Positions 1 through 64,000 of a stretch of 64,000 bases of DNA are shown piece after piece (within the stretch, counting starts at the first letter, position 1; each line of letters starts with the position of its first letter). A program made the position numbers and the translations under genes. Source of the DNA: Mustelus asterias (taxonomy: Eukaryota); NCBI RefSeq assembly GCF_964213995.1, contig NW_027590119.1, positions 992,001 through 1,056,000 on the forward strand, in the 5' to 3' direction. The notes beneath the pieces were generated by a model. It was not told where the DNA came from. It saw only the letters and a program-made list of their open reading frames with translations, and did not search any database.

Positions 1-286
1 TTGCAAAATCTCACTAACTGTCCTGTCTGGAGACAATACACATCTCTTTAACCTGTGCTTAACCCTCTCTCCACTCACATTGTCTGTACCTTTAAGACTT
101 GATGACCTGTAAAGACTCGCATTCCAACCATTATCTTGTAAATTGAGTCTGTGTCTTTATATGCCCTGTTTGTGAACAGAACTCCCACTCACCTGATGAA
201 GGGGCTTGGAACTCCGAAAGCTAGTGGCTTGTGCGACCAAATAAACCTGTTGGACTTTAACCTGGTGTTGTTAAACTTCTTACTGT
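1..286 (+). mobile_element. Penelope-like element 3' terminus (pLTR), continues off the window's left edge
   Basis: Tail CCAAATAAACCTGTTGGACTTTAACCTGGTGTTGTTAAACTTCTTACTGT recurs at ~6817, ~27494, ~40643 and ~49107; the ~40643 copy abuts a Penelope RT/GIY-YIG ORF. Confidence 0.85.
190..226 (+). ncRNA. Minimal type I hammerhead ribozyme motif
   Basis: CAC-CTGATGA-A-GGGGC ttgga ACTCC-GAAA-GC-TA-GTG: conserved core, stem II, palindromic AGCT stem III, CAC/GTG stem I; matches the known Penelope minimal hammerhead architecture. Confidence 0.75.
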
Positions 287-429
287 CCTGTCCTGGACAC
301 AGAGAGCTGGAAATCTCCATGCAGGCGGCCAAACAGATATATGTCTATCTGACTGGACTAACAATGTGTGGAATGTACAGACTGGATTCACTTCCTTTCC
401 CTTCAGTTGCTGCAAGTCCCCAATTTCCC

Positions 430-848
430 CCAGAATGAGAAAAGAAATGGAAAGGGGGAGAAAAGAAAGTGTTTTACTCACAGGAGGAAGTTTTACTCTG
501 TCCACTCCCCCAAGGCCCAGGGCTGCGCATGTCCAAGGGAGAGGGGAAGCTGCGCACGTGCGGTAGAGTGCCCACCCCCTGGTCCTTATGCTGAGGTGTT
601 GACCAATGGGGGAGTTGAAGGACCGGAAGGACTCTGGTCCTCCAGCCAATCAGAGCTCCCCATTGTCTGAATGCGGAAGTGGACAATGAGCTTGTTCAGT
701 TGCTCATTCCTGCCCAGCAAAGCTGCTGCTGCTCCCTCTCTGAATGAACATTGAGCTTCAGACAGGCTCAAACTTCCTCCTGTCTCTCCGACATCTCTGA
801 GTAAAACACTTTCTTCTCTCCCCGCTTCCATTTCTTTTCTCATTCTGG
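430..848. promoter_or_regulatory. Probable bidirectional ZNF promoter flanked by mirror-image exon1/intron1 junctions
   Basis: CCAAT boxes at ~603 and ~646, NRF1-like TGCGCATG/TGCGCACGTGCG, CGGAAGT ETS site at ~674; 430-480 and 798-848 are inverted copies containing TGA|GTAAAA donors. Confidence 0.55.
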
Positions 849-1032
849 AGTTGAATTTTTAACTTCCAGGTCACCACTCGCTGCTTCAATAAAGATCCTC
901 CTCACATTCTTCATGTTTCTCTAACCAGGTGATACAGTGTATTACACACATCATCAGTCTGCTCATTTATGTCCAATTGTAAAGCTTTAACGTGGCTGTC
1001 AGCTTGAAGATTTGCAGCTTTTTTTGTCCAGA

Positions 1033-1153
1033 ACAGGAAGCAGTGAGCATGGATCTGTCAATCAGCCTCAATCAGCACCTTCAGGAGAATTGGGAGGGTG
1101 AATATTAGATACAGCAGAGTGAGAATGGAGGGAGAGTGTGTGGGATGGAGATT
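1033..1153 (+). other. Conserved 5' micro-exon/uORF module (MDLSISLNQHLQENWE) of ZNF gene 1
   Basis: ACAG|GAAG acceptor, ATG at 1049, G|GTGAAT donor at 1098; 121/121 identical to the reverse complement of 12657-12777. Confidence 0.6.
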
Positions 1154-1447
1154 TATGATTTTTGGGGAATGAGAAAGGAAAGAATGTTCCATAGAAATTG
1201 TCTGTTCTGAATTTCTCTCCTGTACTGACACTGATGACTTTTGTAAATTCCTTTTACAGGATATCAGAGGGTGAGGATTTACAGACAGTGTTCCAGTGCG
1301 CTGAGTGTGGAAAGAACTTTAACCAGTTATACAACCTGAAAAAAACATCTCAGCATTCACAGTGGGGAGAGACTGTACCCATGTTCTGTATGTGGACGAG
1401 GCTTCAACTGATAGCCAAACCTGGAGAGTCACAAGGGCACCCGCACC

Positions 1448-2233
1448 ATGGAGAAACCGTGGAAATGTGGGGACTGTGGGAAGGGATTCAGATTCCCATC
1501 TCGGCTTGAAGTTCATCGACACATTCATACTGGGGACAGACCATTCACCTGTTGCATGTGTGGGAAGGGATTCATTCAGTCATCCGACTTGCTGACACAC
1601 CAGCAAGTTCATATCAGGGAGATGCCGTTCACCTGCAGCATGTGTGGGAAGGGATTCATTCGCTCATCCCAGCTGCTGAGTCACAATCTCTCTCACACCA
1701 GTGAGAAACCCTTCAACTGCTCTGACTGTGGGAGCGGATTCAAAAGTTCTTGGGAACTGGTGTCCCATCAACGTGTTCACACTGAGGAGAGGCCGTTCAG
1801 CTGCTCTCACTGCACAAAGAGATTTAAAAGGTCATCCAACCTGCGGGTACATCAGCGAGTTCACACTGGAGAGAAACCATTCACCTGCGCCATGTGTGGC
1901 AAGGGATTCACTGCTTCATCCAGCCTCATGAAACACAAAGGTACTCACAGCAATGAGAGACCTTTTAAATGTGCTGACTGTGGGAGCGGCTTCAAAAGTG
2001 CTGCAGTTCTTCGAGAGCATGAGCGCATTCACACTGAGGAGAGACCGTTCAGCTGCTCACAATGTTCAGTGAGGTTTAAAAGGTCATCCACGCTGCAGAG
2101 ACACCAGCGAGTTCACACTGGGGAGAAACCATTCACCTGCTCTCAATGTGGGAAGAGATTCACTCGGTCATCCGACCTGCGGAAACACCAGCGAGTTCAC
2201 ACTGGGGACAGACCGTTAAGCTGCTCTGTGTAG
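1448..2233 (+). CDS. C2H2 zinc-finger protein, 9 fingers, no effector domain visible
   Basis: ORF MEKPWKC... with CxxC-x12-HxxxH repeats and HTGE(K/R)PF linkers; acceptor TTTTACAG|G at 1259/1260; decayed fingers at 1290-1447 and 2234-3047. Confidence 0.85.
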
Positions 2234-2324
2234 AAAGTATTAACTTGGTTATCCAGCTTGCTGAAACCCAAAGTCACTCACACCAAGTAGAGACCCTTTC
2301 AATGCTCTGAATGGGGGAGTGACT

Positions 2325-2840
2325 GTGTACAGTTCTGGTCACCCGATTATAGAAAAGATATTATTAAACGAGAAAGAGTGCAGAAAAGATTTACTAGGAT
2401 GCTACCGGGACTTGATGGTTTGCGTTATAAGGAGAGGCTGGATAGACTGGGACTTGTTTCTCTGGCGCGTAGGGGGCTGAGGGGTGACCTTATAATAAGG
2501 AAAATAATAAGGGACATTGATAAGGTAGATAGTCAATATCTTTTCCCAAAGGTAGGGGAGTCTAAAACTAGAGGGCATAGGTTTAAGGTGAGAGGGGAGA
2601 GATACAAAAGGGTCCAGAGGGGCAACCTTTTCACACAGAGGGTAGTGAGTGTCTGGAACAAGATGCCAGAGGTAGTAGTAGAGGCAGGTACAATTTCGAC
2701 AGTTACATGGGTAAGATGGGTAGAAAGGGTTATGGGCCCAATGCGGGCAATTGGGACTAGCTTAGGGCTTTTAAAAAAAAGGGGGGGCATGGACAAGTTG
2801 GGCCAAAGGACCTGTTTCCATGCTGGAAAGCTCTATGACT
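2325..2840 (+). mobile_element. CR1/HER1 LINE 3' fragment inserted in decayed zinc fingers
   Basis: VQKRFTRMLPGL...TRGHRFKV..FTQRVV motifs; TGACT at both junctions; finger sequence resumes at 2841. Confidence 0.9.
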
Positions 2841-3324
2841 TCACAAGGTCTGCAGAACTGGTGTCCCACCAGTGCAGTCTCACGGAGGAGAGAGCATTCA
2901 GGTGTTCTCACTGCACAGAGGTTTTAAAGCTCATCAAACCTGTGGATTCACCAGTGAGTTCACACTGGGGAGAGACCATTCACCTGCTTTGTGTGGGAAA
3001 GGATTCACTCAGTTATCCACTCTGCTGACACCCCAGCGAGTTCACATCTTTCCTAAAGTGTGGGGCCCATATATAGGGTTCCATTCCAGAGGGATATAAT
3101 TGAAAACCAGCGAGGTTATGGCCAACTTGTTTAGAACCAGGGTTAGAGTAAACTGGGAGCCCTGTCAAAATTAGTGATCTGCATTTAGAAGAAGGAAAGA
3201 GAGGCACTGGAGATGGAGCAACATAGATTGACAAGAATAATCCCAGAACTGAGAGCTTTTAACCCTCAGGAAAGTCTGAGGCTGCTTTTCCCTGGAAAAG
3301 AGAAGACTGAAGGGTGACCGAAAT

Positions 3325-4115
3325 GTAATGGAGGACATGCCCTTGTCTACATCAAAGGTGATGAAGTGGAGATGGTTCGAGATCTTCATGTTTTGAGGTG
3401 TTCAGATCATCAACAACCTGTTCTGGTCCCTCCATGCCGACGCTATCGTTAAGAAAGCCCACCAATGCCTCTACTTTCTCAGAAGACTAAGGAAATTTGG
3501 CATGTCAGCTATGACTCTCTCCAACTTCTACAGGTGCACCATAGAAAGCATTCTTTCTGGATGCATCACAGCTTGGTATGGCTCCAGCTCTGACCAAGAC
3601 CGCAAGAAACAAAGGGTTGTGAACGTAGTTCAGTCATCACGTAAACCAGCTTCCCGTCTATTGACTCCGTCTACACTTCCTGCTGCCTCGGAAAAGCAGC
3701 CAGCGTAATTAAGGACCCCACGCACCCCGGACCTCCTCTCTTCCATTGGGAAAAGGATACAAAAGTCTGAGATCACGTACCAACAGACTCAAGAACAGCT
3801 TCTTCCTATTACACATTAAGCTGATCTTTCCCTTCACCCTATCGTTAACTGTAACACTATTCTGCACCCTCTACTTTCCTTCTCCCCTATGTACTCTGAA
3901 CGGTGTGTTTTGTCTGCAACGGCTTGCAAGAAACAATATTTTTCACTGTATCCAAATGTACCCATTGTACCCATTGGCAAGAGGGACAGGGGCCAAACGC
4001 AGGCAATTGGGACTAGCTTAGTGGTAAAAACTGGGTGGTTTGGACAAGTTGGGTCGAAGGGTATGTTTCCATGCTGTAAACCTCGATGACTCGAATGTGA
4101 CAATAATGAATCAAT
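3325..4115 (+). mobile_element. Rex1/Babar LINE 3' fragment (with a CR1 tail at ~3960-4090)
   Basis: NFYRCTIESILSGCITAWYG and RTNRLKNSFF motifs; homologous to the minus-strand copy at 33566-34965. Confidence 0.8.
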
Positions 4116-4169
4116 CACTCTGAATGGTTGAAGTGAAGAGCGTGAATACATTGAAAGGGAAGCTGGATA

Positions 4170-4478
4170 GAATCACAGAATCCTACAGTGCAGAAGGAGG
4201 CCATTTGGCCTATAAAGTCTGCACCGACCACAATCCAACTCAGGCTATCCCCATAACCCCATGCATTTATCCTAGCCAGTCCCCCTGACACTAAGGGGCA
4301 ATTTTAGCGTGGCCAATCAACCTAACCTGCACATCTTTGGACTGTGGGAGGAAACCGGAGCACCCGGAGGAAACCCACGCAGACACGGGGAGAATGTGCA
4401 AACTCCAGACAGACTGTGACCCAACCCGGGTCCCAGGCGCTGTGAGGCAGCAGTGCTAACCACTGTACCGCCATGTCG
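4170..4478 (-). mobile_element. tRNA-derived V-SINE (HE1-like)
   Basis: GGTACAGTGGTTAGCACTGCTGCCTCACAGC head, V-domain GCGTGGGTTTCCTCCGGGTGCTCCGGTTTCCTCCCACAGTCCAAAG, CR1-like tail. Confidence 0.9.
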
Positions 4479-5290
4479 CCAACAGATAGTAAAATAAGGG
4501 AGTACAATTTTTAAAAATCCATTTCCTATCTCTGTCACTGAAAGCCGATTCAGTGCACCACAGTTTGGAACATATTCCAATGCACTAAATCTATATTTGA
4601 GATGAAGCTGAAATCATGCTGTTTGAACTTTCCCAACATACTGTATATTATCCAACATTTATATAAAACATCTCCTCAGTTTCACTATACTCCATTAAAT
4701 CCTCAATATGAAGGAAACAGATAGTTTTTATCTAGAAATCAAATCTTTCTCTTCAATAATATCAAACCAGGGAGGATTAATGATTCTAATTGGAATTTAA
4801 TGGAACCCAGTCAACTGGAAAAATATTTAGGTGCTCGATTCGCCCCTTGGTTAGGTTGAAAGGATACAGTTTGGGAAAACCTATTAAAAACATGGACAGT
4901 AATCAGAAGCGTAACCCTCAGAGAAATTTCATATTTTAAAGACTTATTTTATTCCCTGGTTTTATTATCATCTCATTTTAAACAAAACCTCACAAAATAG
5001 ACGTATTTCATTGCAGAATGTTATTAGGAAGGCGGCAAAAGAGATTTTACATCTGCCTAACCATATTGCCGATGACATTTGATGTGCCAAGACTAGAGAT
5101 GGAGGTCTAGCCTTACCGAAATTGGAGAGGGTGGTGCCAATTGCAGTTTTTAAGAAATGATTTACTTTTAAAACTAGAAATGATTCGGTGGTGTTGGCAT
5201 CATTCCAATTTAGCGGCACAGATTTAGATCCCAAGTGTAACCAGTTGAGAAGTCTCCGGGTCATCAGGGAAGGCGAGGATAGAGAGGATC

Positions 5291-5570
5291 TTGTCAAACA
5301 GCATTACGGTTTGGTACGGCAGTTGTTCCATTTCTGACCAGAAAGCTCTGCAGCGGGTAGTCAAAACTGCCCAATGCATCATCGGCATCCAGGACATTTA
5401 TCACAAATGCTGTCTGTGGAGATATCTCCGCATCACTAGAGATTCCAGTCAGAGACTGTTTGTTCCCCTGCCATCTGGGAGGCGCTACAGATGTATTTGA
5501 CCTGTATGACCAGCTACAGGAACAGCTTCTTCCCCAGCGCTGTTACCCAGCTGAACTCCGTCCTTTAACA
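5291..5570 (+). mobile_element. Rex1/Babar LINE fragment
   Basis: SITVWYGSCS..KALQRVVKTAQ..PLPSGRRYR motifs. Confidence 0.7.
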
Positions 5571-5619
5571 TATCCTCAGGCGATGGGTATTTTGCAATAC
5601 ACATGTATACACTTAATGT

Positions 5620-7955
5620 TTGAGGGCAAATCAACATCTGGCACGTGGGAGGCTTTCAAGTGTAAGTTGATAGGGATTCAGGACCGGCACATTCCTGTAA
5701 GGATGAAGGATAAGTATGGCAAGTTTTGGAACCTTGGATAACGAGAGATATTGTGAACCTAGTCAAAGAGAAAAAGGAAGCATTTGTCAAAGCTAGGAGG
5801 CTGGGAACACACGAAGCAAGTGTGGAATACAAGGAAAGTAGAAAGAAACTTAAGCAAGAAGTAAGGAGGGCTAAAAGGGGTCACAAAAAAGCATTGGCCA
5901 GCAGGATTAAGGAAACTCCCAAGGCTTTTTATACATATATAAAGAGCAAGAGGGTAGCCAGGGAGAGGGTTGGCCCACTCAAGGACAAGGGAGGGAATCT
6001 ATGCATGGAGCCAGAGGAAATGGGCGAGGTATTAAATGAGTACTTTGTGTCAGTATTCACCAAAGAGAAGGACTTGGTGGATGTTGAGTCTGGGAAAGGG
6101 TGTGTAGATAGTTTGAGTCATGTTGAGGTCAAAAAGGAGGAGGTATTGGGGTTCTTGAGAAACATTAAGGGAGACAAGTCCCCAGGGCCTGATGGGATAT
6201 ACTCCAGAATACTGAGGGAGGCAAGTGAAGAAATTGCTGGGGTCTTGAGAGAAATCTTTGTATCCTCACTGGCTACAGGGGAGGTCCCAGAGGGTTGGAG
6301 AATAGCCAATGTTGTTCCTTTGTTTAAGAAGGGTAGCAAGGATAATCCAGATAATTACAGGCCGGTGAGCCAAACATCAGTGGTAGGGAAATTATTGGAG
6401 AGGATTCTTCGAGACAGGATTTATTCCCACTTGGAAATAGGTGGACGTAATAGTGAGAGGCAACATGGTTTTGTGAAGGGGAGGTCTTGTCCCACGAACT
6501 TGATCGAGTTTTTCGAGGAAGTGACGAAGATGATTGAGGGCAGGGCAGTGGATGTTGTCTACATGGACTTCAGTAAAGCCTTTGACAAGGTCCCTCATGG
6601 CAGATTGGTGCAGAAGGTGAAGTCACATGGGATCAGAGGTGAGCTGGCAAGGTGGATACAAAACTGGCTCGGTCAAAGAACAGTAAGAAGTCTCACAACA
6701 CCAGGTTAAAGTCCAACAGGTTTACTTGGCAGCACTAGCTTTCGGAGCCCCAAGCTCCTTCCTCAGGTGAGTGAGTCACCTGAGGAAGGAGCTTGGGGCT
6801 CCGAAAGCCAGTGCTGCCAAATAAATCTGTTGGACTTTAACCTGGTGTTGTGAGACTTCTTACGTGCTTCCCCCAGTCCAACACCGGCATCTCCACATCA
6901 TCGGTCAAAGAAGACTGAGGGTAGCAGTGGAAGGGTGCATTTCTGAATGGAGGGCTGTGACAAGTGGTGTTCCTCAGGGATCAGTGCTGGGACCTTTGCT
7001 GTTTGTAATATATATAAATGATTTGGAGGAAAATGTGACTGGTTTGATTCGTAAGTTTGCGGACGACACAAAGATGGATTTGTGGATAGCGATGAGGACC
7101 ATCAGAGGATACAGCAGGATATAGATCAGTTGGAGACTTGGGCAGAGAGATGGCAGATGGAGTTTAATTTGGACAAACATGAGGTCATGCATTTTGGAAG
7201 GTCTTATACAGATAGGAAATGTACAGTAAATGGCAGAACCCTTAAGAGTATTGATAGGCAAAGGGATCTGGGTGTACAGGTACACAAGTCACTGAAAGTG
7301 GCAATGCAGGTGGAGAAGGTAGTCAAGAAGGCATACAGCATGCTTACCTTCATCAGCCGGGGCACTGGGTTTAAAAATTGGCAAGTCATGTTGCAGCTTT
7401 ATAGAACCTTAGTTAGGCCACACTTGGAATATTGTGTTCAATTCTGGTTGCCACACTATCAAAAGAATATGGAGGCTTTCGAGAGAGTACAGAAAAGATT
7501 TACCAGGATGTTGCCTGGTATGGAGGACATTAGCTATGAGGAGAGGTTGGAGAAACTTGGTTTGTTCTCACTGGAACGACGGAAGTTGAGGGCCGACCTG
7601 ATTGAAGTCTACAAGATTATGAGAGGCATGGACAGAGTGGATAGTCAGAAGCTTTTCCCCAGGGTGGAAGAGTCAATTACTAGGGGGCATAGGTTTAAGG
7701 TGTGAGGGGCAAGGTTTAAAGGAGATGTACGAGGCAGATTTTTTACACAGAGGGTGGTGGCTGCCTGGAACTTGTCGCCGAGGCAGGTAGTGGAAGCGGA
7801 TATGGTAGTGACTTTTAAGGGGCGTCTTGACAAATACATGAATAGGATGGGAATAGAGGGATATGGTCCACGGAAGGGTAGGGGGTTTTAGTTCAGACAG
7901 GCAGCATGGTTGGTGCAGGCTTGAAGGGCCTGCTCCTGTGCTGTAATTTTCTTTT
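5620..7955 (+). mobile_element. CR1 LINE ORF2 (5'-truncated) interrupted by a Penelope insert
   Basis: [37 protein letters not shown] motifs; CR1 3' UTR. Confidence 0.95.
6681..6900. mobile_element. Palindromic mini-Penelope insertion with two hammerhead motifs and a 12-bp TSD
   Basis: 88-bp inverted arms 6683-6770 / 6776-6863 (3 mismatches); TSD TCGGTCAAAGAA at 6669-6680 and 6901-6912; CTGAGGA..GGAGC/GCTCC..GAAA on both strands. Confidence 0.85.
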
Positions 7956-7956
7956 A

Positions 7957-8309
7957 GAACCATAGAACCATAGAAAATTACAGCTCAGAAACAGGCCTCT
8001 TGGCCCTTCTTGTCTGTGCCGACCATTTTATGCCTAGCCCCACTGACCTGCACTTGGACCATATCCCTCCACACCCCTCTCATCCATGAACCCATCCAAG
8101 TTTTTCTTAAATGTTAAAACTGACCCCGCATTTACCACTTTATCCGGCAGCTCATTCCACACTCCCACCACTCTCTGCGTGAAGAAGCCCCCCCTAATAT
8201 TCCCTTTAAACTTTTCTCCTTTCACCCTTAACCCATGCCCTCTGGTTTTTTTCTCCCCTAGCCTCAGCGGAAAAAGCCCGCTTGCATTCACTCTATCTAT
8301 ACCCATCAA
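7957..8309 (-). mobile_element. CR1 3' fragment
   Basis: TRGHGL..FFTQRVVGVWNELP and (TTCTATGG)n tail. Confidence 0.9.
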
Positions 8310-8619
8310 ATTTCTTTGACTATTTCTTTGACTATTGGCATTATTTTATAATGACGACTGCATTTGCTTTTTTCTTTGTATCTTGGAGCCTGCAAGCTCT
8401 CTTTCCGTTGTATTTGTGCACTATACAATGACAAAATTGAAGTGATTTGGACCCGCCAAATGCTTTCCATCAAAAAGCAGGTCATGAAGAAAGTCCAATT
8501 TTGGGTTGGCATCAATTTTAAGCTCACAAATGGTCCACCTTAAATTACCAAGGAATTGGCATTTCCTACTTCCTCGACCTGGTTTCTAATCACTGGCTGA
8601 ACTTTAACTTTTGTAAAAG

Positions 8620-8903
8620 CACAACCTCAGAATTAAGGGACAGTCCTTTAAAACAGAGATGAGGAGGAATTTCTTCAGCCAGAGAGTGGTGAATCTGAGG
8701 AACTCTTTGCTGCAGAAGGCTGTGGAGGCCGGGTCATTGAGTATCTTTAAGACAGAGATAGATAGGTTCTTGATTAACAAGGGGATCGGGGGTGATGGGG
8801 AAAAGGCAGGAGAATGGGGATGAGAAAAAATCAGCCATGATTGAATGGCGAAGCAGACTCGATGGGCCGAGTGGCCTAATTCTGCTCCTATGTCTTATGG
8901 TCT
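8620..8903 (+). mobile_element. CR1 3' fragment inserted in the R2-like element
   Basis: EMRRNFFSQRVVNL and tail GGCCTAATTCTGCTCCTATGTCTTATGGTCT. Confidence 0.9.
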
Positions 8904-9789
8904 TAAGGAGTCAAATTTTATTAATACTCTGATTCGAAGTAATGCATACCCGGCAAGAATTTTTTTAGCATTTGGAAAATCCGGAGGTAGTGAATTATGC
9001 TGAAGTTGCAACTCCGTGAACGAAACGATTGGACATATTTGAGGCTCTTGTCCTTTTGTCAAAAATGCCAGAATCCTCAGACACAATAAAATCTTGCATC
9101 AATTGGAGGAGTATGCACACACACATCATTTTAAAGTTATTTCAGGACCCCCAATAAGAACGGCCGATAAAACAACTGTATAAACCCGACATGCTGATCA
9201 GCAATGGGAAAGAAGTTGCGGCTGTTGATATCACAACAAGATTGAAGATAACATTAATTCTCTGGAAAAAGCATGGGATGAAAAGGTTAAGAAGTATCAA
9301 CATCCAACTAAAGAGATGAAACAACTGACAGGTGGCTCTACTGTGAAGTTTTTTGGGTTTATTATAGGTGCCAGGGAAAATGATGTACACAAAATGACCT
9401 GATGTTGAAATTCCTCAATATCCAGAAATTTAAATTGTTTGTGGAACAAATCTGCCGACTGGCATTGTTACAGACGGTAAAAATGTTACAGATTTTTACA
9501 GACAAATGATGTTGCCTCATTGTTAACCACTTTTAATTCTTTTTTTCTTTTTGTATGTTTTGACATTTTATATGCTGATTTGTATATCTTGATCTTGTTT
9601 CTTTTCTTTAATTCATATTTTATTTAATAAAGTTTACTCTGTAATTTTATAATATATGCAACATCAAAACACATATGAAATGATGAGGGATTTATACCAT
9701 TGTCAAGAGGTGTGTCTCATTAGCTCTGCATTACCCCGATTGGTTTTATTCTGCAGTTACAAAGGCATTAATTTAATATTTACAATTTT

Positions 9790-10509
9790 ATTTTTTTAGC
9801 CCTCGATGGGTCGCCGGCATCGGAGCATCGGGACCCTCCCGATGCATCCTCTGTCAGAACACCGACATGCCCTGCCCCTGAACGACCCTCCCCCCCACCC
9901 CCTTGGCAGAGATTCCCCCCCCCCCCAAGCCAATCACAACCCCCCCCCATGCAGAGCTCCCCTCTTGACAAGCAGCCCCCTTGCAAAAGCGCCCCCATCA
10001 TGTTAAATACCTCTCCAGGCCCCACCACCACACATGCCCCACCCCCTTGGCACCGTCCATGGTGCACTTAGGGCACGCAACCAGGCACTGCTACGATGCC
10101 AGGTGGGCATGCCAGTGTGGCATTGCCCAATTTGCACTGCCCAGATATTCCCCCAAATCACCTGGTGGTTTCTTTGGCCTCTGATTCCACCACCCCCCCC
10201 CCCCTCCCCTCCCCTCCACCCCCCCCCTCCCCCCTCCCCACCAGCGTGGTCCAAGCACCTGGTCCCCGCTGGTGAAGACCAGCAGTGATTCTCGTTGGTG
10301 TGATGTCTCAACCGTACCGAACCGAACCCAACAATCATATTGCAATGTAAGCAACTCTATGCAATTAGCCTTCACCCTCTTTCTGGTCACAAAACCATTC
10401 ACGCCGGCAAAACAGGGCCAGGAAGATAGCAATACTTTCGTCTCGCAAGCCTATCTTCCCAGCTCACCGCGCTGATCGAGCGGCAAGTCAAGCCGGTAAG
10501 ATCACCCCC
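9790..10509. mobile_element. GC-rich putative non-autonomous DNA transposon remnant (Harbinger/MITE-like)
   Basis: Sharp compositional boundary, poly-C tracts, TGCCA/TGGCA motifs, terminal-looking GGTAAGATCACCCCC; only one candidate TIR seen. Confidence 0.3.
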
Positions 10510-10699
10510 TGTATCTTTCTTTCACACTCAGACTGAACCAATCAGCCTTATTCTTGAGGCAGATTTCACAGAATATAACGTCTTCTGGCTGATCAAAAGG
10601 AAAGAAGAAATTCTTAGTTTAAACAGTTGCTGCTCGCTACACAGATTCCACAAGCGTTTAGGTGAATACAGTATTCATTTTGAAATAAAGGTCCAGTCA

Positions 10700-11330
10700 C
10701 GATAGAGTTGTGGAACACCTCCGCTCAGTCCACGAGCATGACCCTGACCTTCCGCTTGCCATTAGAATTCACCACCTTGCTCTCACACTCACATTTCTGT
10801 CCTCGGCCTGCTGCAATGTTCCGGAGAAGCCCAACACAAGCTGGACAAACAGCCCCTCATCTTCCGATGAGGCACTTTACAGCCTTCTGGACTCAACATG
10901 GAATTCAACAACTTCACCCCCTGAACTCTCTCCTCAATTTTGATTTGTTGTTTTTTGCCGAGTGCCAGTCTGCATCTTGTTTTTGTTTTTTTGCTTCCAG
11001 ACAGAGCTGTCCTTTATTCTGCCATTAACACTTACTCTGGACCAATGCTTTGTTTCTTTACTATAACCATTACCTCTCCCTTTGCCTTTTGTTCCGGGAC
11101 ATTTTTGTCATTTAATCTCACCCGCCCTCTAACCAATCCCTGACTTTCCCTTTTGTTCTACCTGCCCCTCCCCCCTTTCTCAGCAGCATCAAACCCATCA
11201 TATTTCTCCCTCTCTTTCGTTTTGAAGTAGAGCTGCATTGGACATAAAAAGTTATCTTTGTTTCTCTCTCCACAGATACTGCCAGAGCTGCTGCGATTTT
11301 CCAGTTCTTTCTGTGTTTATTTCAGAGCTA
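10700..11330 (+). mobile_element. Penelope-like element (second family) 3' fragment
   Basis: EHLRSV..DPDLP..HF GIY-YIG C-terminal similarity; tail CTCTCCACAGATACTGCCAGAGCTGCTG shared with ~53085 and ~54640. Confidence 0.65.
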
Positions 11331-11588
11331 ACTGTAGCAGTGGGAAAAACACTATTTATTATGCAGATAAAATAAATGTCCTTCATCAGCTTTTGTGGAT
11401 CATTCCAGTGGAAATGTGCTCTCCCAGGCACAAAGAGCATCAGCCCACTGGAAGCAAAGTCATGAGACTGTCCAGTCCAGCAGAAAGAAACCCCCCGACT
11501 CTCCCACTTCACCAACTGTCAGAATGAACATGGTTCAGTCCTGGGTGTGATTAACAGCAGCAAGAACAGCAGAATCCAACCCCTGTCA

Positions 11589-12011
11589 TCACTTGTGAAC
11601 TCGCTGGTGTTTCAGCAGGTGGAATGACTGAGTGAATCCCTTCCCACACACAGAGCAGGTGAATGGTCTCTCCCCAGTGTGAACTCGCTGATGTTCCCAC
11701 AGACTGGATGACGTTTTAAATCTCTTTGAGCAGTGAGAGCAGCTGAACGGTCTCTCCTCAGTGTGAATGCGCTGGTGGGACACCAGTTCTCCAGAGCTTT
11801 TGAATCCGCTCCCACAGTCAGAGCATTTAAACGGTCTCTCATTGGTGTGAGTGAGATGGTGTGTGCGCAGGTTCGATGAAACAGTGAAACCCTTCCCACA
11901 CACAGGGCAGCTGAATGGTCTCTCCCCGGTGTGAATGCGTCGATGAGTTTCCAGTGCAGATGGATATCTGAATCCTTTTACACAGTCCCCACATTTCCAC
12001 GGTTTCTCCAT
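11589..12011 (-). CDS. C2H2 zinc-finger protein, 5 fingers
   Basis: ATG at 12011 (MEKPWKC); acceptor TTACAG|GATATT at 12353/12352; decayed upstream fingers 12012-12160. Confidence 0.8.
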   Translation of the reverse strand: MEKPWKCGDCVKGFRYPSALETHRRIHTGERPFSCPVCGKGFTVSSNLRTHHLTHTNERPFKCSDCGSGFKSSGELVSHQRIHTEERPFSCSHCSKRFKTSSSLWEHQRVHTGERPFTCSVCGKGFTQSFHLLKHQRVHK

Positions 12012-12061
12012 GGTGCGGATGTCCTTGTGACTCTCCAGGTTAAACAATCAGTTAAATCTCA

Positions 12062-12169
<108 letters not shown>

Positions 12170-12656
12170 TCAGGTGTGTGTATCTCAGTGCATTTCTAGT
12201 CACAGCGATGTTTACAATCTTTTGAAGCCAAGAGGCCAAACAAACATTTCTCCTGCTAGATTCAAATCTTCAGGTCCCAAGAAATTGAGTCACTCTGTCA
12301 GATCTCGATGTGATGTTGGAGATTTCTGTCTGATTTCTCCTTGTCTAATATCCTGTAAGTCAATTTAGAAAAAACATCACAATTCAGAATACGATCGAAA
12401 TTCAAATCTACATTTCTAGTTTCTATGGAGCATTCATTAAAGACACAGTCATGGAGCATTAAACCTGCCCAGCAGGGCCTCCCGTATCAGCACACAGGCA
12501 GCTGCTTTGTGAGACTGCCAGCAGTACAGACAAGTCAGAGATAAGGGTGTCCTCAGAAGTGGGATTCATTGTGAAGGCTCAGGGACGGTTGATAAGATGT
12601 AGGAATTCTATGATTCTAATGAACATTCTTTCCTCTCTCATTCCCCAAAAGCTGTG

Positions 12657-12777
12657 AATCTCCATCCCACACACTCTCCCTCCATTCTCACTCTGCTGTA
12701 TCTAATATTCACCCTCCCAATTCTCCTGAAGGTGCTGATTGAGGCTGATTGACAGATCCATGCTCACTGCTTCCTGT
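12657..12777 (-). other. Second copy of the conserved micro-exon/uORF module
   Basis: Identical to 1033-1153; same position relative to the ZNF acceptor. Confidence 0.6.
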
Positions 12778-13304
12778 CCAGCACAGAAATCATAACAAAT
12801 AGGAGCTGCAGTCAGCATTCGGCCCATCGAGTCTGCTCAACCATTCATTGAGATTATTGGTTGATCTACCTCTGCATTATTTTCCCCACACTGTCCCCCA
12901 CATCCATCGATATCTTCAATATCTAGAAACCTATCAATCCCTCTCTTGAAAATTCTTGATGACTGAGGCTCTATAGTCCTCTGGGGTAGAGAATCCAAAA
13001 CATCACCACGTCCTTGAGTGAAGAAATCCTACCTCATCTGAGCTTTCTCTCCATTTTCCAGCCTGTTCCCAATAATTATTGACTCCCTTGTCATTCAAAA
13101 ACTGTCTAACTCATCCTTGAATATATTCAATCCCTCCACTGGTCCCTTTTGGAAGAGAAATCTAGACACTAACAATTCTCTGAGGGAAGAGATTGTTGGA
13201 AATATATAATATAGCTGCAGTCCAAAATTACACAGCCAGATATAATAAGTGTATTTTATTACAGAGCTATAAATAATATATCTAATCTGCACCATATAAC
13301 AACA

Positions 13305-13735
13305 GGGGAGCTGATAGCCTCGCGGTATTATCGCTAGACTATTAATCCAGAAACTCAGCTGATGTTCTGGGGACCCGGGTTCAAATCCTGCCACGGCAGA
13401 TGGTGAAATTTGAATTTAAAAACAAAATCTAGAATTAAGAATCTACTGATGACCATGAAATCATTGTTGATTGACCAGAAAAACCCATTTGGTTCATTAA
13501 TGTGCTTTAGGGAAGGAAATCTGCCGTCCTTACCCAGTCTGGCCTACATGTGACTCCAGAGCCATATGTGCGGGTTAGGTTGATTGGCCAGGTTAAAATT
13601 GCCCCTGAGATGCGTAGGTTAGAGGGATTAGCGGGTAAATATGTGGGGGTAGGGCCTGGGTGGGATTGTGGTCGGTGCAGACTCGATGGGCCGAATGGCC
13701 TCCTTCTGCACTGTAGGGTTTCTATGAGTTCTATA
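13305..13735 (+). mobile_element. tRNA-derived SINE family B fused to a V-SINE 3' half
   Basis: B-box GGGTTCAAATCC, body GGAAGGAAATCTGCCGTCCTTACC..GTGACTCCAGAGCCA, then V-SINE GTGCGGGTTAGGTTGATTGGCC. Confidence 0.75.
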
Positions 13736-13857
13736 ATATAAACTACCCAATTCTCCTGAAGGTGCTAATTAATGCTGATCGACACTCACCATTTCATGGT
13801 TCCTGACAGATCATAAGAAATAGTTAGAAATTCAGCCCACCAAGCTGTTCAATTGAA

Positions 13858-14295
13858 TTTTTTTTATTCATTCATGGGACATGGATGTTGCTGGCTGGCC
13901 AGCATTTATTACCCATCCCTAGTAGCCCTTGGAGGGCAGTTGAGAGTCAACCACATTGTGGTGGCTTTGGAGTCACATGAAGGCCAGACCAGTTAAGGAT
14001 GGCAGATTTCATTCCCTGAAGGACATTCGTGAACCAGATAGGTTTTTCCGACAATCGAAAGGGTTTCATGGTCATCAGTAATTTCTTAATTCCAGATATT
14101 TTTAATTGAATTCAAATTCCACCAGCTGCTGTGGGGTGGGATTGTTGTCGGTGCAGACTCGATGGGCTGAATGGCCTCCTTCTGTACTGTAGGGTTTCTA
14201 TGATTCTATGGCAGGATTCAAACCCGGGTCCCCAGAACATTAGCTGAGTTTCTGAATTAATAGTCCAGCAATAATACCACAAGGCCATCGTCTCC
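13858..14295 (-). mobile_element. SINE family B with an inserted V-SINE/CR1 tail
   Basis: Homologous to 13305 and 50737; 3' tail shared with the LINE at 58810. Confidence 0.75.
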
Positions 14296-15109
14296 CCATC
14301 AAGATCATGGCTGATCTGATTGTGATCTTAACTCCACTTTTCTTCCTGTCACCCTTGACTCCCTTTTCGATCAGAATTCTCTGTATTTTGAGTATATTTA
14401 ATGATGCAGCCTCCACTGCTCTCTGGGGAAGAGAATTGCAAAGACTAACGACCCTCTGAGGGAAGACATTTCTCCTCATCGCCATCAGAAATGGGGGACC
14501 CTTTATTTTGACAATCTGCCGACTAATTCTAGAATCCCCAACATTGGAAACATCCTCTCTTCATCTATACTAATCACTACCTCACAATCTGATGTCAATA
14601 CTATGATCACCTCTAAACTCCAGTCAATACAGGCCCAAACTTTCCTCACAAAACAATCCCTTCATCCCAGGTATCAGCCTGCAGATCCTTCTCTGAACTG
14701 ACAATGACAGAGAGGTGATCAGGGAGGGCAGAGCTGAAACAAAGCAATGGATGGACATGGATTCAGATCCACAGTAACGGAGTCACACCAGCCCCAGAGA
14801 TGTGGAACCAGAGTACAGATAACAGAGCACAGGACGAAAATTCAAAATTATAGGTAAATGTTCAATAATACTCACCTCTGAAACAATTTCACTATTTTCT
14901 CATTTAAAACCTGCGGCTGGAAAGATGTCAGAAGCACTGGAATCAGAGAAAAATTGCAATCTTCAAATGTTCCAACTCCCTGCAAAAGGAGATTACAAGA
15001 GTCAGGTGTCAATTGTGGCTTGAAATTAAGAGATACACATTTGTGGGGGGCTTGAGATTGCTGTAAAAATCCTCTTCTTCTAACCATCTGTAAAAGGAAA
15101 TTCCAAAAA

Positions 15110-15440
15110 TCACAGAATCTCTGCAGTGCAGAAGGAGGCCTTTTAGCCCATCGAGTCTGCACCAAGTTTCTAACAGATCACCTTTACTCAGGCCCTATAC
15201 CTGAAACCTGATGTACGTACATCACTAATCCTTTCCTTCCCCCTCATCTTGGGACACAAAGGGACAATTTAGCATAGTCGATCAACCCACTCTTTGGAGT
15301 GTGGGAGGAAACCAGAGCACCCAGAGGAAACCCACACAGACAGAGGGAGAATGTGCAAACTCATACAGACAATCACCCGAGGCTGGAATTGAACCGGGTC
15401 TCTGGCGCTATGAGACAGAAGTGCTAACCACTGTGTCACC
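15110..15440 (-). mobile_element. V-SINE (HE1-like)
   Basis: tRNA head and V-domain. Confidence 0.85.
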
Positions 15441-15654
15441 CCCAACAGTCATTTGTCCGCCCTGAATATAAATCCATAACATTCTCCCCTCCTGTTTTCT
15501 AGCATAAGATTACTTAAGATGGAATATACTTACATTGGAAGCTATTCAGACAAGGTTCATGAGCTGATTTCGGGCATGAAGAGGTCTGTTTTATGAGGAA
15601 AGGTTCGGCAGGGTGCATCTGTGCTCATTGGATTTTAGATAAATGAGATGTGAT

Positions 15655-16145
15655 TGTTGGAGTGAAATTAAGACTGTGACCTTTGAAAGTTAATGCGTAC
15701 GTGACTACAGGGACCGGCTGCGCCCAGCACTTATCCTGTGGTTAACAAAGATCATTCTGTTGCTGACTAAATAGCGAACTAACTTTTGAGCTACATCCTG
15801 TTATTGTATAAAAAATACGGAACAGACAAAAAAAACCAGACCGCGAGGTCCAGATGGTCCACTTAGTTTAAGATAAAGGGGAACTGAAACTTGTGGGTTT
15901 TTGTTAACGGTTGTTTTTGAAGGAATGCGATTGGAGGTCAATTGTTGCTCGGGGAGCCCAATTGGCTAAACACAGGTAACCACCCAAAGCTAACGACGAA
16001 GTAACCGCTAATGTCTATATGATTAAAGTGTATAAAAGACGGCGAGCCGCCGCTCCAAATTGAGAAGGTGAAAGGCAGCATCCATGAACCCGGCCTGTCA
16101 GTCAATGACTCAAACATTGTCTCTCCTGGTCACCCAAATCCTGCA
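15655..16145 (+). mobile_element. LTR-like fragment (U3 with CCAAT and TATA), 3'-truncated
   Basis: Begins TGTTGG where a CR1 remnant stops; ATTGG/CCAAT at ~15930-15965; TATAAAA at 16031; no closing CA or TSD identified. Confidence 0.4.
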
Positions 16146-16149
16146 GCTA

Positions 16150-16520
16150 CGCCCACTGGCCGCGCATGCGCTCTGCTCCCCGCTAAACAAAGATGGCGGC
16201 CACGACACTGGGCCTGATCCCGGATAAAATCCCCGGAGCGGCAAACCCGGGACCGGAAGGCTCTTATTCAGGCCTTGCGGCCGACAGCAGATGTTTATGA
16301 AGCCTCTGCTCCCTCCCCACCCCGACTCCCGGTTCCATTCCTCCCTCCGCCCCACCGATTCTCACCCCTTGAAATAAGCGTCTCCAGCACTCGCAGGGCT
16401 CCGAGCAAAGAGACACGGCGCATGCGCCAGATACAGCGCTGCGCCTGCGTACTGAGCTCCTGTGGAGTGAATAGGGCACTTTCACACCCGCAACGGATGC
16501 TGGGTAATAACCGCCATTGA
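16150..16520 (-). promoter_or_regulatory. CpG-rich promoter/first exon, probably of the ZNF at 11589
   Basis: NRF1 GCGCATGCGC x2, YY1 AAGATGGCGGC at ~16190; NRF1-YY1 block homologous to 43920-43960. Confidence 0.65.
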
Positions 16521-17039
16521 AACCACATACAGTTAATTCAAAATAACATTGTTAGCATTTGAGGTAAATTAATGAAATATTGAGAATTGGTGATCTGCTG
16601 TGCTCCATTTCTTAAAGTTCTGCTGCAGGACCATGCAGTGGTTTCAAAGCTTTCATACCGTTTCCCCTCTCACTCCTTTTATGGTGCTGATTCTGGCTGG
16701 GTTCAATCAACAGTCACTGGTTCTTCTCTCTGTCCCTGATACTGAATATTCACTCTTTTCGAGAATGATACAGCACAAATAGAAACCATTTGGCCCATTA
16801 TGTCTCTGCTGGCTCTCTGGAAGATCTATCCAACTAATTCCACAGCCCGGCTGGTAGAGTCAGAACAATGCATATCTGTTGTAGTAATCTGAGACCTTAA
16901 TGGAAAAGGGTTTCCACAGTTAAGCACATCAGGTGCCTGGTAGAATTTAGTTGAATGTTTCTGCAGATCCCATATACTGCAGTGACATTATCCGAAAGGG
17001 CCAAGGGAGTATTCCAGTGTGTTAACCAGAATACTCCAG

Positions 17040-17330
17040 GGCACAACCTCAGGCTAAAGGGACGATCCTTTAAACAGAGATTAGGAGGAATTTCTTCAGC
17101 CAGAGATTGGTGAATCTGTGGAACTCTTTGCCACAGAAGGCTGTGGAGGCCAGGTCATTGAGTGTCTTTAAGACAGAGATGGATAGGTTCTTGATTCATA
17201 AGGGGATCGGGGTTATGGGAAAAAGGCAGGAGAATGGGGATGAGAAAAATATCAGCCATGCCTAAATAGCGGAGCAGACTCAATGGGCCGAGTGGCCTAA
17301 TTCTGCTCCTATGTCTAATAGTCTTATGGT
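17040..17330 (+). mobile_element. CR1 3' fragment
   Basis: RRNFFSQRLVNLWNSLP and CR1 tail. Confidence 0.85.
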
Positions 17331-17849
17331 TAAAAGTGGATGAATGTTGGAATTACAAAGAACAGGCATTCATATCCTGAATTTTCATAATTATCACTTG
17401 TCTGGGATGTTTCAGTATGAAAGAATCCCATGTACTTGTCAGGTGAGAGGTCATGTCCAAATGACCTGTGAAAGACAAATCACTGTCAGATTGCACTGGG
17501 GTTTATGTGATCAGGTCTTGGTTTTATGTACAAGGTCTGTATCAGACTGGAGCTGTGTCTTTGATTCTCCACAACAGTTGTAGTATCCTTACTAAATATC
17601 CACCACAACCACAACAGCCCGGACGACTGAGGTTATTGTGATCACAGCCCTTCAAATTGGATGCACAAATTCTTTCCCACATGGAGCAGGTGAATGGCCT
17701 TTTCCCTATGTGTGTACATTGAAGAGGCAGTGGCATAGTGATATTGTCACTGGAGCAGTAACCCAGAGACCCAGGGCAATGTTCTGACCATGAAACCATT
17801 GCTCACTAACATCCTCTGGGGAAGGAAATCTGCTGTCCCTCTCCTCACC

Positions 17850-18045
17850 CTATACCCGTAATCCCATACATTTAGCATGACCATTCCACCTCGCCTGCAC
17901 ATCTTTGGAGTGTGGAAGAAACCGGAGCACACGGAGGAAATCCACACAGACACAGAAAGAATGTGCAAACTCCACACAGGTTGAAATTGAACTCAGGTGT
18001 CTGGATCTGTGAGGCAGCAGTGCGATCCACCATGCCACCTTGCTG
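17850..18045 (-). mobile_element. V-SINE
   Basis: V-domain and tRNA head. Confidence 0.75.
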
Positions 18046-18716
18046 CCCAAATAGGAGACCAAAAGTATATATCCTTGGGAGACACCAAGTTCAAAGACTT
18101 TGGAGAGGAAAGGGAGGCTGGAGATGGGGCCATAATTTGCAAGCAAAGTGGGATCAACGGGTTTTTTTTTCAGAAAGTGTGATGTTTGTGTATTTAAAAA
18201 TGAGAGGAACAAAACCAGAAGAGAGGGAGAGAATCATTAACAATATCAGCCAATATGGGGAAGTTGGATGGTCAGTAATTTAATGAAAATAGAGTCAGGG
18301 CCAAGACAGGAAAGAAACTGTTGAAAGATGCAGGTTCAAGGCTCAGACAGGGAGAGGCTTTAGATACATTAGTTTGGCTCAGTGGGAGGGTGGAAGAGAG
18401 GGAAGCAGCAGGGGCAGCTGATTGGGTTGGCTCAATCCTAGTAACAAAGAAGCTCCATGACTTCATCACACTTTTTGTTGGGGGTCAGGATGGAGGAGAC
18501 AGGGGAGAGGGAGAGCCATTTGAAAGGAATGGACTTGAGTCAGAGATAATAAAAAGTTTCAACAGATTGTTTGTTAAACATAAAAGCAGATTTATTTGAT
18601 TTTCATCCAGGACATTAGTATTTATATGTGGGCTCAAATTTATTTACATAAGAGGCGAATGACCACAATCAACATATTTGTGATTTGTGGTTAACAACAG
18701 AATCAAACTCCAGCAG

Positions 18717-19749
18717 TCACTTGTCAACTCGCTGATGGCTCAACAGGTTGTATTTCTGAGTGAATCCCTTTCCACATTTGGAGCAGGTGAACGGCCTCTC
18801 CCCAGTGTGAATTCGCTGGTGGACAGTGAGTTGGGATGGTCGCCTGAACCCAGTCCCGCAGTGAGTGCACTTGAACGGTCTCTCATCAGTGTGACCACGT
18901 TGATGAGACATCAGATCGCTGCAGCTTTTATAGCATTTCCCGCAGTCTGGACATTTAAAAGGTCTCTCCTCACTGTGAACACGTTGATGGGACACTAGAT
19001 TGCTGGAACTTTTACAGCACTTCCCACAATCTGGACATTTGAACGGTCTCTCATCGGTGTGAACTTGCTGATGTGCCATGAGGTGTGATGTCAGAGTGAA
19101 TCCCTTCCCACAGTCGGTGCAGGTGAATGGCCTCTCCCCAGTGTGAATTCGCTGGTGTTCAGTGAGTTGAGATGACCACCTGAACCCAGTCCCGCAGTGA
19201 GAGCACCTGAACGGTCTCTCATCAGTGTGAACACGTTGATGGAACATTAGTTCCCTGGAACCTCTATAGCACTTCTCGCAATCTGGGCATTTAAATGGTC
19301 TCCTCAGTGTGGACACGTTGATGGAACATCACTTCCTTTAAACTTTTATAGCACTTGCCACATTCTGGACATTTACATGGTTTTTCCTCTGTGTGAACTC
19401 GCTGGTGTGTCTGCAGTGTAGATGACTGAGTGAATCCCTTCCCACACTCGGAGCAGGTGAATGGCCTCTCTCCCTTGTGAACTCGCTGGTGTGTCAGCAG
19501 GGTGGATGACTGAGTGAATCCTTTCCCACACTCAGAGCAGGTGAACAGCCTCTCCCCAGTGTTACTGTATTGGTGAATTTCCAGCTCAGACAGGTCTCTG
19601 AATCCTTCCCCACATTTCCATGGTTTCTCCTCAGTGTGACTGCACTTGTGTCTTGACAGAGCAGATGATTGTCTGAATCCTTGTCCACACACAGAACACA
19701 TGTACAGTTTTGCCCCATTGTGAACGATGCTTTTTCCTTCCATGCTCAA
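18717..19749 (-). pseudogene. C2H2 zinc-finger gene, ~12 fingers, frameshifted
   Basis: Two ORFs joined by a 2-bp loss in GAGAGA at ~19300 (HTEE-TI* instead of HTEERPFKC); finger 2 lacks DCG; acceptor TTTCACAG at ~19853; paralog of 57794-58612. Confidence 0.75.
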
Positions 19750-20454
19750 GGTTCAGTTATATTCAGGTTACCATAAATTGGGCGACTCTGTCAGATCCTG
19801 ATGTGATGTTTGGTTTGAGTTTCCTGACTGCAAATCCTCCCCTTCTAAAACTCTGTGAAATTGATTTAAAACAGCGAAAAGAGAGTGAGAGAGAATCCAC
19901 AAAAACACAAAGGCAGGTTGTGAAATTGAGCTGAATGAATCTGGTCATTTGTGGGGCCGGCGCTAGGAAAACATTACCATGGAAACTGCTGGATTGTCAT
20001 AAAACCTCAACTGGTTCACTAATACCTTTCAGGGAAGGGAATCTGCCATCCAGTCTGGGACTACACAAGGCTCTGGCCTCAATGGATGGAGAGAGGTGTG
20101 GGGGCAAAGGAGGGACTTAATGTATCTACAACTCAACCAGTGGTTTGAACCTTAGAACCGTTAACCTGCACACCGAGAAGGATCAGGGTAAGAGGTGTAC
20201 GTGAACACCATCATCTCCAAATTCCCTCCAATTTTACACACCATCCTCCCTTGTCTGACATCCAGGACTGGATGAGCAGTAATTGCCTTCGTTAAATATT
20301 GGAAGATGAAGGCTATCATCTTCAGCCCTGCAACAAATTCCACGTCCGAACCACTGACTCCATCTGTCCCCATTGCGACTGTCTGAGGCTGAACCGGAGT
20401 ATTCACAACCTCAGTAACATGTTTCATTTCAAACTGAGCTTCTAAACATATCCT

Positions 20455-21245
20455 CATAGAATCTACAGCACGGAGACAGGCCCTTCGGCCCAAACTGGTC
20501 CATGCCCACCAAAAATGCCCATGTAAGCTAACTCCATTTGGCCCATATCCCTCTAAACCTTTCCTATCCATGGATCTGTCCAAATGCCTTTTAAATGTTG
20601 ACAATGTCCCTGCCTCAACCACTCCCTCCAGCAGCTCATTCCACACCCGTACCACCCTCTGTGTAAAAAAGCTGCTCCTCAGGTTCCCATTAATTCATTT
20701 CCCTCTTAACTTAAACTTATGCCCTCTAATTCTTAATTCCCCAACCCTGGGAAAAAGACTGAGTGCATTCAACCTATCCATGCCTCTCACGATCTTACAC
20801 ACCTCTATAAGATCACCCCTCAATCTCCTACGCTCCAAAGAAAAAAGTCCTAGCCCGTCCAATCTCTCCCTATAACTTGAGTCCTGGCAACATCCTTGTA
20901 AATCTCTTCTGCACTCTCTCCAGTTTAATAACATCTTTCCAAATCAAGGTGACCAAAACTGAACACAATATTCCAGGTGCAGCCTCACCAAAGTCCTGTA
21001 CAACTGCAACATAGCCTCCCAACTTCTATACTCAATGCCCTGACTGATAAAGGCCAGCATGCCAAAAGCCTTCTTCACTGCCCTATCTACGTGTGACTCC
21101 ACCTTAAGAGAACCGTGCACCTGAACTCCAAGGTCCCTCTGTTCCACGATACTCCCTGAGGTCCTCCCATTCACCGTGAAAGTTCTACCTTGATTTGACT
21201 TTCCATGATGCAACACCTCACACTGATCTGTATTTAACTCTATTT
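20455..21245 (-). mobile_element. CR1 3' fragment nested in an old L2 (~20250-21830, +)
   Basis: RDLGVQV..HLEYCVQFWSP..; flanking L2 motifs IQNSAARVL..ITLV. Confidence 0.85.
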
Positions 21246-22525
21246 GCCACATCACCACCTACACGACCTATTTCCACCTCAGTGACATCACCCCACTTTG
21301 TCCTGGCCTCAGCTCACCTGCTGCTGAAACCCACATCCATTCCTTTGCTGCCTCTAGATTTAACTCTCCGAACAAACTCCCAGCCGGCCTCCCACATTCA
21401 ATCTCCCTGTAATCTTGGGTTGATCCAAAACTCTGCTGCCCGGGTGCTTATTCACATCAAGTCCAGTTCATCCATCACCCTTGTGCCAGCTGACTTATAA
21501 AGGCTTCCGTTTAAGAAGCAACAAAGCTTGAAAATTCTCATCCGTATTTTCTGCATGGCTGCAATCATTGCTCTCTCTGGAATCTCCTTCAGGCCTCTTC
21601 AACTCCCAATTTTCATCACTCCATCAGTGGTTGTCATTCTTTCAGCTGCTTAGACCCCGGGCCCTGCAATTTCCTCCTGAATCCTCCCCACTTCACTTTC
21701 CGCCTTGAAACCACCTCTTTGACCAAGCTGTCACCTGGCCTATTAATGTCCTTATGTGGCTCAGTGGCAAATGTTTCTTGGTAACATTTACTGTGAAGTA
21801 TCTGAAAGTTTTATGATATTAAAAGCAGAGCATAATTACAAACTATTGTCACTGTTCCTTCATCCTCACTGGGTGAGTAACCTGTAACTCCTTACCTAAC
21901 AGCATTGTGGCAGCACCTTCACCACACGGACTGCAGCGGTTCAAGGTCAAACGTCATCTTCCCCACAGGTACCTGGGGATGAGGAATATTTGCTGCTGAT
22001 CCAGTTAATGACACCCAAATCCCATGGGTATTTTAAAAATGTGTATCAGTACAATAGATAAAAAGCATCGACAGGAATACTTATTCCTTAAGCAATACCC
22101 TTTTACATTATAAGGGTATTGTTTTCAACCTGATCTCCCCTAGAATCTGGCTCCCTTGACAATTTTACATTGTGAAACTGAGTGGGTTCTGAAGCCCTTA
22201 ACGTTAAATCCAGCAGCTTCTCCTCCATCTCCACTTCAGCTCAAACTGATACAACAAAGGGAAGGAAATTGGACAAGACCCTGGAGAGAAAGAAAGCTAT
22301 GAGAATAGGGCAGAGGAGTGAGACTGATTGGTTTGTTCAACCCAGAGCAAAAGCATTGGCCTAACAAGCTAAATAACCTCCTGTATTGTAATCATTCGAC
22401 GGCTGCATGACAAATGAGCTGCACAAGATGCCATCTGCAGCTTTCAATTGGTCCATCTCTCTTTCTAGAATTCCTTCTGAGAGAAACCCCCGCCTGGGGG
22501 AAGCAGCAGTGGCCGTGTCTCCGCA

Positions 22526-23080
22526 GTGGAGTCCAGCCCTGTAACTCAGAGGGCTAAGGAAAAGAGGAGGAAGGCGGTATTAATCGGGGACTCGATGGTG
22601 AAGGGGACAGACAGGCGTTTCTGCGGAGGTAGGCGGGATTCTCGCATGGTGGTCTGCCTCCCTGGGGCCGGGATCCAGGATGTCGCTAGTCGCGTCCCGG
22701 AAATCCTGAGGTGGGAGGGAGAGGAGCCTGAGGTAGCGGTACATATTGGTACCGCTGATGTGGATAGGAAGGGAGAAGGGGTCATGAAAAGGGAGTACAG
22801 GGAATTAGGGAGACAGCTGAGAAAGAGGAAAGCAAAGGTAGTAATCTCAGGATTACTGCCTGTGCCACGGGAAGGTGAGGGCAGGAATGGAGTGAGGTGG
22901 AGGATGAATGTGTGGCTGAGGGACTGGTGCAGGGGGCAGGGATTCAGGTTCCTGGACCATTGGGACCTCTTTCGGGGCAGGGGTGATCTGTATACAAAAA
23001 ACGGGTGGAACTTGAATCACACGGGGACCAATATCCTGGCCGGTAGGTTGGCTAAGGCTACTGGGGAGAATTTAAACTAG
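22526..23080 (+). CDS. CR1 ORF1p SGNH/GDSL esterase domain (5'-truncated)
   Basis: IGDSMV, CLPGA, HIGT and LNHTG motifs. Confidence 0.85.
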   Translation: MESSPVTQRAKEKRRKAVLIGDSMVKGTDRRFCGGRRDSRMVVCLPGAGIQDVASRVPEILRWEGEEPEVAVHIGTADVDRKGEGVMKREYRELGRQLRKRKAKVVISGLLPVPREGEGRNGVRWRMNVWLRDWCRGQGFRFLDHWDLFRGRGDLYTKNGWNLNHTGTNILAGRLAKATGENLN

Positions 23081-23085
23081 ATAGG

Positions 23086-26000
23086 TTGGGGGGAGGGGAG
23101 CTAGAAGAGTTGACTAGGATCAAGGAACTAATTGATGGGGGGGAGGATGCAGGGGTAAGGGGAATTACAAAATTAATGATAGAGGAGAGGGTGCAAGTGA
23201 ATGAAGGCGGTAATTTAGATAAGGGAGTAGAGGGAGAGGGTGTTCGCGACTCATCAAAGCGGGTCCAGATAAAAGCTGGAATAAGGACACTTTGCCTGAA
23301 TGCACGAAGCATTCGGAACAAGGTGAATGAGTTGATGGTGCAAATCAGCACAAGTGGGTACGATCTAGTGGCCATTACAGAAACGTGGCTGAAAGGTGAC
23401 CAGGACTGGGAGATGAATATCCAGGGGTATCAGGCGTTTAGGAAGAATAGACAGGAAGGAAAAGGTGGTGGGGTCGCGCTATTAATAAGAGATAATATCA
23501 TTGGTAGTACTGAGGGATGACATAGGCTCTGAGGAACAAAACGTGGAATCGTCATGGGTAGAGATGAGGAATAGTAGAGGGAGAAAGACACTAGTAGGTG
23601 TGGTATATAGGCCCCCAAATAATAATGTTGAGGTAGGGAGGGCTATAAACAAGCAGATAAGGGATGCGTGTAAAAACGGAACGGCAATAATCATGGGGGA
23701 CTTCAACATGCACATTGACTGGCAGACTCAAGTCGGTAAGGGTGGAATGGAGGAAGAGTTCTTAGAATGCTGTCGGGATAGTTTCCTTGAACAGCATGTT
23801 ACGGAACCGACGAGGGAACGAGCTATTTTGGATCTGGTATTGTGTAACGAGGTAGGTAGAATTAAGGATCTTATTGTGAAGGACCCTCTTGGGTCTAGTG
23901 ACCACAATATGGTCGAATTTCTGATTCAGATGGAAGAGGAGAAAGTTTGGTCTCAAACCAGTGTCCTCTGTTTGAACAGAGGGAAATATGATAGGATGAG
24001 GGATGAATTGACTAAGGTAGACTGGGAGAGCAGGCTGGCAGGTAGGATAGCTGAGGAACAGTGGAGGATTTTTAAGGAGATCCTTTTCAGTTCTCAGCAA
24101 AAATATATTCCAGCAAAAAACAAGGATTGTAAGAAAAGGGAGAACCAGCCGTGGATAACGAAGGAAATAAAGGAGAGTATTAAAATAAAAACAGCTGCGT
24201 ACAGAGTGGCCAAAAATAGTGGAGAAACAAGTGATTGGGAAAAATTTAAGAAACAACAAAGAGAGACTAAGAAAGCGATAAAGAAAGGAAGGATAGACTA
24301 TGAAGCTAGGCTAGCAATTAATATAAAAAATGATAGTAAAAGTTTTTATAAATATATAAAAAGGAATAGAGTGGCTAGAGTGAATGTTGGACCCTTGGAG
24401 GACGAGAGGGGGGAGTTAATAGTGGGAAATGAGGATATGGCTGAGTCTTTAAATAAGTTTTTTGTGTCGGTCTTCACGGTGGAGGACACAAATAGTTTGC
24501 CAAATATTAACGATAGAGGGTTGGCAGCAGGAGAAATACTTAATACAATTAATGTTACCAGAGAGGCAGTGCTGGGTAGACTAATGGGACTGAAGGTGGA
24601 CAAGTCCCCGGGTCCGGATGGAATGCATCCCAGGGTATTGAAAGAAATGTCAGAGGTAATAGTGGATGCGTTAGTGATTATTTATCAAAACTCGTTGCAT
24701 TCTGGGGTAGTGCCGGTTGATTGGAAAACGGCTAATGTTACGCCGCTGTTTAAAAAAGGAAGGAGACAAAAGGCGGGTAACTATGGGCCGGTCAGCTTAA
24801 CGTCTGTAGTAGGGAAAATGCTGGAATCCATTATTAAAGAGGAGATAGCAGGGCATCTGGATAGAAATGGTTCGATCAATCAGACGCAGCATGGATTCAT
24901 GAGGGGAAAGTCGTGCTTGACGAACATGTTGGATTTTTATGAAGATGTGACTAGGGCGGTTGATGGAGGAGAACCGGTGGATGCGGTGTTTTTGGATTTC
25001 CAAAAGGCGTTTGATAAGGTGCCCCATAAAAGGCTGCTGAAGAAGATTAGGGCACACGGAGTTGGGGGTAGTGTGTTAAAGTGGATTGGGGACTGGCTAT
25101 CCGACAGGAAGCAAAGAGTCGGAATAAATGGGTGTTTTTCCGGTTGGAGGAAGGTAACTAGTGGCGTGCCGCAGGGATCGGTACTCGGGCCGCAACTGTT
25201 TACCATTTATATAGATGATCTGGAGGAGGGGACGGAGTGTAGGGTAACGAAGTTTGCAGACGACACAAAGATAAGTGGAAAAGTGAATCGTGTGGAGGAC
25301 GGAGAAGATCTGCAGAGAGATTTGGACAGGCTGAGTGAGTGGGCGAGGATATGGCAAATGGAGTATAACGTTGAGAAATGCGAGGTTATACACTTTGGAG
25401 GAAATAATAACAAATGGGATTACTATCTCAATGGAAACAAATTAAAACATGCTACCGTGCAAAGGGACCTGGGGGTCCTTGTGCATGAGACGCAAAAGCC
25501 CAGTCTGCAGGTACAACAGGTGATCAAGAAGGCAAATGGGATGTTGGCCTATATTGCGAGGGGGATAGAATATAGGAGCAGGGATGTCTTGATGCACCTG
25601 TACAGGGCATTGGTGAGGCCGCAGCTGGAATACTGTGTGCAGTATTGGTCCCCTTATATGAGGAAGGATATATTGGCATTGGAGGGAGTGCAGAGAAGGT
25701 TCACCAGGTTGATACCGGAGATGAGGGGTTTGGATTATGAGGAGAGGCCGAGGAGATTGGGTTTGTACTCGTTGGAGTTTAGAAGGATGAGGGGGGATCT
25801 TATGGAGACTTATAAGATAATGCGGGGGCTGGATAGGGTGGAGGCAGAGAGATTCTTTCCACTTAGTAAGGAAGTTAAAACTAGAGGACACAGCCTCAAA
25901 ATAAAGGGGGGTCGGTTTAAGACAGAGTTGAGGAGGAACTTCTTCTCCCAGAGGGTGGTGAATCTCTGGAATTCTCTGCCCACTGAGGTGGTGGAGGCTA

Positions 26001-26092
26001 CCTCGCTGAATATGTTTAAAGCGCGGATGGATGGATTCCTGATCGGTAAGGGAATTAAGGGTTATGGGGATCAGGCAGGTAAGTGGTACTGA
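23086..26092 (+). CDS. CR1 ORF2p (AP endonuclease + reverse transcriptase), frameshift at ~23500
   Basis: NARSI, ITETWL, GDFN, SDH; QGSVLGP, FADD. Confidence 0.9.
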
Positions 26093-26186
26093 TCCACGTC
26101 AGATCAGCCATGATCTTATTGAATGGCGGGGCAGGCTCGAGGGGCTAGATGGCCTACTCCTGCTCCTATTTCTTATGTTCTTATAA

Positions 26187-26652
26187 CAGTGGCAGAGTGG
26201 TTAGCACTGCTACCTCACAGCGCCAAGGACCCAGGTTCGATCCCCAGCTTGGGTGACTGTGCGGAGTCTGCACGTTCTCTCTGTGTTTGTGTGAGTTTCC
26301 TCCGGATGCTCCGGTTTCCTCCCACAGTCCGAAAATCGTGCTCTCCATTCAGAAACGTACCCTTCCCCTGCTACCCTCTGTCTTCTTTGACCGAGCCAGT
26401 TTTATATTCACCTTGCCAGCTCACCTCTGATCCCATGCGACTTCAACTTCTGCACCAGTCTGCCTCTTTCATCTGCCTCGTACACCTGTACGGGTGTTCC
26501 AGTTTCCTCCCACAGTCCGAAAGACTTGCTGGTTAGGCGCATTGGCCATGCTAAATTCTCCCTCAGTGTACCCGAACAGGTGCTCGAGTGTGGCGCCTAT
26601 GCAATTTTCAGAGTAACTTCATTGCAATGTTAATGTAAGCCGACTTGTGACA
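26187..26652 (+). mobile_element. V-SINE variant with internal insertion
   Basis: Head, V-domain duplicated around TTTCCTCCCACAGTCCGAAA. Confidence 0.7.
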
Positions 26653-26654
26653 CG

Positions 26655-29340
26655 AGCGCATCAAGGTAGATAAATCCCCGGGACCTGATGAAGTGTATCC
26701 CAGGACATTGTGGGAGGCTGGGGAGGAAATTTTGGGTCCCTTAGCCGAGATATTTGAATCATCAATAGTCACGGGTGAGGTGCCTGAAGATTGGAGAGGG
26801 GCAAATGTTGTGCCTTTGTTTAAAAAGGGCTGCAGGGAAAAGTCTGGGAACTACAAGCCTCACTGGCAATGACCAAGATTGGTGGCATAGTGGACAGCGA
26901 AGAAAGTTATCTCCAATTGCAACGGGATCTTGATCAATTGGGCCAGTGGGCTGACGAATGGCAGATGGAGTTTAATTTAGACAAATGCGAAGTGATGCAT
27001 TTTGGTAGATTGAACCAGGGCATGAGCCTTTGGCTTTGATCTTTGGGTCCTCACTGTCCACGGGGATGGTGCCAGAGGACGAGAGAGTGGCGAATGTTGT
27101 TCCTCTGTTTAAGAAAGGGAATAGAAATGACCCTGGTAATTATAGGCTGGTTAGTCTTACTTTGGTGGTTGGTAAGTTGATGGAAAAGGCCCTTAGGGAT
27201 GGGATTTACGACCATTTAGAAAGATGCGGATTAATCCGGGATAGTCAGCACGGATTCGTGAAGGGCAAGTCATGCCTCACAAATTTGATACAATTTTTTG
27301 AGGAGGTAACTAAGTGTGTTGATGAAGGTAGGGCAGTTGATGTCATATACATGGATTTTAGTAAGGCGTTTGATAAGGTCCCCCATGGTCGGCTTATGAT
27401 GAAAGTAAGGAGGTGTGGGATAGAGGAAAAATTGGCCGATTGGATAGGTAACTGGCTATCTGATCGAAGCTGCGGCTGTGTGGCTTTTGCTACCAAATAA
27501 ACCTGTTGGACTTTAACCTGGTGTTGTTAAACTTCTTACTGTATCTGATCGAAGACAGAGGGTGGTGGTGGACAGAACATTTTCGGACTGGAGGCAGGTT
27601 GCTAGCAGAGTACCACAGGGATCAGTGCTTGGTCCTCTGCTATTTGTGATATTTATTAATGACCTCGAGGAGGGGGCTGAAGATTGGATCAGTAAATTTG
27701 CTGATGACACCAAGATTGGTGGAGTAGTGGATGAGGTGGAGGGCTGTTGTAGACTGCAAAGAGACATAGATAGGATGCAAAGCTGGGCTGAAAAATGGCA
27801 GATGGAGTTTAACTCTGACAAATGTGAGGTGATTCATTTTGGTAGGACAAATTTAAATGTGGATTACAGGGTCAAAGGTAGGGTTCTGAAGACTGTGGAG
27901 GAAGAGAGAGATCTTGGGGTCCATATTCACAGATCTCCAAAGGTTGCCACTCAAGTGGATAGAGCTGTGAAGAAGGCCGATAGCGTGTTAGCTTTTATTA
28001 ACAGGGGGTTGGAGTTTAAGAGCCGTGGGGTTATGCTGCAACTGTACAGGACCTTGGTGAGACCACATTTGGAATATTGTGTGCAGTTCTGGTCAGCTCA
28101 CTATAAGATGGATGTGGAAGCGCTGGAAAGAGTGCAAAGGAGATTTACCAGGATGCTGCCTGGTTTGGAGGGTAGGTCTTATGAGGAAAGGTTGAGGGAG
28201 CGAGGGCTGTTCTCTCTGGAGCGGAGGAGGCTGAGGGGAGACTTAATAGAGGTTTATAAAATGATGAAGGGGTTAGATCGAGTGAACGTTCAAAGACTAT
28301 TTCCTCGGGTGGATGGAGCTATTACAAGGGGGCATAACTATAGGCTTCATGGTGGGAGATATAGGAAGGATGTCCGAGGTAGGTTCTTTACTCAGAGAGT
28401 GGTTAGGGTGTGGAATGAACTGCCTGCAGTGACAGTGGAGTTAGACACTTTAGGAACATTTAAGCGGTTATTGGATAGGCACAAGGAGCACACCAGGATG
28501 ATAGGGAGTGGGATAGCTTGATCTTGGTTTCAGATAAAGCTCGGCACAACATCGTGGGCCGAAGGGCCTGTTCTGTGCTGTACTGTTCTATGTTCGGCTT
28601 ACTCAGTTAATGGTAGGCATTGGGGAGAGTTACAGAACAAAGAGATCTCAGGGTACACGTTCATAGCTCCTTGAAAGTGGAGTCACAGGTGGACAGAGTG
28701 GTGAAGAAGGCATTCGGCATGCTTGGTTTCATTGGTCAGAACATTGAATACAGGAGTTGGGACATCTTGTTGAAGTTGTACAAGACATTGGTAAGGCCAC
28801 ACTTGGAATACTATGTACAGTTCTGGTCACCCTATTACAGAAAGGATATTATTAAACTAGAAAGAGTGCAGAAGAGATTTACTAGGATGCTATCGGACTT
28901 GATAGTTTGAGTTATAAGGAGAGGCTGGATAGACTGGGACTTTTTTCTCTGGAGCTGAGGAGGCTGAGGGTGATGTTATAGAGGCCTATAAAATAATGGG
29001 GGGCATAGGTCAGCTAGATAGTCAAGATCTTTTCCCAAAGGTAGGGGAGTCTAAAACTAGAGGGCATAGGTTTAAGGTGAGAGGGGAGAGATAGAAAAGT
29101 GTCCAGAGGGGCAATTTTTTCGCACAGAGGGTGGTGAGTGTCTGGAACCAGCTGCCAGAGGTAGTAGTAGACGGGGGTACAGTTTTGTATTTTAAAAAGC
29201 ATTTAGACAGTTACATGGTTAAAATGGATATCGAGGGATATGGGCGATATGCGGACAATTGGGACTTGCTCAGGGGTTTAAAAAAAAGGGTGGAATGGAC
29301 AAGTTGGGCCGAAGGGTCTGTTTCCATGCTGTAAATCTCT
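26655..29340 (+). mobile_element. Nested CR1 fragments: outer 26655-27020 plus 28597-29340, inner 27021-28596
   Basis: Outer reading HFGRLNQG resumes as TYSVNGR after the inner element's tail. Confidence 0.85.
27470..27541 (+). mobile_element. 72-bp Penelope tail insertion with a 13-bp TSD
   Basis: TATCTGATCGAAG at 27457-27469 and 27542-27554. Confidence 0.85.
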
Positions 29341-29737
29341 CTGCCTGTTTGCCCTGGATCAAACTGACACCCAGGAACTCCCAAATGCTGCAGTTTGAAT
29401 GTGTACAAATAAACTATTTATTTTATCCAATGATAATTTATTTTTGTTTTTAAGTATTTTATTAACCTTACCACCTGTTGCTATACTATTTTGATCCTTA
29501 GGAACAGAATAAATCTTAGTCACTTAGCAGATACTCACCAAAAATCTGGCTTCTTCTCTTGTAGAAGAGTAAGATCACTTCCTAAAGGCTGAGAAAGTTA
29601 GAAAGCAAAAGGGCACCCCTTTCCCTTCCTTCCCTAACGCCCTTAATTACCCAACTCCCAGAACTCTATTCTAAGCTGCACTCAAGTGATGCCGGTTCAG
29701 AGCTGTTTCTGAGCTGTAGATTCAATACAATACTCAC

Positions 29738-30928
29738 TTGCAGACATGGACATCAAGGCCTGTATGGGTCTCTAGGCCATCATGCACACATCATGATAGG
29801 AAGGATGGAGATGGTGTTGCCAGCCATGTACATGATGAACAGATTCATGGGCAGCTGTTTCAGTGGGTCCAAGGCAATGTCCCAGCAGTGCTGAAAACAG
29901 AAAGTGAGCAGGGTATCAGTAAAGGGGGCCGGTTAGGTGAGGCCATATACTGATCTTATACCCAGGCCTGGAAGTAAGGATGACGATTAACCCTTTATCA
30001 CACAGGCTGCTGTGGTTCACCAAGGTACTTCACCACCATGGACAAACCAGGGGCGTTGTCAGCCACACACTAAAGACACATTCAAATCCAACTTACTTTC
30101 TCAACCAGGATCCGGTCTGTTTCTTGGATGCAGATGTCCTGTAGCTGTTTGTCCGAACATGCGACTGGGCACATGGAGTCTCTCTGGCTATACTGTTGAT
30201 CACGGCTCCTGTGAGAAACAGAAAACACAAATTGGTCACCCTTTCAAGACCTTCTTTAAAGAAGGAGTCTCTCTGTTGAGGACCCCAACGTGGTGGCAAT
30301 AGTGCCAGCATGAACTAAAGCTTGGGCAAACCTCAGACACACACTGCTATTGTGTGTACCAAACTGCCAGGGGAATGGAGAGATGCAGAAGTGGATTAGT
30401 GTGAATTGATAATCAGGGTGCCAATCCGCTTGCCCTCCATTTAGGGACAAAGTGACAAATCACCAGATGTACCAAATTGTATCTTGAAAACAAACTGAGG
30501 GTTATTGAGAGAGATCCAGTTCAGGACCCGGCCCTGGAAACGAGCAATCGTTCCCCCAACCACCACCGCAGTTGGCACGTGACCAGGTGGAGGGGCTGAA
30601 ACCAAGATGGCATCTCAGGGTCATGACCTGGGGAAAAGATGCCAAGTGGGGTCTGAGTGGTTTCTGGAGGATTTGAGGGGCTGCTTTGTGCTGAGCAGCT
30701 CGGTGAGGGGTAAAAGAGACGTGAAAAACCCGGGGTTGGGAAGTTTTGGGTTGGTGTCACATCCCCAGGTCGCCTTCGCGGGAGTGGCGGGCCGACCCGG
30801 CTTGCCTCCTACTCGAGCCCCCGGCTCCCCGCGCGGCCTCCGCACCTGCTGCTGCTGTCGCTCAGGTTGCGCTCGAGGGTCCACTTGTGCCAGCGCGCGC
30901 TGTTGGCAAACCCCGCCCCTGCCGCCAT
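29738..30928 (-). pseudogene. EMC4: Unprocessed, truncated EMC4 (TMEM85) pseudogene: coding exons 30928-30846, 30208-30097, 29890-29738
   Basis: Spliced translation MAAGAGFANSARWHKWTLE..R / SRDQ..DKQLQDICIQETDRILVEK / [49 protein letters not shown] matches the EMC4 signature; all GT-AG sites canonical; 1-nt deletion at ~29788 and TAG at 29772-29774; later exons not found. Confidence 0.9.
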
Positions 30929-31110
30929 GGCAACGCCTGCCACCGTTAACCGTTCCCCCTTTCAAATCTGATTCCGATCTGAAGAAGAACCCACGCGCTT
31001 CCGTCAACAAACCACACCCGCTGCAATGCGCATGTGCGATCCCAACCTCCTCAGCGTTCTGCGTAAACCGCCCATTGCCCCGCCCCCCACATCGCCGCCA
31101 TTTTTGTTGA
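30750..31110 (-). promoter_or_regulatory. CpG island/promoter of the EMC4 pseudogene
   Basis: High CpG density, TGCGCATG, GC box, YY1-like CGCCATTTT, Kozak GCCATGG. Confidence 0.7.
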
Positions 31111-31555
31111 GGGCACATTGGTTCTTCATCTTCCCTCCAAACGGAGGACGTCTGCCCCACACAAAGATGGACATCATTTACTATCAGAGATATTTAAAAT
31201 ATTGCTTTTATCGCTTCAACTGTAACGCCGCATAAAACGTCAATAAAACCGAAAGGACCTTGTCTCCTCATTCAGCAACCAAAATCATAAGAATCCATTG
31301 TTAATAGGTTTCTCCACAGATGCCGCCAGGTCTGCTGAGTTTATCCAGTATTTTCAGTTTAAATTTCCCAATTCCAACATCCGCAGTATTTTACTTTTTT
31401 TTTCCTTCCCACTCTACCTCCAGTGCAACTGGATATCATGAGTAAAGCTACCACCAGGCTGATCCTTCCGGGTGGAACAGTGGTTAGCATTGCTGCCTTA
31501 CATTACAGTGCTTGGGACCTGGGTTCGATTCTTGCTTTGGGTGACTGTGTGGAGT

Positions 31556-32650
31556 CCACCCACTGTGGTTGACAGGGCTCCTGACTGTGTCCAACTCATG
31601 CCCCAGGCCACTGCTCGCACTCCCTCCCAGAAAGAGGACAGGGCTCCCCTTGTCCTCACTTTTTACCAGACCAGAGACCAGCCTCCGTGTTCAAAGTATC
31701 ATCCTCCGCCATTGCTGCCAACTCCAGCATGAAGCCACTCCTCAACACATCTTCACCTCACCCCTCACACCCATCAGCATTCCACAAGGAAGGTTCTCTC
31801 TGGGACACCCTGGTCCACGCCTCCATCCCACCCAACATCCCATCCCCTACCCACAGCATCTTCCCATGCAATGGTAGAAGGTGCAACACCTGCCCCTTAT
31901 CCTCCTCCCTACTCACCATCCCAGGTCCTAAACACCCCTTTCAGGTGAAGCAGCGATTCACATGCATCTCCTTCAATCTGATCTATTGCATTTGCTCCTC
32001 CCAATGAAGTCGACTCTACGACATTGGAGAGATCAAAAACAAACTGAGTGATTGCTTTGCTGAACACCTTCAGCCTGTCTGCAAGCAGGACCCAGAACTT
32101 CAAGTCCCTTGCCACTTCAACACACCACCCTGCTCTCCTGTCCACATGTTCCGTCCTTTTGCAATGTTCGAGTGAACCCCAACGCAAACTGGAGGAACAG
32201 CATCTCATTTTCCAACTGGGCACTTTACAGCCTTCCAGACTAAACATTGAGTTCAACAACTTCAGAGCATGAACTCTCCCCTCCACCTTTATCCCCTTTC
32301 CATTTATTTTATTTCATTCTGTTTCTTTTTTAAAATCATACTTCTTTCTCACTTCCATTTTACCATTTCTTCATTCCTGCTCTCCTTCTTGCCTCTCCCC
32401 CAACCCCCGCCCCCCCCCCCCCCCCCCCCCACTCCTCTTTCAGGGCAACTGCCTTAACCACCTTTACCTCTGCTCTGCTATTCTGATAGCTTAATGGACA
32501 TTTTTAGCATCTCGCTGAGCCGTCTTTATCCTCATTTGCACTCCCTTTGTCCAATTACTGCACCCGCCTTCCACCCTCATAATTTAAATCTTTTCTGCTT
32601 TTCTTTGCTCTCAGCTCTGACGGAGGGTCATCCAGACTTGAATCGTTGGC
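31556..32650 (+). mobile_element. Penelope-like element (second family): GIY-YIG region and degenerate hammerhead
   Basis: RRCNTCP..FTCISFNLIYCICSSQ..YIGE; RKLEEQHLIFQLGTLQPSRLN; CTGACGGAGGGTCATCCAGACTTGAATCGTT at ~32617. Confidence 0.8.
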
Positions 32651-33408
32651 TGGTTACTCAATATTTGTTTCGTTATTCGATATTAAATATTAATACATGT
32701 ATTTAATACATACGTCTTCATTCTGAATTGAATATCTCGGGAATATGCAACAGTGAATTGCAAACATGACTGACCAATAAAAGAAATCGAGTCACTGGGT
32801 AATACACATCCCATGGTGCTTATTTGAGACAGTCAGCTTTTAAACAATATCAAATATCTTTAAAGGGATTTAAGAATGATTTGTTAGTTCTACTTGATCC
32901 CTCTTTATTCTATGTGTGAAACACTTAGACGTCTAAATCCCGTTCCGCTGTTGGAAAGTCCAGTAGATCCGCACTGATTCTCGATTTCCTCAACTGTCTG
33001 AGTGGTTTTCCCCATTCATTTACTCTGAAGAATGATGTTAAAATAATGGTTCCGCGCAATGTGTGCCATTTCCTCTAGTTCAGTTACAGTTTCACTTGTG
33101 TCGGCCTTTTTGAGCACACAATACTATTAGACATGGTTCAGATGATGATTCGTTAGTCTGCATCAACAAAGCCATTAAATTCTGTTGTGGACTGAATGAG
33201 TTGCTGATATGTCCACGGTGTCAAAACAGGAACATCTATTTCCTCTCATTGCGTCATAAAAATACAAGATCTCTGATTTTGCTGAAAGATTTTGAGGCCG
33301 AGGTCAGAGCAATGATAACATGGCTTTAATATTGAGTTTCAGATAATGTTCAGCAACAAATTTCAATCATGTAAACTTCCCTCACTCTTAATGAACAAAT
33401 TTTAAAAA

Positions 33409-33481
33409 TATTTCGACATGGTTTTGAACTAGGGACCATTCATCTGTGAGGTGAATGTAACCACCATTACACTACAGAAAC
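33409..33481 (-). pseudogene. tRNA-Val(CAC) pseudogene
   Basis: 73 nt GTTTCTGTAGTGTAATGG..CACCT-CAC-AGATG..GGTCCCTAGTTCAAAACCATGTCGAAATA aligns without gaps to vertebrate tRNA-Val; followed by TTTTT; stem mismatches. Confidence 0.75.
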
Positions 33482-33565
33482 TGCTGTCGTCCGTAGGACC
33501 CAATGGGACTCTCTTGAAATGTTGCAACACTCATTGGGACTGCTGTAGACATATTGATCCAAGAT

Positions 33566-34965
33566 TGACTTTGATTTGATTTGATTTATTATTGTCACAT
33601 GTATTAACATCCAGTGAAAACTATTGTTTCTTGCACACTATACAGACAAAACATACCGATCATAGAGAAGGAAATGAGAGTGTGCAGAATGCAGTGTTAC
33701 AGTCATAGCTAGGGTGTAGAGAAAGATCAACTTAATGCAAGGTAAGTCCATTCAAAAGTCTGACGGCAGCAGGGAAGAAGCTATTCTTGAGTCGGTTGGT
33801 ACGTGACCTCAGACTTTTATATATTTTTCCCGAAGGAAGAAGGTGAAAGAGAGAATGTCCGGGGACGTGGGGTCCTTAATTATGCTGGCTGCTTTGCCGA
33901 GGCAGTGGGAAGTGTAGACAGAGTCAATGGATGGGAGGCTGGTTTGTGCGATGGATTGGGCACAATCACGACCTTTTGTAGTTCCTTGCAGTCTTGGGCA
34001 GAGCAGGAGCCATACCAAGCTGTGATACAACCAGAAAGAAAGCTTTCTATGGTACATCTGTAAAAGTTGGTGAGAGTCGTAGCTGACAGGCCAAATTTCC
34101 TTAGTCTTCTGAGGAAGTAGAGGTATTGGTGGGCTTTCTTAACTATAGTGTCGGCATGGGGCGGGGTGGTTGGGGGGGGGGGGGGGGGGGGGGGTGGTGG
34201 CTACCAGGATAGATAGTTGGTGATCTGGACACCTAAACACTTGAAGCTCTCGACCTTTTCTACTTCGTCCCGTTGATGTAGACAGGGGCATGTGCTCCTT
34301 TACGCTTCCTGAAGTCGATGACAATCTCCTTCATTTAGTTGACATTGAGGGAGAGATTATTGTTGCTATACCAGTTCACCAGATTCTCTACCTCATTCCT
34401 GTACTCTGTCTCATCATTGTTTGAGATCCGACCCACTATAGTGGTGTCGTCAGCAAACCTGAAAATCGCATTGGAGGGGAATTTGGCCACACAGTCATAG
34501 GTATATTAGGAGTATAGTAGGGGGCTGAGAACACAGCCTTGTGGGGCACCAGTGTTGAGGATGATCGTGGAGGAGGTGTTGTTGCCTATCCTTACAGATT
34601 GTGGTCTGTGAGTTAGGAAGTTTAGGATCCTGTAGCAGAGGGAGGTGCCGAGACCCAGGCCACGGAGTTTGGAGATGAGTTTCGTGGGAATAATAATGTT
34701 GAAGTCTGAGCTGTAGTCAATAAATAGGAGTGTGTCCTTGTTATCGAGGTGATCCAGCGTTGAGTGCAAGGCCAGGGAAATGCCGTCTGCTGTGGACCTG
34801 TTGAGGCGGTAGGCAACTGTAGTGGATCCAAGTAGTCCAGGAGGCTGGAATTGACTTGTGCCATGACAAACCTTTCAAAGCACTTCATAATGATGGATGT
34901 CAGAGCCACCGGCCGATAGTTATTAAGGCACATTGCTTGATATGTCTTAGGTACCGGGATGATGG
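33566..34965 (-). mobile_element. Rex1/Babar LINE 3' part
   Basis: [40 protein letters not shown]; (ATCAA)n tail. Confidence 0.9.
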
Positions 34966-34966
34966 T

Positions 34967-35208
34967 CGTTGTCGTAGCGTCTGCATGGTTTCCCCAAGGA
35001 TGAGTGAACACCGCTCGACAATCACCAGGCAAGACTGTTCTCTTCCTGTGGGGGAGCACTTCAGCAGTCACGGGCATTCAGCCTTGGATCTTCAGGTAAG
35101 CGTCCTCCAAGGCGGCCTTCACGACACACGACAGCGCAGAGTCACTGAGCAGAAACTGATAGCCAAGTTCCGCACACATGAGGACGGTCTAAACCGGGAT
35201 GTTGGATT
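34967..35208 (+). mobile_element. Penelope GIY-YIG C-terminal fragment with a short 5' inversion
   Basis: [27 protein letters not shown]; 34967-34997 is the inverted [10 protein letters not shown] segment. Confidence 0.8.
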
Positions 35209-36839
35209 TCTCGAGGAATTAAGGGCTATGGGGAGAGAGCGGGTAAATGGAGTTGAAATCAACCATGATTGAATGGTGGAGAGGACTCGATGGGCCGAAT
35301 GGCCTTACTTCCGCTCCTATGTCTTATGGTCTAAAGTAAGAACTCTTGGGAGAGAGAAAAAAACCTGTCCAACCTGACCTGTCAATCATTCTTCCCACAA
35401 CACTTCAAACTCACAAAGTGCATTAAGCCCAGATTAAAGAGAAACAAAAACCCATTCAAACCATTTAAGCAGCAATAAAAGGACACACAAACATTCAGCC
35501 AATGCCACAATGAAAAACAAAGGCCTGCTTCCAAACTGCAGAAAACGTGATTTAAAAATACAGTTCTTAAATGCACAGTAACATCACACCAGTAAATGTG
35601 ACAATCATCGACTTTGATTCATCCTCCCCATCTGCAAATTATCTCACACAATTCTAAATTATTGACGAGTTGTAAATACATCTGGTTCAAACATTCAAGC
35701 ACAAACTTCAAAGGTTCTCCAGCTCTCTGCTCACCTGCATCCACCTTGAGGATATTTTCAAAAGCCAGATTTAGATCACTCTTCAGCTTAAGTTTACTCC
35801 CTCTGATAGATACCAGTGTGTTTCATTCGATCCTGATTGTTTTAAAGTCAGTTTCTCTGCAAAATATGCCAATATCTTGACAAATTAAAATATCTTCCCA
35901 TTCTACTGACAATGTTAAGCACTCAATGTTGTTCTGTTGTCGAATAGCTGAACACGCCTGTTCCTCAGTGCAGTGGCACATGTTAGTTACACCACATGTG
36001 ACATATCACATGTGCGCACTCACACTGGTATCCCAAAGGATGCTCCATGTACCATCTGAGACACCCATTCCTAGATTTTCAAGTGATCGCAAGGAAGTGT
36101 CTATATGAAAATGTTTGCTTATCTCTCTCTCTGTATGGTTCCAATGTCTTCAGGCAGAGGCCGGGTTATCTGATTCAGTTTGTTTTAAAGTTCACAAGCA
36201 AGGATACAAACATCTCCAAGAGAAAACTATTACTTGACTCATCTCCACTTTCCTGACTTCTACAAGAACGTACGTGGATATCCTGTTTGTCTATTCCACT
36301 GAACTAGACCCAGAGTGAATTACTTCAATTCCCATTTGCTGGTGTGAATTTTTTCCATGTTTGATTCCAAATGGGGCTTCCCTTTCTCTCTGTTTCAGGA
36401 GAATGCGGAAACTTTTCTGTCCAATTGAACACTCACTCAATAGTGTATTTTGAGATCAGAGGCAGAAGTACAGGTAGTTGTATCAGTTTGGGGTAACGCT
36501 CATATCTCCCATTCTCAGGAGGTTTGATTTAAATGATAACAAATGGGATGAAGTCAAATCTTCAAAAAGCAGAATCTTTGGTTTAAGTTGTCACCGTGCT
36601 GCCTGATTGTAAAAGGGTGAAGCAAATATTCCAATTATGTCAACTTTATTTTCAGATCAAAGGTGAACCAAACACCATTTTGATCTTTGCGTTTCCAATT
36701 ATTTTGGCATTTTTTCTCAGTTTTTCCAAAATGTTTTTTTCTTCATTCTTCAAGTGTCTTTCCAAATAAATATATTATAACTCAAGGAAAATTAAACCAC
36801 AAAAGTGCGTTTTCACAGGTAAATGTCAACCTTCTAAGG

Positions 36840-37695
36840 TGGGGTTGTGGATAGTCTGGAGGGATGTCAGAAGTTACAGAGGGACATAGATAGGATGCAA
36901 GACTGGGCGGACAAGTGGCAGATGGACTTCAACCCAGATAAATGCGTCGTGGTCCATTTTGGTAGGTCAAATGGGATGAAGGAGTACAATATAAAGGGAA
37001 AGACTCTTAGTACTGTTGAGGATCCGAAGGACCTTGGGGTCCGGGTCCATAGGACTCTAAAATCGGCCCCGCAGGTGGAGGAGGTGGTTAAGAAGGCGTA
37101 TGGTGTGCTGGCCTTTATCAATCGAGGGACTGAGTTTAGGAGTCCGGGGATAATGATGCAGCTATATAAGACCCTCGTCAGACCCCACTTGGAGTACTGT
37201 GCTCAGTTCTGGTCGCCTCACTATAGGAAGGATGTGGAAAAGATTGAAAGATTTACAAGGATGTTGCCTGGATTGAGTGGCATGCCTTATGAGGATAGGC
37301 TGAGGGAGCTCAGTCTTTTCTCCTTGGAGAGACGAAGGATGAGAGGAGACCTAATAGAGGTGTATAAGATGTAGAGAGGCATAGATCGGGTGGACTCTCA
37401 GAGGCTTTTTCCCAGGGTGGAAATGTCTGCTACGAGAGGACTCAGGTTTAAGGTGCTAGGGGGTAGGTACAGGGGAGATGTTAGGGGTAAGTTTTTCACA
37501 CAGAGGGTGGTGGGCGAGTGGAATCGGCTGCCGTCAGTGGTGGTGGAGGCAAACTCAATAGGGTCTTTTAAGAGACTCCTGGATGAGTACATGGAGCTTA
37601 ATAGGATGGAGGGTTATAGGTAGGTCTAGAAGGTAGGGATGTGTTCGGCACAACTTGTGGGCCGAAGGGCCTGTTTGTGCTGTAGTTTTTCTATG
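36840..37695 (+). mobile_element. CR1 3' fragment
   Basis: LQRDIDR..HLEYCAQFWSP..; same subfamily as 62436-62958. Confidence 0.9.
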
Positions 37696-38169
37696 TCAGA
37701 AAGAGTTAAAGAGGGTGGAGCTTCCCTCAGCCTGTGAGCTCCGAAGTACAACTTCAAAGCTTAAGTTAAGAATCAAACATTTTGGTGCCTTTTCCAATTG
37801 TACAAGTAAATTGTAATTCACACTGAAAGGTTCACTTTCACTCAGTAATTAGAACATTTCACTTTTCTCAGCACAGGAGCTGGCAGCATTTTAGATTCAA
37901 TACCAATTGTTCACTCCTCTTGTAGCTGGTGTGTGGAGAAGATCATGTTCACTGGAGATCTGTCAGCACAGAAACCGCACTGTGCTTCTGGATACACTCA
38001 GTCTGCAAGTAGCTGGAGTCATTTAAACATGACTCTAGTGAAGGCCTTCCCAGTGATACTAAGGAGTGAGATGTTCCTGTAGTTGTTGCAATCTCCTCTG
38101 TCACTGCATGTTTTGTACATTGTGAAGATTTTTGTGTCACGTATCTCCTGTGGAACAGGCCCTACCTCC

Positions 38170-38870
38170 CAACAGAGAAGCTGGAGGTTATGAAGATGTG
38201 GCAGCGATGGGACTTTCCGTGTCTGAACAGTTCAGCTGGAACTCATCCTTGCTGGGAGCCTTTCTGCTTTTCAGCAATCAATGGCCTTTTCCAGCTCAAG
38301 TGATGAGGATTCCTCGTCCAACTCAACCATGACAGGAAGCTGCAGTAGAATCAAACAGAGACTGGGAGGTATCCATCTCACGGGAGTACAGCTCACAGTC
38401 GTGTTCAACCCAGTGGGACATCTGTTTACTTCTGTTGGTGAGAACTTCACCATCTGCCGATTTCAGGGGAACAATTTGGTGATTGTAGGACAAAGCATCA
38501 TATTCATCCCATCATACATAGCACAGAGATGTTCATTATCACAGGCAGTTTGGAATTATTGGTGTAGGATTGTCCGGTGTTTATTAACAGAGTATCTCAC
38601 TGTTTTCAAAATTTCTGATGCAATGTTCCAGCTGTTGGGTTTATGTTGAGCATCAGGTCGGCTTTGCTTTTTACTTCAATGACAGGTATCATCTCTGCTG
38701 AGTGGATCTCAAACCAGTCTTTGTTGTGGGAGCCACCTTTACCAAATGTTGCTGCTGCTGTGTCAGAAATGGGTGAACTCAGAGACCTCCAAGTTTCATC
38801 AACTTCAATATTGATTGTTAAGGATTTTATGTGAGATTTAACTGTGCCTGTATAATATTTCACTATTTTG
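38170..38870 (-). mobile_element. Degenerate RTE-clade LINE fragment
   Basis: TFGK..NKDWFE, MYDGM..GP, PLKS, ELEKAID..KAP linker motifs typical of RTE. Confidence 0.6.
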
Positions 38871-39217
38871 TTTATGTTCCTTCATATTTAATTTCATAAT
38901 GTACGTGTCACTGTGAAGACGTCAGTCACAATTGTCAGCAAGGATTAATCAGGACTTTCTAATTGGAGATGTTAATCAGTGGAACCTCTCACACACTGAT
39001 TTGCATCAAAGATTAATTTAGGATTGAAGTAAAGTTCATCATTTTATGTTGAACAGGTTCTTGTTAAGGATTCTTGAATTTAGGGGAAAGATCACAGAAG
39101 GTGTTTTTAAAAAGGGACATTGCAGCTCCGAAAATCAGTGACATCTCCAGAATATTAAACTCCAGCTACTTATAGGGATGTTAATATCAGCAAAATCGAA
39201 CCAATATTATCAGACTA

Positions 39218-39866
39218 TCAATCCTGGCTGTGATTAAAAGCAGAATCCAATCCTTGCAGTCTATTATGAATTTGCTGGTGTCTCAGCAGGCTGGAGGACC
39301 TTGTGAATGCCTTTCCACACAAGGAGCAGGTGAAAGGTCTCTCCCCAGAGTGAGTGCGTTGATGAGTCAGGAGGTTGGATGACTGCTTGAAACTCTTTCC
39401 ACAGGTACTGCAGCTGAATGGATTCTCCTGAGTGTGAGTGCGGTGGTGGGACTGGAGGGTGAATAACTGAGCGAATCCCTTCCCACACACCGAGCAGGTG
39501 AATGGTCTCTCCCCGGTGTGAAGTCGCTGGTGCCTCACCAGATCAAATGACTGGGAGAATTTCTTCCCACATATGGAGCAGCTGAACGGTCTCTCCCCGG
39601 TGTGAGTGCGTTGGTGAGCAGTCAGGGTGGATGACTGTCCAAAACTCTTTCCACAGGAGGTGCAGCTGAACGGTTTCTCCTCAGTGTGAATTCGCTGATG
39701 TGTCCAAAGGCCAGATGACCGAGTGAATCTCTCACCGCACACAGAGCAGGTGAACGGCTTCACCCCAGTGTGAATCCGCTGGTGTGTAGCGAGGCTGGAT
39801 GTGCTGTTGAACCTCTTCCCACAGTGAGTGCAGCTGAAGGGCCTCTCCTCAGTGTGAATTCTCTGT
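39218..39866 (-). pseudogene. C2H2 zinc-finger gene, 7 fingers, 5' end replaced by Penelope
   Basis: Finger frame is open to ~39866, then enters Penelope sequence with an in-frame TGA; no ATG. Confidence 0.75.
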
Positions 39867-40729
39867 CTTGCCTGGTGATTGTCGAGCGGTGTTCATTCAT
39901 CCGTTGTCGCAGGGTCTGCATAGTTTCCCCAATGTACCATGCCTCGGGACATCCTTTCTTGCAGCGTATCAGGTAGACAACGTTGGCCGAATTGCAAGAG
40001 TATGTACCGTGTACCTGGTGGATGGTGTTCTCACGTGAGATGATGGCATCTGTGTCGATGATCCGGCAAGTCTTGCAGAGGTTGCTGTGGCAGGGTTGTG
40101 TGGTGTCATGGTCACTGTTCTCCTGAAGGCTGGGTAGTTTGCTGCGGACAATGGTCTGTTTGAGGTTGTGCACTTGTTTGAAGGCAAGAAGTGGGGGTGT
40201 GGGGATGGCCTTGGCGAGATGTTCGTCTTCATCAATGACATGTTGAAGGCTCCGGAGGAGATGCCGTAGCTTCTCCGCTCCGGGGAAGTACTGGACGACG
40301 AAGGGTACTCTGTCCACTGTGTCCCATGTTTGTCTTCTGAGGTCGGTGCGGTTTTTCGCTGTGGCGCGTTGGAACTGTTGATCAATGAGTCGAGCGCCAT
40401 ATCCTGTTCTTATGAGGGCATCTTTCAGCTTTTGGAGGTGTCTGTTGCGATCCTCCTCATCCGAGCAGATCCTGTGTATACGGAGGGCTTGTCCGTAGGG
40501 GATGGCTTCTTTAACGTGTTTAGGGTGGAAGCTGGAGAAGTGGAGCATTGTGAGGTTATCCGTGGGCTTGCGGTACAGTGAGGTGCTGAGGTGACCGTCC
40601 TTAATGGAGATGCGTGTGTCCAAGCTTGTGTGGCTTTTGCTACCAAATAAACCTGTTGGACTTTAACCTGGTGTTGTTAAACTTCTTACTGTGTTTACCC
40701 CAGTCCAACACCGGCATCTCCACATCATG
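39864..40729 (-). mobile_element. Penelope RT C-terminus + GIY-YIG endonuclease with inverted pLTR tail (40622-40729, +)
   Basis: TSLYRKPTD..SSFHP..AIPYGQALRIHRICS; CKTC; VVYLIRC..YIGET. Confidence 0.95.
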
Positions 40730-41157
40730 ATATAAAACCCCACAGTCACTGACACCAATCTCCTCCTGTCTGATATAAACCCCACAGTCACTGACACCAA
40801 TCCCCTCCTGTCTGATATAAACCCCACAGTCACTGACACCAATCTCCTGCTGACTGATGTAAACCCCACACTGACACCAATCCCCTCCTGTCTGATATAA
40901 ACCCCACACTGACACCAATCTCCTGCTGACTGATGTAAACCCCACAGTCACTGACACCAATCCCCTCCTGTCTGATATAAACCCCACACTGACACCAATC
41001 TCCTCCTGTCTGATATAAACCCCACACTGACACCAATCTCCTCCTGTCTGATATAAACCCCACACTGACACCAATCTCCTCCTGTCTGATATAAACCCCA
41101 CACTGACACCAATCTCCTCCTGTCTGATATAAACCCCACACTGACACCAATCCCCTC
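40728..41157. repeat. Minisatellite, ~11 units of 38/42 bp
   Basis: CTGATATAAACCCCACA(GTCA)CTGACACCAATCTCCTCCTGT. Confidence 0.95.
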
Positions 41158-41789
41158 CCCTCAGTTAATTTGATTTAGTTTACTTGTTTACTCAATAAGA
41201 TTGATACCAATCTCTCCTGTCTGATGATTTTGTAGCCCCTTTTTCATGAAAGATATACACCAGTTTGTTATTTCAATTGGACCTGTCTTCATTCCCGGGC
41301 CGAGGGGATTTCAGTACCAGGCGGAAGGGGTAAAATTTGGGAACGCTTGATTCTCCACCAATTCCCATTCCCCTTCTTTCTGGGGGATAACGGAGCTCTC
41401 ACTGTGTGTAATGTGCAGGTCAGTAAGAATTGTCAGCAAGGATTAATCAGCACTTTCTAATTGGAGATGTTCATCAGTAGAACCTCTCAGACACTAAATT
41501 GGCAAGTTTGAATCAAAGATCAATTGAGGATTGAAGTAAAAGTTCAATATTTGTGGCAAACTGATTGCTGGTGGAATTCTCTGAATTCAGGGGAATGATC
41601 ACAGACACATATTCTTAAAGGGAGGCTGCAGGCCCAGGAACACAATCAGCTAACTAACTAGAATCTTAAACTCCAGCCAGAACTATGGTTGGTGACATCA
41701 GAGAGACAAACCTGAATTGTCAGAATGAACACGGTTCAGTCCTGGGTATAGTGAACGCCAGCAACATCAGTGGAATCCAAACCCTTCAG

Positions 41790-43135
41790 TCACTTGTGAA
41801 CTTGCTGGTGTGTCAGCAGGTGGGCTCGCTGACTGAATCCCCTCCCACACACTGAACAGGTGAATGGCCTCTCCTGGGTGTGAACTTGCTGGTGTGTCAG
41901 CAGGTGGGCTCGCTGACTGAATCCCCTCTCACACACTGAACAGGTGAATGGCCTCTCCTGGGTGTGAACTTGCTGGTGTGTCAGCAGGTGGGCTCGCTGA
42001 CTGAATCCCCTCCCACACACTGAACAGGTGAATGGCCTCTCCTGGGTGTGAACTTGCTGGTGTGTCAGCAGGTGGGCTCGCTGACTGAATCCCCTCTCAC
42101 ACACTGAACAGGTGAATGGCCTCTCCTGGGTGTGAACTTGCTGGTGTGTCAGCAGGTGGGCTCGCTGACTGAATCCCCTCTCACACACTGAACAGGTGAA
42201 TGGCCTCTCCTGGGTGTGAACTTGCTGGTGTGTCAGCATGTGGGCTCGCTGACTGAATCCCCTCTCACACACTGAACAGGTGAATGGCCTCTCCTGGGTG
42301 TGAACTTGCTGGTGTGTCAGCAGGTGGGCTCGCTGACTGAATCCCCTCTCACACACTGAACAGGTGAATGGCCTCTCCTGGGTGTGAACTTGCTGGTGTG
42401 TCAGCAGGTGGGCTCGCTGACTGAATCCCCTCTCACACACTGAACAGGTGAATGGCATCTCCTGGGTGTGAACTTGCTGGTGTGTCAGCAGGTGGGCTCG
42501 CTGACTGAATCCCCTCTCACACACTGAACAGGTGAATGGCCTCTCCTGGGTGTGAACTTGCTGGTGTGTCAGCAGGTGGGCTCGCTGACTGAATCCCCTC
42601 TCACACACTGAACAGGTGAATGGCCTCTCCCGGGTGTGAATTCGCTGGTGTGTCAAAAGGTTGGATGAAGTTGTGAATCCTTTCTCACACATGGAACAAA
42701 CGTATGGTCTCTCGCCAGTGTGAACTCGCTGGTGTGTAAGCAGGTTTGATGAATTAGTGAATTGCTTCTCACACACAGAGCAGGTGAATGGCCTCTCCCT
42801 AGTGTGAACACGCTGGTGTGTCAGCAGCTGGGATAACTGAGTGAATCCCCTCCCACAAACAGAGCAGGTGAATGGCTTCTCTCCAGTATGAACTCTGCAG
42901 TGTATCAGAAGCTCAGATGACTGAGTGAATCCCTTCCCACACACACAACAGGGGAACGGTCTCTCGCCTGTGTGAAATCGCTGGTGTCTCAGCAGAGTGG
43001 TTGACTGAGTGAATCCCTTCCCACATACAGAGCAGGTGAATGGTTTCTCTCCAGTGTGACTGCGTCGATCAATTTCCAGCCGAGATGGATACTTGAATCC
43101 CTTTCCACAATCCCCACATTTACACGGTTTCTCTG
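41790..43135 (-). CDS. C2H2 zinc-finger gene, ~16 fingers, last 10 near-identical; family start codon lost
   Basis: Open frame from TEKPCKCGDC (ACA in place of ATG); first in-frame ATG is internal; possibly a pseudogene. Confidence 0.65.
41793..42635 (-). repeat. 10 x 84-bp coding tandem repeat
   Basis: RPFTCSVC(E/G)[19 protein letters not shown] repeated with very few nucleotide changes. Confidence 0.95.
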
Positions 43136-43289
43136 TGGTGCTGGTATCCTTGTTTCTCTCCAGGTTGGTTGATCAGTTCAAGCCTCATACACAGTACACG
43201 TGGATTCCATCTGCCAAAGTGTAACCTCTTATTTATTGTCCCCCTCCCCCATCCTCTGATGTGAACCATCCTCCAGTGGCTGAGCCAGG

Positions 43290-44000
43290 ATGGGGCCGTT
43301 AACCTGGGCCTGTTCCCGGGAGGGAGGGAGGGAGAAGCCCCGCAGCTGCAAACCAGGGAGCTGACAATGATTCTGAAGGGTTTGCGGATCCACAAAGTGT
43401 TTCCAAATCCTCCCAGCCACCGCCTAACGCTGACTCCGCTTCTCCGGGACAAACAAGCGCCAAGGACAGCAATGACACTGCGCATGCTCCACATCACAAT
43501 GCCCAGGGGACTGATTGACGGCAGCTCCGAACCAATCGGAAGAGGGGGCGGGACTGGAGGACCGAGCGGGAGCGGCTGGTCCTCCAACCAATCGGAGTGA
43601 ATGAGGGGCGGGACCTGAAACATGCGCAGCTCCGGACCAATCGGAAGAGTTTCCTGTTCCACGCATGGGAGAAGTGCGCATGCGCAGTAAGCAAAGGCGT
43701 TTGCAGCACGCGCAGTGCGGGTGACAGCAACTGGAGAGAAGTTCCTGTGTCTCATCAGCAGCCGGTAAGGATGCAGAAACATAAAGGGAGCAATCGAACC
43801 GGCGGATGGACGTAGACGTTTTCTAAATACCTGTTAAAGGCCTCAAGCATCGAATATGAGCCCGTAGGTCCCGTGTTTGCAGTTTCGGGTCTTTTTCCCG
43901 AGACGAAGCTCAGGTTAACAGCCGCCATCTTGATTGAGCAGGGAGCAGAGCGCATGCGCTGGTGTCTTGGTGACGCAACCGTGAGGGGGCGGGTCTTTGT
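43290..44000. promoter_or_regulatory. Bidirectional CpG-island promoter between head-to-head ZNF genes
   Basis: 3 CCAATCGG, GC boxes, NRF1 TGCGCATGCGCA, YY1 GCCGCCATCTT, donor CCG|GTAAGG at 43765. Confidence 0.75.
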
Positions 44001-44169
44001 GTTTCTGCTCCCACCGGATCCTAGTGCTCGGAAACATGACTAAATTTGAGCATCAGATTTTCAAACAGCTTCACCCACTCCCAGGCTGCACCTCACGTTT
44101 GCAGCCGAGAGAAGTTAATGGGTCATGTACATATTCAGTATGAGAGGTTGCATCCCGGAATACTTACCT

Positions 44170-46210
44170 GAAGCGGTTACACGGCTTTTGTACTTGTTGG
44201 AGTTTAGAAGGTTGAGGAGGAATTTATTGAAACTTACAGGGTACGGCGTGGCCTGGACAGAGTGGACGTGGAGAGGATGTTTCCACGAGTAGATAAAACT
44301 AGAACCAGAGGCACAACCTCAGACTAAAGGGATGTTCCTTTCAAACAGAGATGAGGAAGAATTTCTTCAGCCAGAGTCATCGAGGTTTACAGCATGGAAA
44401 CAGGCCCTTCGGCCCAACTTGTCCATGCTGCCCTTTTTTTTAAAACCCCTGAAGCTAATCCCAATTGCCTGCATTTGGCCCACATCCCTCTATTCCCATC
44501 GCACCCATGTAACTATCTAAATGCTTTTTAAAAGATACAATTGTACCCACAGCTTGTTCCAGACACTCACCACCCTCTGTGTGAACAAATTGCCCCTCTG
44601 GACACTTTTGTATCTCTCCCCTCTCACCTTAAACCTATGCCCTCTAGTTTTAGACTCCCCTACCTTTGGGAAAAGATATTGACTATCTACCTTGTCTATG
44701 CCCCTCATTATTTTATAGACTTCTATAAGATCACCCCTCAGCCTCCTACGCTCCAGAGAAAAAAGTTCCAGTCCATTCAGCCTCTCCTTATACTCAATCC
44801 ATCAAGTCCCAGTAGCATCCTACTAAATCTTTTCTGCACTCTTTCTAGTTTAATAATATCCTTTCTATAATAGGGTGACCAGAATTGCACACAGTATTCC
44901 AACACTTTGGAAAAAAGAATAGAGGCATGGACTATTTTCTAAACGGTGACAAAATTCATAATGCTAAAGTGCAAAGGGACTTGGGAGTCCTAGTCCAGGA
45001 TTCTCTAAAGGTAAACTTGCAGGTTGAGTCCGTAATTAAGAAAGCAAATGTAATGTTGTCATTTATCTCAAGAGGCTTGGAATACAAAAGCAGGGATGTA
45101 CTTCTGAGGCTTTATAAAGCACTGGTTAGGCCCCATTTGGAGTACTGTGAGCAATTTTGGGCCCCACACCTCAGGAAGGACATACTGGCACTGGAGCGGG
45201 TCCAGCGGAGATTCACACGGATGATCCCAGGAATGGTAGGCCTGACATACGATGAACGTCTGAGGATCGTGGGATTATATTCATTGGAGTTTAGGAGGTT
45301 GAGGGGAGATCTGATAGAAACTTACAAGATAATGAACGGCTTAGATAGGATGGACGTAGGGAAGTTGTTTCCATTAACAGGGGAGACTAGGACGCGGGGG
45401 CACAGCCTTAGAATAAAAGGGAGTCACTTTAGAACAGAGATGAGGAGAAATTTCTTCAGCCAGAGAGTGGTGGGTCTGTGGAATTCATTGCCACAGAGGG
45501 CTGTGGAGGCCGAGACGTTGAGCGTCTTCAAGACAGAAATTGATAAATTCTTGATTTCTCGAGGAATTAAGGGCTATGGGGAGAGAGCGGGTAAATGGAG
45601 TTGAAATCAACCATGATTGAATGGTGGAGTGGACTCGATGGGCCGAATGGCCTTACTTCCGCTCCTATGTCTTATGGTCTTATGGTCTTAAGTGTGGCCT
45701 TACCAATGTCTTGTACAACTTCAACAAGACGTCCGAACTCCTGTATTCAATGTTCTGACCGATGAAACCAAGCATGCTGAATGCCTTCTTCACCACTCTG
45801 TCCACCTGTGACTCCACTTTCAAGGAGCTATGAACATGTACCCCTAGATCTCTTAGTTCTGTAACTCTCCCCAACGCCCTACCATTAACTGAGTAAGTCC
45901 TGTCCTGGTTCAATCTACCAAAATGCATCACTTCGCATTTGTCGAAATTAAATTCCATCTGCCATTCGTCAGTCCACTGGCCCACCAGAGAGTGGTGAAT
46001 CTGTGGAACTCTTTGCCACAGAAGGCTGTGGAGGCCAGGTCTTTGAGTGTCTTTAAGACAGAGATAGATAGGTTCTTGATTAATAAGTGGATCAGGGGTT
46101 ATGGGGAAAAGGTAGGAGAATGGGGATGAGAAAAATATCAGCCCATGACTGAATGGTGAAGCAGCCTCGATGGGCCGAGTCGCCTAATTCTGCTCCTATG
46201 TCGTATGGCC
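44170..46210. mobile_element. Three-level CR1 nest: outer + (44170-44376 / 45985-46210), middle - (44377-44900 / 45690-45984), inner + (44901-45689)
   Basis: Reading frames resume across the inserts; CCAGAG repeated at the outer junctions. Confidence 0.8.
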
Positions 46211-46534
46211 TCTTGGTTACACTTCAGCCCCAGGCTCCTCATGTTTACATAGAAACATGCATAGAAAATAGAAGCAGAAGGAGGCCATTCAGCCCTTTGA
46301 ACGTTCCCTGCCATTCATTATGGTCATGGCTGATCCTCAAATTCAATACCCTTGTCCCACCCATCCCCCCATAATATCCCTTTTGCCCCAAGAGATATAT
46401 ATCTACTTTTGAGGAATGGAGATCCAAAGATTCACGACCCACTGTGAGAAAAATATCTAATCTCTGTCTCTATGCGCAACACTTGTTTAAACAGTGACCC
46501 CGAGATTCTCCCATAAGAGTAAACAACACTTCCA

Positions 46535-47876
46535 ACAAGTTGTTGGAAGGTATTTTGAGAGACAGGATCTACAGGCATGCAGAGAGGCAAGGACTGATTA
46601 GAAACAGTCAGCATGGCTTTGGAGTGGAAAATCATGTCTCACAAATTTGATTGAGTTTTTTGAATGGGTAACCAAGAAGTTAGATGAGGGCAGTGCAGTT
46701 GATGTTCTTTACATGGACTTTAGCAAGGCCTTTGACAAGGTATCAAATGGTAAGTTGTTGCATAAGGGTAATCTCACGGGATCCAGGATGAGGTAGCCAA
46801 ATAGGTACAAAACTGGCTTGATGACAGAAGACAGAGGGTGGTTGTAGATGGTTGTTTTTCAAACTGGAGGCCTGTGACCAGCCGTGTGCCTCAGGGATCA
46901 GTGTTGGGTCCACTGTTATTTGTCATTTATATTCATGATGTGGATGAGAATTTAGTAGGCATGGTTAGTAAGTTTGCAGTATGGTTAGTAAGTTTGCAGA
47001 TGACACCAGGATTGGTGGCATAGTGGACAGTGAAGAAGGTTACCTAGGATTGCATCGGGATCTTGATCAATTGGGCCAGTGGGCTGGTGAATGGCAGATG
47101 GAGTTTAATTTTGATAAATGCGAGGTGATGCATTTTGGTAGATTGAACCAGGACAGGACTTACTCAGTTAATGGTAGGGCATTGGGGAGAGTTACAGAAC
47201 AAAGAGATCGAGGGGTACAGGTTCATAGGTAGAGTGGTGAAGAAGGCATTCGGCATGTTTGGTTTCATTGGTCAGAACATTAAATACAGGAGTTGGGATG
47301 TCTTGTTGAAGTTGTACAAGACTTGTGTAAGGCCACACTTGGAATACTGTGTGCAGTTCTGGTCACCCTATTATAGAAAGGTTGTTATTAAACGAGAAAG
47401 AGTGCAGAAAAGATTTACGAGGATGCTACTGGGATTTGATGGTTATAAGGAGAGACTGGATAGACTGGGAATTTTTTTTCTGGAGCGCAGGAGGCATAGG
47501 GGTGATCTTATAGCGGTCTATAAAATAATGAGGGCCATAGATCAGCTAGATAGTCAATATCTTTTTGCAAAGGTAGGGGAGTCTAAAACTAGAGGGCATA
47601 GATTTCAGGTGAGAAGGGAGAGGGGCAAAGGGTCCAGAGGGGCAATATTTTCATACAGAGGGTGGAGAGTGTCTTGAGCAAACTGCCAGAGGTAGTAGCA
47701 GAGGCGGGTACAATTTTGTCTTTTGAAAAGCATTTAGATAGTTACACGGGTATGATGGGTATAGAGGGATATGGGCCAAATGCGGGCAATTGGGACTAGT
47801 TTCGGGGTTAAAAAAAGGGGCAGCATGGACAAGTTGGGCTGAAGGGCCTGTTTCTATGCTATAAACCTCTATGACT
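46535..47876 (+). mobile_element. CR1 ORF2 3' part, degenerate
   Basis: [22 protein letters not shown] and tail. Confidence 0.9.
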
Positions 47877-48821
47877 CCTCTCCACATCCAAGACCTTTCA
47901 GGATCTGAAAGGTTTAAATTAAGTTGCCTCTTACTCTTTTAAACTCGAGCAGAGACTGTCTCACTGCTCCTCATCAGACTATCCACCTATTCCAGGTGTT
48001 AGTCGACTAAACCTTCTATGAACTTCTAATGCATTTATATTTTTCCTTAAATAAGGAAATCGATAATGTACACATTGCTCCAGATACAGACTCACCGTGT
48101 GCAACTGAAACATAACTTCCCTGCTTTTACTCCATTCCCCTCATAACAAATAATAGCTTTCTGAATTACTTGTACCTGGATTTTCTATCGTGATGGATTT
48201 TGGATATTTTTTGTTACAGGGGGTTAGAAAGGGAGGATTTACACACCACAAGCTCAAACCAAGAGAAAATGTTGTCTCTTCTGATACGGGCTTTCTGAAT
48301 GGGATAAGTAGGTAGATGTGAATGGAATGTTTCCACTTGTTGGTTTTTCCATTACTGGGAACCATGAACAGACAACAAATAAATCAAACAGGAAAATAGG
48401 AGATGTTTCTTTCTTCAGACAGTTGTTAGAATTTGGAACTCACTGCGACTGGAAGTGGTTGACACAAATACTTTAGATGCTTTCAAAAGGAAAATATATG
48501 AGCCTATGAGAGAAAAGGGATTGGAAAAATCAAGTGAAAAGCTGAGATGTGGTGATCAGAATGAGAGGAGACTCATGTGGAGTATAAACTCCAGGACAGA
48601 CTCGATAAACCGAATGGCCTGTTTGTGTATTGTCACAGACAGAACAAACAATTCTCCTTCCCTGTTCAAAGACAATAACAATCAGCTCCTAATGATCCGA
48701 GTGACTGTCAGATCTCAACGTGATGTTTGGTTTGTGTTTTCTTGCTGTAAATCCTCCTTTCCAATATCCTGTAAAGGGAGTTTACAAAAGTCATCACTGT
48801 CAGTCCAGGATAGATATATTC

Positions 48822-49250
48822 ATAGAATTCCACAGTTCGGAAGGAGGCTATTTGGCCCATCAAGTCAACTCTCTGACAGAGCATCCCACCAAGGCCACAA
48901 CAACATAACCCAACTTATTTACCCCACTAATCTCCCTAACCTACACATCCTGGGGGAAAAATGGATAATTTAGCATGAAATCCACCTAACCTGAATATCT
49001 TTGGACTCTGGGAGAAAACTGGAGCACCTGGAGGAAACCCACGCAGACAAGTAGAGAATGTGCAAACTCCACACAGCAGCACTCCGAAAGCTAGTGGCGT
49101 TTGCTACCAAATAAACCTGTTGGACGTTAACTTGGTGTTGTTAGACTCCTTACTGTTGTAAACTCCACACAGACAGGTAACCACGGCCGGAATCGAACCC
49201 AGGTCCCTGGCGCTGTGAGGCTGGAGGACTAACCACTGTGCCACCGTGCT
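48822..49250 (-). mobile_element. V-SINE interrupted by a Penelope tail
   Basis: Head and V-domain. Confidence 0.85.
49077..49156 (+). mobile_element. 80-bp Penelope tail with half-hammerhead and 16-bp TSD
   Basis: TG(C/T)AAACTCCACACAG at 49061-49076 and 49157-49172; CTCCGAAAGCTAGTG. Confidence 0.85.
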
Positions 49251-49466
49251 AGCGACGTAATTCTTTGTAAACTTATTTTACAGGAAATAGAAGAGGAGGA
49301 TTTGCAGTCTGGATGATCGAATCTCACGTCAGACAGAGTCAATCAATTCATTGGGATTTGAAGATTTGTGCATCTGAAGGGATTTAATTGACCATCTCAG
49401 TTGGAAACTGGTGAGAATCTGTTTCCTTGCTCCTCCTGTGGGGAGGGATTGATACAGCTGGAAAAC

Positions 49467-50672
49467 ATGCTGACACGACAGCGAGCTCGCAATAGTGAGA
49501 GTTCATTCACCTGCTCCGTGTGTGGGAAGAAATTCATGTGTTCGTCCAACCTGCTGGCTCACCAACTCGATCACATTATTCAGAAGCCTCTTCAAAGCTC
49601 TGACTCTGGGGAAAGCATTGAAACCTCTGAGGAACAGGCCCAACACCAGCTCCTTCACACTGACGAGAGACCGTTCAGCTGCTCCCACTGCGGGAAGAGG
49701 TTCAGCCAGTCCTCCCGCCTTGCAGAGCACCAGCTCCTTCACACACACGAGAGACCGTTCAGCTGCTCTCACTGTGGGGAGTCGTTTAGCAACTCAGTGC
49801 ATCTCACTGAGCACCAACAAGTTCACACCAAGGACAGGCCATTCAGCTGCTCCCAGTGTGGGAAGAGATTCACTCAGTCCTCCCACTGCACCGTTCACCA
49901 ACAGATTCATTTTCAGAAGAGACATTTTAAATGCTTTAAATGTGAGAAGACCTTCAAAAGAAGGATTAGTCTGCTGAGACACCAGGGCACTCACACTGGG
50001 GAGAGGCCATATGTTTGCCCTGTGTGTGGGAAAACATTTACTTGTTTGCAGCATCTGCTGAGTCACCAGCCTATTCACACGGGGGAGAGGGCATTCATCT
50101 GCTCCGTGTGTGGGAAGGCTTTCACGGAGTCATCCAGCCTCCGGAGACACCGCCGCATTCACACAGGGGAGAGGCCGTTCTCCTGCTCCATTTGTGGCAA
50201 AAGATTTGCTCAGATTTCCTCCTGCAATCAACACCAACACATTCACTCTGATCAGAGACCTTTTCAATGCTCGGAATGCAATAAGACCTTTAAAAGAAGT
50301 GATGAGCTGCTGAAACACAAACGCATTCACACTGGGGAGAGGCCGTTCCTGTGCTCTGTGTGTGGAAAGGGATTCGCTCAGTCGTCTGGCCTGCTGAGAC
50401 ACCAACGCATTCACACCGGGGAGAAGCCGTTCACCTGCTCTGTGTGTGGGAAGGGATTCACTGATTCATCCTATATGCTGAAACACCAGCGAGCTCACAC
50501 TGCGACAGAACCGTTCACCTGCTCCCTGTGTGGAAAGGGATTCACTGATCCACCCCGCCTGCAGAGACACCAGCGAGTTCACACTGGGGCAAAACCTTTC
50601 AACTGCTCCATATGTGGGAAGGGGTTTAATCAGTATTACAGCCTGCTGAAACATAGACGACTTCATGTGTGA
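49467..50672 (+). CDS. C2H2 zinc-finger protein, ~13 intact fingers
   Basis: Uninterrupted ORF, first ATG 49467; acceptor TTTTACAG|G at ~49283. Confidence 0.85.
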   Translation: MLTRQRARNSESSFTCSVCGKKFMCSSNLLAHQLDHIIQKPLQSSDSGESIETSEEQAQHQLLHTDERPFSCSHCGKRFSQSSRLAEHQLLHTHERPFSCSHCGESFSNSVHLTEHQQVHTKDRPFSCSQCGKRFTQSSHCTVHQQIHFQKRHFKCFKCEKTFKRRISLLRHQGTHTGERPYVCPVCGKTFTCLQHLLSHQPIHTGERAFICSVCGKAFTESSSLRRHRRIHTGERPFSCSICGKRFAQISSCNQHQHIHSDQRPFQCSECNKTFKRSDELLKHKRIHTGERPFLCSVCGKGFAQSSGLLRHQRIHTGEKPFTCSVCGKGFTDSSYMLKHQRAHTATEPFTCSLCGKGFTDPPRLQRHQRVHTGAKPFNCSICGKGFNQYYSLLKHRRLHV

Positions 50673-50736
50673 CCGGCAAAGTTGGATTCTGTTGTTTCTG
50701 CGCCCTGAGATAAACAATAACAATTGGATGAATAGG

Positions 50737-51085
50737 GGAGGCAGCGGCACAGTGGAATTATCACTGGACTCAGGGTAAGGCTCTGGGGACCCAGGTTCGA
50801 ATCCCATCACAGTCGATGGTGAAATTTGTATTCAATTAAAATCTTGGATTAAAAGTCTAATGACAAACCTTAACCATTAATCAATTGTCGTAAAAACCCA
50901 TTTGGTTCAGTAACGTCCTTTGGAAAAGGAAACCTGCCGTCCTTACTTGGTCAGACCTACATGTGACTCCAGACCAGCAATGTGGTTGACTCTCAAATGC
51001 CCTCTGAAATGGAGGGCAGTTAGGGATGGGCAAGAAATGCTGGCCCAGCAAGTGACGTCTACATCCCGTAAAAATGAATTTAAAA
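50737..51085 (+). mobile_element. SINE family B, full length
   Basis: tRNA head GGTTCGAATCCC, body and tail as at 13858. Confidence 0.8.
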
Positions 51086-52615
51086 AAGTTCCTCAGTATC
51101 TCAGTAACCTCCTCCAGTCCCACAACACTCTGTGTAAATACAAGTTGTTGATGATTATGCCCTGAGATAGATAACGTGAACCCGATTCCCCTCGTCCACC
51201 AACACAGCAACTTCTTCACAAAAAGTAAAGCACATGGGATTGGGGCTGTTGTACTGAGATGGGTAGAAAACTGATTGGCAGACAGGAAACAAAGAGTAGG
51301 ATTAAACGGGTCTTTTTCCAACTGGCAGGCAGTGACTATTTGGGTAACGCAGGATCAGTGCTGGAGCCTCGGTTACTCACCTGCCATGGGTCTTGTTTTT
51401 TTTCCCCTGTTTATTATGCATCATTTTTAAATTGTTGCTTCCTAATAATCTAATTTAAAACCATGGATAAACTCAAACCACTTTTGGAAAATCTGTGACT
51501 CTCTGATCAAGAATCTTACTGACCACTGCACACCATTCTGGTCACCGTATTATTAAAAAAATCCCTATCCAGGCACTGGAAAGGGTGCAGAGAAGATTTT
51601 AATGATGAGATTTTAATGTAGAAGGCAGCTCACCACCACCTTCTCAAGGGCAATCAGGGATTAGCCATAAATGCTGGCCAAGCCAGCAATGCCCACATCC
51701 CATAAATGATTTTCAAAACGTGTGTGGTTTTTTTATCAGGAAAGGATTGACAGGCTAGTTCTTCTTTCTTGAGAAATGAAGGCTGAGGGGTAACCTGAGC
51801 AGAGGTCCTCAAATTTATAAAATGCTTAGATACAGAAATAGTGTTTCCTCTTGAGGGGAAGAGCAAAAAGTAAAGTTTATTTATTAGTCACAAGTAGGCT
51901 TAGATTAACACTGCAGTGAAGTTACTGGGAAACTGGAGACAATCAATATAAAACAGTCACTAAGAAATCCAATCGGAAATCCAGGATAAATTTCTCTACA
52001 CAAAGAGTGGCGAGAATATGGAAATCACAACTACAGGGAGTGAAATGAACAGTATAGATGCCTTTCAGGGGAATCTCAACGAGTACTTATGAATGATTTT
52101 TATAGTTCATTTCAAAACGACTAAAAACAATAAAGTGACAGGAGATAATTTGCAGGGTGTGAGACTCTGTGTGTGAGGGTGTCTGTGAGTGTGTGTGTTG
52201 CTTTTCATTGGTGTCACAGAAACCTTCCTCTTTCTGAGCAGACAATCTGGCCCCTGAATGATGTGAATTGTACAACTCAGAGATTCTCCATTCAGAATGA
52301 CCATGTGCTGTGTAAAACCTGACATCTCCACAACCAGACGCCACTTCTGGAACAACGTGAAGTGACTACAATTTTTTAGATTGATTTCTTTGCTCTCAAT
52401 ATTTTCTCAGTTCATAAGTTCATAAATTCCATCATTATCCTTGAACACACCTATGGTCTCCACTTTAAATACTTCTCTCAGTCTTACCAACATATAGTAA
52501 TTGGATTGTTGCTATGACAGGAACCAATTCTGTAAATCTGATTCCCACCAAACACCAACCCATATCCCCATCCGAGTTCCAGATTTTAATGAGATTTCTT
52601 AAAACACAGGCAGCC

Positions 52616-52912
52616 TGGCAGCACAGTGGTTAGCATTGCTGCCTCACAGCGCCAGGAACCCGGGTTCAATTCATGCCTCAGATGACTGTGTGGAGTCTGC
52701 ACATTCTCCCTGTGTCTGTGTGGGTTTCCTCCGGGTGCTCTTGTTTCCTCCCACACTCCAAAAATGTGCAGATTAGATTGATTGGCCATGCTAAATTGGC
52801 CCTTAGTGTCGGGGATAAGCAGAATAACTACATGGGTTACGGGGACAGGACTGGGTGGGATCATTGTCCGTATAGGCTCAATGACCTCCTTCTGCACTGT
52901 AGGGATTCTATA
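52616..52912 (+). mobile_element. V-SINE
   Basis: GGCAGCACAGTGGTTAGCATTGCTGCCTCACAGCGCCAGG head and V-domain. Confidence 0.9.
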
Positions 52913-53043
52913 CCATCTGTACTATCATTACATTGGATCCAATACTGTGTTCACTAACACAGTGCAGCCTGACTTATTATTGGAATAAACACTGTGTTTG
53001 TTACACTGAGAGTAAGTAATCTAAAGTAAATCAAGGCAATCCA

Positions 53044-53137
53044 TGACGAAGGGTCATCCAGACTCGAAACGTTGGCTGGAATCTCTCTCCACAGTTGCTG
53101 TCAGACCTGCTGAGGTTTTGCAGCATTTTCTGTTTTG
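53044..53137 (+). mobile_element. Penelope (family 2) tail with hammerhead remnant
   Basis: TGACGA-AGGGTC atcca GACTC-GAAACGTT; first core C absent. Confidence 0.65.
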
Positions 53138-53657
53138 AAGTCAGTGCTTTGCTGTGTTGTCTCTGTGCTCCATCCCCACTCTGATTGTATTGGAGCCTGT
53201 GTGTGTCATTGTTACACTGAGAGTAAGTCAGTGCTTTGCTGTGTTGTCTCTGTGCTCCATCTCCACTCTGATTGTATTGGAGCCTGTGTGTGTCATTGTT
53301 ACACTGAGAGTAAGTCAGTGCTTTGCTGTGTTGTCTCAGTGCTCCATCCCCACTCTGATTGTATTGGAGCCTGTGTGTGTCATTGTTACACTGAGAGTAA
53401 GTCAGTGCTTTGCTGTGTTGTCTCTGTGCTCCATCCCCACTCTGATTGTATTGGAGCCTGTGTGTGTCATTGTTACACTGAGAGTAAGTCAGTGCTTTGC
53501 TGTGTTGTCTCTGTGCTCCATCCCCACTCTGATTGTATTGGAGCCTGTGTGTGTCATTGTTACACTGAGAGTAAGTCAGTGCTTTGCTGTGTTGTCTCTG
53601 TGCTCCATCCCCACTCTGATTGTATTGAAGCCTGTGTGTGTCATTGTTACACTGAGA
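53138..53657. repeat. 6 x 87-bp tandem repeat
   Basis: AAGTCAGTGCTTTGCTGTG...GTTACACTGAGAGT with period 87, near-identical units. Confidence 0.95.
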
Positions 53658-53689
53658 CTCTCTCATTGTGATTATTGGACAAGCAGCAA

Positions 53690-54110
53690 GTCACCGTCAC
53701 AATGCCCGGCTGATTGACTGCAGCGCGGACCAATGGGATGAGGAGGGGCGGGGTTGGAGGTCCGAGCGCGGGAGGCTGGTCCTCCAACCAATAGGAGCGA
53801 ATGAGGGGCGGGGCCTGCTCTGACTGGAGCATGCGCAGTGTGGGTAGTGGCGACGGAGAAGGGCTGTTTTTCCGGCTCGGAAATAAGTCAGAGGTGATTG
53901 ACGGGGGGGGGGGATTGACGGGCGAGGGATCTCGCGGGTGGACGGAAACGCTGCGGAAGCAGGTTGTGTAAGCCGTGAACCTCGGTAAAGAGCTTCACGG
54001 ACCCAGTTTGCACCGAGCGTTCCTGCAGCTCCTCATGTTCGGGCCGCGTTCACAGCCGCCATCTTTATTGGGGGCACTATGCAACAAGGCGCATGCGCAG
54101 CCGCCATCGT
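53690..54110 (+). promoter_or_regulatory. CpG-island promoter/first exon of the ZNF at 57794
   Basis: Homologous to 43490-43630; CCAAT, GGGGCGGGG, NRF1, YY1. Confidence 0.7.
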
Positions 54111-54161
54111 TTTAGGGGGTAATGTTGTCAATGAGTGGGAGGAGCTTGTTCCCCAGTGTTC

Positions 54162-54495
54162 AGAATCATAGAATCCCTACAGTGCAGAAGGAGGCCATTC
54201 GGCCCATCGAGTCTGCACCGACCACAATCCCACCCCGTCCCTACCCCCACATATTTTACCCGCTAATCCCTCTAACCTACGCATCTCAGGACTCTAAGGG
54301 GCAATTTTTAACCTGGCCAATCAACCTAACCCGCACATCTTTGGACTGTGGGAGGAAACCGGAGCACCCGGAGGAAACCCACGCAGACACGAGGAGAATG
54401 TGCAAACTCCACACAGACAGTGACCCGAGCCGGGAATCGAACCCGGGACCCTGGAGCTGTGAAGCAGCAGTGCTAACCACTGTGCTACCGTGCTA
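54162..54495 (-). mobile_element. V-SINE, young
   Basis: Intact head, V-domain and tail. Confidence 0.9.
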
Positions 54496-55177
54496 CCGAA
54501 TGGAGACAACTTGTCCATCAAACTGCATCAACCCTCTGAGTCCCAATGACTTATTGATGAGGCAGAGCGGTGGCAGAGAAGGAAAGAAAGGGAAATAGCT
54601 TTGACAAAGGGTCATCTGGACTCAACGTCAGCTCTTTTCTCTCCTTACAGATGCTGCCAGACCTGCAGAGATTTTCCAGCATTTCCTCTTTTGGAAAGGG
54701 AAATACATTCTGCTTTCCAGATCCCACTATATCATGGGATGTCTTTCCCATTGGCCCGAAGATCTGTGGGCTCAGTTCAGTCACATGAAGATCCATGGCA
54801 GAAACTCGCGACCCTGAGGAGACATCGTCGTCGAATCGAGGGACTGCTGACAATGACAAAGGGAAAAGTGCAGCAGGGAGCCTGAGTCGTTGTCCTGGAC
54901 AACTTCTTATTGAATTTCATTTTTCGACTGACAGTGATGCCTTTTGTACATTTCATTTTCAGGTATTAGAAGAGGATTTGCAGACACAAATCTCAAATGA
55001 AACGTCATATCAAAAACTGACATTGTTACTCAACTCATCAGGACCTGGATGTAGTCATCATTTGAACGTAAGCATTGAGTTCCAAGTCATTACCCCTCAT
55101 GGTGTAAAATTTCTTCCTCATATTGCCCTGTAGATTTTGCTCAAAATCTTAAATCTGTGCCCCTTAATTCTTTTGCA

Positions 55178-55715
55178 ATCACAGAAATCCTCCAGTGCAG
55201 AAGGAGTACATTCGGCCCATTGAGTCTGCACCGACAACAATTCCACCCAGGCCCCATCCTTGCAACCCCACCTATTTACCCTGCTAATCCCTCTAACCTA
55301 CGCATCCGGGGACACCAAGGGCCAATCAACTTAACCCACACATCTTTGGACTGTGGGAGGAAACCAGAGCACCCGGAGGAAACCCATGCAGACACAAGGA
55401 GAATGTGCAAACTCCACACAGACAGTGACCCAAGCCGGGAATCGAACCTCGGTCCCTGGAGCTGTGAAGCAGCAGTGCTAACCACTGTTAGTGGCACGGT
55501 GGCACAGTGGTTAGCACTATTACCTCGCAGCGCCAGGGACCCGGGTGCTCCGGTTTCCTCCCACAGTCTGAAAGACGTGCTGGTTAGGTGCATTGACCTG
55601 AACAGGTGCCGGAGTGTGGTGACTAGGGGAATTTAACTGTAACTTCACTGCATTGTTAATGTAAGCCTTACTTGTGAATAATAAATAAACTTCACTTTAC
55701 TTGTACCACCGTGCC
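55178..55715. mobile_element. Minus-strand V-SINE with a plus-strand SINE (55490-55700) inserted in its head
   Basis: ACCAC(T/C)GT repeated at both junctions. Confidence 0.7.
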
Positions 55716-55969
55716 ACCCAAATCAGCTGATAGGAACAGCTTTTCTTTAGCTACCTTCTCTTAGACCAATCATAAACTTGTACAGCTTTATCAGTCTCTT
55801 TTGCTCCAAGGACAATAACCCCAGTTTCTCCAGCCTAACATCGTAACTATAATCCCTCATCCCTGGAACCATTCTGGTAAATCTCCTCTGCACCCTGTCG
55901 AGGAGCCTCACATTCTCCATAATGTGTGGTGATCACTGCTTTGCACAGATCCAGATGTTCTGTGTTCCT

Positions 55970-56350
55970 GTCTGTGCAGTAGGAGGCCATTCGGCCCATC
56001 AAGTCTGCACTGACTCTCTGACAGAGCATCTTCCCCAGGCGCAACCCTCTGAACTGCACATATTTACCCCGCTAATCTGCCTAACCTGCAGATCTTGGGA
56101 CATGGGGACAATTTTACCATGGCCACTCCACCTAACCTACACATCTTTGGAAACTAAGGGTCAGTTTAGCATGGCCAATCCCCCTAACCTGCACATCTTT
56201 GGACTGTGGGATTAAACCAGAGCACCTGGAGGAAACCCAGGCAGACTTGGTGACAATGTGCAAATTCCGCACAGACTGCCACCCAAGGCCAGAATCGAAC
56301 GCGGGTCCCTGGCGCTGTAAGGTAGCAATGCTAACCACAGTACCATGCTC
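55970..56350 (-). mobile_element. V-SINE, older
   Basis: Diverged V-domain and head. Confidence 0.75.
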
Positions 56351-56629
56351 ACATTGTGTGGTGACATCATCCCCGCTCTCTGGGGATTTCCTCAATGAGG
56401 AGATTTTTCTCTGTCTGTTGGGAGATTCTGTTAAAGTTGTGGTTTAGTTGCGGGACGGTATTTGCAGCCCTTCCACCAGTGGGATCTTCCATTCCAGCTG
56501 ATGGTGACCGCCCGAGGCAGTTTCCCAGCAGCACGGCCAGCGATCAATGCAAAATGCCCATGGGGGAGGGGCGAAAACCCCAGCTGTGCATGTATTCAAT
56601 CCCTTTCTATCGCCACCTATCTATTGTCT

Positions 56630-57500
56630 GTCTCACACACACCCACTCTTTCCCTCTCACACTCTCTCTCCCTCACACAAACATTATCACACACTCTCAC
56701 ACATACCTTCCCTCTCACATACACCTTCCCTCTCACATACACCTTCCCTCTCTCACACACATTCCCTCTCTCTCACACCTTCCCTCTCACACACACCTTC
56801 CCTCACACACACACCTTCCCTCTCGTTCACACACTCTCCCCCTCACATACACACTCTCTCACACACACACACTCTCTCTCTCACACGCACTCTCCCCCTC
56901 TCTCACACGCACTCTCCCCCTCTCTCACACGCACTCTCCCCCTCTCTCACACGCACTCTCCCCCTCTCTCACACGCACTCTCCCCCTCTCTCACACGCAC
57001 TCTCCCCCTCTCTCACACGCACTCTCCCCCTCTCTCACACGCACTCTCCCCCTCTCTCACACGCACTCTCCCCCTCTCTCACACGCACTCCCCCCTCTCT
57101 CACACTCACTCTCCCCCTCTCTCATATGCACTCTCTCCCTCTCTCACACGCACTCTCCCCCTCTCTCACACGCACTCTCCCCCTCTCTCACACGCACTCT
57201 CCCCCTCTCTCACACGCACTCTCCCCCTCTCTCACACGCACTTTCCCGCTCTCTCACACGCACTTTCCCGCTCTCTCACACGCACTTTCCCGCTCTCTCA
57301 CACGCACTCCCCCCTCTCTCACACGCACTCTCCCCCTCTCTCACACACACTCTCCCCCTCTCTCACACACACTCTCCCCCTCTCTCACACGCACTTTCCC
57401 GCTCTCTCACACGCACTCTCCCGCTCTCTCACATGCACTCTCCCCCTCGCATGCGCACTCTCCCTCTCACACACGCGCTCTCCCTCAAACACAAACTCTC
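56630..57500. repeat. Pyrimidine-rich 22-bp minisatellite / CT-CA low-complexity tract
   Basis: (CTCTCTCACACGCACTCTCCCC)n. Confidence 0.95.
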
Positions 57501-57793
57501 TCCCTCCCTCTTTGCTCCTCCCATAAAGGTGAACCAGTTGGGTTTTTATGACAATCCAGCAGTTTTCCATGGTCACCTTTTCCTTGTTCCGGCCCCACAA
57601 ATGGCCAATCAACCTCAGATTGATTCATTCCGCTCAATTTCACAATCTGCCTTTGTGTTTTTGTGGGTTCTCTCTCACTCCCATTTTGCTGTTTTAAATC
57701 TATTTCACAGGATGTTAGAAGGAGAGGATTTGGAGTTGGGAAATTGAAACCAAACATCGCATCAGGATCTAAGACAGACAGATTTTATCGTAA

Positions 57794-58612
57794 ATGGAAT
57801 ATCATCAGATTTTGAAGATGGAAGGAAAAAACACTGTTCACACTGGAGAGAAACCGTACACATGTTCTGTGTGTGGACGAGGCTTCAGTCGATCATCTGG
57901 CCTGTCAGAACATAAATGCCGTCGCAATGGGGAGAAACCATGGAAATGTGGGGACTGTGGGAAAGGGTTCGATTACCCATCCAAGTTGGAAATTCATCAA
58001 CGAACTCACACTGGGGAGAGACCGTTCACCTGCTCCCAGTGTGGGAAGGGATTCACACACTCATACCACTTGCAGACACACCAACACATTCACACAGGTG
58101 AGAGGCCGTTCACTTGCTCCCAGTGTGGGAAGGGATTTGCTCACTCCTCCAATCTGCTGAGACACCAGCGAGTTCACACTGGGGAGAGACCATTCCAATG
58201 TTCAGACTGCAAGAAGTGTTATAAAAGTTCTGGGGAACTGATATCCCATCAACGCATTCACACTGATGAGAGACCCTTTAGGTGTTCTCACTGTGGGACT
58301 GGATTCAGACGATCATCTGACCTCACTGTACACCTACGAGTTCACACTGGTGAGAGACCTTTTAACTGCCCAGACTGTGGGAAGTGCTATAAAGGTTCTG
58401 GGGAACTACTGTCCCATCAACGTGTTCACACTGACGTGAGACCGTTCAGGTGCTCTCGGTGTGGGACTGGGTTCAGACGATCATTTGACCTTACTGTACA
58501 CCTGCGAATTCACACTGGGGAGAAGCCATTCCCCTGCTCCGTGTGTGGAAAGGGATTCACTCAGTTATCCAACCTGCTAATGCACCAGCAAATTCACAAG
58601 AAATCTCAGTGA
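57794..58612 (+). CDS. C2H2 zinc-finger protein, 9 fingers
   Basis: Intact ATG-to-TGA ORF; acceptor TTTCACAG|G at ~57710. Confidence 0.9.
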
Positions 58613-58809
58613 TTGGATGTTGCTGTTAGTCACATCCTGGACTGAACCAGCTTCATTGAGGTCTGTTGCTGCTGATGTTCATAAACTCCAACCCAGTTAT
58701 AAGGTGTGAGGAGCTCATGGAGTTTCTTTGTCACTAAGATTGAGACAATCTAATCAGCTGCTGCTTCTCTCCCTTCCTCGAGCTCACCGGATAAAACTGT
58801 CTCCAAATT

Positions 58810-59555
58810 TATTCATTCGTGGGACATGGGCGTCGCTGGCGGGCCGGCATTTATTGCCCATCCCTAGTTGCCCTTGAGAAGGTGGTGGTGAGCTGCCTCT
58901 TGAATCGCTGCAGTTCATGTTCTATAGGTTGACCCACAATGCTGTTAGGGAGGGAATTCCAGGATTTTGACCCAGTGACTGTGAAGGAACGGCGATAAAT
59001 CTCCAAGTCAGGATGGTGAGTGGCTTGGAGGGGAACTTGCATGTGTTTGTGTTCCCATTTATCTGCTGCCCTTCTAGATGGAAGTGGTCGTGTGTTTGGA
59101 AGGTGCTGTCTAAGGATCTTTGGTGAATTGCTGCAGTGCATCTTGTAGATAGTACACACTGCTGCTACTGAGCGTCGGTGGTGGACGGAGTGAATGTTTG
59201 TGGATGTGATGCCAACCAAGTGGCTGCTTTGCCCTGGATGGTGTCAAGCTTCTTGAGTGTTGTTGGAGCTGCGCCATCCAGGCAAGTGGGGAGTATTCCA
59301 TCACACTCCTGACTTGTTCCTTGTAGATGGTGGGTAGGTTCTGGGGAGTCAGGAGGTGAGTTACTCGCCGCAGTATTCCAAGCTTCTGACCTGCTCTTGT
59401 AGCCACTGTGTTTATGTGGTGAGTCCAGTTGAGGTTTTGGTCAATGGTAACCCCAAGGATGTTGACAGTGGGGGATTCAGTGATGGTAACACCATTGAAT
59501 GTCAAGGGGCGGTGGTTAGAGTGTCTCTTATTGGTGATGGTCATTGCCTGGCATT
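58810..59555 (-). mobile_element. CR1-group LINE 3' fragment (L2/Crack-like), probable partner of SINE family B
   Basis: ILGVTIDQNLNWTHHIN..QVRSVMEYSPLAW..WNSLPN; 3' tail shared with SINE B. Confidence 0.75.
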
Positions 59556-60789
59556 TGCTCATTTTTAAAAAACTGATGGAGTGTGAGAGTGGTAATTACA
59601 GCAGGAAACAGAGTGGCTGTGTGAATTTAAACTGAGAGTTTGATGTGTTAATGAGCCCAGCAAGACCTCAGACAGGTGCTTATCCAAAACAGTTTAGTAG
59701 GGGTGGGTACAGAACAGAAATAGATCTGAATGGGCTGTTAGTGATCAAAAAATAATAGATGCATGCTGTGCCACAAAGTTGTCACGAGTAAAGTATGATT
59801 AAAGTGAATTTACTTTCCTTTTAAATTATCGATGTTAAAGTAAAGAGATGATGTTGATCAATTCTGGGAGAGATTAGTTGTGAGGAAATTGGGTGCGAAT
59901 AGAGAGATGAAAGGAAAGAACAGAGTTAATGGGAAACTGAAACCTGTGAAGGGAGTTGTTTCAGATCTCGGCCAACAGCAGTAATAGTTGGTTAACTCCC
60001 AGAAAGCAGTGTGAAGGAGGCCGGATTGGAAAAGACAACTGCTGGTTAACCTCAGAAGCAACACCAACAGGAGTAAAGGCACTGAGAGGTTAAAATAAAA
60101 AGTTACTGGATTTTTATAGATCTTAAAATCTAACGGCGTTGCTGGACAGATTGGTGAAGGTAGTTAAATTGAGATTGTTTGGAACTGTTTAAAGTATTGA
60201 TGCTGTGTGAAGCCATTGTATTATTTTAAGTGTAATTCTATTTCATTTTGTGTTTTTTTTCCCCCTATTTCTTAATTAATATTTAGATTGCTATAAAACC
60301 ATCATAAGAAGTTGGGACATTTCCAGATTTCACAACCTCTCCTCATACAACACACATTGTAAACTCAGATTTGTTGTTGTGTATTTGGGATATTGTTGTG
60401 TGTGGCATGGTCACGTGATCACTCTGTGACATCATCGGGTCTCTGCAGGCTGCCAGTAGTTGGGGAATTGAAGCCTGTCGAATGCACACCTAAAAATAAA
60501 CCAGCCTCAATGCTGTTTTTATTCAATCTTGTGTGGACCTCTTGAATTGTCCCGATCTCTACATCCCCTCCAACCATAGACAGCACAACATTGAGCATAA
60601 ACCGTGCCCTTAACATTAAATAAACTCCAGCTCAATTATAGGAGTTAATATTCGAGATAAAAGTCAAATAAATCAGCTTTGTATTCAACAAAGTGTATCA
60701 AGTCTTTTTAAATATCTCTATCACAAATTATTTCCTTTTAAAGGGACCTCCATCCTCACCTCCAACAAGTGTGAGGAACGCATGGCATA

Positions 60790-61135
60790 TAAGGCAGCAC
60801 AGTATTTAGCACTACTCCCTCAGTGCCAGGGACCCAGCTTTGATTCTGGCCTTGTGTGACCATGTGGAGGTTGCACGTTCTCCCTGTGTTTGCGTGGGTT
60901 TCCTCCGGGTTCTTGAGTTTCCTCCCACACTCCGAAGATGTGCAGGTTAGGTGAATTAGCCATGCTAAATTGCATCCAAGTGTCCAAAGATGTGTAGTTT
61001 GGGTGGATTAGCCATGGTAAATATGTGGGGTTACAGGGATGGCGTGGAGGGGAAGGCTTGGGTGGGATGCTTTTTCAGAGTCAGTGCAGACTCGATGGGC
61101 CAAAAGGCCTCTTTCTGCACTGTGCAGATTCGATG
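60790..61135 (+). mobile_element. V-SINE
   Basis: Head, V-domain and tail. Confidence 0.85.
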
Positions 61136-62430
61136 GTTCCTTGTGACTAAGATTGAGCCAATCCAATCAGCTGCCTTTGCTGCTTCCTTCCCTTCCACAG
61201 ACCACCGGACCAAAGTGTCTGTGAAGTTCCTCCTTGTCTGAGCTCTATCTTTCTCCAGTTTTTCTCCTATCTTCTATCTTCCTCTGAGCTCATCTTGTCC
61301 GTGAGACCTGCCTTCAACTCCCTGGACTCCATTCTCACAAAGCTGCTGTCCATCCAACTTCCCCATGTTAGCTGACACTGTTCACAATTCTCTCCCATTT
61401 CTTACTGTTTCTCTCACTTTAAATGTACCGTCATCACCCATCCTAAAAAAAACACTAAACCCCACTATCTTTGCAAATTACTGCCCCATCTCCAACCTCC
61501 TTTTCCTTTCCAAAACCCCTGAACTCGGTGTCCCCCGAGGATCTGTCCTTGGCCCCTCCTATTTCCCACCTCACCCCCATCCCTCTCCATTCCTCCACCG
61601 TTACTAAATTATCAAACTGTTCATCCCACATTCAGTTCTGGATGAGTAGAAGTTTCCTCCAGTTAAAAATTGGAAAGACCAAAGCCACTGTCTTCAGCCA
61701 TCACTAAAAATTCTGTTCCCTCACTACTCAGAGTAACGGGTCATCCAATTAAGACAGTGATGAGGAATTTCTTCTCAGAAGGTAGTGAATCTGTAGAATT
61801 ATTTACCACAGAGGGCTGTACAGGTTGGCTCACTAAGTATGTTCAAGGCTGAGATCGATTTTTTTTTTCTTAATCAGTAAGGGAATCAAGGGTTATGGGG
61901 ATAAGGCAAGAAAGTGGAGTTGTGGATAATCACAAGCGATCAGTCATGATTTCATTGAATGGCAGAGCAAACTTGATGGGTCAAATGGCCTCCTTCTGCT
62001 CCTACGTCTTACAGTCCATCTCTCTCCCTGGGAACTGTCTGAGGCTGAACCACACACTTCACAGTCTCAGTGTCAGATTTGACCCCAAGATGAGTTTCTG
62101 ATCACATATCCACCCCATCACCAATACCAGATATTTCAATCTCCATAATGTCACCTGTCTTCACCCACCCCAGCTCATCTGCTGCTGAAACCCTCATCCA
62201 TGCCCGTGTTACCTTTAGACTTGACAATTCCAATACATTTCTGACCAGCCCGTCACATTCATCCCACCCCCACACAGAAACGAAAGATTCACCCATTCCC
62301 CCTGAGCTCACTGACCTACCTCACCTTCAAGTCAAGTAATGCATCAATTTTAAATTCGCATCCTTGATTTCAAATTCTTCCATGACCTTATACCTCCCAA
62401 TCTCAGTAATCTCCAGTTTCACTATTCTCT
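61136..62430 (+). mobile_element. Degenerate L2 LINE with a CR1 tail inserted at ~61735-62010
   Basis: NYCPISNLLFLSK, GVPRGSVLGP, AETLIHARVTFRLDNSN. Confidence 0.7.
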
Positions 62431-62435
62431 GAGAT

Positions 62436-62958
62436 AGAACATAGAACATAGAAAGCCACAGCACAAACAGGCCCTTCGGCCCACAAGTTGCGCCGATCAC
62501 ATCCCCACCTCTAGGCCTATCTATAGCCCTCAATCCCATTAAATCCCGTGTACTCATCCAGAAGTCTCTTAAAAGACCCCAACGAGTTTGCCTCCACCAC
62601 CACCGACGTCAGCCGATTCCACTCACCCACCACCCTCTGAGTGAAAAATTTACCCCTGACATCTCCTCTGTACCTACCCCCCAGCACCTTAAACCTGTGT
62701 CCTCTCGTAGCAACCATTTCAGCCCTTGGAAATAGCCTCTGAGAGTCTACCCTATCCAGACCTCTCAACATCTTGTAAACCTCTATCAGGTCACCTCTCA
62801 TCCTTCGTCTCTCCAGGGAGAAGAGACCAAGCTCCCTCAACCTATCCTCATAAGGCATGCCCCCCAATCCAGGCAACATCCTTGTAAATCTCCTCTGCAC
62901 CCTTTCAATGGCTTCAACATCTTTCCTGTAATGAGGTGACCAGAACTGCGCGCAGTAC
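62436..62958 (-). mobile_element. CR1 3' fragment
   Basis: QRRFTRMLPGL..FFTQRVV; (TTCTATG)n tail. Confidence 0.9.
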
Positions 62959-63217
62959 TACTACGTCAGATATCTGCTTCAACATCTTTCCTGTAATGAG
63001 GTGACCAGAACTGCGCGCAGTACTCCTACGTCAGATATCTGCACTCTTCTCATTCTGGCCTCTTGAGCATCCCTGATTTTAATACTCCATCATTAGTGGC
63101 AGGGCCTGGGTGTGAAACTGTGAAATTCTCTCACTAAATTGTCCATCTCTCCTGATTCAAGATCTGCCTCTCCAATCAGGCTTTTCCCATCTATCCTAAT
63201 ATTATGCTCTGTCACTC

Positions 63218-63550
63218 AGAATCCCTATAGTGCAGAAGAGGCCATTTGTCCTAAAGAGTCTGTACCGACATTCTGACAGAGAATCTTACCCAGGCCCTCT
63301 CCCCCACTTATACCTGTAACACATTTACCATTTCTAATCCATCTAACCTGCACAACTTGGGACACTAAGGGTCAATTTAGCGTGACCAATCCACCTAACC
63401 TGCACATCTTCAGACTGTGGGAGTAGATCGGAGCACCCGGAGGAAACCCATGCAGACATGGGGATAACGTGCAAACTCCAGACAGATAGTCACCCGAGGC
63501 CAAAATTGAAACCAGGGCCCTGGTGCTGCGAGGAAACAATGCAAACCACG
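63218..63550 (-). mobile_element. V-SINE
   Basis: V-domain and tail. Confidence 0.8.
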
Positions 63551-64000
63551 AATGCTAATTTTTTCACTATGAAACTTCTCTGAAATAACTTGGGGTGCTT
63601 CCATCCCCACTATTTTCATTTTAGATCTATCAGTAATGGACTTGCTGCTGTCTGGGACAAAACTGTTTTCAGCAATAAGGTTCCGCTGTGATGTAATAGT
63701 CTCTATGACATCATTGCAGCAGGACTGGGTGACCTCATCAGAGTCCATTGTTTCTGAATGATCCACATCAATAACAACAGGAAATACTCATCAAGCTGAG
63801 CACATTATCTCGGCTGACACTCCAATCTGACATTGAGGGACTGCTGCACTCTGACACACACTGTCCTTCACATGGATTCACTCAGTCATCTCATTTACTG
63901 ATAGAACAGCACAGTTAGACTAGGGGGCCAACACTCAGACACTTCACATGTACAAAGGGATTTCCTTAGTTTTCCTCAGTGGCTAACACTCTGGTTTTAA

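What the first reader, a model, noticed from the sequence alone, without database searches (positions are those of the whole stretch)
1033..1153. 121-bp perfectly conserved 5' module (micro-exon/uORF plus intron start) shared by diverged effector-less ZNF genes
Seen: 1033-1153 equals the reverse complement of 12657-12777 with no mismatch, whereas the coding fingers of these two paralogs differ at many positions. The block holds an acceptor (ACAG|G), an ATG reading MDLSISLNQHLQENWE, a donor (G|GTGAAT) and 56 nt of equally invariant intron. Spliced to the next acceptor the peptide stops (GY* in the minus gene, ~26 codons later in the plus gene), so it would act as a uORF, not an N-terminal domain. 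A degenerate third copy is at ~13746-13805. Inference: a family-wide cis-regulatory/translational control cassette or micropeptide for shark ZNF genes that lack KRAB; the best candidate here for an undescribed system.
Basis: partly seen in the sequence, partly recalled or inferred. Interest (0 to 1): 0.75.

Follow-up and report, generated by a model that had tools for sequence, protein, structure and literature searches.

The report
Shared intron block, shark zinc-finger genes
A 121-base stretch occurs letter for letter 415 times in this (likely shark) genome and, in the regions examined, mostly just upstream of a zinc-finger coding exon; it is likely a shared non-coding control element inside an intron, kept uniform by copying between gene copies plus selection, rather than a small protein.

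Summary
The 121/121 identity is real, but it is not pair-specific. Both copies carry the consensus of a huge C2H2 zinc-finger (ZNF) family: 415 exact copies, about 2,100-2,400 estimated. In an 864-kb census, 54 of 62 full copies lie within 2.5 kb upstream of a same-strand finger array. The block is far less diverged (2-4% from consensus) than its flanks (5-30%).

The uORF/micro-exon reading is not supported. No tested frame shows coding constraint, the ATG and GT are not spared, and RNA-like contigs join exon 1 directly to 1260 and read through the supposed donor.

Its two common variants scatter almost at random over the gene tree, with a homoplasy peak at the block, which points to localised gene conversion. 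The consensus is near-identical in organisms 5-8% diverged at a control intron, which neutral conversion does not predict. Best reading: an intronic cis-element held by selection amplified by conversion; its function is untested. The scan had no look-alike DNA on record.

The parts
1033..1153 (+). Hyperconserved block, copy 1 (family consensus); likely intronic in the 5' UTR of ZNF gene 1
   Evidence: intronic reading
12657..12777 (-). Hyperconserved block, copy 2, in ZNF gene 2
1127..1158 (+). G-rich purine core; the part also kept in an older subfamily whose 5' half differs (4 copies with homology starting at 1127)
   Evidence: G4Hunter-type maximum 1.24 here
1154..1232 (+). Shoulder of intermediate conservation (5-10% from consensus); begins with the T/C site 1154, which is shuffled across the gene tree
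1049..1051 (+).
   Evidence: 4 of 141 bases changed vs 88 of 5687 in the block
13746..13784 (-). Truncated, diverged older copy about 1 kb upstream of copy 2; similar fragments precede full copies at other loci
1260..2233 (+). ZNF exon of gene 1: acceptor at 1259/1260, decayed finger-coding leader, then ORF 1448-2233 (starts MEKPWKC, 9 fingers)
   Evidence: acceptor joined to exon 1 in related contigs
11589..12352 (-). ZNF exon of gene 2: acceptor at 12352, ORF 12011-11589 with 5 fingers
430..848 (.). Likely shared promoter/exon-1 region of gene 1 and its head-to-head partner; the inverted 54-nt arms 430-483 and 795-848 hold the exon-1 donor region of each gene
   Evidence: exon-1 end joined to 1260 in contigs
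286..331 (-). 5' flank and first bases of the partner gene's block, separated by an insertion from the exact 121-mer just left of the window

Best explanation
The block is the near-invariant segment of a zinc-finger gene family, present 415 times letter for letter, and is likely a non-coding cis-element in the 5'-UTR intron, kept uniform by localised gene conversion between paralogs acting together with weak purifying selection. Shown here: copy number, linkage to ZNF exons, the conservation peak, no coding signal in the frames tested, variants scattered over the gene tree, and a near-identical consensus in related organisms. Inferred: (1) it is spliced out in the main transcript; (2) short non-crossover conversions among about 2,000 copies pool them, so that small per-copy selection becomes efficient (theory as reviewed in PMC3924837); (3) high identity in turn keeps conversion going, while insertion-riddled flanks escape; (4) what is selected is probably a docking site for one shared regulator on DNA or nascent RNA, centred on the G-rich core 1127-1158 about 100 nt before the acceptor, giving the family common control. 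Step 4 is the weakest.
For: Linkage: 54 of 62 census copies have a same-strand finger array within 2.5 kb. Peak: 2-4% from consensus over 1033-1152, 5-10% over 1153-1232, 15-19% beyond and 11-30% upstream, in all 58 non-redundant census copies; four-fold synonymous sites differ by 0.27 between genes. Conversion: site 1069 needs 15 steps (shuffled 16.1) and site 1154 needs 30 (shuffled 34.2) on a tree of total length 9.33. On a held-out tree the observed/shuffled ratio for common variants is 0.88 in the block plus 1154 (2 sites), 0.72 (10), 0.60 (20) and 0.44 (43 and 40 sites) moving downstream, and 0.46 (15) upstream. That is a peak with both flanks still coupled. Selection: the closest census pairs differ at 38 of 1410 block sites vs 203 of 1928 held-out flank sites; pi/theta is 0.27 vs 0.43-0.61. 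Organisms A, H and E differ from G000 by 8.0, 6.3 and 4.9% at an orthologous intron, yet their listed contigs show at most 1 other letter in or at the edge of the block, where about 6, 4 and 3 are expected. Neither the block nor the rest of the intron has a CpG in the consensus, so CpG decay does not explain the contrast. Intronic.
Against: The conversion signal inside the block rests on two common sites. Rarer variants (3-7 copies) give high ratios everywhere (0.76-0.96) and do not discriminate. Copies in front of broken ORFs are not significantly more diverged (median 3 vs 1.5, p=0.18). Subfamilies with the block cut at 1120 (7 census copies) or 1143 (5) have multiplied, and breakpoints are not visibly depleted inside it, so per-copy selection is weak at best. 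The cross-species test is clear only for organism A (P about 0.002-0.013), borderline for H (0.014-0.073) and not significant for E. It uses collapsed contigs, and only 40 of 132 difference rows were shown. No binding partner or RNA has been identified. The RNA status of the runs is a guess by the tool, and the skipping contigs may come from paralogs that lack the block.
Confidence: 0.58

Rival explanations
1. A function-free conversion hot spot: the purine-rich, G-rich block attracts breaks or invasion, and biased (majority- or donor-directed) repair resets copies to the consensus.
For: Homoplasy peak. No significant difference between intact and broken genes. Truncated subfamilies thrive. 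Many unrelated insertions meet at the 5' edge. Conservation is flat and motif-less over 120 nt.
Against: Unbiased conversion does not slow the neutral rate (PMC3924837, passage read), so the consensus should have drifted between organisms 5-8% apart; it has not. A bias has to be added ad hoc.
Confidence: 0.2
2. A homology-based control hub: sense and antisense transcripts of the block feed small RNAs (piRNA/siRNA type) or a lncRNA that address all family members, so each copy is selected to match the majority.
For: Flat, frame-less and structure-less conservation of about 120 nt. Head-to-head and mixed orientations in dense clusters. Stasis across species.
Against: There are no small-RNA data and contigs give no strand. 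It does not by itself explain the scatter of variants over the tree.
Confidence: 0.1
3. One reading: an included micro-exon whose uORF or micropeptide tunes ZNF translation.
For: AG, ATG and GT are present, and most census copies still read the same short peptide. A rarely included cassette exon would be missed by contigs.
Against: No synonymous bias, ATG and GT not spared, recurrent -10/-11 deletions, intron half equally invariant, variable C-terminus (18 vs 42 aa), skipping joints and unspliced read-through.
Confidence: 0.08
4. A young transposon, a simple recent duplication, or an assembly artefact.
For: Star-like variant spectrum. Seven loci, the window's own among them, match gene 1 at 99-100% over 2.7 kb.
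Against: Fixed position upstream of ZNF exons. No terminal repeats or target-site duplication bounding the block. Block divergence barely tracks the divergence of the rest of the gene. The same sequence is in runs labelled with 8 organisms.
Confidence: 0.04

Closest known systems
Mouse V1R subfamily promoter 'peaks' (PMC1955453, passages read)
   Same: Non-coding stretch conserved among paralogs to coding-like levels, too long and unbroken for single factor sites; the authors propose conversion that keeps a family equally responsive to common factors.
   Different: Here about 120 nt in an intron, not the promoter, at variable distance from exon 1. It is far more conserved than the coding region, spans about 2,000 copies on several contigs, and is shared between species.
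Zebrafish NLR-B30.2 family on chr4 (bioRxiv 10.1101/022061, passages read)
   Same: Large clustered fish family in which conversion homogenises only part of each gene.
   Different: There the homogenised parts are coding domains in 368 genes; here a short non-coding segment, with the coding fingers diverging.
Selection amplified by gene conversion in multigene families (review PMC3924837, passages read)
   Same: Predicts slower evolution of constrained sites, self-reinforcing identity, and escape after TE insertion, as seen here.
   Different: The review's example has coding regions homogenised and non-coding regions escaping; here it is the reverse.
KRAB-ZNF and FiNZ-ZNF families (PMC10547256: search listing, abstract start, term search; exon layout recalled)
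   Same: Huge clustered tandem C2H2 families with a conserved upstream part and fast-evolving fingers.
   Different: Their conserved upstream part is a coding effector exon; here the conserved part shows no coding signal and the ORF starts just before the first intact finger.
Poison or cassette exons in ultraconserved elements of splicing regulators (recalled, no call)
   Same: Conservation straddles an exon-like/intron-like border.
   Different: Those are single-locus and orthologous; here splice dinucleotides are not spared and no inclusion was seen.

Membership tests
Conserved-peptide uORF / micropeptide | Synonymous excess in the peptide frame | tested here: not met
   6/17/1 vs 5.3/17.1/1.6 expected (47 of 58 copies); also none in the +2 frame or the 44-aa antisense ORF
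Conserved-peptide uORF / micropeptide | Start codon and frame preferentially kept | tested here: not met
   ATG 4 of 141 vs 88 of 5687; length changes in 11 of 83 copies, four of -10/-11
Conserved-peptide uORF / micropeptide | Present in mature mRNA and translated | tested here: inconclusive
   skipping joints in 2 of 4 runs, no inclusion joint among 15 of 18 shown; contigs only; no Ribo-seq
Localised concerted evolution by gene conversion | Segment much more alike among paralogs than flanks and synonymous sites | tested here: met
Localised concerted evolution by gene conversion | Variants incongruent with the gene tree, peaking at the segment with flanks still coupled | tested here: met
   (two common sites at the block, gradient outside)
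Localised concerted evolution by gene conversion | Species-specific consensus (paralogs closer than orthologs) | tested here: not met
   consensus near-identical in organisms A, C, E, H despite 5-8% intron divergence in A, E, H; neutral concerted evolution alone is insufficient
KRAB-ZNF | KRAB domain upstream of the fingers | tested here: inconclusive
   none among the families shown for the window ORFs, none in block frames; 0 genome matches but the control rang nowhere; distant upstream exons not examined
Intronic snoRNA / structured ncRNA | Rfam match or stable fold | tested here: not met
   0 matches at E<=1; z = +1.58 and +1.21
Transposon (MITE/SINE) | Dispersed insertion with terminal repeats, target-site duplication or tail | tested here: not met
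   (3 regions); no repeat library could be searched
Cis-regulatory element (enhancer / splicing enhancer / RNA target) | Binds a factor or changes expression or splicing | not testable with these tools
   needs reporter, ChIP/CLIP or small-RNA data

The most novel reading that the evidence does not exclude
The block is a family-wide address label: one small-RNA pool or regulator reads the same 120 bases in about 2,000 effector-less ZNF genes, and localised gene conversion keeps the label readable while the fingers diversify. That would be a sequence-identity-based control system for a KRAB-less ZNF repertoire.
Probability: 0.15. Interest if true: 0.85.

Novelty: new variant of a known kind. 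Interest (0 to 1): 0.58.

Why it matters
It exposes a roughly 2,000-member effector-less ZNF family in which the most constrained sequence is non-coding. That reverses the pattern of KRAB- and FiNZ-type families, where (as recalled) a coding effector exon is the conserved part. It gives one short, uniform handle for asking how such a repertoire is co-regulated, and for counting and annotating the family. It is also an unusually large natural test of selection amplified by gene conversion. No description turned up in six full-text searches; the library lacks most subscription journals, and supplements were not opened.

Tried and rejected
Coding in the ZNF-phase frame (+2): 10/29/1 vs 11.1/26.7/2.2 expected; rejected.

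Antisense 44-aa ORF at 1192-1058 with a hydrophobic tail: 33/63/1 vs 28.9/67.3/0.9, and a start or full length was not recovered in many copies. It has no Pfam match and one unnamed database hit; rejected.

Structured RNA or snoRNA: rejected.

Crossover or shuffling point between promoter halves and finger halves: linkage across the block (r2 0.07-0.10) is like that within the ZNF exon leader (0.09-0.14), so not supported.

Depletion of insertions inside the block: not seen. Greater decay before broken ORFs: p=0.18. Contig depth was not used to rank parts.

Calibration attempts: no mitochondrial COX1 in G000. The GAPDH loci looked at had short exons, one with a long tandem repeat, and were not used. 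At the TPT1 control locus, run X16 (organism G) gave only repeat fragments, and the coding exon in the stretch had no cover in any run. The genome KRAB search was uninformative.

Papers searched by term without a relevant passage: PMC10547256 (0 hits for shark or chondrichth) and PMC10620051 (0 for zinc finger). PMC8455134 only notes KRAB enrichment among families lost in cartilaginous fishes. The two earlier scan notes concern fungi and did not bear on this.

Full report
Observation. Window 1033-1153 equals the reverse complement of 12657-12777 with no mismatch, inside a 93% alignment of 1021-1196. The two finger ORFs (1448-2233 plus strand, 9 fingers; 12011-11589 minus strand, 5 fingers) are 70% identical in DNA over 140 codons. 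The third copy aligns at 13746-13784. That the host is a shark is inferred from a run label and from my recall of the MEKPWKC start in shark ZNF annotations; no call names the species.

Scale. The 3.68-Gb genome holds 415 exact 121-mers, 1,228 exact copies of a 36-mer from the exon-like half and 1,201 of a 40-mer from the intron-like half; the reversed controls give 0. I counted every copy in 864 kb of contiguous cluster DNA (regions chosen at clusters, no filter within them): 106 finger arrays, 62 full blocks and 33 3'-half-only copies. Of the 62 full blocks, 54 have a same-strand array within 2.5 kb, and 54 of 106 arrays have a full block. Scaling the exact counts by census fractions gives 2,058-2,402 copies (an extrapolation). 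Ten of 58 non-redundant census copies equal the consensus, so the window pair is simply two consensus copies. Seven fetched loci, the window's own included, match gene 1 at 99-100% over 2.7 kb. Such duplicates were collapsed for the divergence profile, frame tests and diversity values (and part of 52) but kept for the close-pair and tree analyses (and part of 52).

Conservation profile. In all 58 copies, mismatch to consensus is 2-4% per 10-nt bin over 1033-1152, 5-10% over 1153-1232, 15-19% to the acceptor and 11-30% upstream. In 26 census genes, median pairwise distance is 0.033 (exon-like half) and 0.018 (intron-like half), against 0.13-0.40 in the other regions; four-fold synonymous sites differ by 0.27 across 83 genes. 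Diversity is 0.028 against 0.115-0.23 in 40 of 58 copies. Eighteen were dropped for more than 12 block differences or poor exon alignment, which lowers the block value. Block distance hardly changes (mean 0.03-0.05) as the rest of the gene goes from 10% to over 30% diverged.

Not coding. Distinct variants in 47 of 58 copies match neutral expectation in the uORF frame (6/17/1 vs 5.3/17.1/1.6), in the frame in phase with the fingers (10/29/1 vs 11.1/26.7/2.2) and in a 44-aa antisense ORF that I noticed (33/63/1 vs 28.9/67.3/0.9). The ATG (4 of 141 bases) and GT (2 of 94) change no less often than the block average (88 of 5687). Eleven of 83 copies have length changes, four of them -10/-11 between the two 9-nt direct repeats. 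There is no Rfam match and no stable fold on either strand.

Probably intronic. Four runs were laid on 560-1560 (assembled contigs, three guessed to be RNA, one of unknown kind). Runs X1 and X9 each have a contig that joins the exon-1 end (776/779 plus 16-17 paralog letters) to 1260 and skips the block. Contigs in all four runs cross 1097/1098 unspliced, though X18 and one X9 piece start only 12-15 nt before it. No 1097-1260 joint is among the 15 of 18 shown. These contigs come from paralogs in other organisms, so rare inclusion is not excluded.

Why so uniform: conversion. The two common variants at the block, 1069 C/G (17 of 119) and 1154 T/C (41 of 117), need 15 and 30 parsimony steps on the ZNF-exon tree, against 16.1 and 34.2 for shuffled labels. 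The tree totals only 9.33 substitutions per site, so recurrent mutation cannot easily supply this. On a held-out tree, common variants give observed/shuffled ratios of 0.88 (block plus 1154, 2 sites), 0.72 (1155-1215, 10 sites), 0.60 (to the acceptor, 20), 0.44 (exon leader, 43 and 40) and 0.46 upstream (15). Six of 83 leader sites reach 0.85; both block sites do. Upstream and downstream flanks stay coupled, which fits non-crossover conversion rather than crossing over. Rare variants do not discriminate (0.76-0.96 everywhere).

Why so uniform: selection. Neutral conversion leaves the long-run neutral rate unchanged (PMC3924837, passage). All 9 sampled words of the block occur in runs labelled with 8 organisms (12 rows are flagged as possible sources of this DNA). 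At the orthologous last intron of TPT1, organisms A, H and E differ from G000 at 86 of 1069, 30 of 473 and 6 of 122 letters. Yet their listed block contigs show at most one other letter in or at the edge of 1033-1153, and organism C shows none in 1034-1155. Net expectations are 6.3, 4.3 and 2.6 differences; P(<=1) is 0.013, 0.073 and 0.27. The 12 closest census pairs differ at 2.7% in the block against 10.5-11.1% in the flanks, and the spectrum is star-like (pi/theta 0.27). Against strong per-copy selection: broken-ORF genes are not significantly more diverged (p=0.18), truncated subfamilies have multiplied, and breakpoints occur inside the block.

Mechanism. The simplest joint reading is weak purifying selection on a non-coding sequence, made efficient by conversion that pools about 2,000 copies, with identity in turn sustaining conversion (theory reviewed in PMC3924837). 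What is selected is untested. I favour a docking site for a shared regulator centred on the G-rich core 1127-1158, the part retained in an older subfamily.

Comparison. It works like the conversion-homogenised V1R promoters (PMC1955453, passages) and the partly homogenised zebrafish NLR-B30.2 genes (10.1101/022061, passages). It differs in being a short intronic segment that is far more conserved than the coding region and static across species. It fails the tests for conserved-peptide uORF, snoRNA and transposon; absence of KRAB is not proven. Six literature searches listed no description of the block. Supplements were not read, and those of PMC10547256 may tabulate shark ZNF counts. The scan had no look-alike DNA on record.

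Verdict. A real and much larger feature than reported, with the proposed uORF mechanism not supported. New variant of a known kind; interest 0.58.

Noticed in passing
window 1260-1447 and family alignment: The ZNF exon opens with about 360 nt (family consensus; shorter in gene 1) of decayed finger-coding sequence carrying two family-wide in-frame TGA codons before the MEKPWKC start, suggesting the family lost its N-terminal coding part and restarted downstream.
   Followed up: partly
window 797-798: Gene 1 reads CT where the family has the GT of the exon-1 donor, so its own splicing may differ from the family's.
   Followed up: no
block 5' edge, window-equivalent 1008-1052: Many unrelated flanks and insertions meet at this edge: 19 of 99 left-break clusters in bins 1013-1052 and 9 of 81 right-break clusters in bin 1033-1052; a possible insertion hot spot.
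   Followed up: partly
window 1-2700 and L001-L007: Gene 1 and its head-to-head partner form a unit found at 7 loci (the window's own included) on different contigs at 99-100% identity: recent segmental duplication or uncollapsed haplotypes.
   Followed up: no
census regions C23, C71, C87: Finger arrays occur about every 8 kb (106 in 864 kb); 24 of 58 block-carrying loci have a broken or absent ORF by my crude criterion.
   Followed up: partly
window 41793-43172 (minus): A 15-finger ORF whose last 10 fingers are near-identical tandem repeats: recent intragenic amplification.
   Followed up: no
window 1060-1110, minus strand: The antisense strand reads like a branch point, pyrimidine tract and AG; no antisense splicing was seen among the joints shown.
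   Followed up: partly
first fingers, family alignment: The first coding fingers are more decoupled from the adjacent leader (F 0.34) than the leader parts are from each other (0.12-0.14), hinting at finger exchange between paralogs.
   Followed up: no

Follow-up and report, generated by a model that had tools for sequence, protein, structure and literature searches.

The window analyzed here is a stretch of 64,000 nucleotides from Mustelus asterias (contig NW_027590119.1, positions 992,001 to 1,056,000, forward strand). It contains two truncated CR1 copies that are interrupted by Penelope sequences, a near-intact CR1, and further Penelope copies and fragments:

11-286, plus strand: pLTR fragment near the window start, too near the edge for its target to be resolved
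5729-6680, plus: host CR1 no. 1, ORF2 amino acids ~220-540, 5'-truncated (tblastn with the near-intact CR1 ORF2; Pfam RVT_1)
6270-6295, plus: second CR1 hotspot (reference nt 1218), an empty copy within host 1
6665-6666, plus: left TG half-site of target 1, a Trp codon (sequence, motif)
6669-6680, plus: left copy of TSD1, 12 bp (sequence)
6683-6770, minus: inverted pLTR arm of insert 1 with the tail-less end (6683-6863 matches itself, inverted, at 95%)
6776-6900, plus: direct pLTR arm of insert 1 with a 37-nt tail (6864-6900)
6901-6912, plus: right copy of TSD1 (sequence)
6913-7888, plus: 3' part of ORF2 of host 1, interrupted by one stop and, near 7076, by a frameshift
23489-26092, plus: near-intact CR1 ORF2, the coordinate reference
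27024-27469, plus: host CR1 no. 2, ORF2 amino acids ~393-540, 5'-truncated (tblastn with the reference ORF2)
27453-27454, plus: left TG half-site of target 2, a Trp codon (sequence)
27457-27469, plus: left copy of TSD2, a 13-bp exact match with a 12-bp core at 27457-27468
27470-27541, plus: insert 2, a 72-bp tail-less pLTR 3' end (100% over 65 nt against the young copy, 40627-40691)
27542-27554, plus: right copy of TSD2 (sequence)
27555-28515, plus: 3' part of ORF2 of host 2
27556-27557, plus: right CA half-site of target 2, a Gln codon
39865-40730, minus: a young member of this Penelope family (97-99% identity to a long copy, likewise young)
49082-49156, plus: pLTR fragment with a 13-bp TSD, in a non-CR1 repeat

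Both duplications given in the preliminary description proved exact, and the first base of each is, as it stated, position 2 of the Leu codon of N-W-L-x-x-R-R-x-R-V. With the inserts excised in silico, both hosts are in frame across this motif. TSD2 most likely owes its 13th base to a 1-nt extension by chance, so that both duplications represent the same 12-bp cut; the TSD centres lie at reference nt 1615.5 and 1616.0. The hosts had been described as divergent and the inserts as unlike in length and make-up. We found 68% identity between the hosts over 672 nt surrounding the site; insert 1 measures 220 bp (inverted arm, direct arm, and tail) and insert 2 measures 72 bp. The half-site that follows the right copy of TSD1 is CT; its subfamily has CA (an empty copy at window position 26383, and loose ends from four runs). 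The NWL-equivalent site of the near-intact reference (about 25094-25119) is empty.

The reference ORF2 has the Pfam domains Exo_endo_phos_2 and RVT_1, that is, an APE-type endonuclease and an RT, and the hosts are 47-54% identical to it. We take the hosts to be CR1, a clade name carried over from the preliminary description and not derived from a tree. The proposal that one retroelement parasitises and inactivates another is not demonstrated by these copies: both hosts lack the 5' part, starting near amino acids 220 and 393 of the 867-aa reference, so no inactivation is demonstrated. Two other inserts had been said to hit different targets. The one at 49077 does lie in a non-CR1 repeat and has only one half of the target motif described below; the one at 286 is the fragment at the window edge. 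A TSD called for an insert at 16-292 is probably false.

The Penelope element has a single ORF, as in EN+ Penelope-like elements, of 775 aa from the ATG in one copy (L082), with open frames of up to 939 aa in others. Pfam finds RVT_1 in it (E 9.8e-11). A candidate C-terminal GIY-YIG nuclease was recognised by inspection (VYLIRCKKGCPEAWYIGE): two Cys lie between its half motifs, and His residues follow. The Pfam search of the ORF, with E values up to 1 allowed, gave no GIY-YIG model. Between RT and nuclease, the linker CHSNLCKTC fits the CX2-5CxxC that defines the Neptune linker in PMC8557442; this linker is common to Nematis too and is not decisive alone. The young copy in the window retains part of the RT thumb, the linker, and the endonuclease ORF (39865-40624), followed by an inverted tailed pLTR (40622-40730). 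Insertions show the EN+ Penelope-like arrangement of a pLTR, an inverted 5'-truncated copy, an optional tail of 30-40 nt, and a TSD; 106 were two-ended, and 183 of 417 ends carried a tail of 35-40 nt. By its sequence features we provisionally class the element as a Neptune-type Penelope; its family comprises over 80,000 tailed copies. Rfam applied to 6600-7000 returned only sub-threshold hairpin matches and no hammerhead ribozyme. A motif like a hammerhead core can be seen by eye in the pLTR.

Junctions were mapped to CR1 coordinates, as the preliminary description had proposed. The CR1 insertions were not uniform and formed a sharp peak at NWLxxR (17 of 52 CR1-mapped insertions). The same 5-nt interval of CR1 took 15 of 149 other TSD-resolved insertions, against 0.047% expected if uniform (binomial p 2e-30). 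The hotspot insertions are 0.07-3.8 kb long, run in either orientation, and lie in many CR1 subfamilies. Pattern counts across the genome, which do not depend on TSDs, gave 2,653 in-register matches and 102 off-register. Many of these 102 are longer-tailed insertions at the same CR1 site. The downstream side of CR1 is faced by 2,653 tailed and 2,654 tail-less ends, so the orientations are about equal. By these counts, the hotspot receives about 5% of insertions (~4,500 filled vs. 110,178 empty sites). Some 90-95% of insertions lie outside it. Site occupancy is ~4% on average and, by a rough estimate, ~17% in the subfamily of host 1; fill rates vary so much among subfamilies that age or location matters too. 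In contigs from four public runs, paralogues swamped the signal and the orthologous empty allele was indistinguishable.

A second CR1 hotspot, at nt 1218, took 6 of 151 insertions, with 308 filled (in one orientation) vs. 1,941 empty sites, and recurrent insertion sites were also present in other repeats. CR1 outside the two hotspots was not enriched (29 of 128 vs. 24.3% background, p 0.76), which rules out a general CR1 preference. The nuclease of Tx1L elements is of the APE type. A site-specific retroelement of the Tx1L type would be expected to have most of its copies at one site in the target element; the share at the site here, 15 of 149 in the sample and about 5% genome-wide, is far below that.

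Targets inside and outside CR1 have a spaced palindrome in common, (C)TG-N16-CA(G), with the 12-bp TSD at its centre and weaker preferences at neighbouring positions. Among exact 12-bp TSDs, the spacing was N16 in 46 of 58, N17 in three, and N14, N15, or N18 in none. At the two core positions of the 75 non-CR1 sites, C reached 90% and A 84%. In the CR1 hotspot, TG belongs to the W codon and CA to the Q codon six codons on, in W-L-x-x-R-x-Q, so most CR1 subfamilies carry the core; among 112 empty NWL sites, W was kept in 83 and Q in 88. The claim that the GIY-YIG nuclease prefers a site in the CR1 RT thus stood in part: the hotspot is real, but what is preferred is a short spaced palindrome that occurs in non-CR1 targets as well.

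A matrix trained on the 75 non-CR1 sites only, among which no hidden NWL site was found, placed NWL as the top CR1 position, with a predicted share of 11-15% vs. 15/149 observed. NWL came first in 40 of 40 bootstraps (5-95% range 6-24%), and again after retraining, with 16% from 38 non-repeat sites and 9% from 28 two-ended exact-12 sites. In a matrix from only 10 held-out sites (the held-out set being 40 loci), too small a number, it came third (0.4%). Filled NWL sites outscored empty ones (median 12.9, n = 14, vs. 10.0, n = 112; p 0.0007). The matrix underpredicts nt 1218 (at most 0.9% vs. 4% seen) and overpredicts nt 2067.5 (1.7% vs. 0). The TG-N16-CA core alone gives 80 of 6,812 sites (1.2%), so the prediction rests mostly on weak positions estimated from 75 sites. 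Since CR1 sites are over-represented ~1.3- to 1.5-fold in the background relative to the genome, the share predicted genome-wide (roughly 9%) lies above the pattern estimate. The cause of the hotspot looks general and not CR1-specific, the motif preference itself predicting the peak.

That insertion is near-random, and that the pattern arises because repeats tolerate inserts and TSDs are easier to call there, has a negligible probability in our assessment. A TSD candidate was obtained at only 280 of 417 ends, leaving a third (137) unclassified; but a 5-nt peak inside dead CR1 copies is beyond what selection can make, and the off-register control refutes such a bias. The copying of one or a few CR1-plus-Penelope composites, by retrotransposition of a filled CR1 or by segmental duplication, is very improbable too. 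Some junction sequences do recur often in pattern listings, and assembly-level duplicates are present (C306). The 17 insertions at the site, however, range from 72 to 3,764 bp, in both orientations and with several pLTR variants, and 28 more from pattern-selected loci (a few of which overlap the first set) span 122-1,371 bp with few repeats. Their hosts belong to many subfamilies with different 12-mers, the window hosts being themselves divergent, and a filled CR1 could not copy itself, as an insert in ORF2 breaks the frame. Lengths, orientations, and host subfamilies together led us to reject a co-amplified composite.

A less remote, though still unlikely, alternative is that selection tuned the nuclease to the conserved Trp and Gln codons of the CR1 RT, a huge and harmless landing pad, with the other insertions as off-target events of a tolerant enzyme, like those of homing endonucleases. 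The best CR1 position of the real matrix (15.3%) was reached by none of 150 column-permuted matrices (median 2.4%, maximum 14.1%) and by 2 of 100 that kept the TG/CA core; N16 was the best of 13 spacings tried (others 0.5-8.3%); and NWL sites made up 31 of the 69 best-scoring background positions. Since W and Q dictate TG and CA, the target is proof against synonymous change. Yet 90-95% of insertions land elsewhere, and the permutation p values need a look-elsewhere discount, as CR1 was picked for its peak and forms a quarter of the background. NWL was still best in 29 of 100 permuted matrices that kept the core, and nt 1218, where no W and Q codons hold the site in place, seems no less hot per copy. 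There is a weak sign that the motif matches CR1 better than chance. Under a general palindrome, the better-than-permuted match would be luck. We likewise consider it doubtful that the element is a parasite of the dominant retroelement, with a homing-endonuclease-like dimer tuned to codons inescapable by silent mutation and occupying, in certain subfamilies, as much as a sixth of the sites or even more.

The two inserts are probably independent truncated Neptune-type copies at a true hotspot, where a GIY-YIG nuclease, likely a dimer, reads a loose palindrome that CR1 matches unusually well. The two subunits would each nick a single strand, 2 nt 5' of the respective CA, and so leave 12-nt 3' overhangs; nick positions, overhang polarity, and dimer state are inferred. 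Each overhang may serve as the primer for one of the two RNA start points (tailed and tail-less) of reverse transcription, and such dual priming would place outward-facing pLTR ends on both sides, whichever way round the insert lies relative to CR1. Recognition of CR1 itself would be unnecessary, with over 110,000 empty copies as targets.

The Neptune report describes EN+ elements like this one, with a single ORF of RT and then a GIY-YIG-type nuclease, two Cys in its core, a CX4CX2C linker, pLTRs, and inverted truncated copies (PMC8557442). There the linker is hypothetically tied to a microsatellite bias, whereas here we find a spaced palindrome, a fixed 12-bp TSD, and a hotspot at a CR1 codon pair. 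The resolved sites here are not microsatellites, although TSD calling would overlook such sites and 137 of 417 ends gave no TSD. In the Anolis carolinensis Poseidon PAc, both strands are cut and extended, two RT start sites bound a tail of 30-40 nt, and a dimer is predicted, all resembling the shark element (PMC11167929). PAc differs in preferring AT-rich DNA and 5'-ATT-3', in belonging to a clade without the Cys linker that the shark element has, and in that the accessible text describes no spaced palindrome or fixed stagger (PMC11167929). The Adineta vaga Penelope likewise has inverted pLTRs, a 31-bp tail, short TSDs, and one copy nested in a non-LTR element; its TSDs are 8-10 bp, and the sections consulted report single nested cases with no recurring site or consensus (PMC3846280). 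Repeated insertion into a mobile element is also described for Xenopus Tx1 into Tx1D and Tourist into Tourist, but here only about 5-10% of insertions are at the site, the motif is used genome-wide, and the nuclease is putatively GIY-YIG (PMC6719617). Homing endonucleases whose sites encode critical amino acids, such as the GIY-YIG enzyme I-TevI, are similarly sequence-tolerant, with key bases on conserved host-ORF codons; they have one long cognate site, in contrast to a core of two dinucleotides with most events elsewhere (PMC3984707). The likeness is one of analogy and not of membership. Neither a palindromic target for Penelope nor a hotspot in CR1 was described in the literature searched (subscription papers, Repbase entries, and supplements were outside its scope), nor in the available portions of a 2026 retrozyme preprint and the Dada paper.

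Target choice and cutting by Penelope nucleases are barely known, the one reconstituted element being described only as AT-rich-preferring. This family gives a precise, testable rule (half-sites 16 bp apart, a 12-nt stagger, and priming from both ends), for which the CR1 site is a ready substrate, and the rule would also account for the head-to-head layout of Penelope insertions. In genome analysis, an insertion point shared by CR1 copies should therefore not be read as evidence of common descent. Were the preference adapted to CR1, one retroelement would be tracking the invariant codons of another.

The two insertions occupied the same target position in two CR1 copies (hosts 1 and 2), as the preliminary description had proposed. 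Their target-site duplications (TSD1, 6669-6680 and 6901-6912; TSD2, 27457-27469 and 27542-27554) were both exact, with centres at nt 1615.5 and 1616.0 of the reference, the near-intact CR1 ORF2 of the window (23489-26092). They represent one 12-bp cut, the second with a 1-nt chance extension. Once the inserts were removed, both hosts regained an in-frame CR1 RT through N-W-L-x-x-R-R-x-R-V (the NWL site). The hosts were indeed divergent (68% identity over 672 nt), and the inserts were unlike each other:

6681-6900, insert 1: two pLTRs (the ends of the Penelope element) in inverted arrangement, one side bearing a 37-nt tail
27470-27541, insert 2: 72 bp of pLTR end without a tail, 65 nt of which match the young copy at 40627-40691 exactly

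The idea that these insertions inactivated CR1 was not supported. Host 1 starts near aa 220 and has one frameshift and one stop, and host 2 starts near aa 393. Both lack ORF1 and the endonuclease and therefore were most likely dead already when Penelope inserted, judging from the 5' truncation usual in LINEs. In the near-intact CR1 (22481-26092), an upstream ORF precedes 867 aa of open ORF2; the target site of this copy is empty and reads CAA, not CAG.

By the definitions in PMC8557442, the element is, on its sequence, of Neptune or Nematis type. Its 31-nt end motif occurred 165,414 times without mismatch in the 3.68-Gb genome. The ORF fragment 39901-40623 had 55,842 candidate matches; the top 150 were 97-100% identical, with open frames of up to 939 aa. 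One long ORF contains an RT (Pfam RVT_1, E 9.8e-11), a CX4CX2C linker and, read by eye, a motif resembling GIY-YIG that encloses two cysteines; Pfam reported no GIY-YIG family for it. The same fragment had a 100% identical protein match, in the same 300-aa frame, on another contig (C306:52759-53481), which suggests that this region of the window is duplicated or has a haplotig copy there. A separate, older (91%) Penelope nuclease fragment lies at 34967-35208, and at one sampled locus (L106) a young copy had apparently inserted in a pLTR belonging to a different subfamily of this element. The young ORF in the window breaks into a zinc-finger exon at 39865. Repeated coding and tandem units in the window were:

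1415-2233, 11589-12047, 18717-19752, 39218-39892, 41790-43172, 49392-50672 and 57794-58612: cluster of C2H2 zinc-finger arrays, with a recent expansion at 41795-42600 (84-bp units 99% identical)
53051-53746, 56624-57269 and 40705-41187: tandem arrays with units of 87 bp, 10-22 bp and 38-42 bp, respectively

The sample comprised the window plus 190 loci (1.61 Mb): contig C1 contributed 70, from its first 2.6 Mb, and the other 120 surrounded young copies spread over many contigs. A TSD candidate was present at 280 of 417 element ends (234 of the 417 tail-less), giving 174 candidate insertions; removal of 21 one-ended candidates that failed validation and of two duplicates left 151. This removal was conservative, because four distinct one-ended candidates were, by eye, at the NWL site. 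CR1 ORF2 was the target of 52 of the 151 insertions, 17 of them at nt 1613.5-1617. Mapped on CR1, the junctions were thus not uniform and peaked at NWL: even without the original two, 15/149 fell there, against 0.047% under uniform insertion (p 2e-30). The share was 6/54 on the C1 stretch and 9/93 around young copies. Among 33 entries (about 31 insertions) from 40 held-out loci, one was exactly at the NWL site and a second was read as this site with a mutated TSD. The hotspot is real. Copying of a CR1-Penelope composite was rejected on the basis of the insert lengths (72-3,764 bp; 122-1,371 bp in 28 inserts resolved from pattern-selected loci), the use of both directions, the several pLTR variants and the duplicated 12-mers, which belong to many CR1 subfamilies.

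The insertion sites followed a bipartite rule. In 58 exact 12-bp TSDs, T occurred at -4 (90%), G at -3 (93%), C at +3 (90%) and A at +4 (88%); the spacing was TG-N16-CA in 46 and N17 in three, and N14, N15 and N18 were absent. The 75 non-CR1 sites obeyed the same rule (C 90%, A 84%, then G 51% and G 44% two further on). A score matrix built from them was applied to 1.2 Mb of unmasked background, which is richer in CR1 sites (35.8 per Mb in total, 46.9 per unmasked Mb) than the genome (29.9). Its top CR1 position was nt 1615.5, with a predicted share of 11.4-15.3%, and this position came first in 40/40 bootstraps (range 6-24%) and with training on 38 non-repeat or 28 exact-12 sites. Filled sites scored higher than empty ones (p 0.0007). 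Several findings weigh against this prediction, the CR1-rich background among them: a matrix from only 10 held-out sites placed NWL third, and the dinucleotide core alone predicted 1.2% there (80/6,812). The second CR1 hotspot, at nt 1218 (6/151 insertions), was moreover under-predicted and nt 2067.5 over-predicted. In host 1's subfamily, nt 1218 had 308 tailed ends in one orientation genome-wide versus 1,941 empty copies. Other sites recurred in a more distant LINE family (three insertions) and in non-CR1 repeats:

6270-6295 of the window and loci L013, L037, L039, L075, L097 and L151: nt 1218 hotspot, near-perfect outer palindrome
Loci L048, L049 and L122; L115, L125 and L281; L035 and L178: recurrent sites outside the CR1 hotspots, most with TG-N16-CA

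At NWL, the TG opens a Trp codon and the CA a Gln codon lying six codons further on, which puts them exactly 16 bp apart. Among 112 empty sites, W was kept in 83, Q in 88 and both dinucleotides in 80, the maximum over all CR1 positions; codons flanking the core also match weaker matrix positions. The peak is made by conservation and copy number. The proposed preference for a site in CR1 RT stands as a sharp NWL peak, but outside the two hotspots CR1 ORF2 received no excess (29/128 insertions vs 24.3% background, p 0.76), and non-CR1 sites share the rule. A nuclease tuned to CR1, with a fit beyond luck, would resemble homing endonucleases, whose target sites encode critical residues (PMC3984707). 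We consider such tuning unlikely. The best CR1 position of the real matrix (15.3%) was reached by 0/150 column permutations and 2/100 core-fixed ones, and N16 was the best of 13 spacings for CR1 fit; this weak support must be discounted, because CR1 was selected on account of its peak and represents a quarter of the background, and because most insertions land outside the NWL site. Most likely, the hotspot is a by-product of the general bipartite rule.

Outward-facing element ends flanked 106 insertions on both sides, and both orientations were used. In the proposed mechanism, a nuclease dimer would nick both strands, each at a point 2 nt 5' of that strand's CA. The resulting 12-nt 3' overhangs would both serve as primers, with reverse transcription beginning at the tailed start from one and at the tail-less start from the other. 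We modelled this on anole Poseidon, which cuts and extends both strands in vitro, starts at two sites that bound the tail and is a predicted dimer (PMC11167929); it differs in preferring ATT. Mobile elements that insert into other such elements have been described (PMC6719617), and the Penelope element here falls outside the site-specific class of these. In the openly accessible main texts searched, neither a palindromic Penelope target nor a CR1 hotspot turned up.

Genome-wide, the CR1 downstream 8-mer followed 2,653 of 81,448 tailed ends in register (102 more were off register, many being longer tails at the same site), and 2,654 of 166,255 core ends matched the CR1 site in the tail-less form; these counts are lower bounds, the 8-mer being kept in 16/17 sampled sites. 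True in-register CR1 sites made up 25/30 and 26/30 of the fetched hits. The NWL share is about 2.7% and 2.5% per orientation, or about 5% of insertions, and about 4,500 filled sites versus 110,178 strict empty ones give a fill of about 4%. By eye, among the matches listed on contig C1, host 1's 12-mer followed 3/100 tailed and 16/100 tail-less ends, and another 12-mer about 13 tailed and one tail-less; orientation thus tracked CR1 subfamily among these matches, and may arise if the overhang of the target pairs over 1-3 nt with the start point on the RNA. Fill also varied with subfamily: for host 1's, a rough figure from the C1 matches listed is about 500 filled versus 2,518 empty (about 17%). 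In such heavily filled subfamilies, an effect on CR1 source copies is possible.

Follow-up and report, generated by a model that had tools for sequence, protein, structure and literature searches.

An amplified EMC4-like and C2H2 ZNF chimera in the genome of Mustelus asterias, of which one locus is most likely a broken copy

The locus studied here raises the question of whether a truncated EMC4 duplicate provides the promoter and 5′ exons of a ZNF gene. In the window, by which we mean the whole stretch of 64,000 nucleotides that was analysed, the EMC4-like copy and the ZNF exon both lie on the minus strand. The features are as follows:

30929..31200, minus strand: putative CpG-rich promoter and 5′ region of the EMC4-like module, placed by CpG content and alignment to the parent gene
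30846..30928, minus strand: EMC4-like exon 1, coding part, 83 nt, ending in phase 2
30097..30208, minus strand: EMC4-like exon 2, 112 nt, ending in phase 0
29738..29890, minus strand: EMC4-like exon 3, 153 nt versus 154 in intact copies
19853..29737, minus strand: chimeric intron 3, 9885 nt, versus about 5.1 kb in most sister copies
27025..28598, plus strand: LINE fragment, common to class A (defined below) and absent from sister loci L059, L061, and L079
22487..26183, plus strand: near full-length LINE, antisense to the cassette and absent at the same place in sister locus L059
19744..19852, minus strand: ZNF exon acceptor (TTTCACAG followed by AG) and linker, 109 nt, with two in-frame stops ahead of the ZNF ATG
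18717..19743, minus strand: C2H2 ZNF coding exon, whose ORF stops at 19291 after 150 aa
18560..18716, minus strand: ZNF 3′ UTR, with AATAAA at 18644 and 18596

Every splice site of exons 1 to 3 is GT/AG, the exon 1 start context is GCC ATG G with a GTGCGG donor, and exon 3 matches the Pfam EMC4 family (PF06417, E 6e-14). The coding sequence is broken in exon 3 by a 1-nt deletion near 29788, which brings in a TGA at 29782-29780 and leaves a 101-aa ORF. A further stop, the TAG at 29774-29772, is found in the window only (1 of 84 sequences) and therefore could be an error. A same-strand exon 4 was not found within 40 kb. These observations agree with a preliminary description of this DNA, which reported decayed exons 1-3 with canonical splice sites, Kozak context, and a CpG island, and no exons 4-5. 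We took a functional EMC4 ortholog to have five exons and an open ORF of ~183 aa across PF06417, and this assignment was rejected since the window copy lacks exons 4-5 and stops after 101 aa; a processed pseudogene was rejected because introns 1-3 and the promoter are kept. The sequence is CpG-rich from 30501 to 31500, and the parent gene's promoter aligns with about 160 nt upstream of the EMC4-like ATG. This region includes GCACATGCGCA at 31037-31027, which we take to be an NRF1-like box and which is kept in 53 of 64 copies, and a motif at 31095-31104 that is presumably YY1-like.

Homology to the full-length EMC4-like intron 3 stops near 26900, about 330 nt before the expected position of exon 4. 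Beyond it lies the longer LINE, with an open frame of 867 aa (23489-26092) that appears RT-like from its translation; the LINE fragment was inserted later than the junction was formed. The ZNF acceptor is at 19852, with a 22-mer that occurs 258 times genome-wide, and the ATG is at 19743. The ZNF exon contains 5 + 7 zf-C2H2 stretches (PF00096), the tandem array of a C2H2 ZNF, while intact sister ZNFs encode 398 aa with 12 fingers. Relative to an intact sister, the window lacks 168 nt and is missing a further 2 nt at 19303/19302, in keeping with the frameshift after finger 5 described previously; the 150-aa ORF carries 5 of the stretches. A ZNF frameshift with an identical HTEETI end was found in three other loci. 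With both of its ORFs broken, the window copy is most likely a pseudogene of a chimeric EMC4-ZNF family.

The size of this family is evident from a census of exon 3, which has 106 matches on 49 contigs, comprising 1 intact parent, 28 copies with exon 4 nearby, and 77 without it. Among the latter, 32 including the window (class A) share one C2H2 ZNF exon, to which their exons 1-3 are linked via intron 3, and 16 more (class B) are joined to a second ZNF. In fourteen truncated copies the facing ZNF is antisense, and some copies splice to a non-ZNF exon, which indicates that joining is not ZNF-specific. The capture inferred in the preliminary description is old and amplified rather than local. EMC4 is conserved and essentially single-copy, and the intact locus sought there was found at C71:20307253-20335931. 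The EMC4-like exons are 80-91% identical to this parent, which does not fit a direct EMC4 duplicate as donor; in protein, the window's paralog clade is about 80% identical to the parent. In a phylogenetic tree, one side of a 100/98 branch holds 14 EMC4-like proteins, two truncated class-A sisters among them, apart from canonical EMC4. The window shows 88-96% identity with 39 sisters, and it belongs to the EMC4-like paralog clade rather than being housekeeping EMC4 itself; compared with EMC4, it has the same exon structure and sequence, without exons 4-5. The paralog is multi-copy in two catsharks as well, and full-length members are multi-copy in all three species.

The repeated units are 20-30 kb segmental duplications that contain other ZNF genes, and their homology boundaries vary among 7 extended loci. 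With many interspersed copies and differing flanks and partners, the EMC4-like module resembles a core duplicon, but without the positive selection of one (omega 0.35-0.45 over exons 1-3). Class-A ZNF 3′ ends number 37, of which 32 have the EMC4 module. In the other 5, homology starts at or inside a LINE younger than the junction, so these copies look derived rather than ancestral, and none of the five could be accepted as a pre-capture donor ZNF. Simple inversion of a convergent ZNF beside full-length copies was also rejected, as the ZNF is 71-75% identical in long alignments versus 83-90% for the EMC4 parts. The truncated classes differ in junctions and partners, yet a single clade was not rejected (p-AU 0.18; 29 chosen rows), leaving an independent origin of the classes unsupported. 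Loss of the exon-3 acceptor, seen in 11/16 class B copies, is not specific to that class, since it also occurs in 7/7 copies of the antisense class D. In outline, EMC4 was duplicated into a divergent paralog that is multi-copy in the ZNF clusters of this genome and in two catsharks. A rearrangement in intron 3 just 5′ of exon 4, possibly mediated by repeats, swapped exons 4-5 for a ZNF intron and exon, with class B representing a second junction and partner. The unit spread within the segmental duplications and was re-joined to more partners.

Splicing across the junction was assessed from NCBI gene models at sister loci, four of which carry tails obtainable only via the ZNF acceptor. Three (P0049, P0053, and P0143) end in RF and a stop, an ending yielded by a single AG of the 512, 489, and 516 scanned, in each case the ZNF acceptor, and by 0 of 10,606 intron-3 AGs. 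The 21-aa tail of the fourth, P0175, corresponds to exon 2 joined to the ZNF acceptor (1 of 568 AGs). Two others, P0140 (class A) and P0171 (class B), instead continue into intron 3. On the four predicted models, the ZNF acceptor would be joined to exon 3 or to exon 2. In contigs of sequencing runs X1, X2, and X5 over 18500-31300, which are flooded with repeats, no joint from exon 2 or 3 to 19852 was present among the 15 listed of 2446. The X1 contigs also span the ZNF 3′ UTR; over exons 1-3 they are mostly intact in frame, and so derive from copies other than the window's. Contig depth is no guide to the ranking of gene parts, and these contigs are given no weight as evidence. From the sister models, the window copy probably makes, or once made, spliced EMC4-ZNF RNA. 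Overall, we think it likely that the locus represents one broken member of an amplified chimera family, in which an EMC4-like promoter and exons 1-3 were joined via intron 3 to a C2H2 ZNF exon, spliced now or formerly.

An in-frame EMC4-ZNF fusion was rejected, as stops or a frameshift interrupt the linker of each class A/B copy displayed and no tested isoform is open; use of a second AG 8 nt downstream does not help because the linker stops come next. What the EMC4 exons provide is a leader containing 9-14 upstream ATGs, and in an exon 1 to ZNF isoform a 55-codon uORF stops 24 nt ahead of the ZNF ATG. The EMC4 part is an upstream ORF, and ZNF protein would be made only through re-initiation or exon skipping. 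The ZNF ORF is intact in 14 of 32 class-A copies. Where exon 1 is in view, 20/25 have lost the EMC4 frame or a splice site, and only 1/25 has both ORFs open. Broken EMC4 tended to accompany intact ZNF (9/10 vs 11/15), an association that is not convincing with copies that are not independent. None of 9 ZNF ORFs tested was present in the protein collection, and a weak search of 16 candidate proteins gave none of the EMC4-joined class.

These data bear on a reading with close to an even chance, in which truncated EMC4-like pseudogenes are passive hitchhikers in ZNF duplications, their splicing is exon-trapping noise, and the ZNF is never translated. The other ZNF genes in the duplicated units, the predominance of broken copies, with the scarcity of doubly open ones, the upstream ATGs, and the antisense and non-ZNF partners are all consistent with it, as is omega over short ZNF segments from nearly all class-A copies (0.81 and 0.62, not significant). 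Against it, in 5 distinct colinear copies, fewer sites vary at zero-fold positions (20/756) than in the intron (44/500) or at four-fold positions (13/162), and omega is 0.42 in class B (p 8e-4). In 15 colinear class-A copies ZNF omega is 0.33 (p 3e-6), versus 0.66-1.01, not significant, for LINE controls (of these, LINE2 and LINE3 are the valid ones, LINE1 having been read in a non-coding frame). This suggests selection on the ZNF in colinear copies, not across all copies. Chimeric RNA is common to this reading and to the amplified chimera, and function is the sole difference. Splice-site retention, noted in the preliminary description, is no evidence of selection, because about 45% of intron-1 dinucleotides are equally invariant (262/575; 28 distinct copies).

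It is unlikely that the loci serve to make a truncated EMC4-like protein of about 118 aa without the C-terminal half, with the ZNF exon merely a stop and 3′ UTR. NCBI labels the loci EMC4-like, and omega over exons 1-3 in class A is 0.45 (p 3e-4); however, zero-fold divergence (4.4%) equals that of the intron (4.0-4.8%), the frame or a splice site is lost in most copies as counted above, and the long tree may reflect conversion by full-length copies.

Neither a CpG island nor a ZNF-type promoter was found between the EMC4 exons and the ZNF in 48/48 class A/B copies, which extends the preliminary description, where 19852 was the next ZNF acceptor with no such promoter before it. This makes it quite unlikely that the ZNF is driven by a separate, unseen promoter within intron 3, for instance in a LINE, with EMC4 a mere neighbour. 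The five class-A ZNFs without EMC4, two with open ORFs, mean that other 5′ ends are possible, but the intron 3 maximum is 7-13 CpG per 300 nt in 47/48 copies (17 in the remaining one) versus 22-32 at the EMC4 promoter, and the shared CpG promoter family adjoining the other window ZNF genes has no match in intron 3. The chimera thus combines two parental sources at a genomic junction, with a downstream part that has no CpG or ZNF-type promoter of its own. At the family level, the EMC4-like duplicate likely supplies the ZNF exon with promoter and leader exons. Of the housekeeping-promoter capture first proposed, promoter donation is supported for the family, given the repeated unit, the lack of another promoter, and the four NCBI models; the donor is instead a multi-copy EMC4-like paralog. 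An assembly artefact, with exons 4-5 misplaced or contigs falsely duplicated, is largely refuted and very improbable: raw counts may run too high, since many copies sit on unplaced contigs and some hardly differ, but 13/25 class-A copies and 28/63 overall differ by >1.5%, 13 exon-3 copies lie on the single 20-Mb contig C71, catsharks are also expanded, and the junction and lesions are common to several copies (the arrangement to 32, the exon-3 deletion to 13/32 of class A, the HTEETI frameshift to three other loci).

Several known systems resemble the amplified chimera in part. CHRFAM7A is a partial duplication with fusion that has an in-frame product at a single locus; EMC4-ZNF is alike in partial duplication and fusion, and differs in having no in-frame fusion. 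NPIP, a primate core duplicon for which positive selection has been reported, is a gene segment that was re-duplicated with changing flanks and partners, as for the EMC4-like module. Unlike primate core duplicons, the EMC4-like core comes from a conserved ER housekeeping gene, with omega below 1 and no positive selection. The NBPF core duplicon is likewise a re-duplicated segment with changing flanks and partners (PMC5345166). HYDIN2 is an incomplete duplication with gene fusion; it shares a partial duplicate in segmental duplications, fusion transcripts, fused exons that do not lengthen the ORF, and a multi-copy promoter segment (PMC5345166). There the truncated gene gains a promoter, whereas truncated EMC4-like donates one, in 48 or more copies and to several ZNF partners. 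The ZNF257 inversion also produced a fusion transcript by rearrangement between repeats within a ZNF cluster, but as one polymorphic event disrupting a ZNF (PMC4591017); the EMC4-like module puts a non-ZNF 5′ end on ZNF exons and is amplified. A roughly 100-copy EMC4 paralog family in shark ZNF clusters was not found in the literature searched, and EMC4-ZNF is a real and, it appears, previously undescribed form of promoter-capture chimera within segmental duplications.

More speculatively, and we regard this as rather doubtful, the 5′ half of the EMC4 paralog could be a reusable promoter-plus-uORF cassette, a core duplicon of ground-shark ZNF clusters that repeatedly captures new ZNF exons, from at least three partners, and gives a ZNF subfamily housekeeping transcription with translation gated by splicing and uORFs. 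The family offers a natural series of ZNF clusters gaining promoters and of a coding 5′ end degenerating into a leader, and many "EMC4-like" annotations in the M. asterias genome conceal ZNF exons, which they treat as 3′ UTR. Even as a mere passenger, the cassette would plainly illustrate how a housekeeping gene is caught in the birth and death of ZNF genes.

The window (C87:992001-1056000) is rich in repeats and in clustered C2H2 zinc-finger (ZNF) genes, and it contains EMC4 exons 1-3 headed by a CpG-rich 5' region, as the preliminary description had reported. The relevant features are:

30928-30846, minus strand, EMC4 exon 1 with GT/AG ends
30208-30097, minus strand, EMC4 exon 2 with GT/AG ends
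29890-29738, minus strand, EMC4 exon 3 with GT/AG ends, matching PF06417
19852, minus strand, acceptor of the ZNF exon, which has a 150-aa ORF starting at 19743
15950-16500, 43350-44050 and 53650-54200, three related CpG islands near other ZNF genes

Both parts are broken, in agreement with the decay described earlier: a 1-nt deletion in exon 3 ends the EMC4 ORF at 101 aa, with a TAG also present, and the ZNF frame is truncated. Intron 3, between exon 3 and the acceptor, is longer than in sister copies because it contains a LINE at 22487-26183 and keeps sequence that most sisters have deleted. This LINE retains an open 867-aa frame and looks young. Elsewhere in the window, the ZNF gene at 41790-43172 has recently expanded internally and now has some ten tandem fingers that are nearly identical.

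The exon 1-3 block had 40 full-length matches at 88-100% identity (40 of 117 candidates in the genome were scored). PF06417 matched 137 times, as 106 exon 3-type (49 contigs) and 31 exon 4-type matches. Exon 4 lies behind exon 3 in 29 of the 106 copies, at 3.3-3.7 kb in 28 and at 25 kb in one, the intact 183-aa parental EMC4 sought by the preliminary description, near the end of contig C71. The other 28 represent up to 28 copies of a full-length 180-aa EMC4-like paralog (C71 and unplaced contigs; NCBI protein clusters P0006, P0109 and P0111), with the ORF open in five of nine chosen for translation and an omega of 0.35 across exons 1-3. A convergent ZNF gene lies ~9-12 kb behind exon 3 in each of six extended copies. 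By NCBI protein labels, EMC4-like proteins are also multi-copy in Scyliorhinus canicula and S. torazame. Fourteen EMC4-like proteins fall on one side of a 100/98 branch from eight canonical EMC4s, and the three compared are 78-81% identical to the parent, which indicates that the donor, of EMC4 origin as proposed, is not a simple EMC4 duplicate but a paralog that is old and has been amplified. Assembly redundancy may explain some of the near-identical copies; among 63 copies, 28 differ by >1.5%. A lone exon-3 fragment (L077, C25:12757287-12757424) sits away from the clusters, on a large contig.

The remaining 77 exon-3 copies lack exon 4, and ~8.4 kb behind exon 3 was retrieved for 76, the 77th being the window. 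Thirty-two (class A) are followed by the window's ZNF exon and 16 (class B) by a second, ~74% identical one, so the EMC4-ZNF pairing recurs genome-wide. Eight (class C) have other sense-strand fingers, 14 (class D) meet an antisense ZNF first and seven (class E) have no ZNF in range, although two extended class E copies reach a third sense ZNF with 15 fingers. In the 14 copies facing an antisense ZNF (L065-L068, L070, L113-L120, L136), this ZNF comes just 1.6 kb past exon 3, making antisense transcription over it possible. Homology to full-length intron 3 stops short of exon 4 by ~330 nt in the A/E lineage and by ~70 nt in class B; a common origin of the classes lacking exon 4 was not rejected. 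The units lie within 20-30 kb duplications with variable ends.

The three window CpG islands, which carry NRF1- and YY1-like motifs, are probably a standard, possibly bidirectional, promoter family of the window ZNF genes. Across 48 class A/B copies, neither a match to this family between the EMC4 module (5' region plus exons 1-3) and the acceptor nor any CpG island in intron 3 was found, extending the earlier observation. EMC4 is absent from five of the genome's 37 class-A ZNF ends; these look like later swaps because homology begins at or within a LINE younger than the junction. A second exchange of the 5' end may have occurred at L167/L168 (C157, about 423900) and L169/L170 (C194): there, class-A ZNFs with open ORFs have, in place of the module, unrelated sequence that is mildly rich in CpG and includes a donor-like AAG|GTGAG.

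Because exon 3 ends in phase 1, splicing it to the ZNF acceptor should add two residues followed by a stop. Three NCBI models (P0049, P0053 and P0143) terminate in exactly this way; at each locus the ZNF acceptor alone among ~500 AGs yields that tail, and none of 10,606 intron-3 AGs does. In a fourth, P0175, it is exon 2 that is spliced to the acceptor, which gives a tail of 21 aa. NCBI annotation draws on RNA-seq introns, and these four models, all at sister loci, may have such support; no model or read turned up for the window copy. Other models speak against such splicing: P0140, of class A, and P0171, of class B, run into intron 3 rather than the ZNF acceptor, and those of class C use a non-ZNF exon 10-17 kb off. 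At L046-L048 and L050 (extensions L137-L139), P0122 and P0139 likewise connect exon 3 with a downstream non-ZNF exon at a distance of 10-17 kb. Retained splice sites, noted in the preliminary description, do not exceed background conservation. Overall, chimeric transcription in the family is probable. Genome-wide, the 22-nt acceptor motif (window 19853-19874) was found 258 times, against 0 for the control; its sites lie on C71, C75, C23 and C12 and on unplaced contigs.

Stops in the 109-nt linker prevent an in-frame EMC4-ZNF fusion in every isoform. The full leader contains 9-14 ATGs, reduced to 1-4 after skipping to exon 2, and in most class-A copies an exon 1-only leader has a 55-codon uORF whose end lies 24 nt upstream of the ZNF ATG. 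Translation of the ZNF would depend on re-initiation or exon skipping. Of 32 class A copies 14 have an intact ZNF ORF, as do eight of 16 class B copies. Omega was 0.33 (p 3e-6) for 15 colinear class-A and 0.42 (p 8e-4) for eight class-B copies, with 0.66-1.01 (n.s.) in neutral LINE frames from the same introns. Selection on the ZNF is suggested, not settled, because these sets were picked for unchanged length and short segments across 31-32 copies gave 0.81 and 0.62 (n.s.). The protein collection contained none of nine ZNF ORFs looked up. Functional ZNF output from the EMC4-led chimera is possible though somewhat doubtful.

Known systems compared were HYDIN2 (PMC5345166), the ZNF257 fusion (PMC4591017), CHRFAM7A and NPIP. 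The catshark genome paper describes, in the part available, ZNF clusters of recent duplicates (PMC11979771); "emc4" does not appear in the available main text of that paper or of the Squalomix preprint (10.1101/2025.06.08.657570), and their supplements could list the expansion. Searches that left out most subscription journals returned no paper on shark EMC4 with a zinc finger or on catshark with the ER membrane protein complex, and only unrelated papers, judged by title and abstract start, for EMC4 with chimeric and duplication. In an annotated Pristiophorus protein (model P0178), this ZNF linker is combined with a histone H2A domain and C2H2 fingers, which may reflect a further capture within a shark ZNF cluster or a mistake in the gene model. 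The window copy is likely a pseudogene member of the chimeric family, and the EMC4-ZNF unit is real and amplified, probably a promoter-donor chimera; chimeras of this general kind are known, but its donor and scale are unusual.
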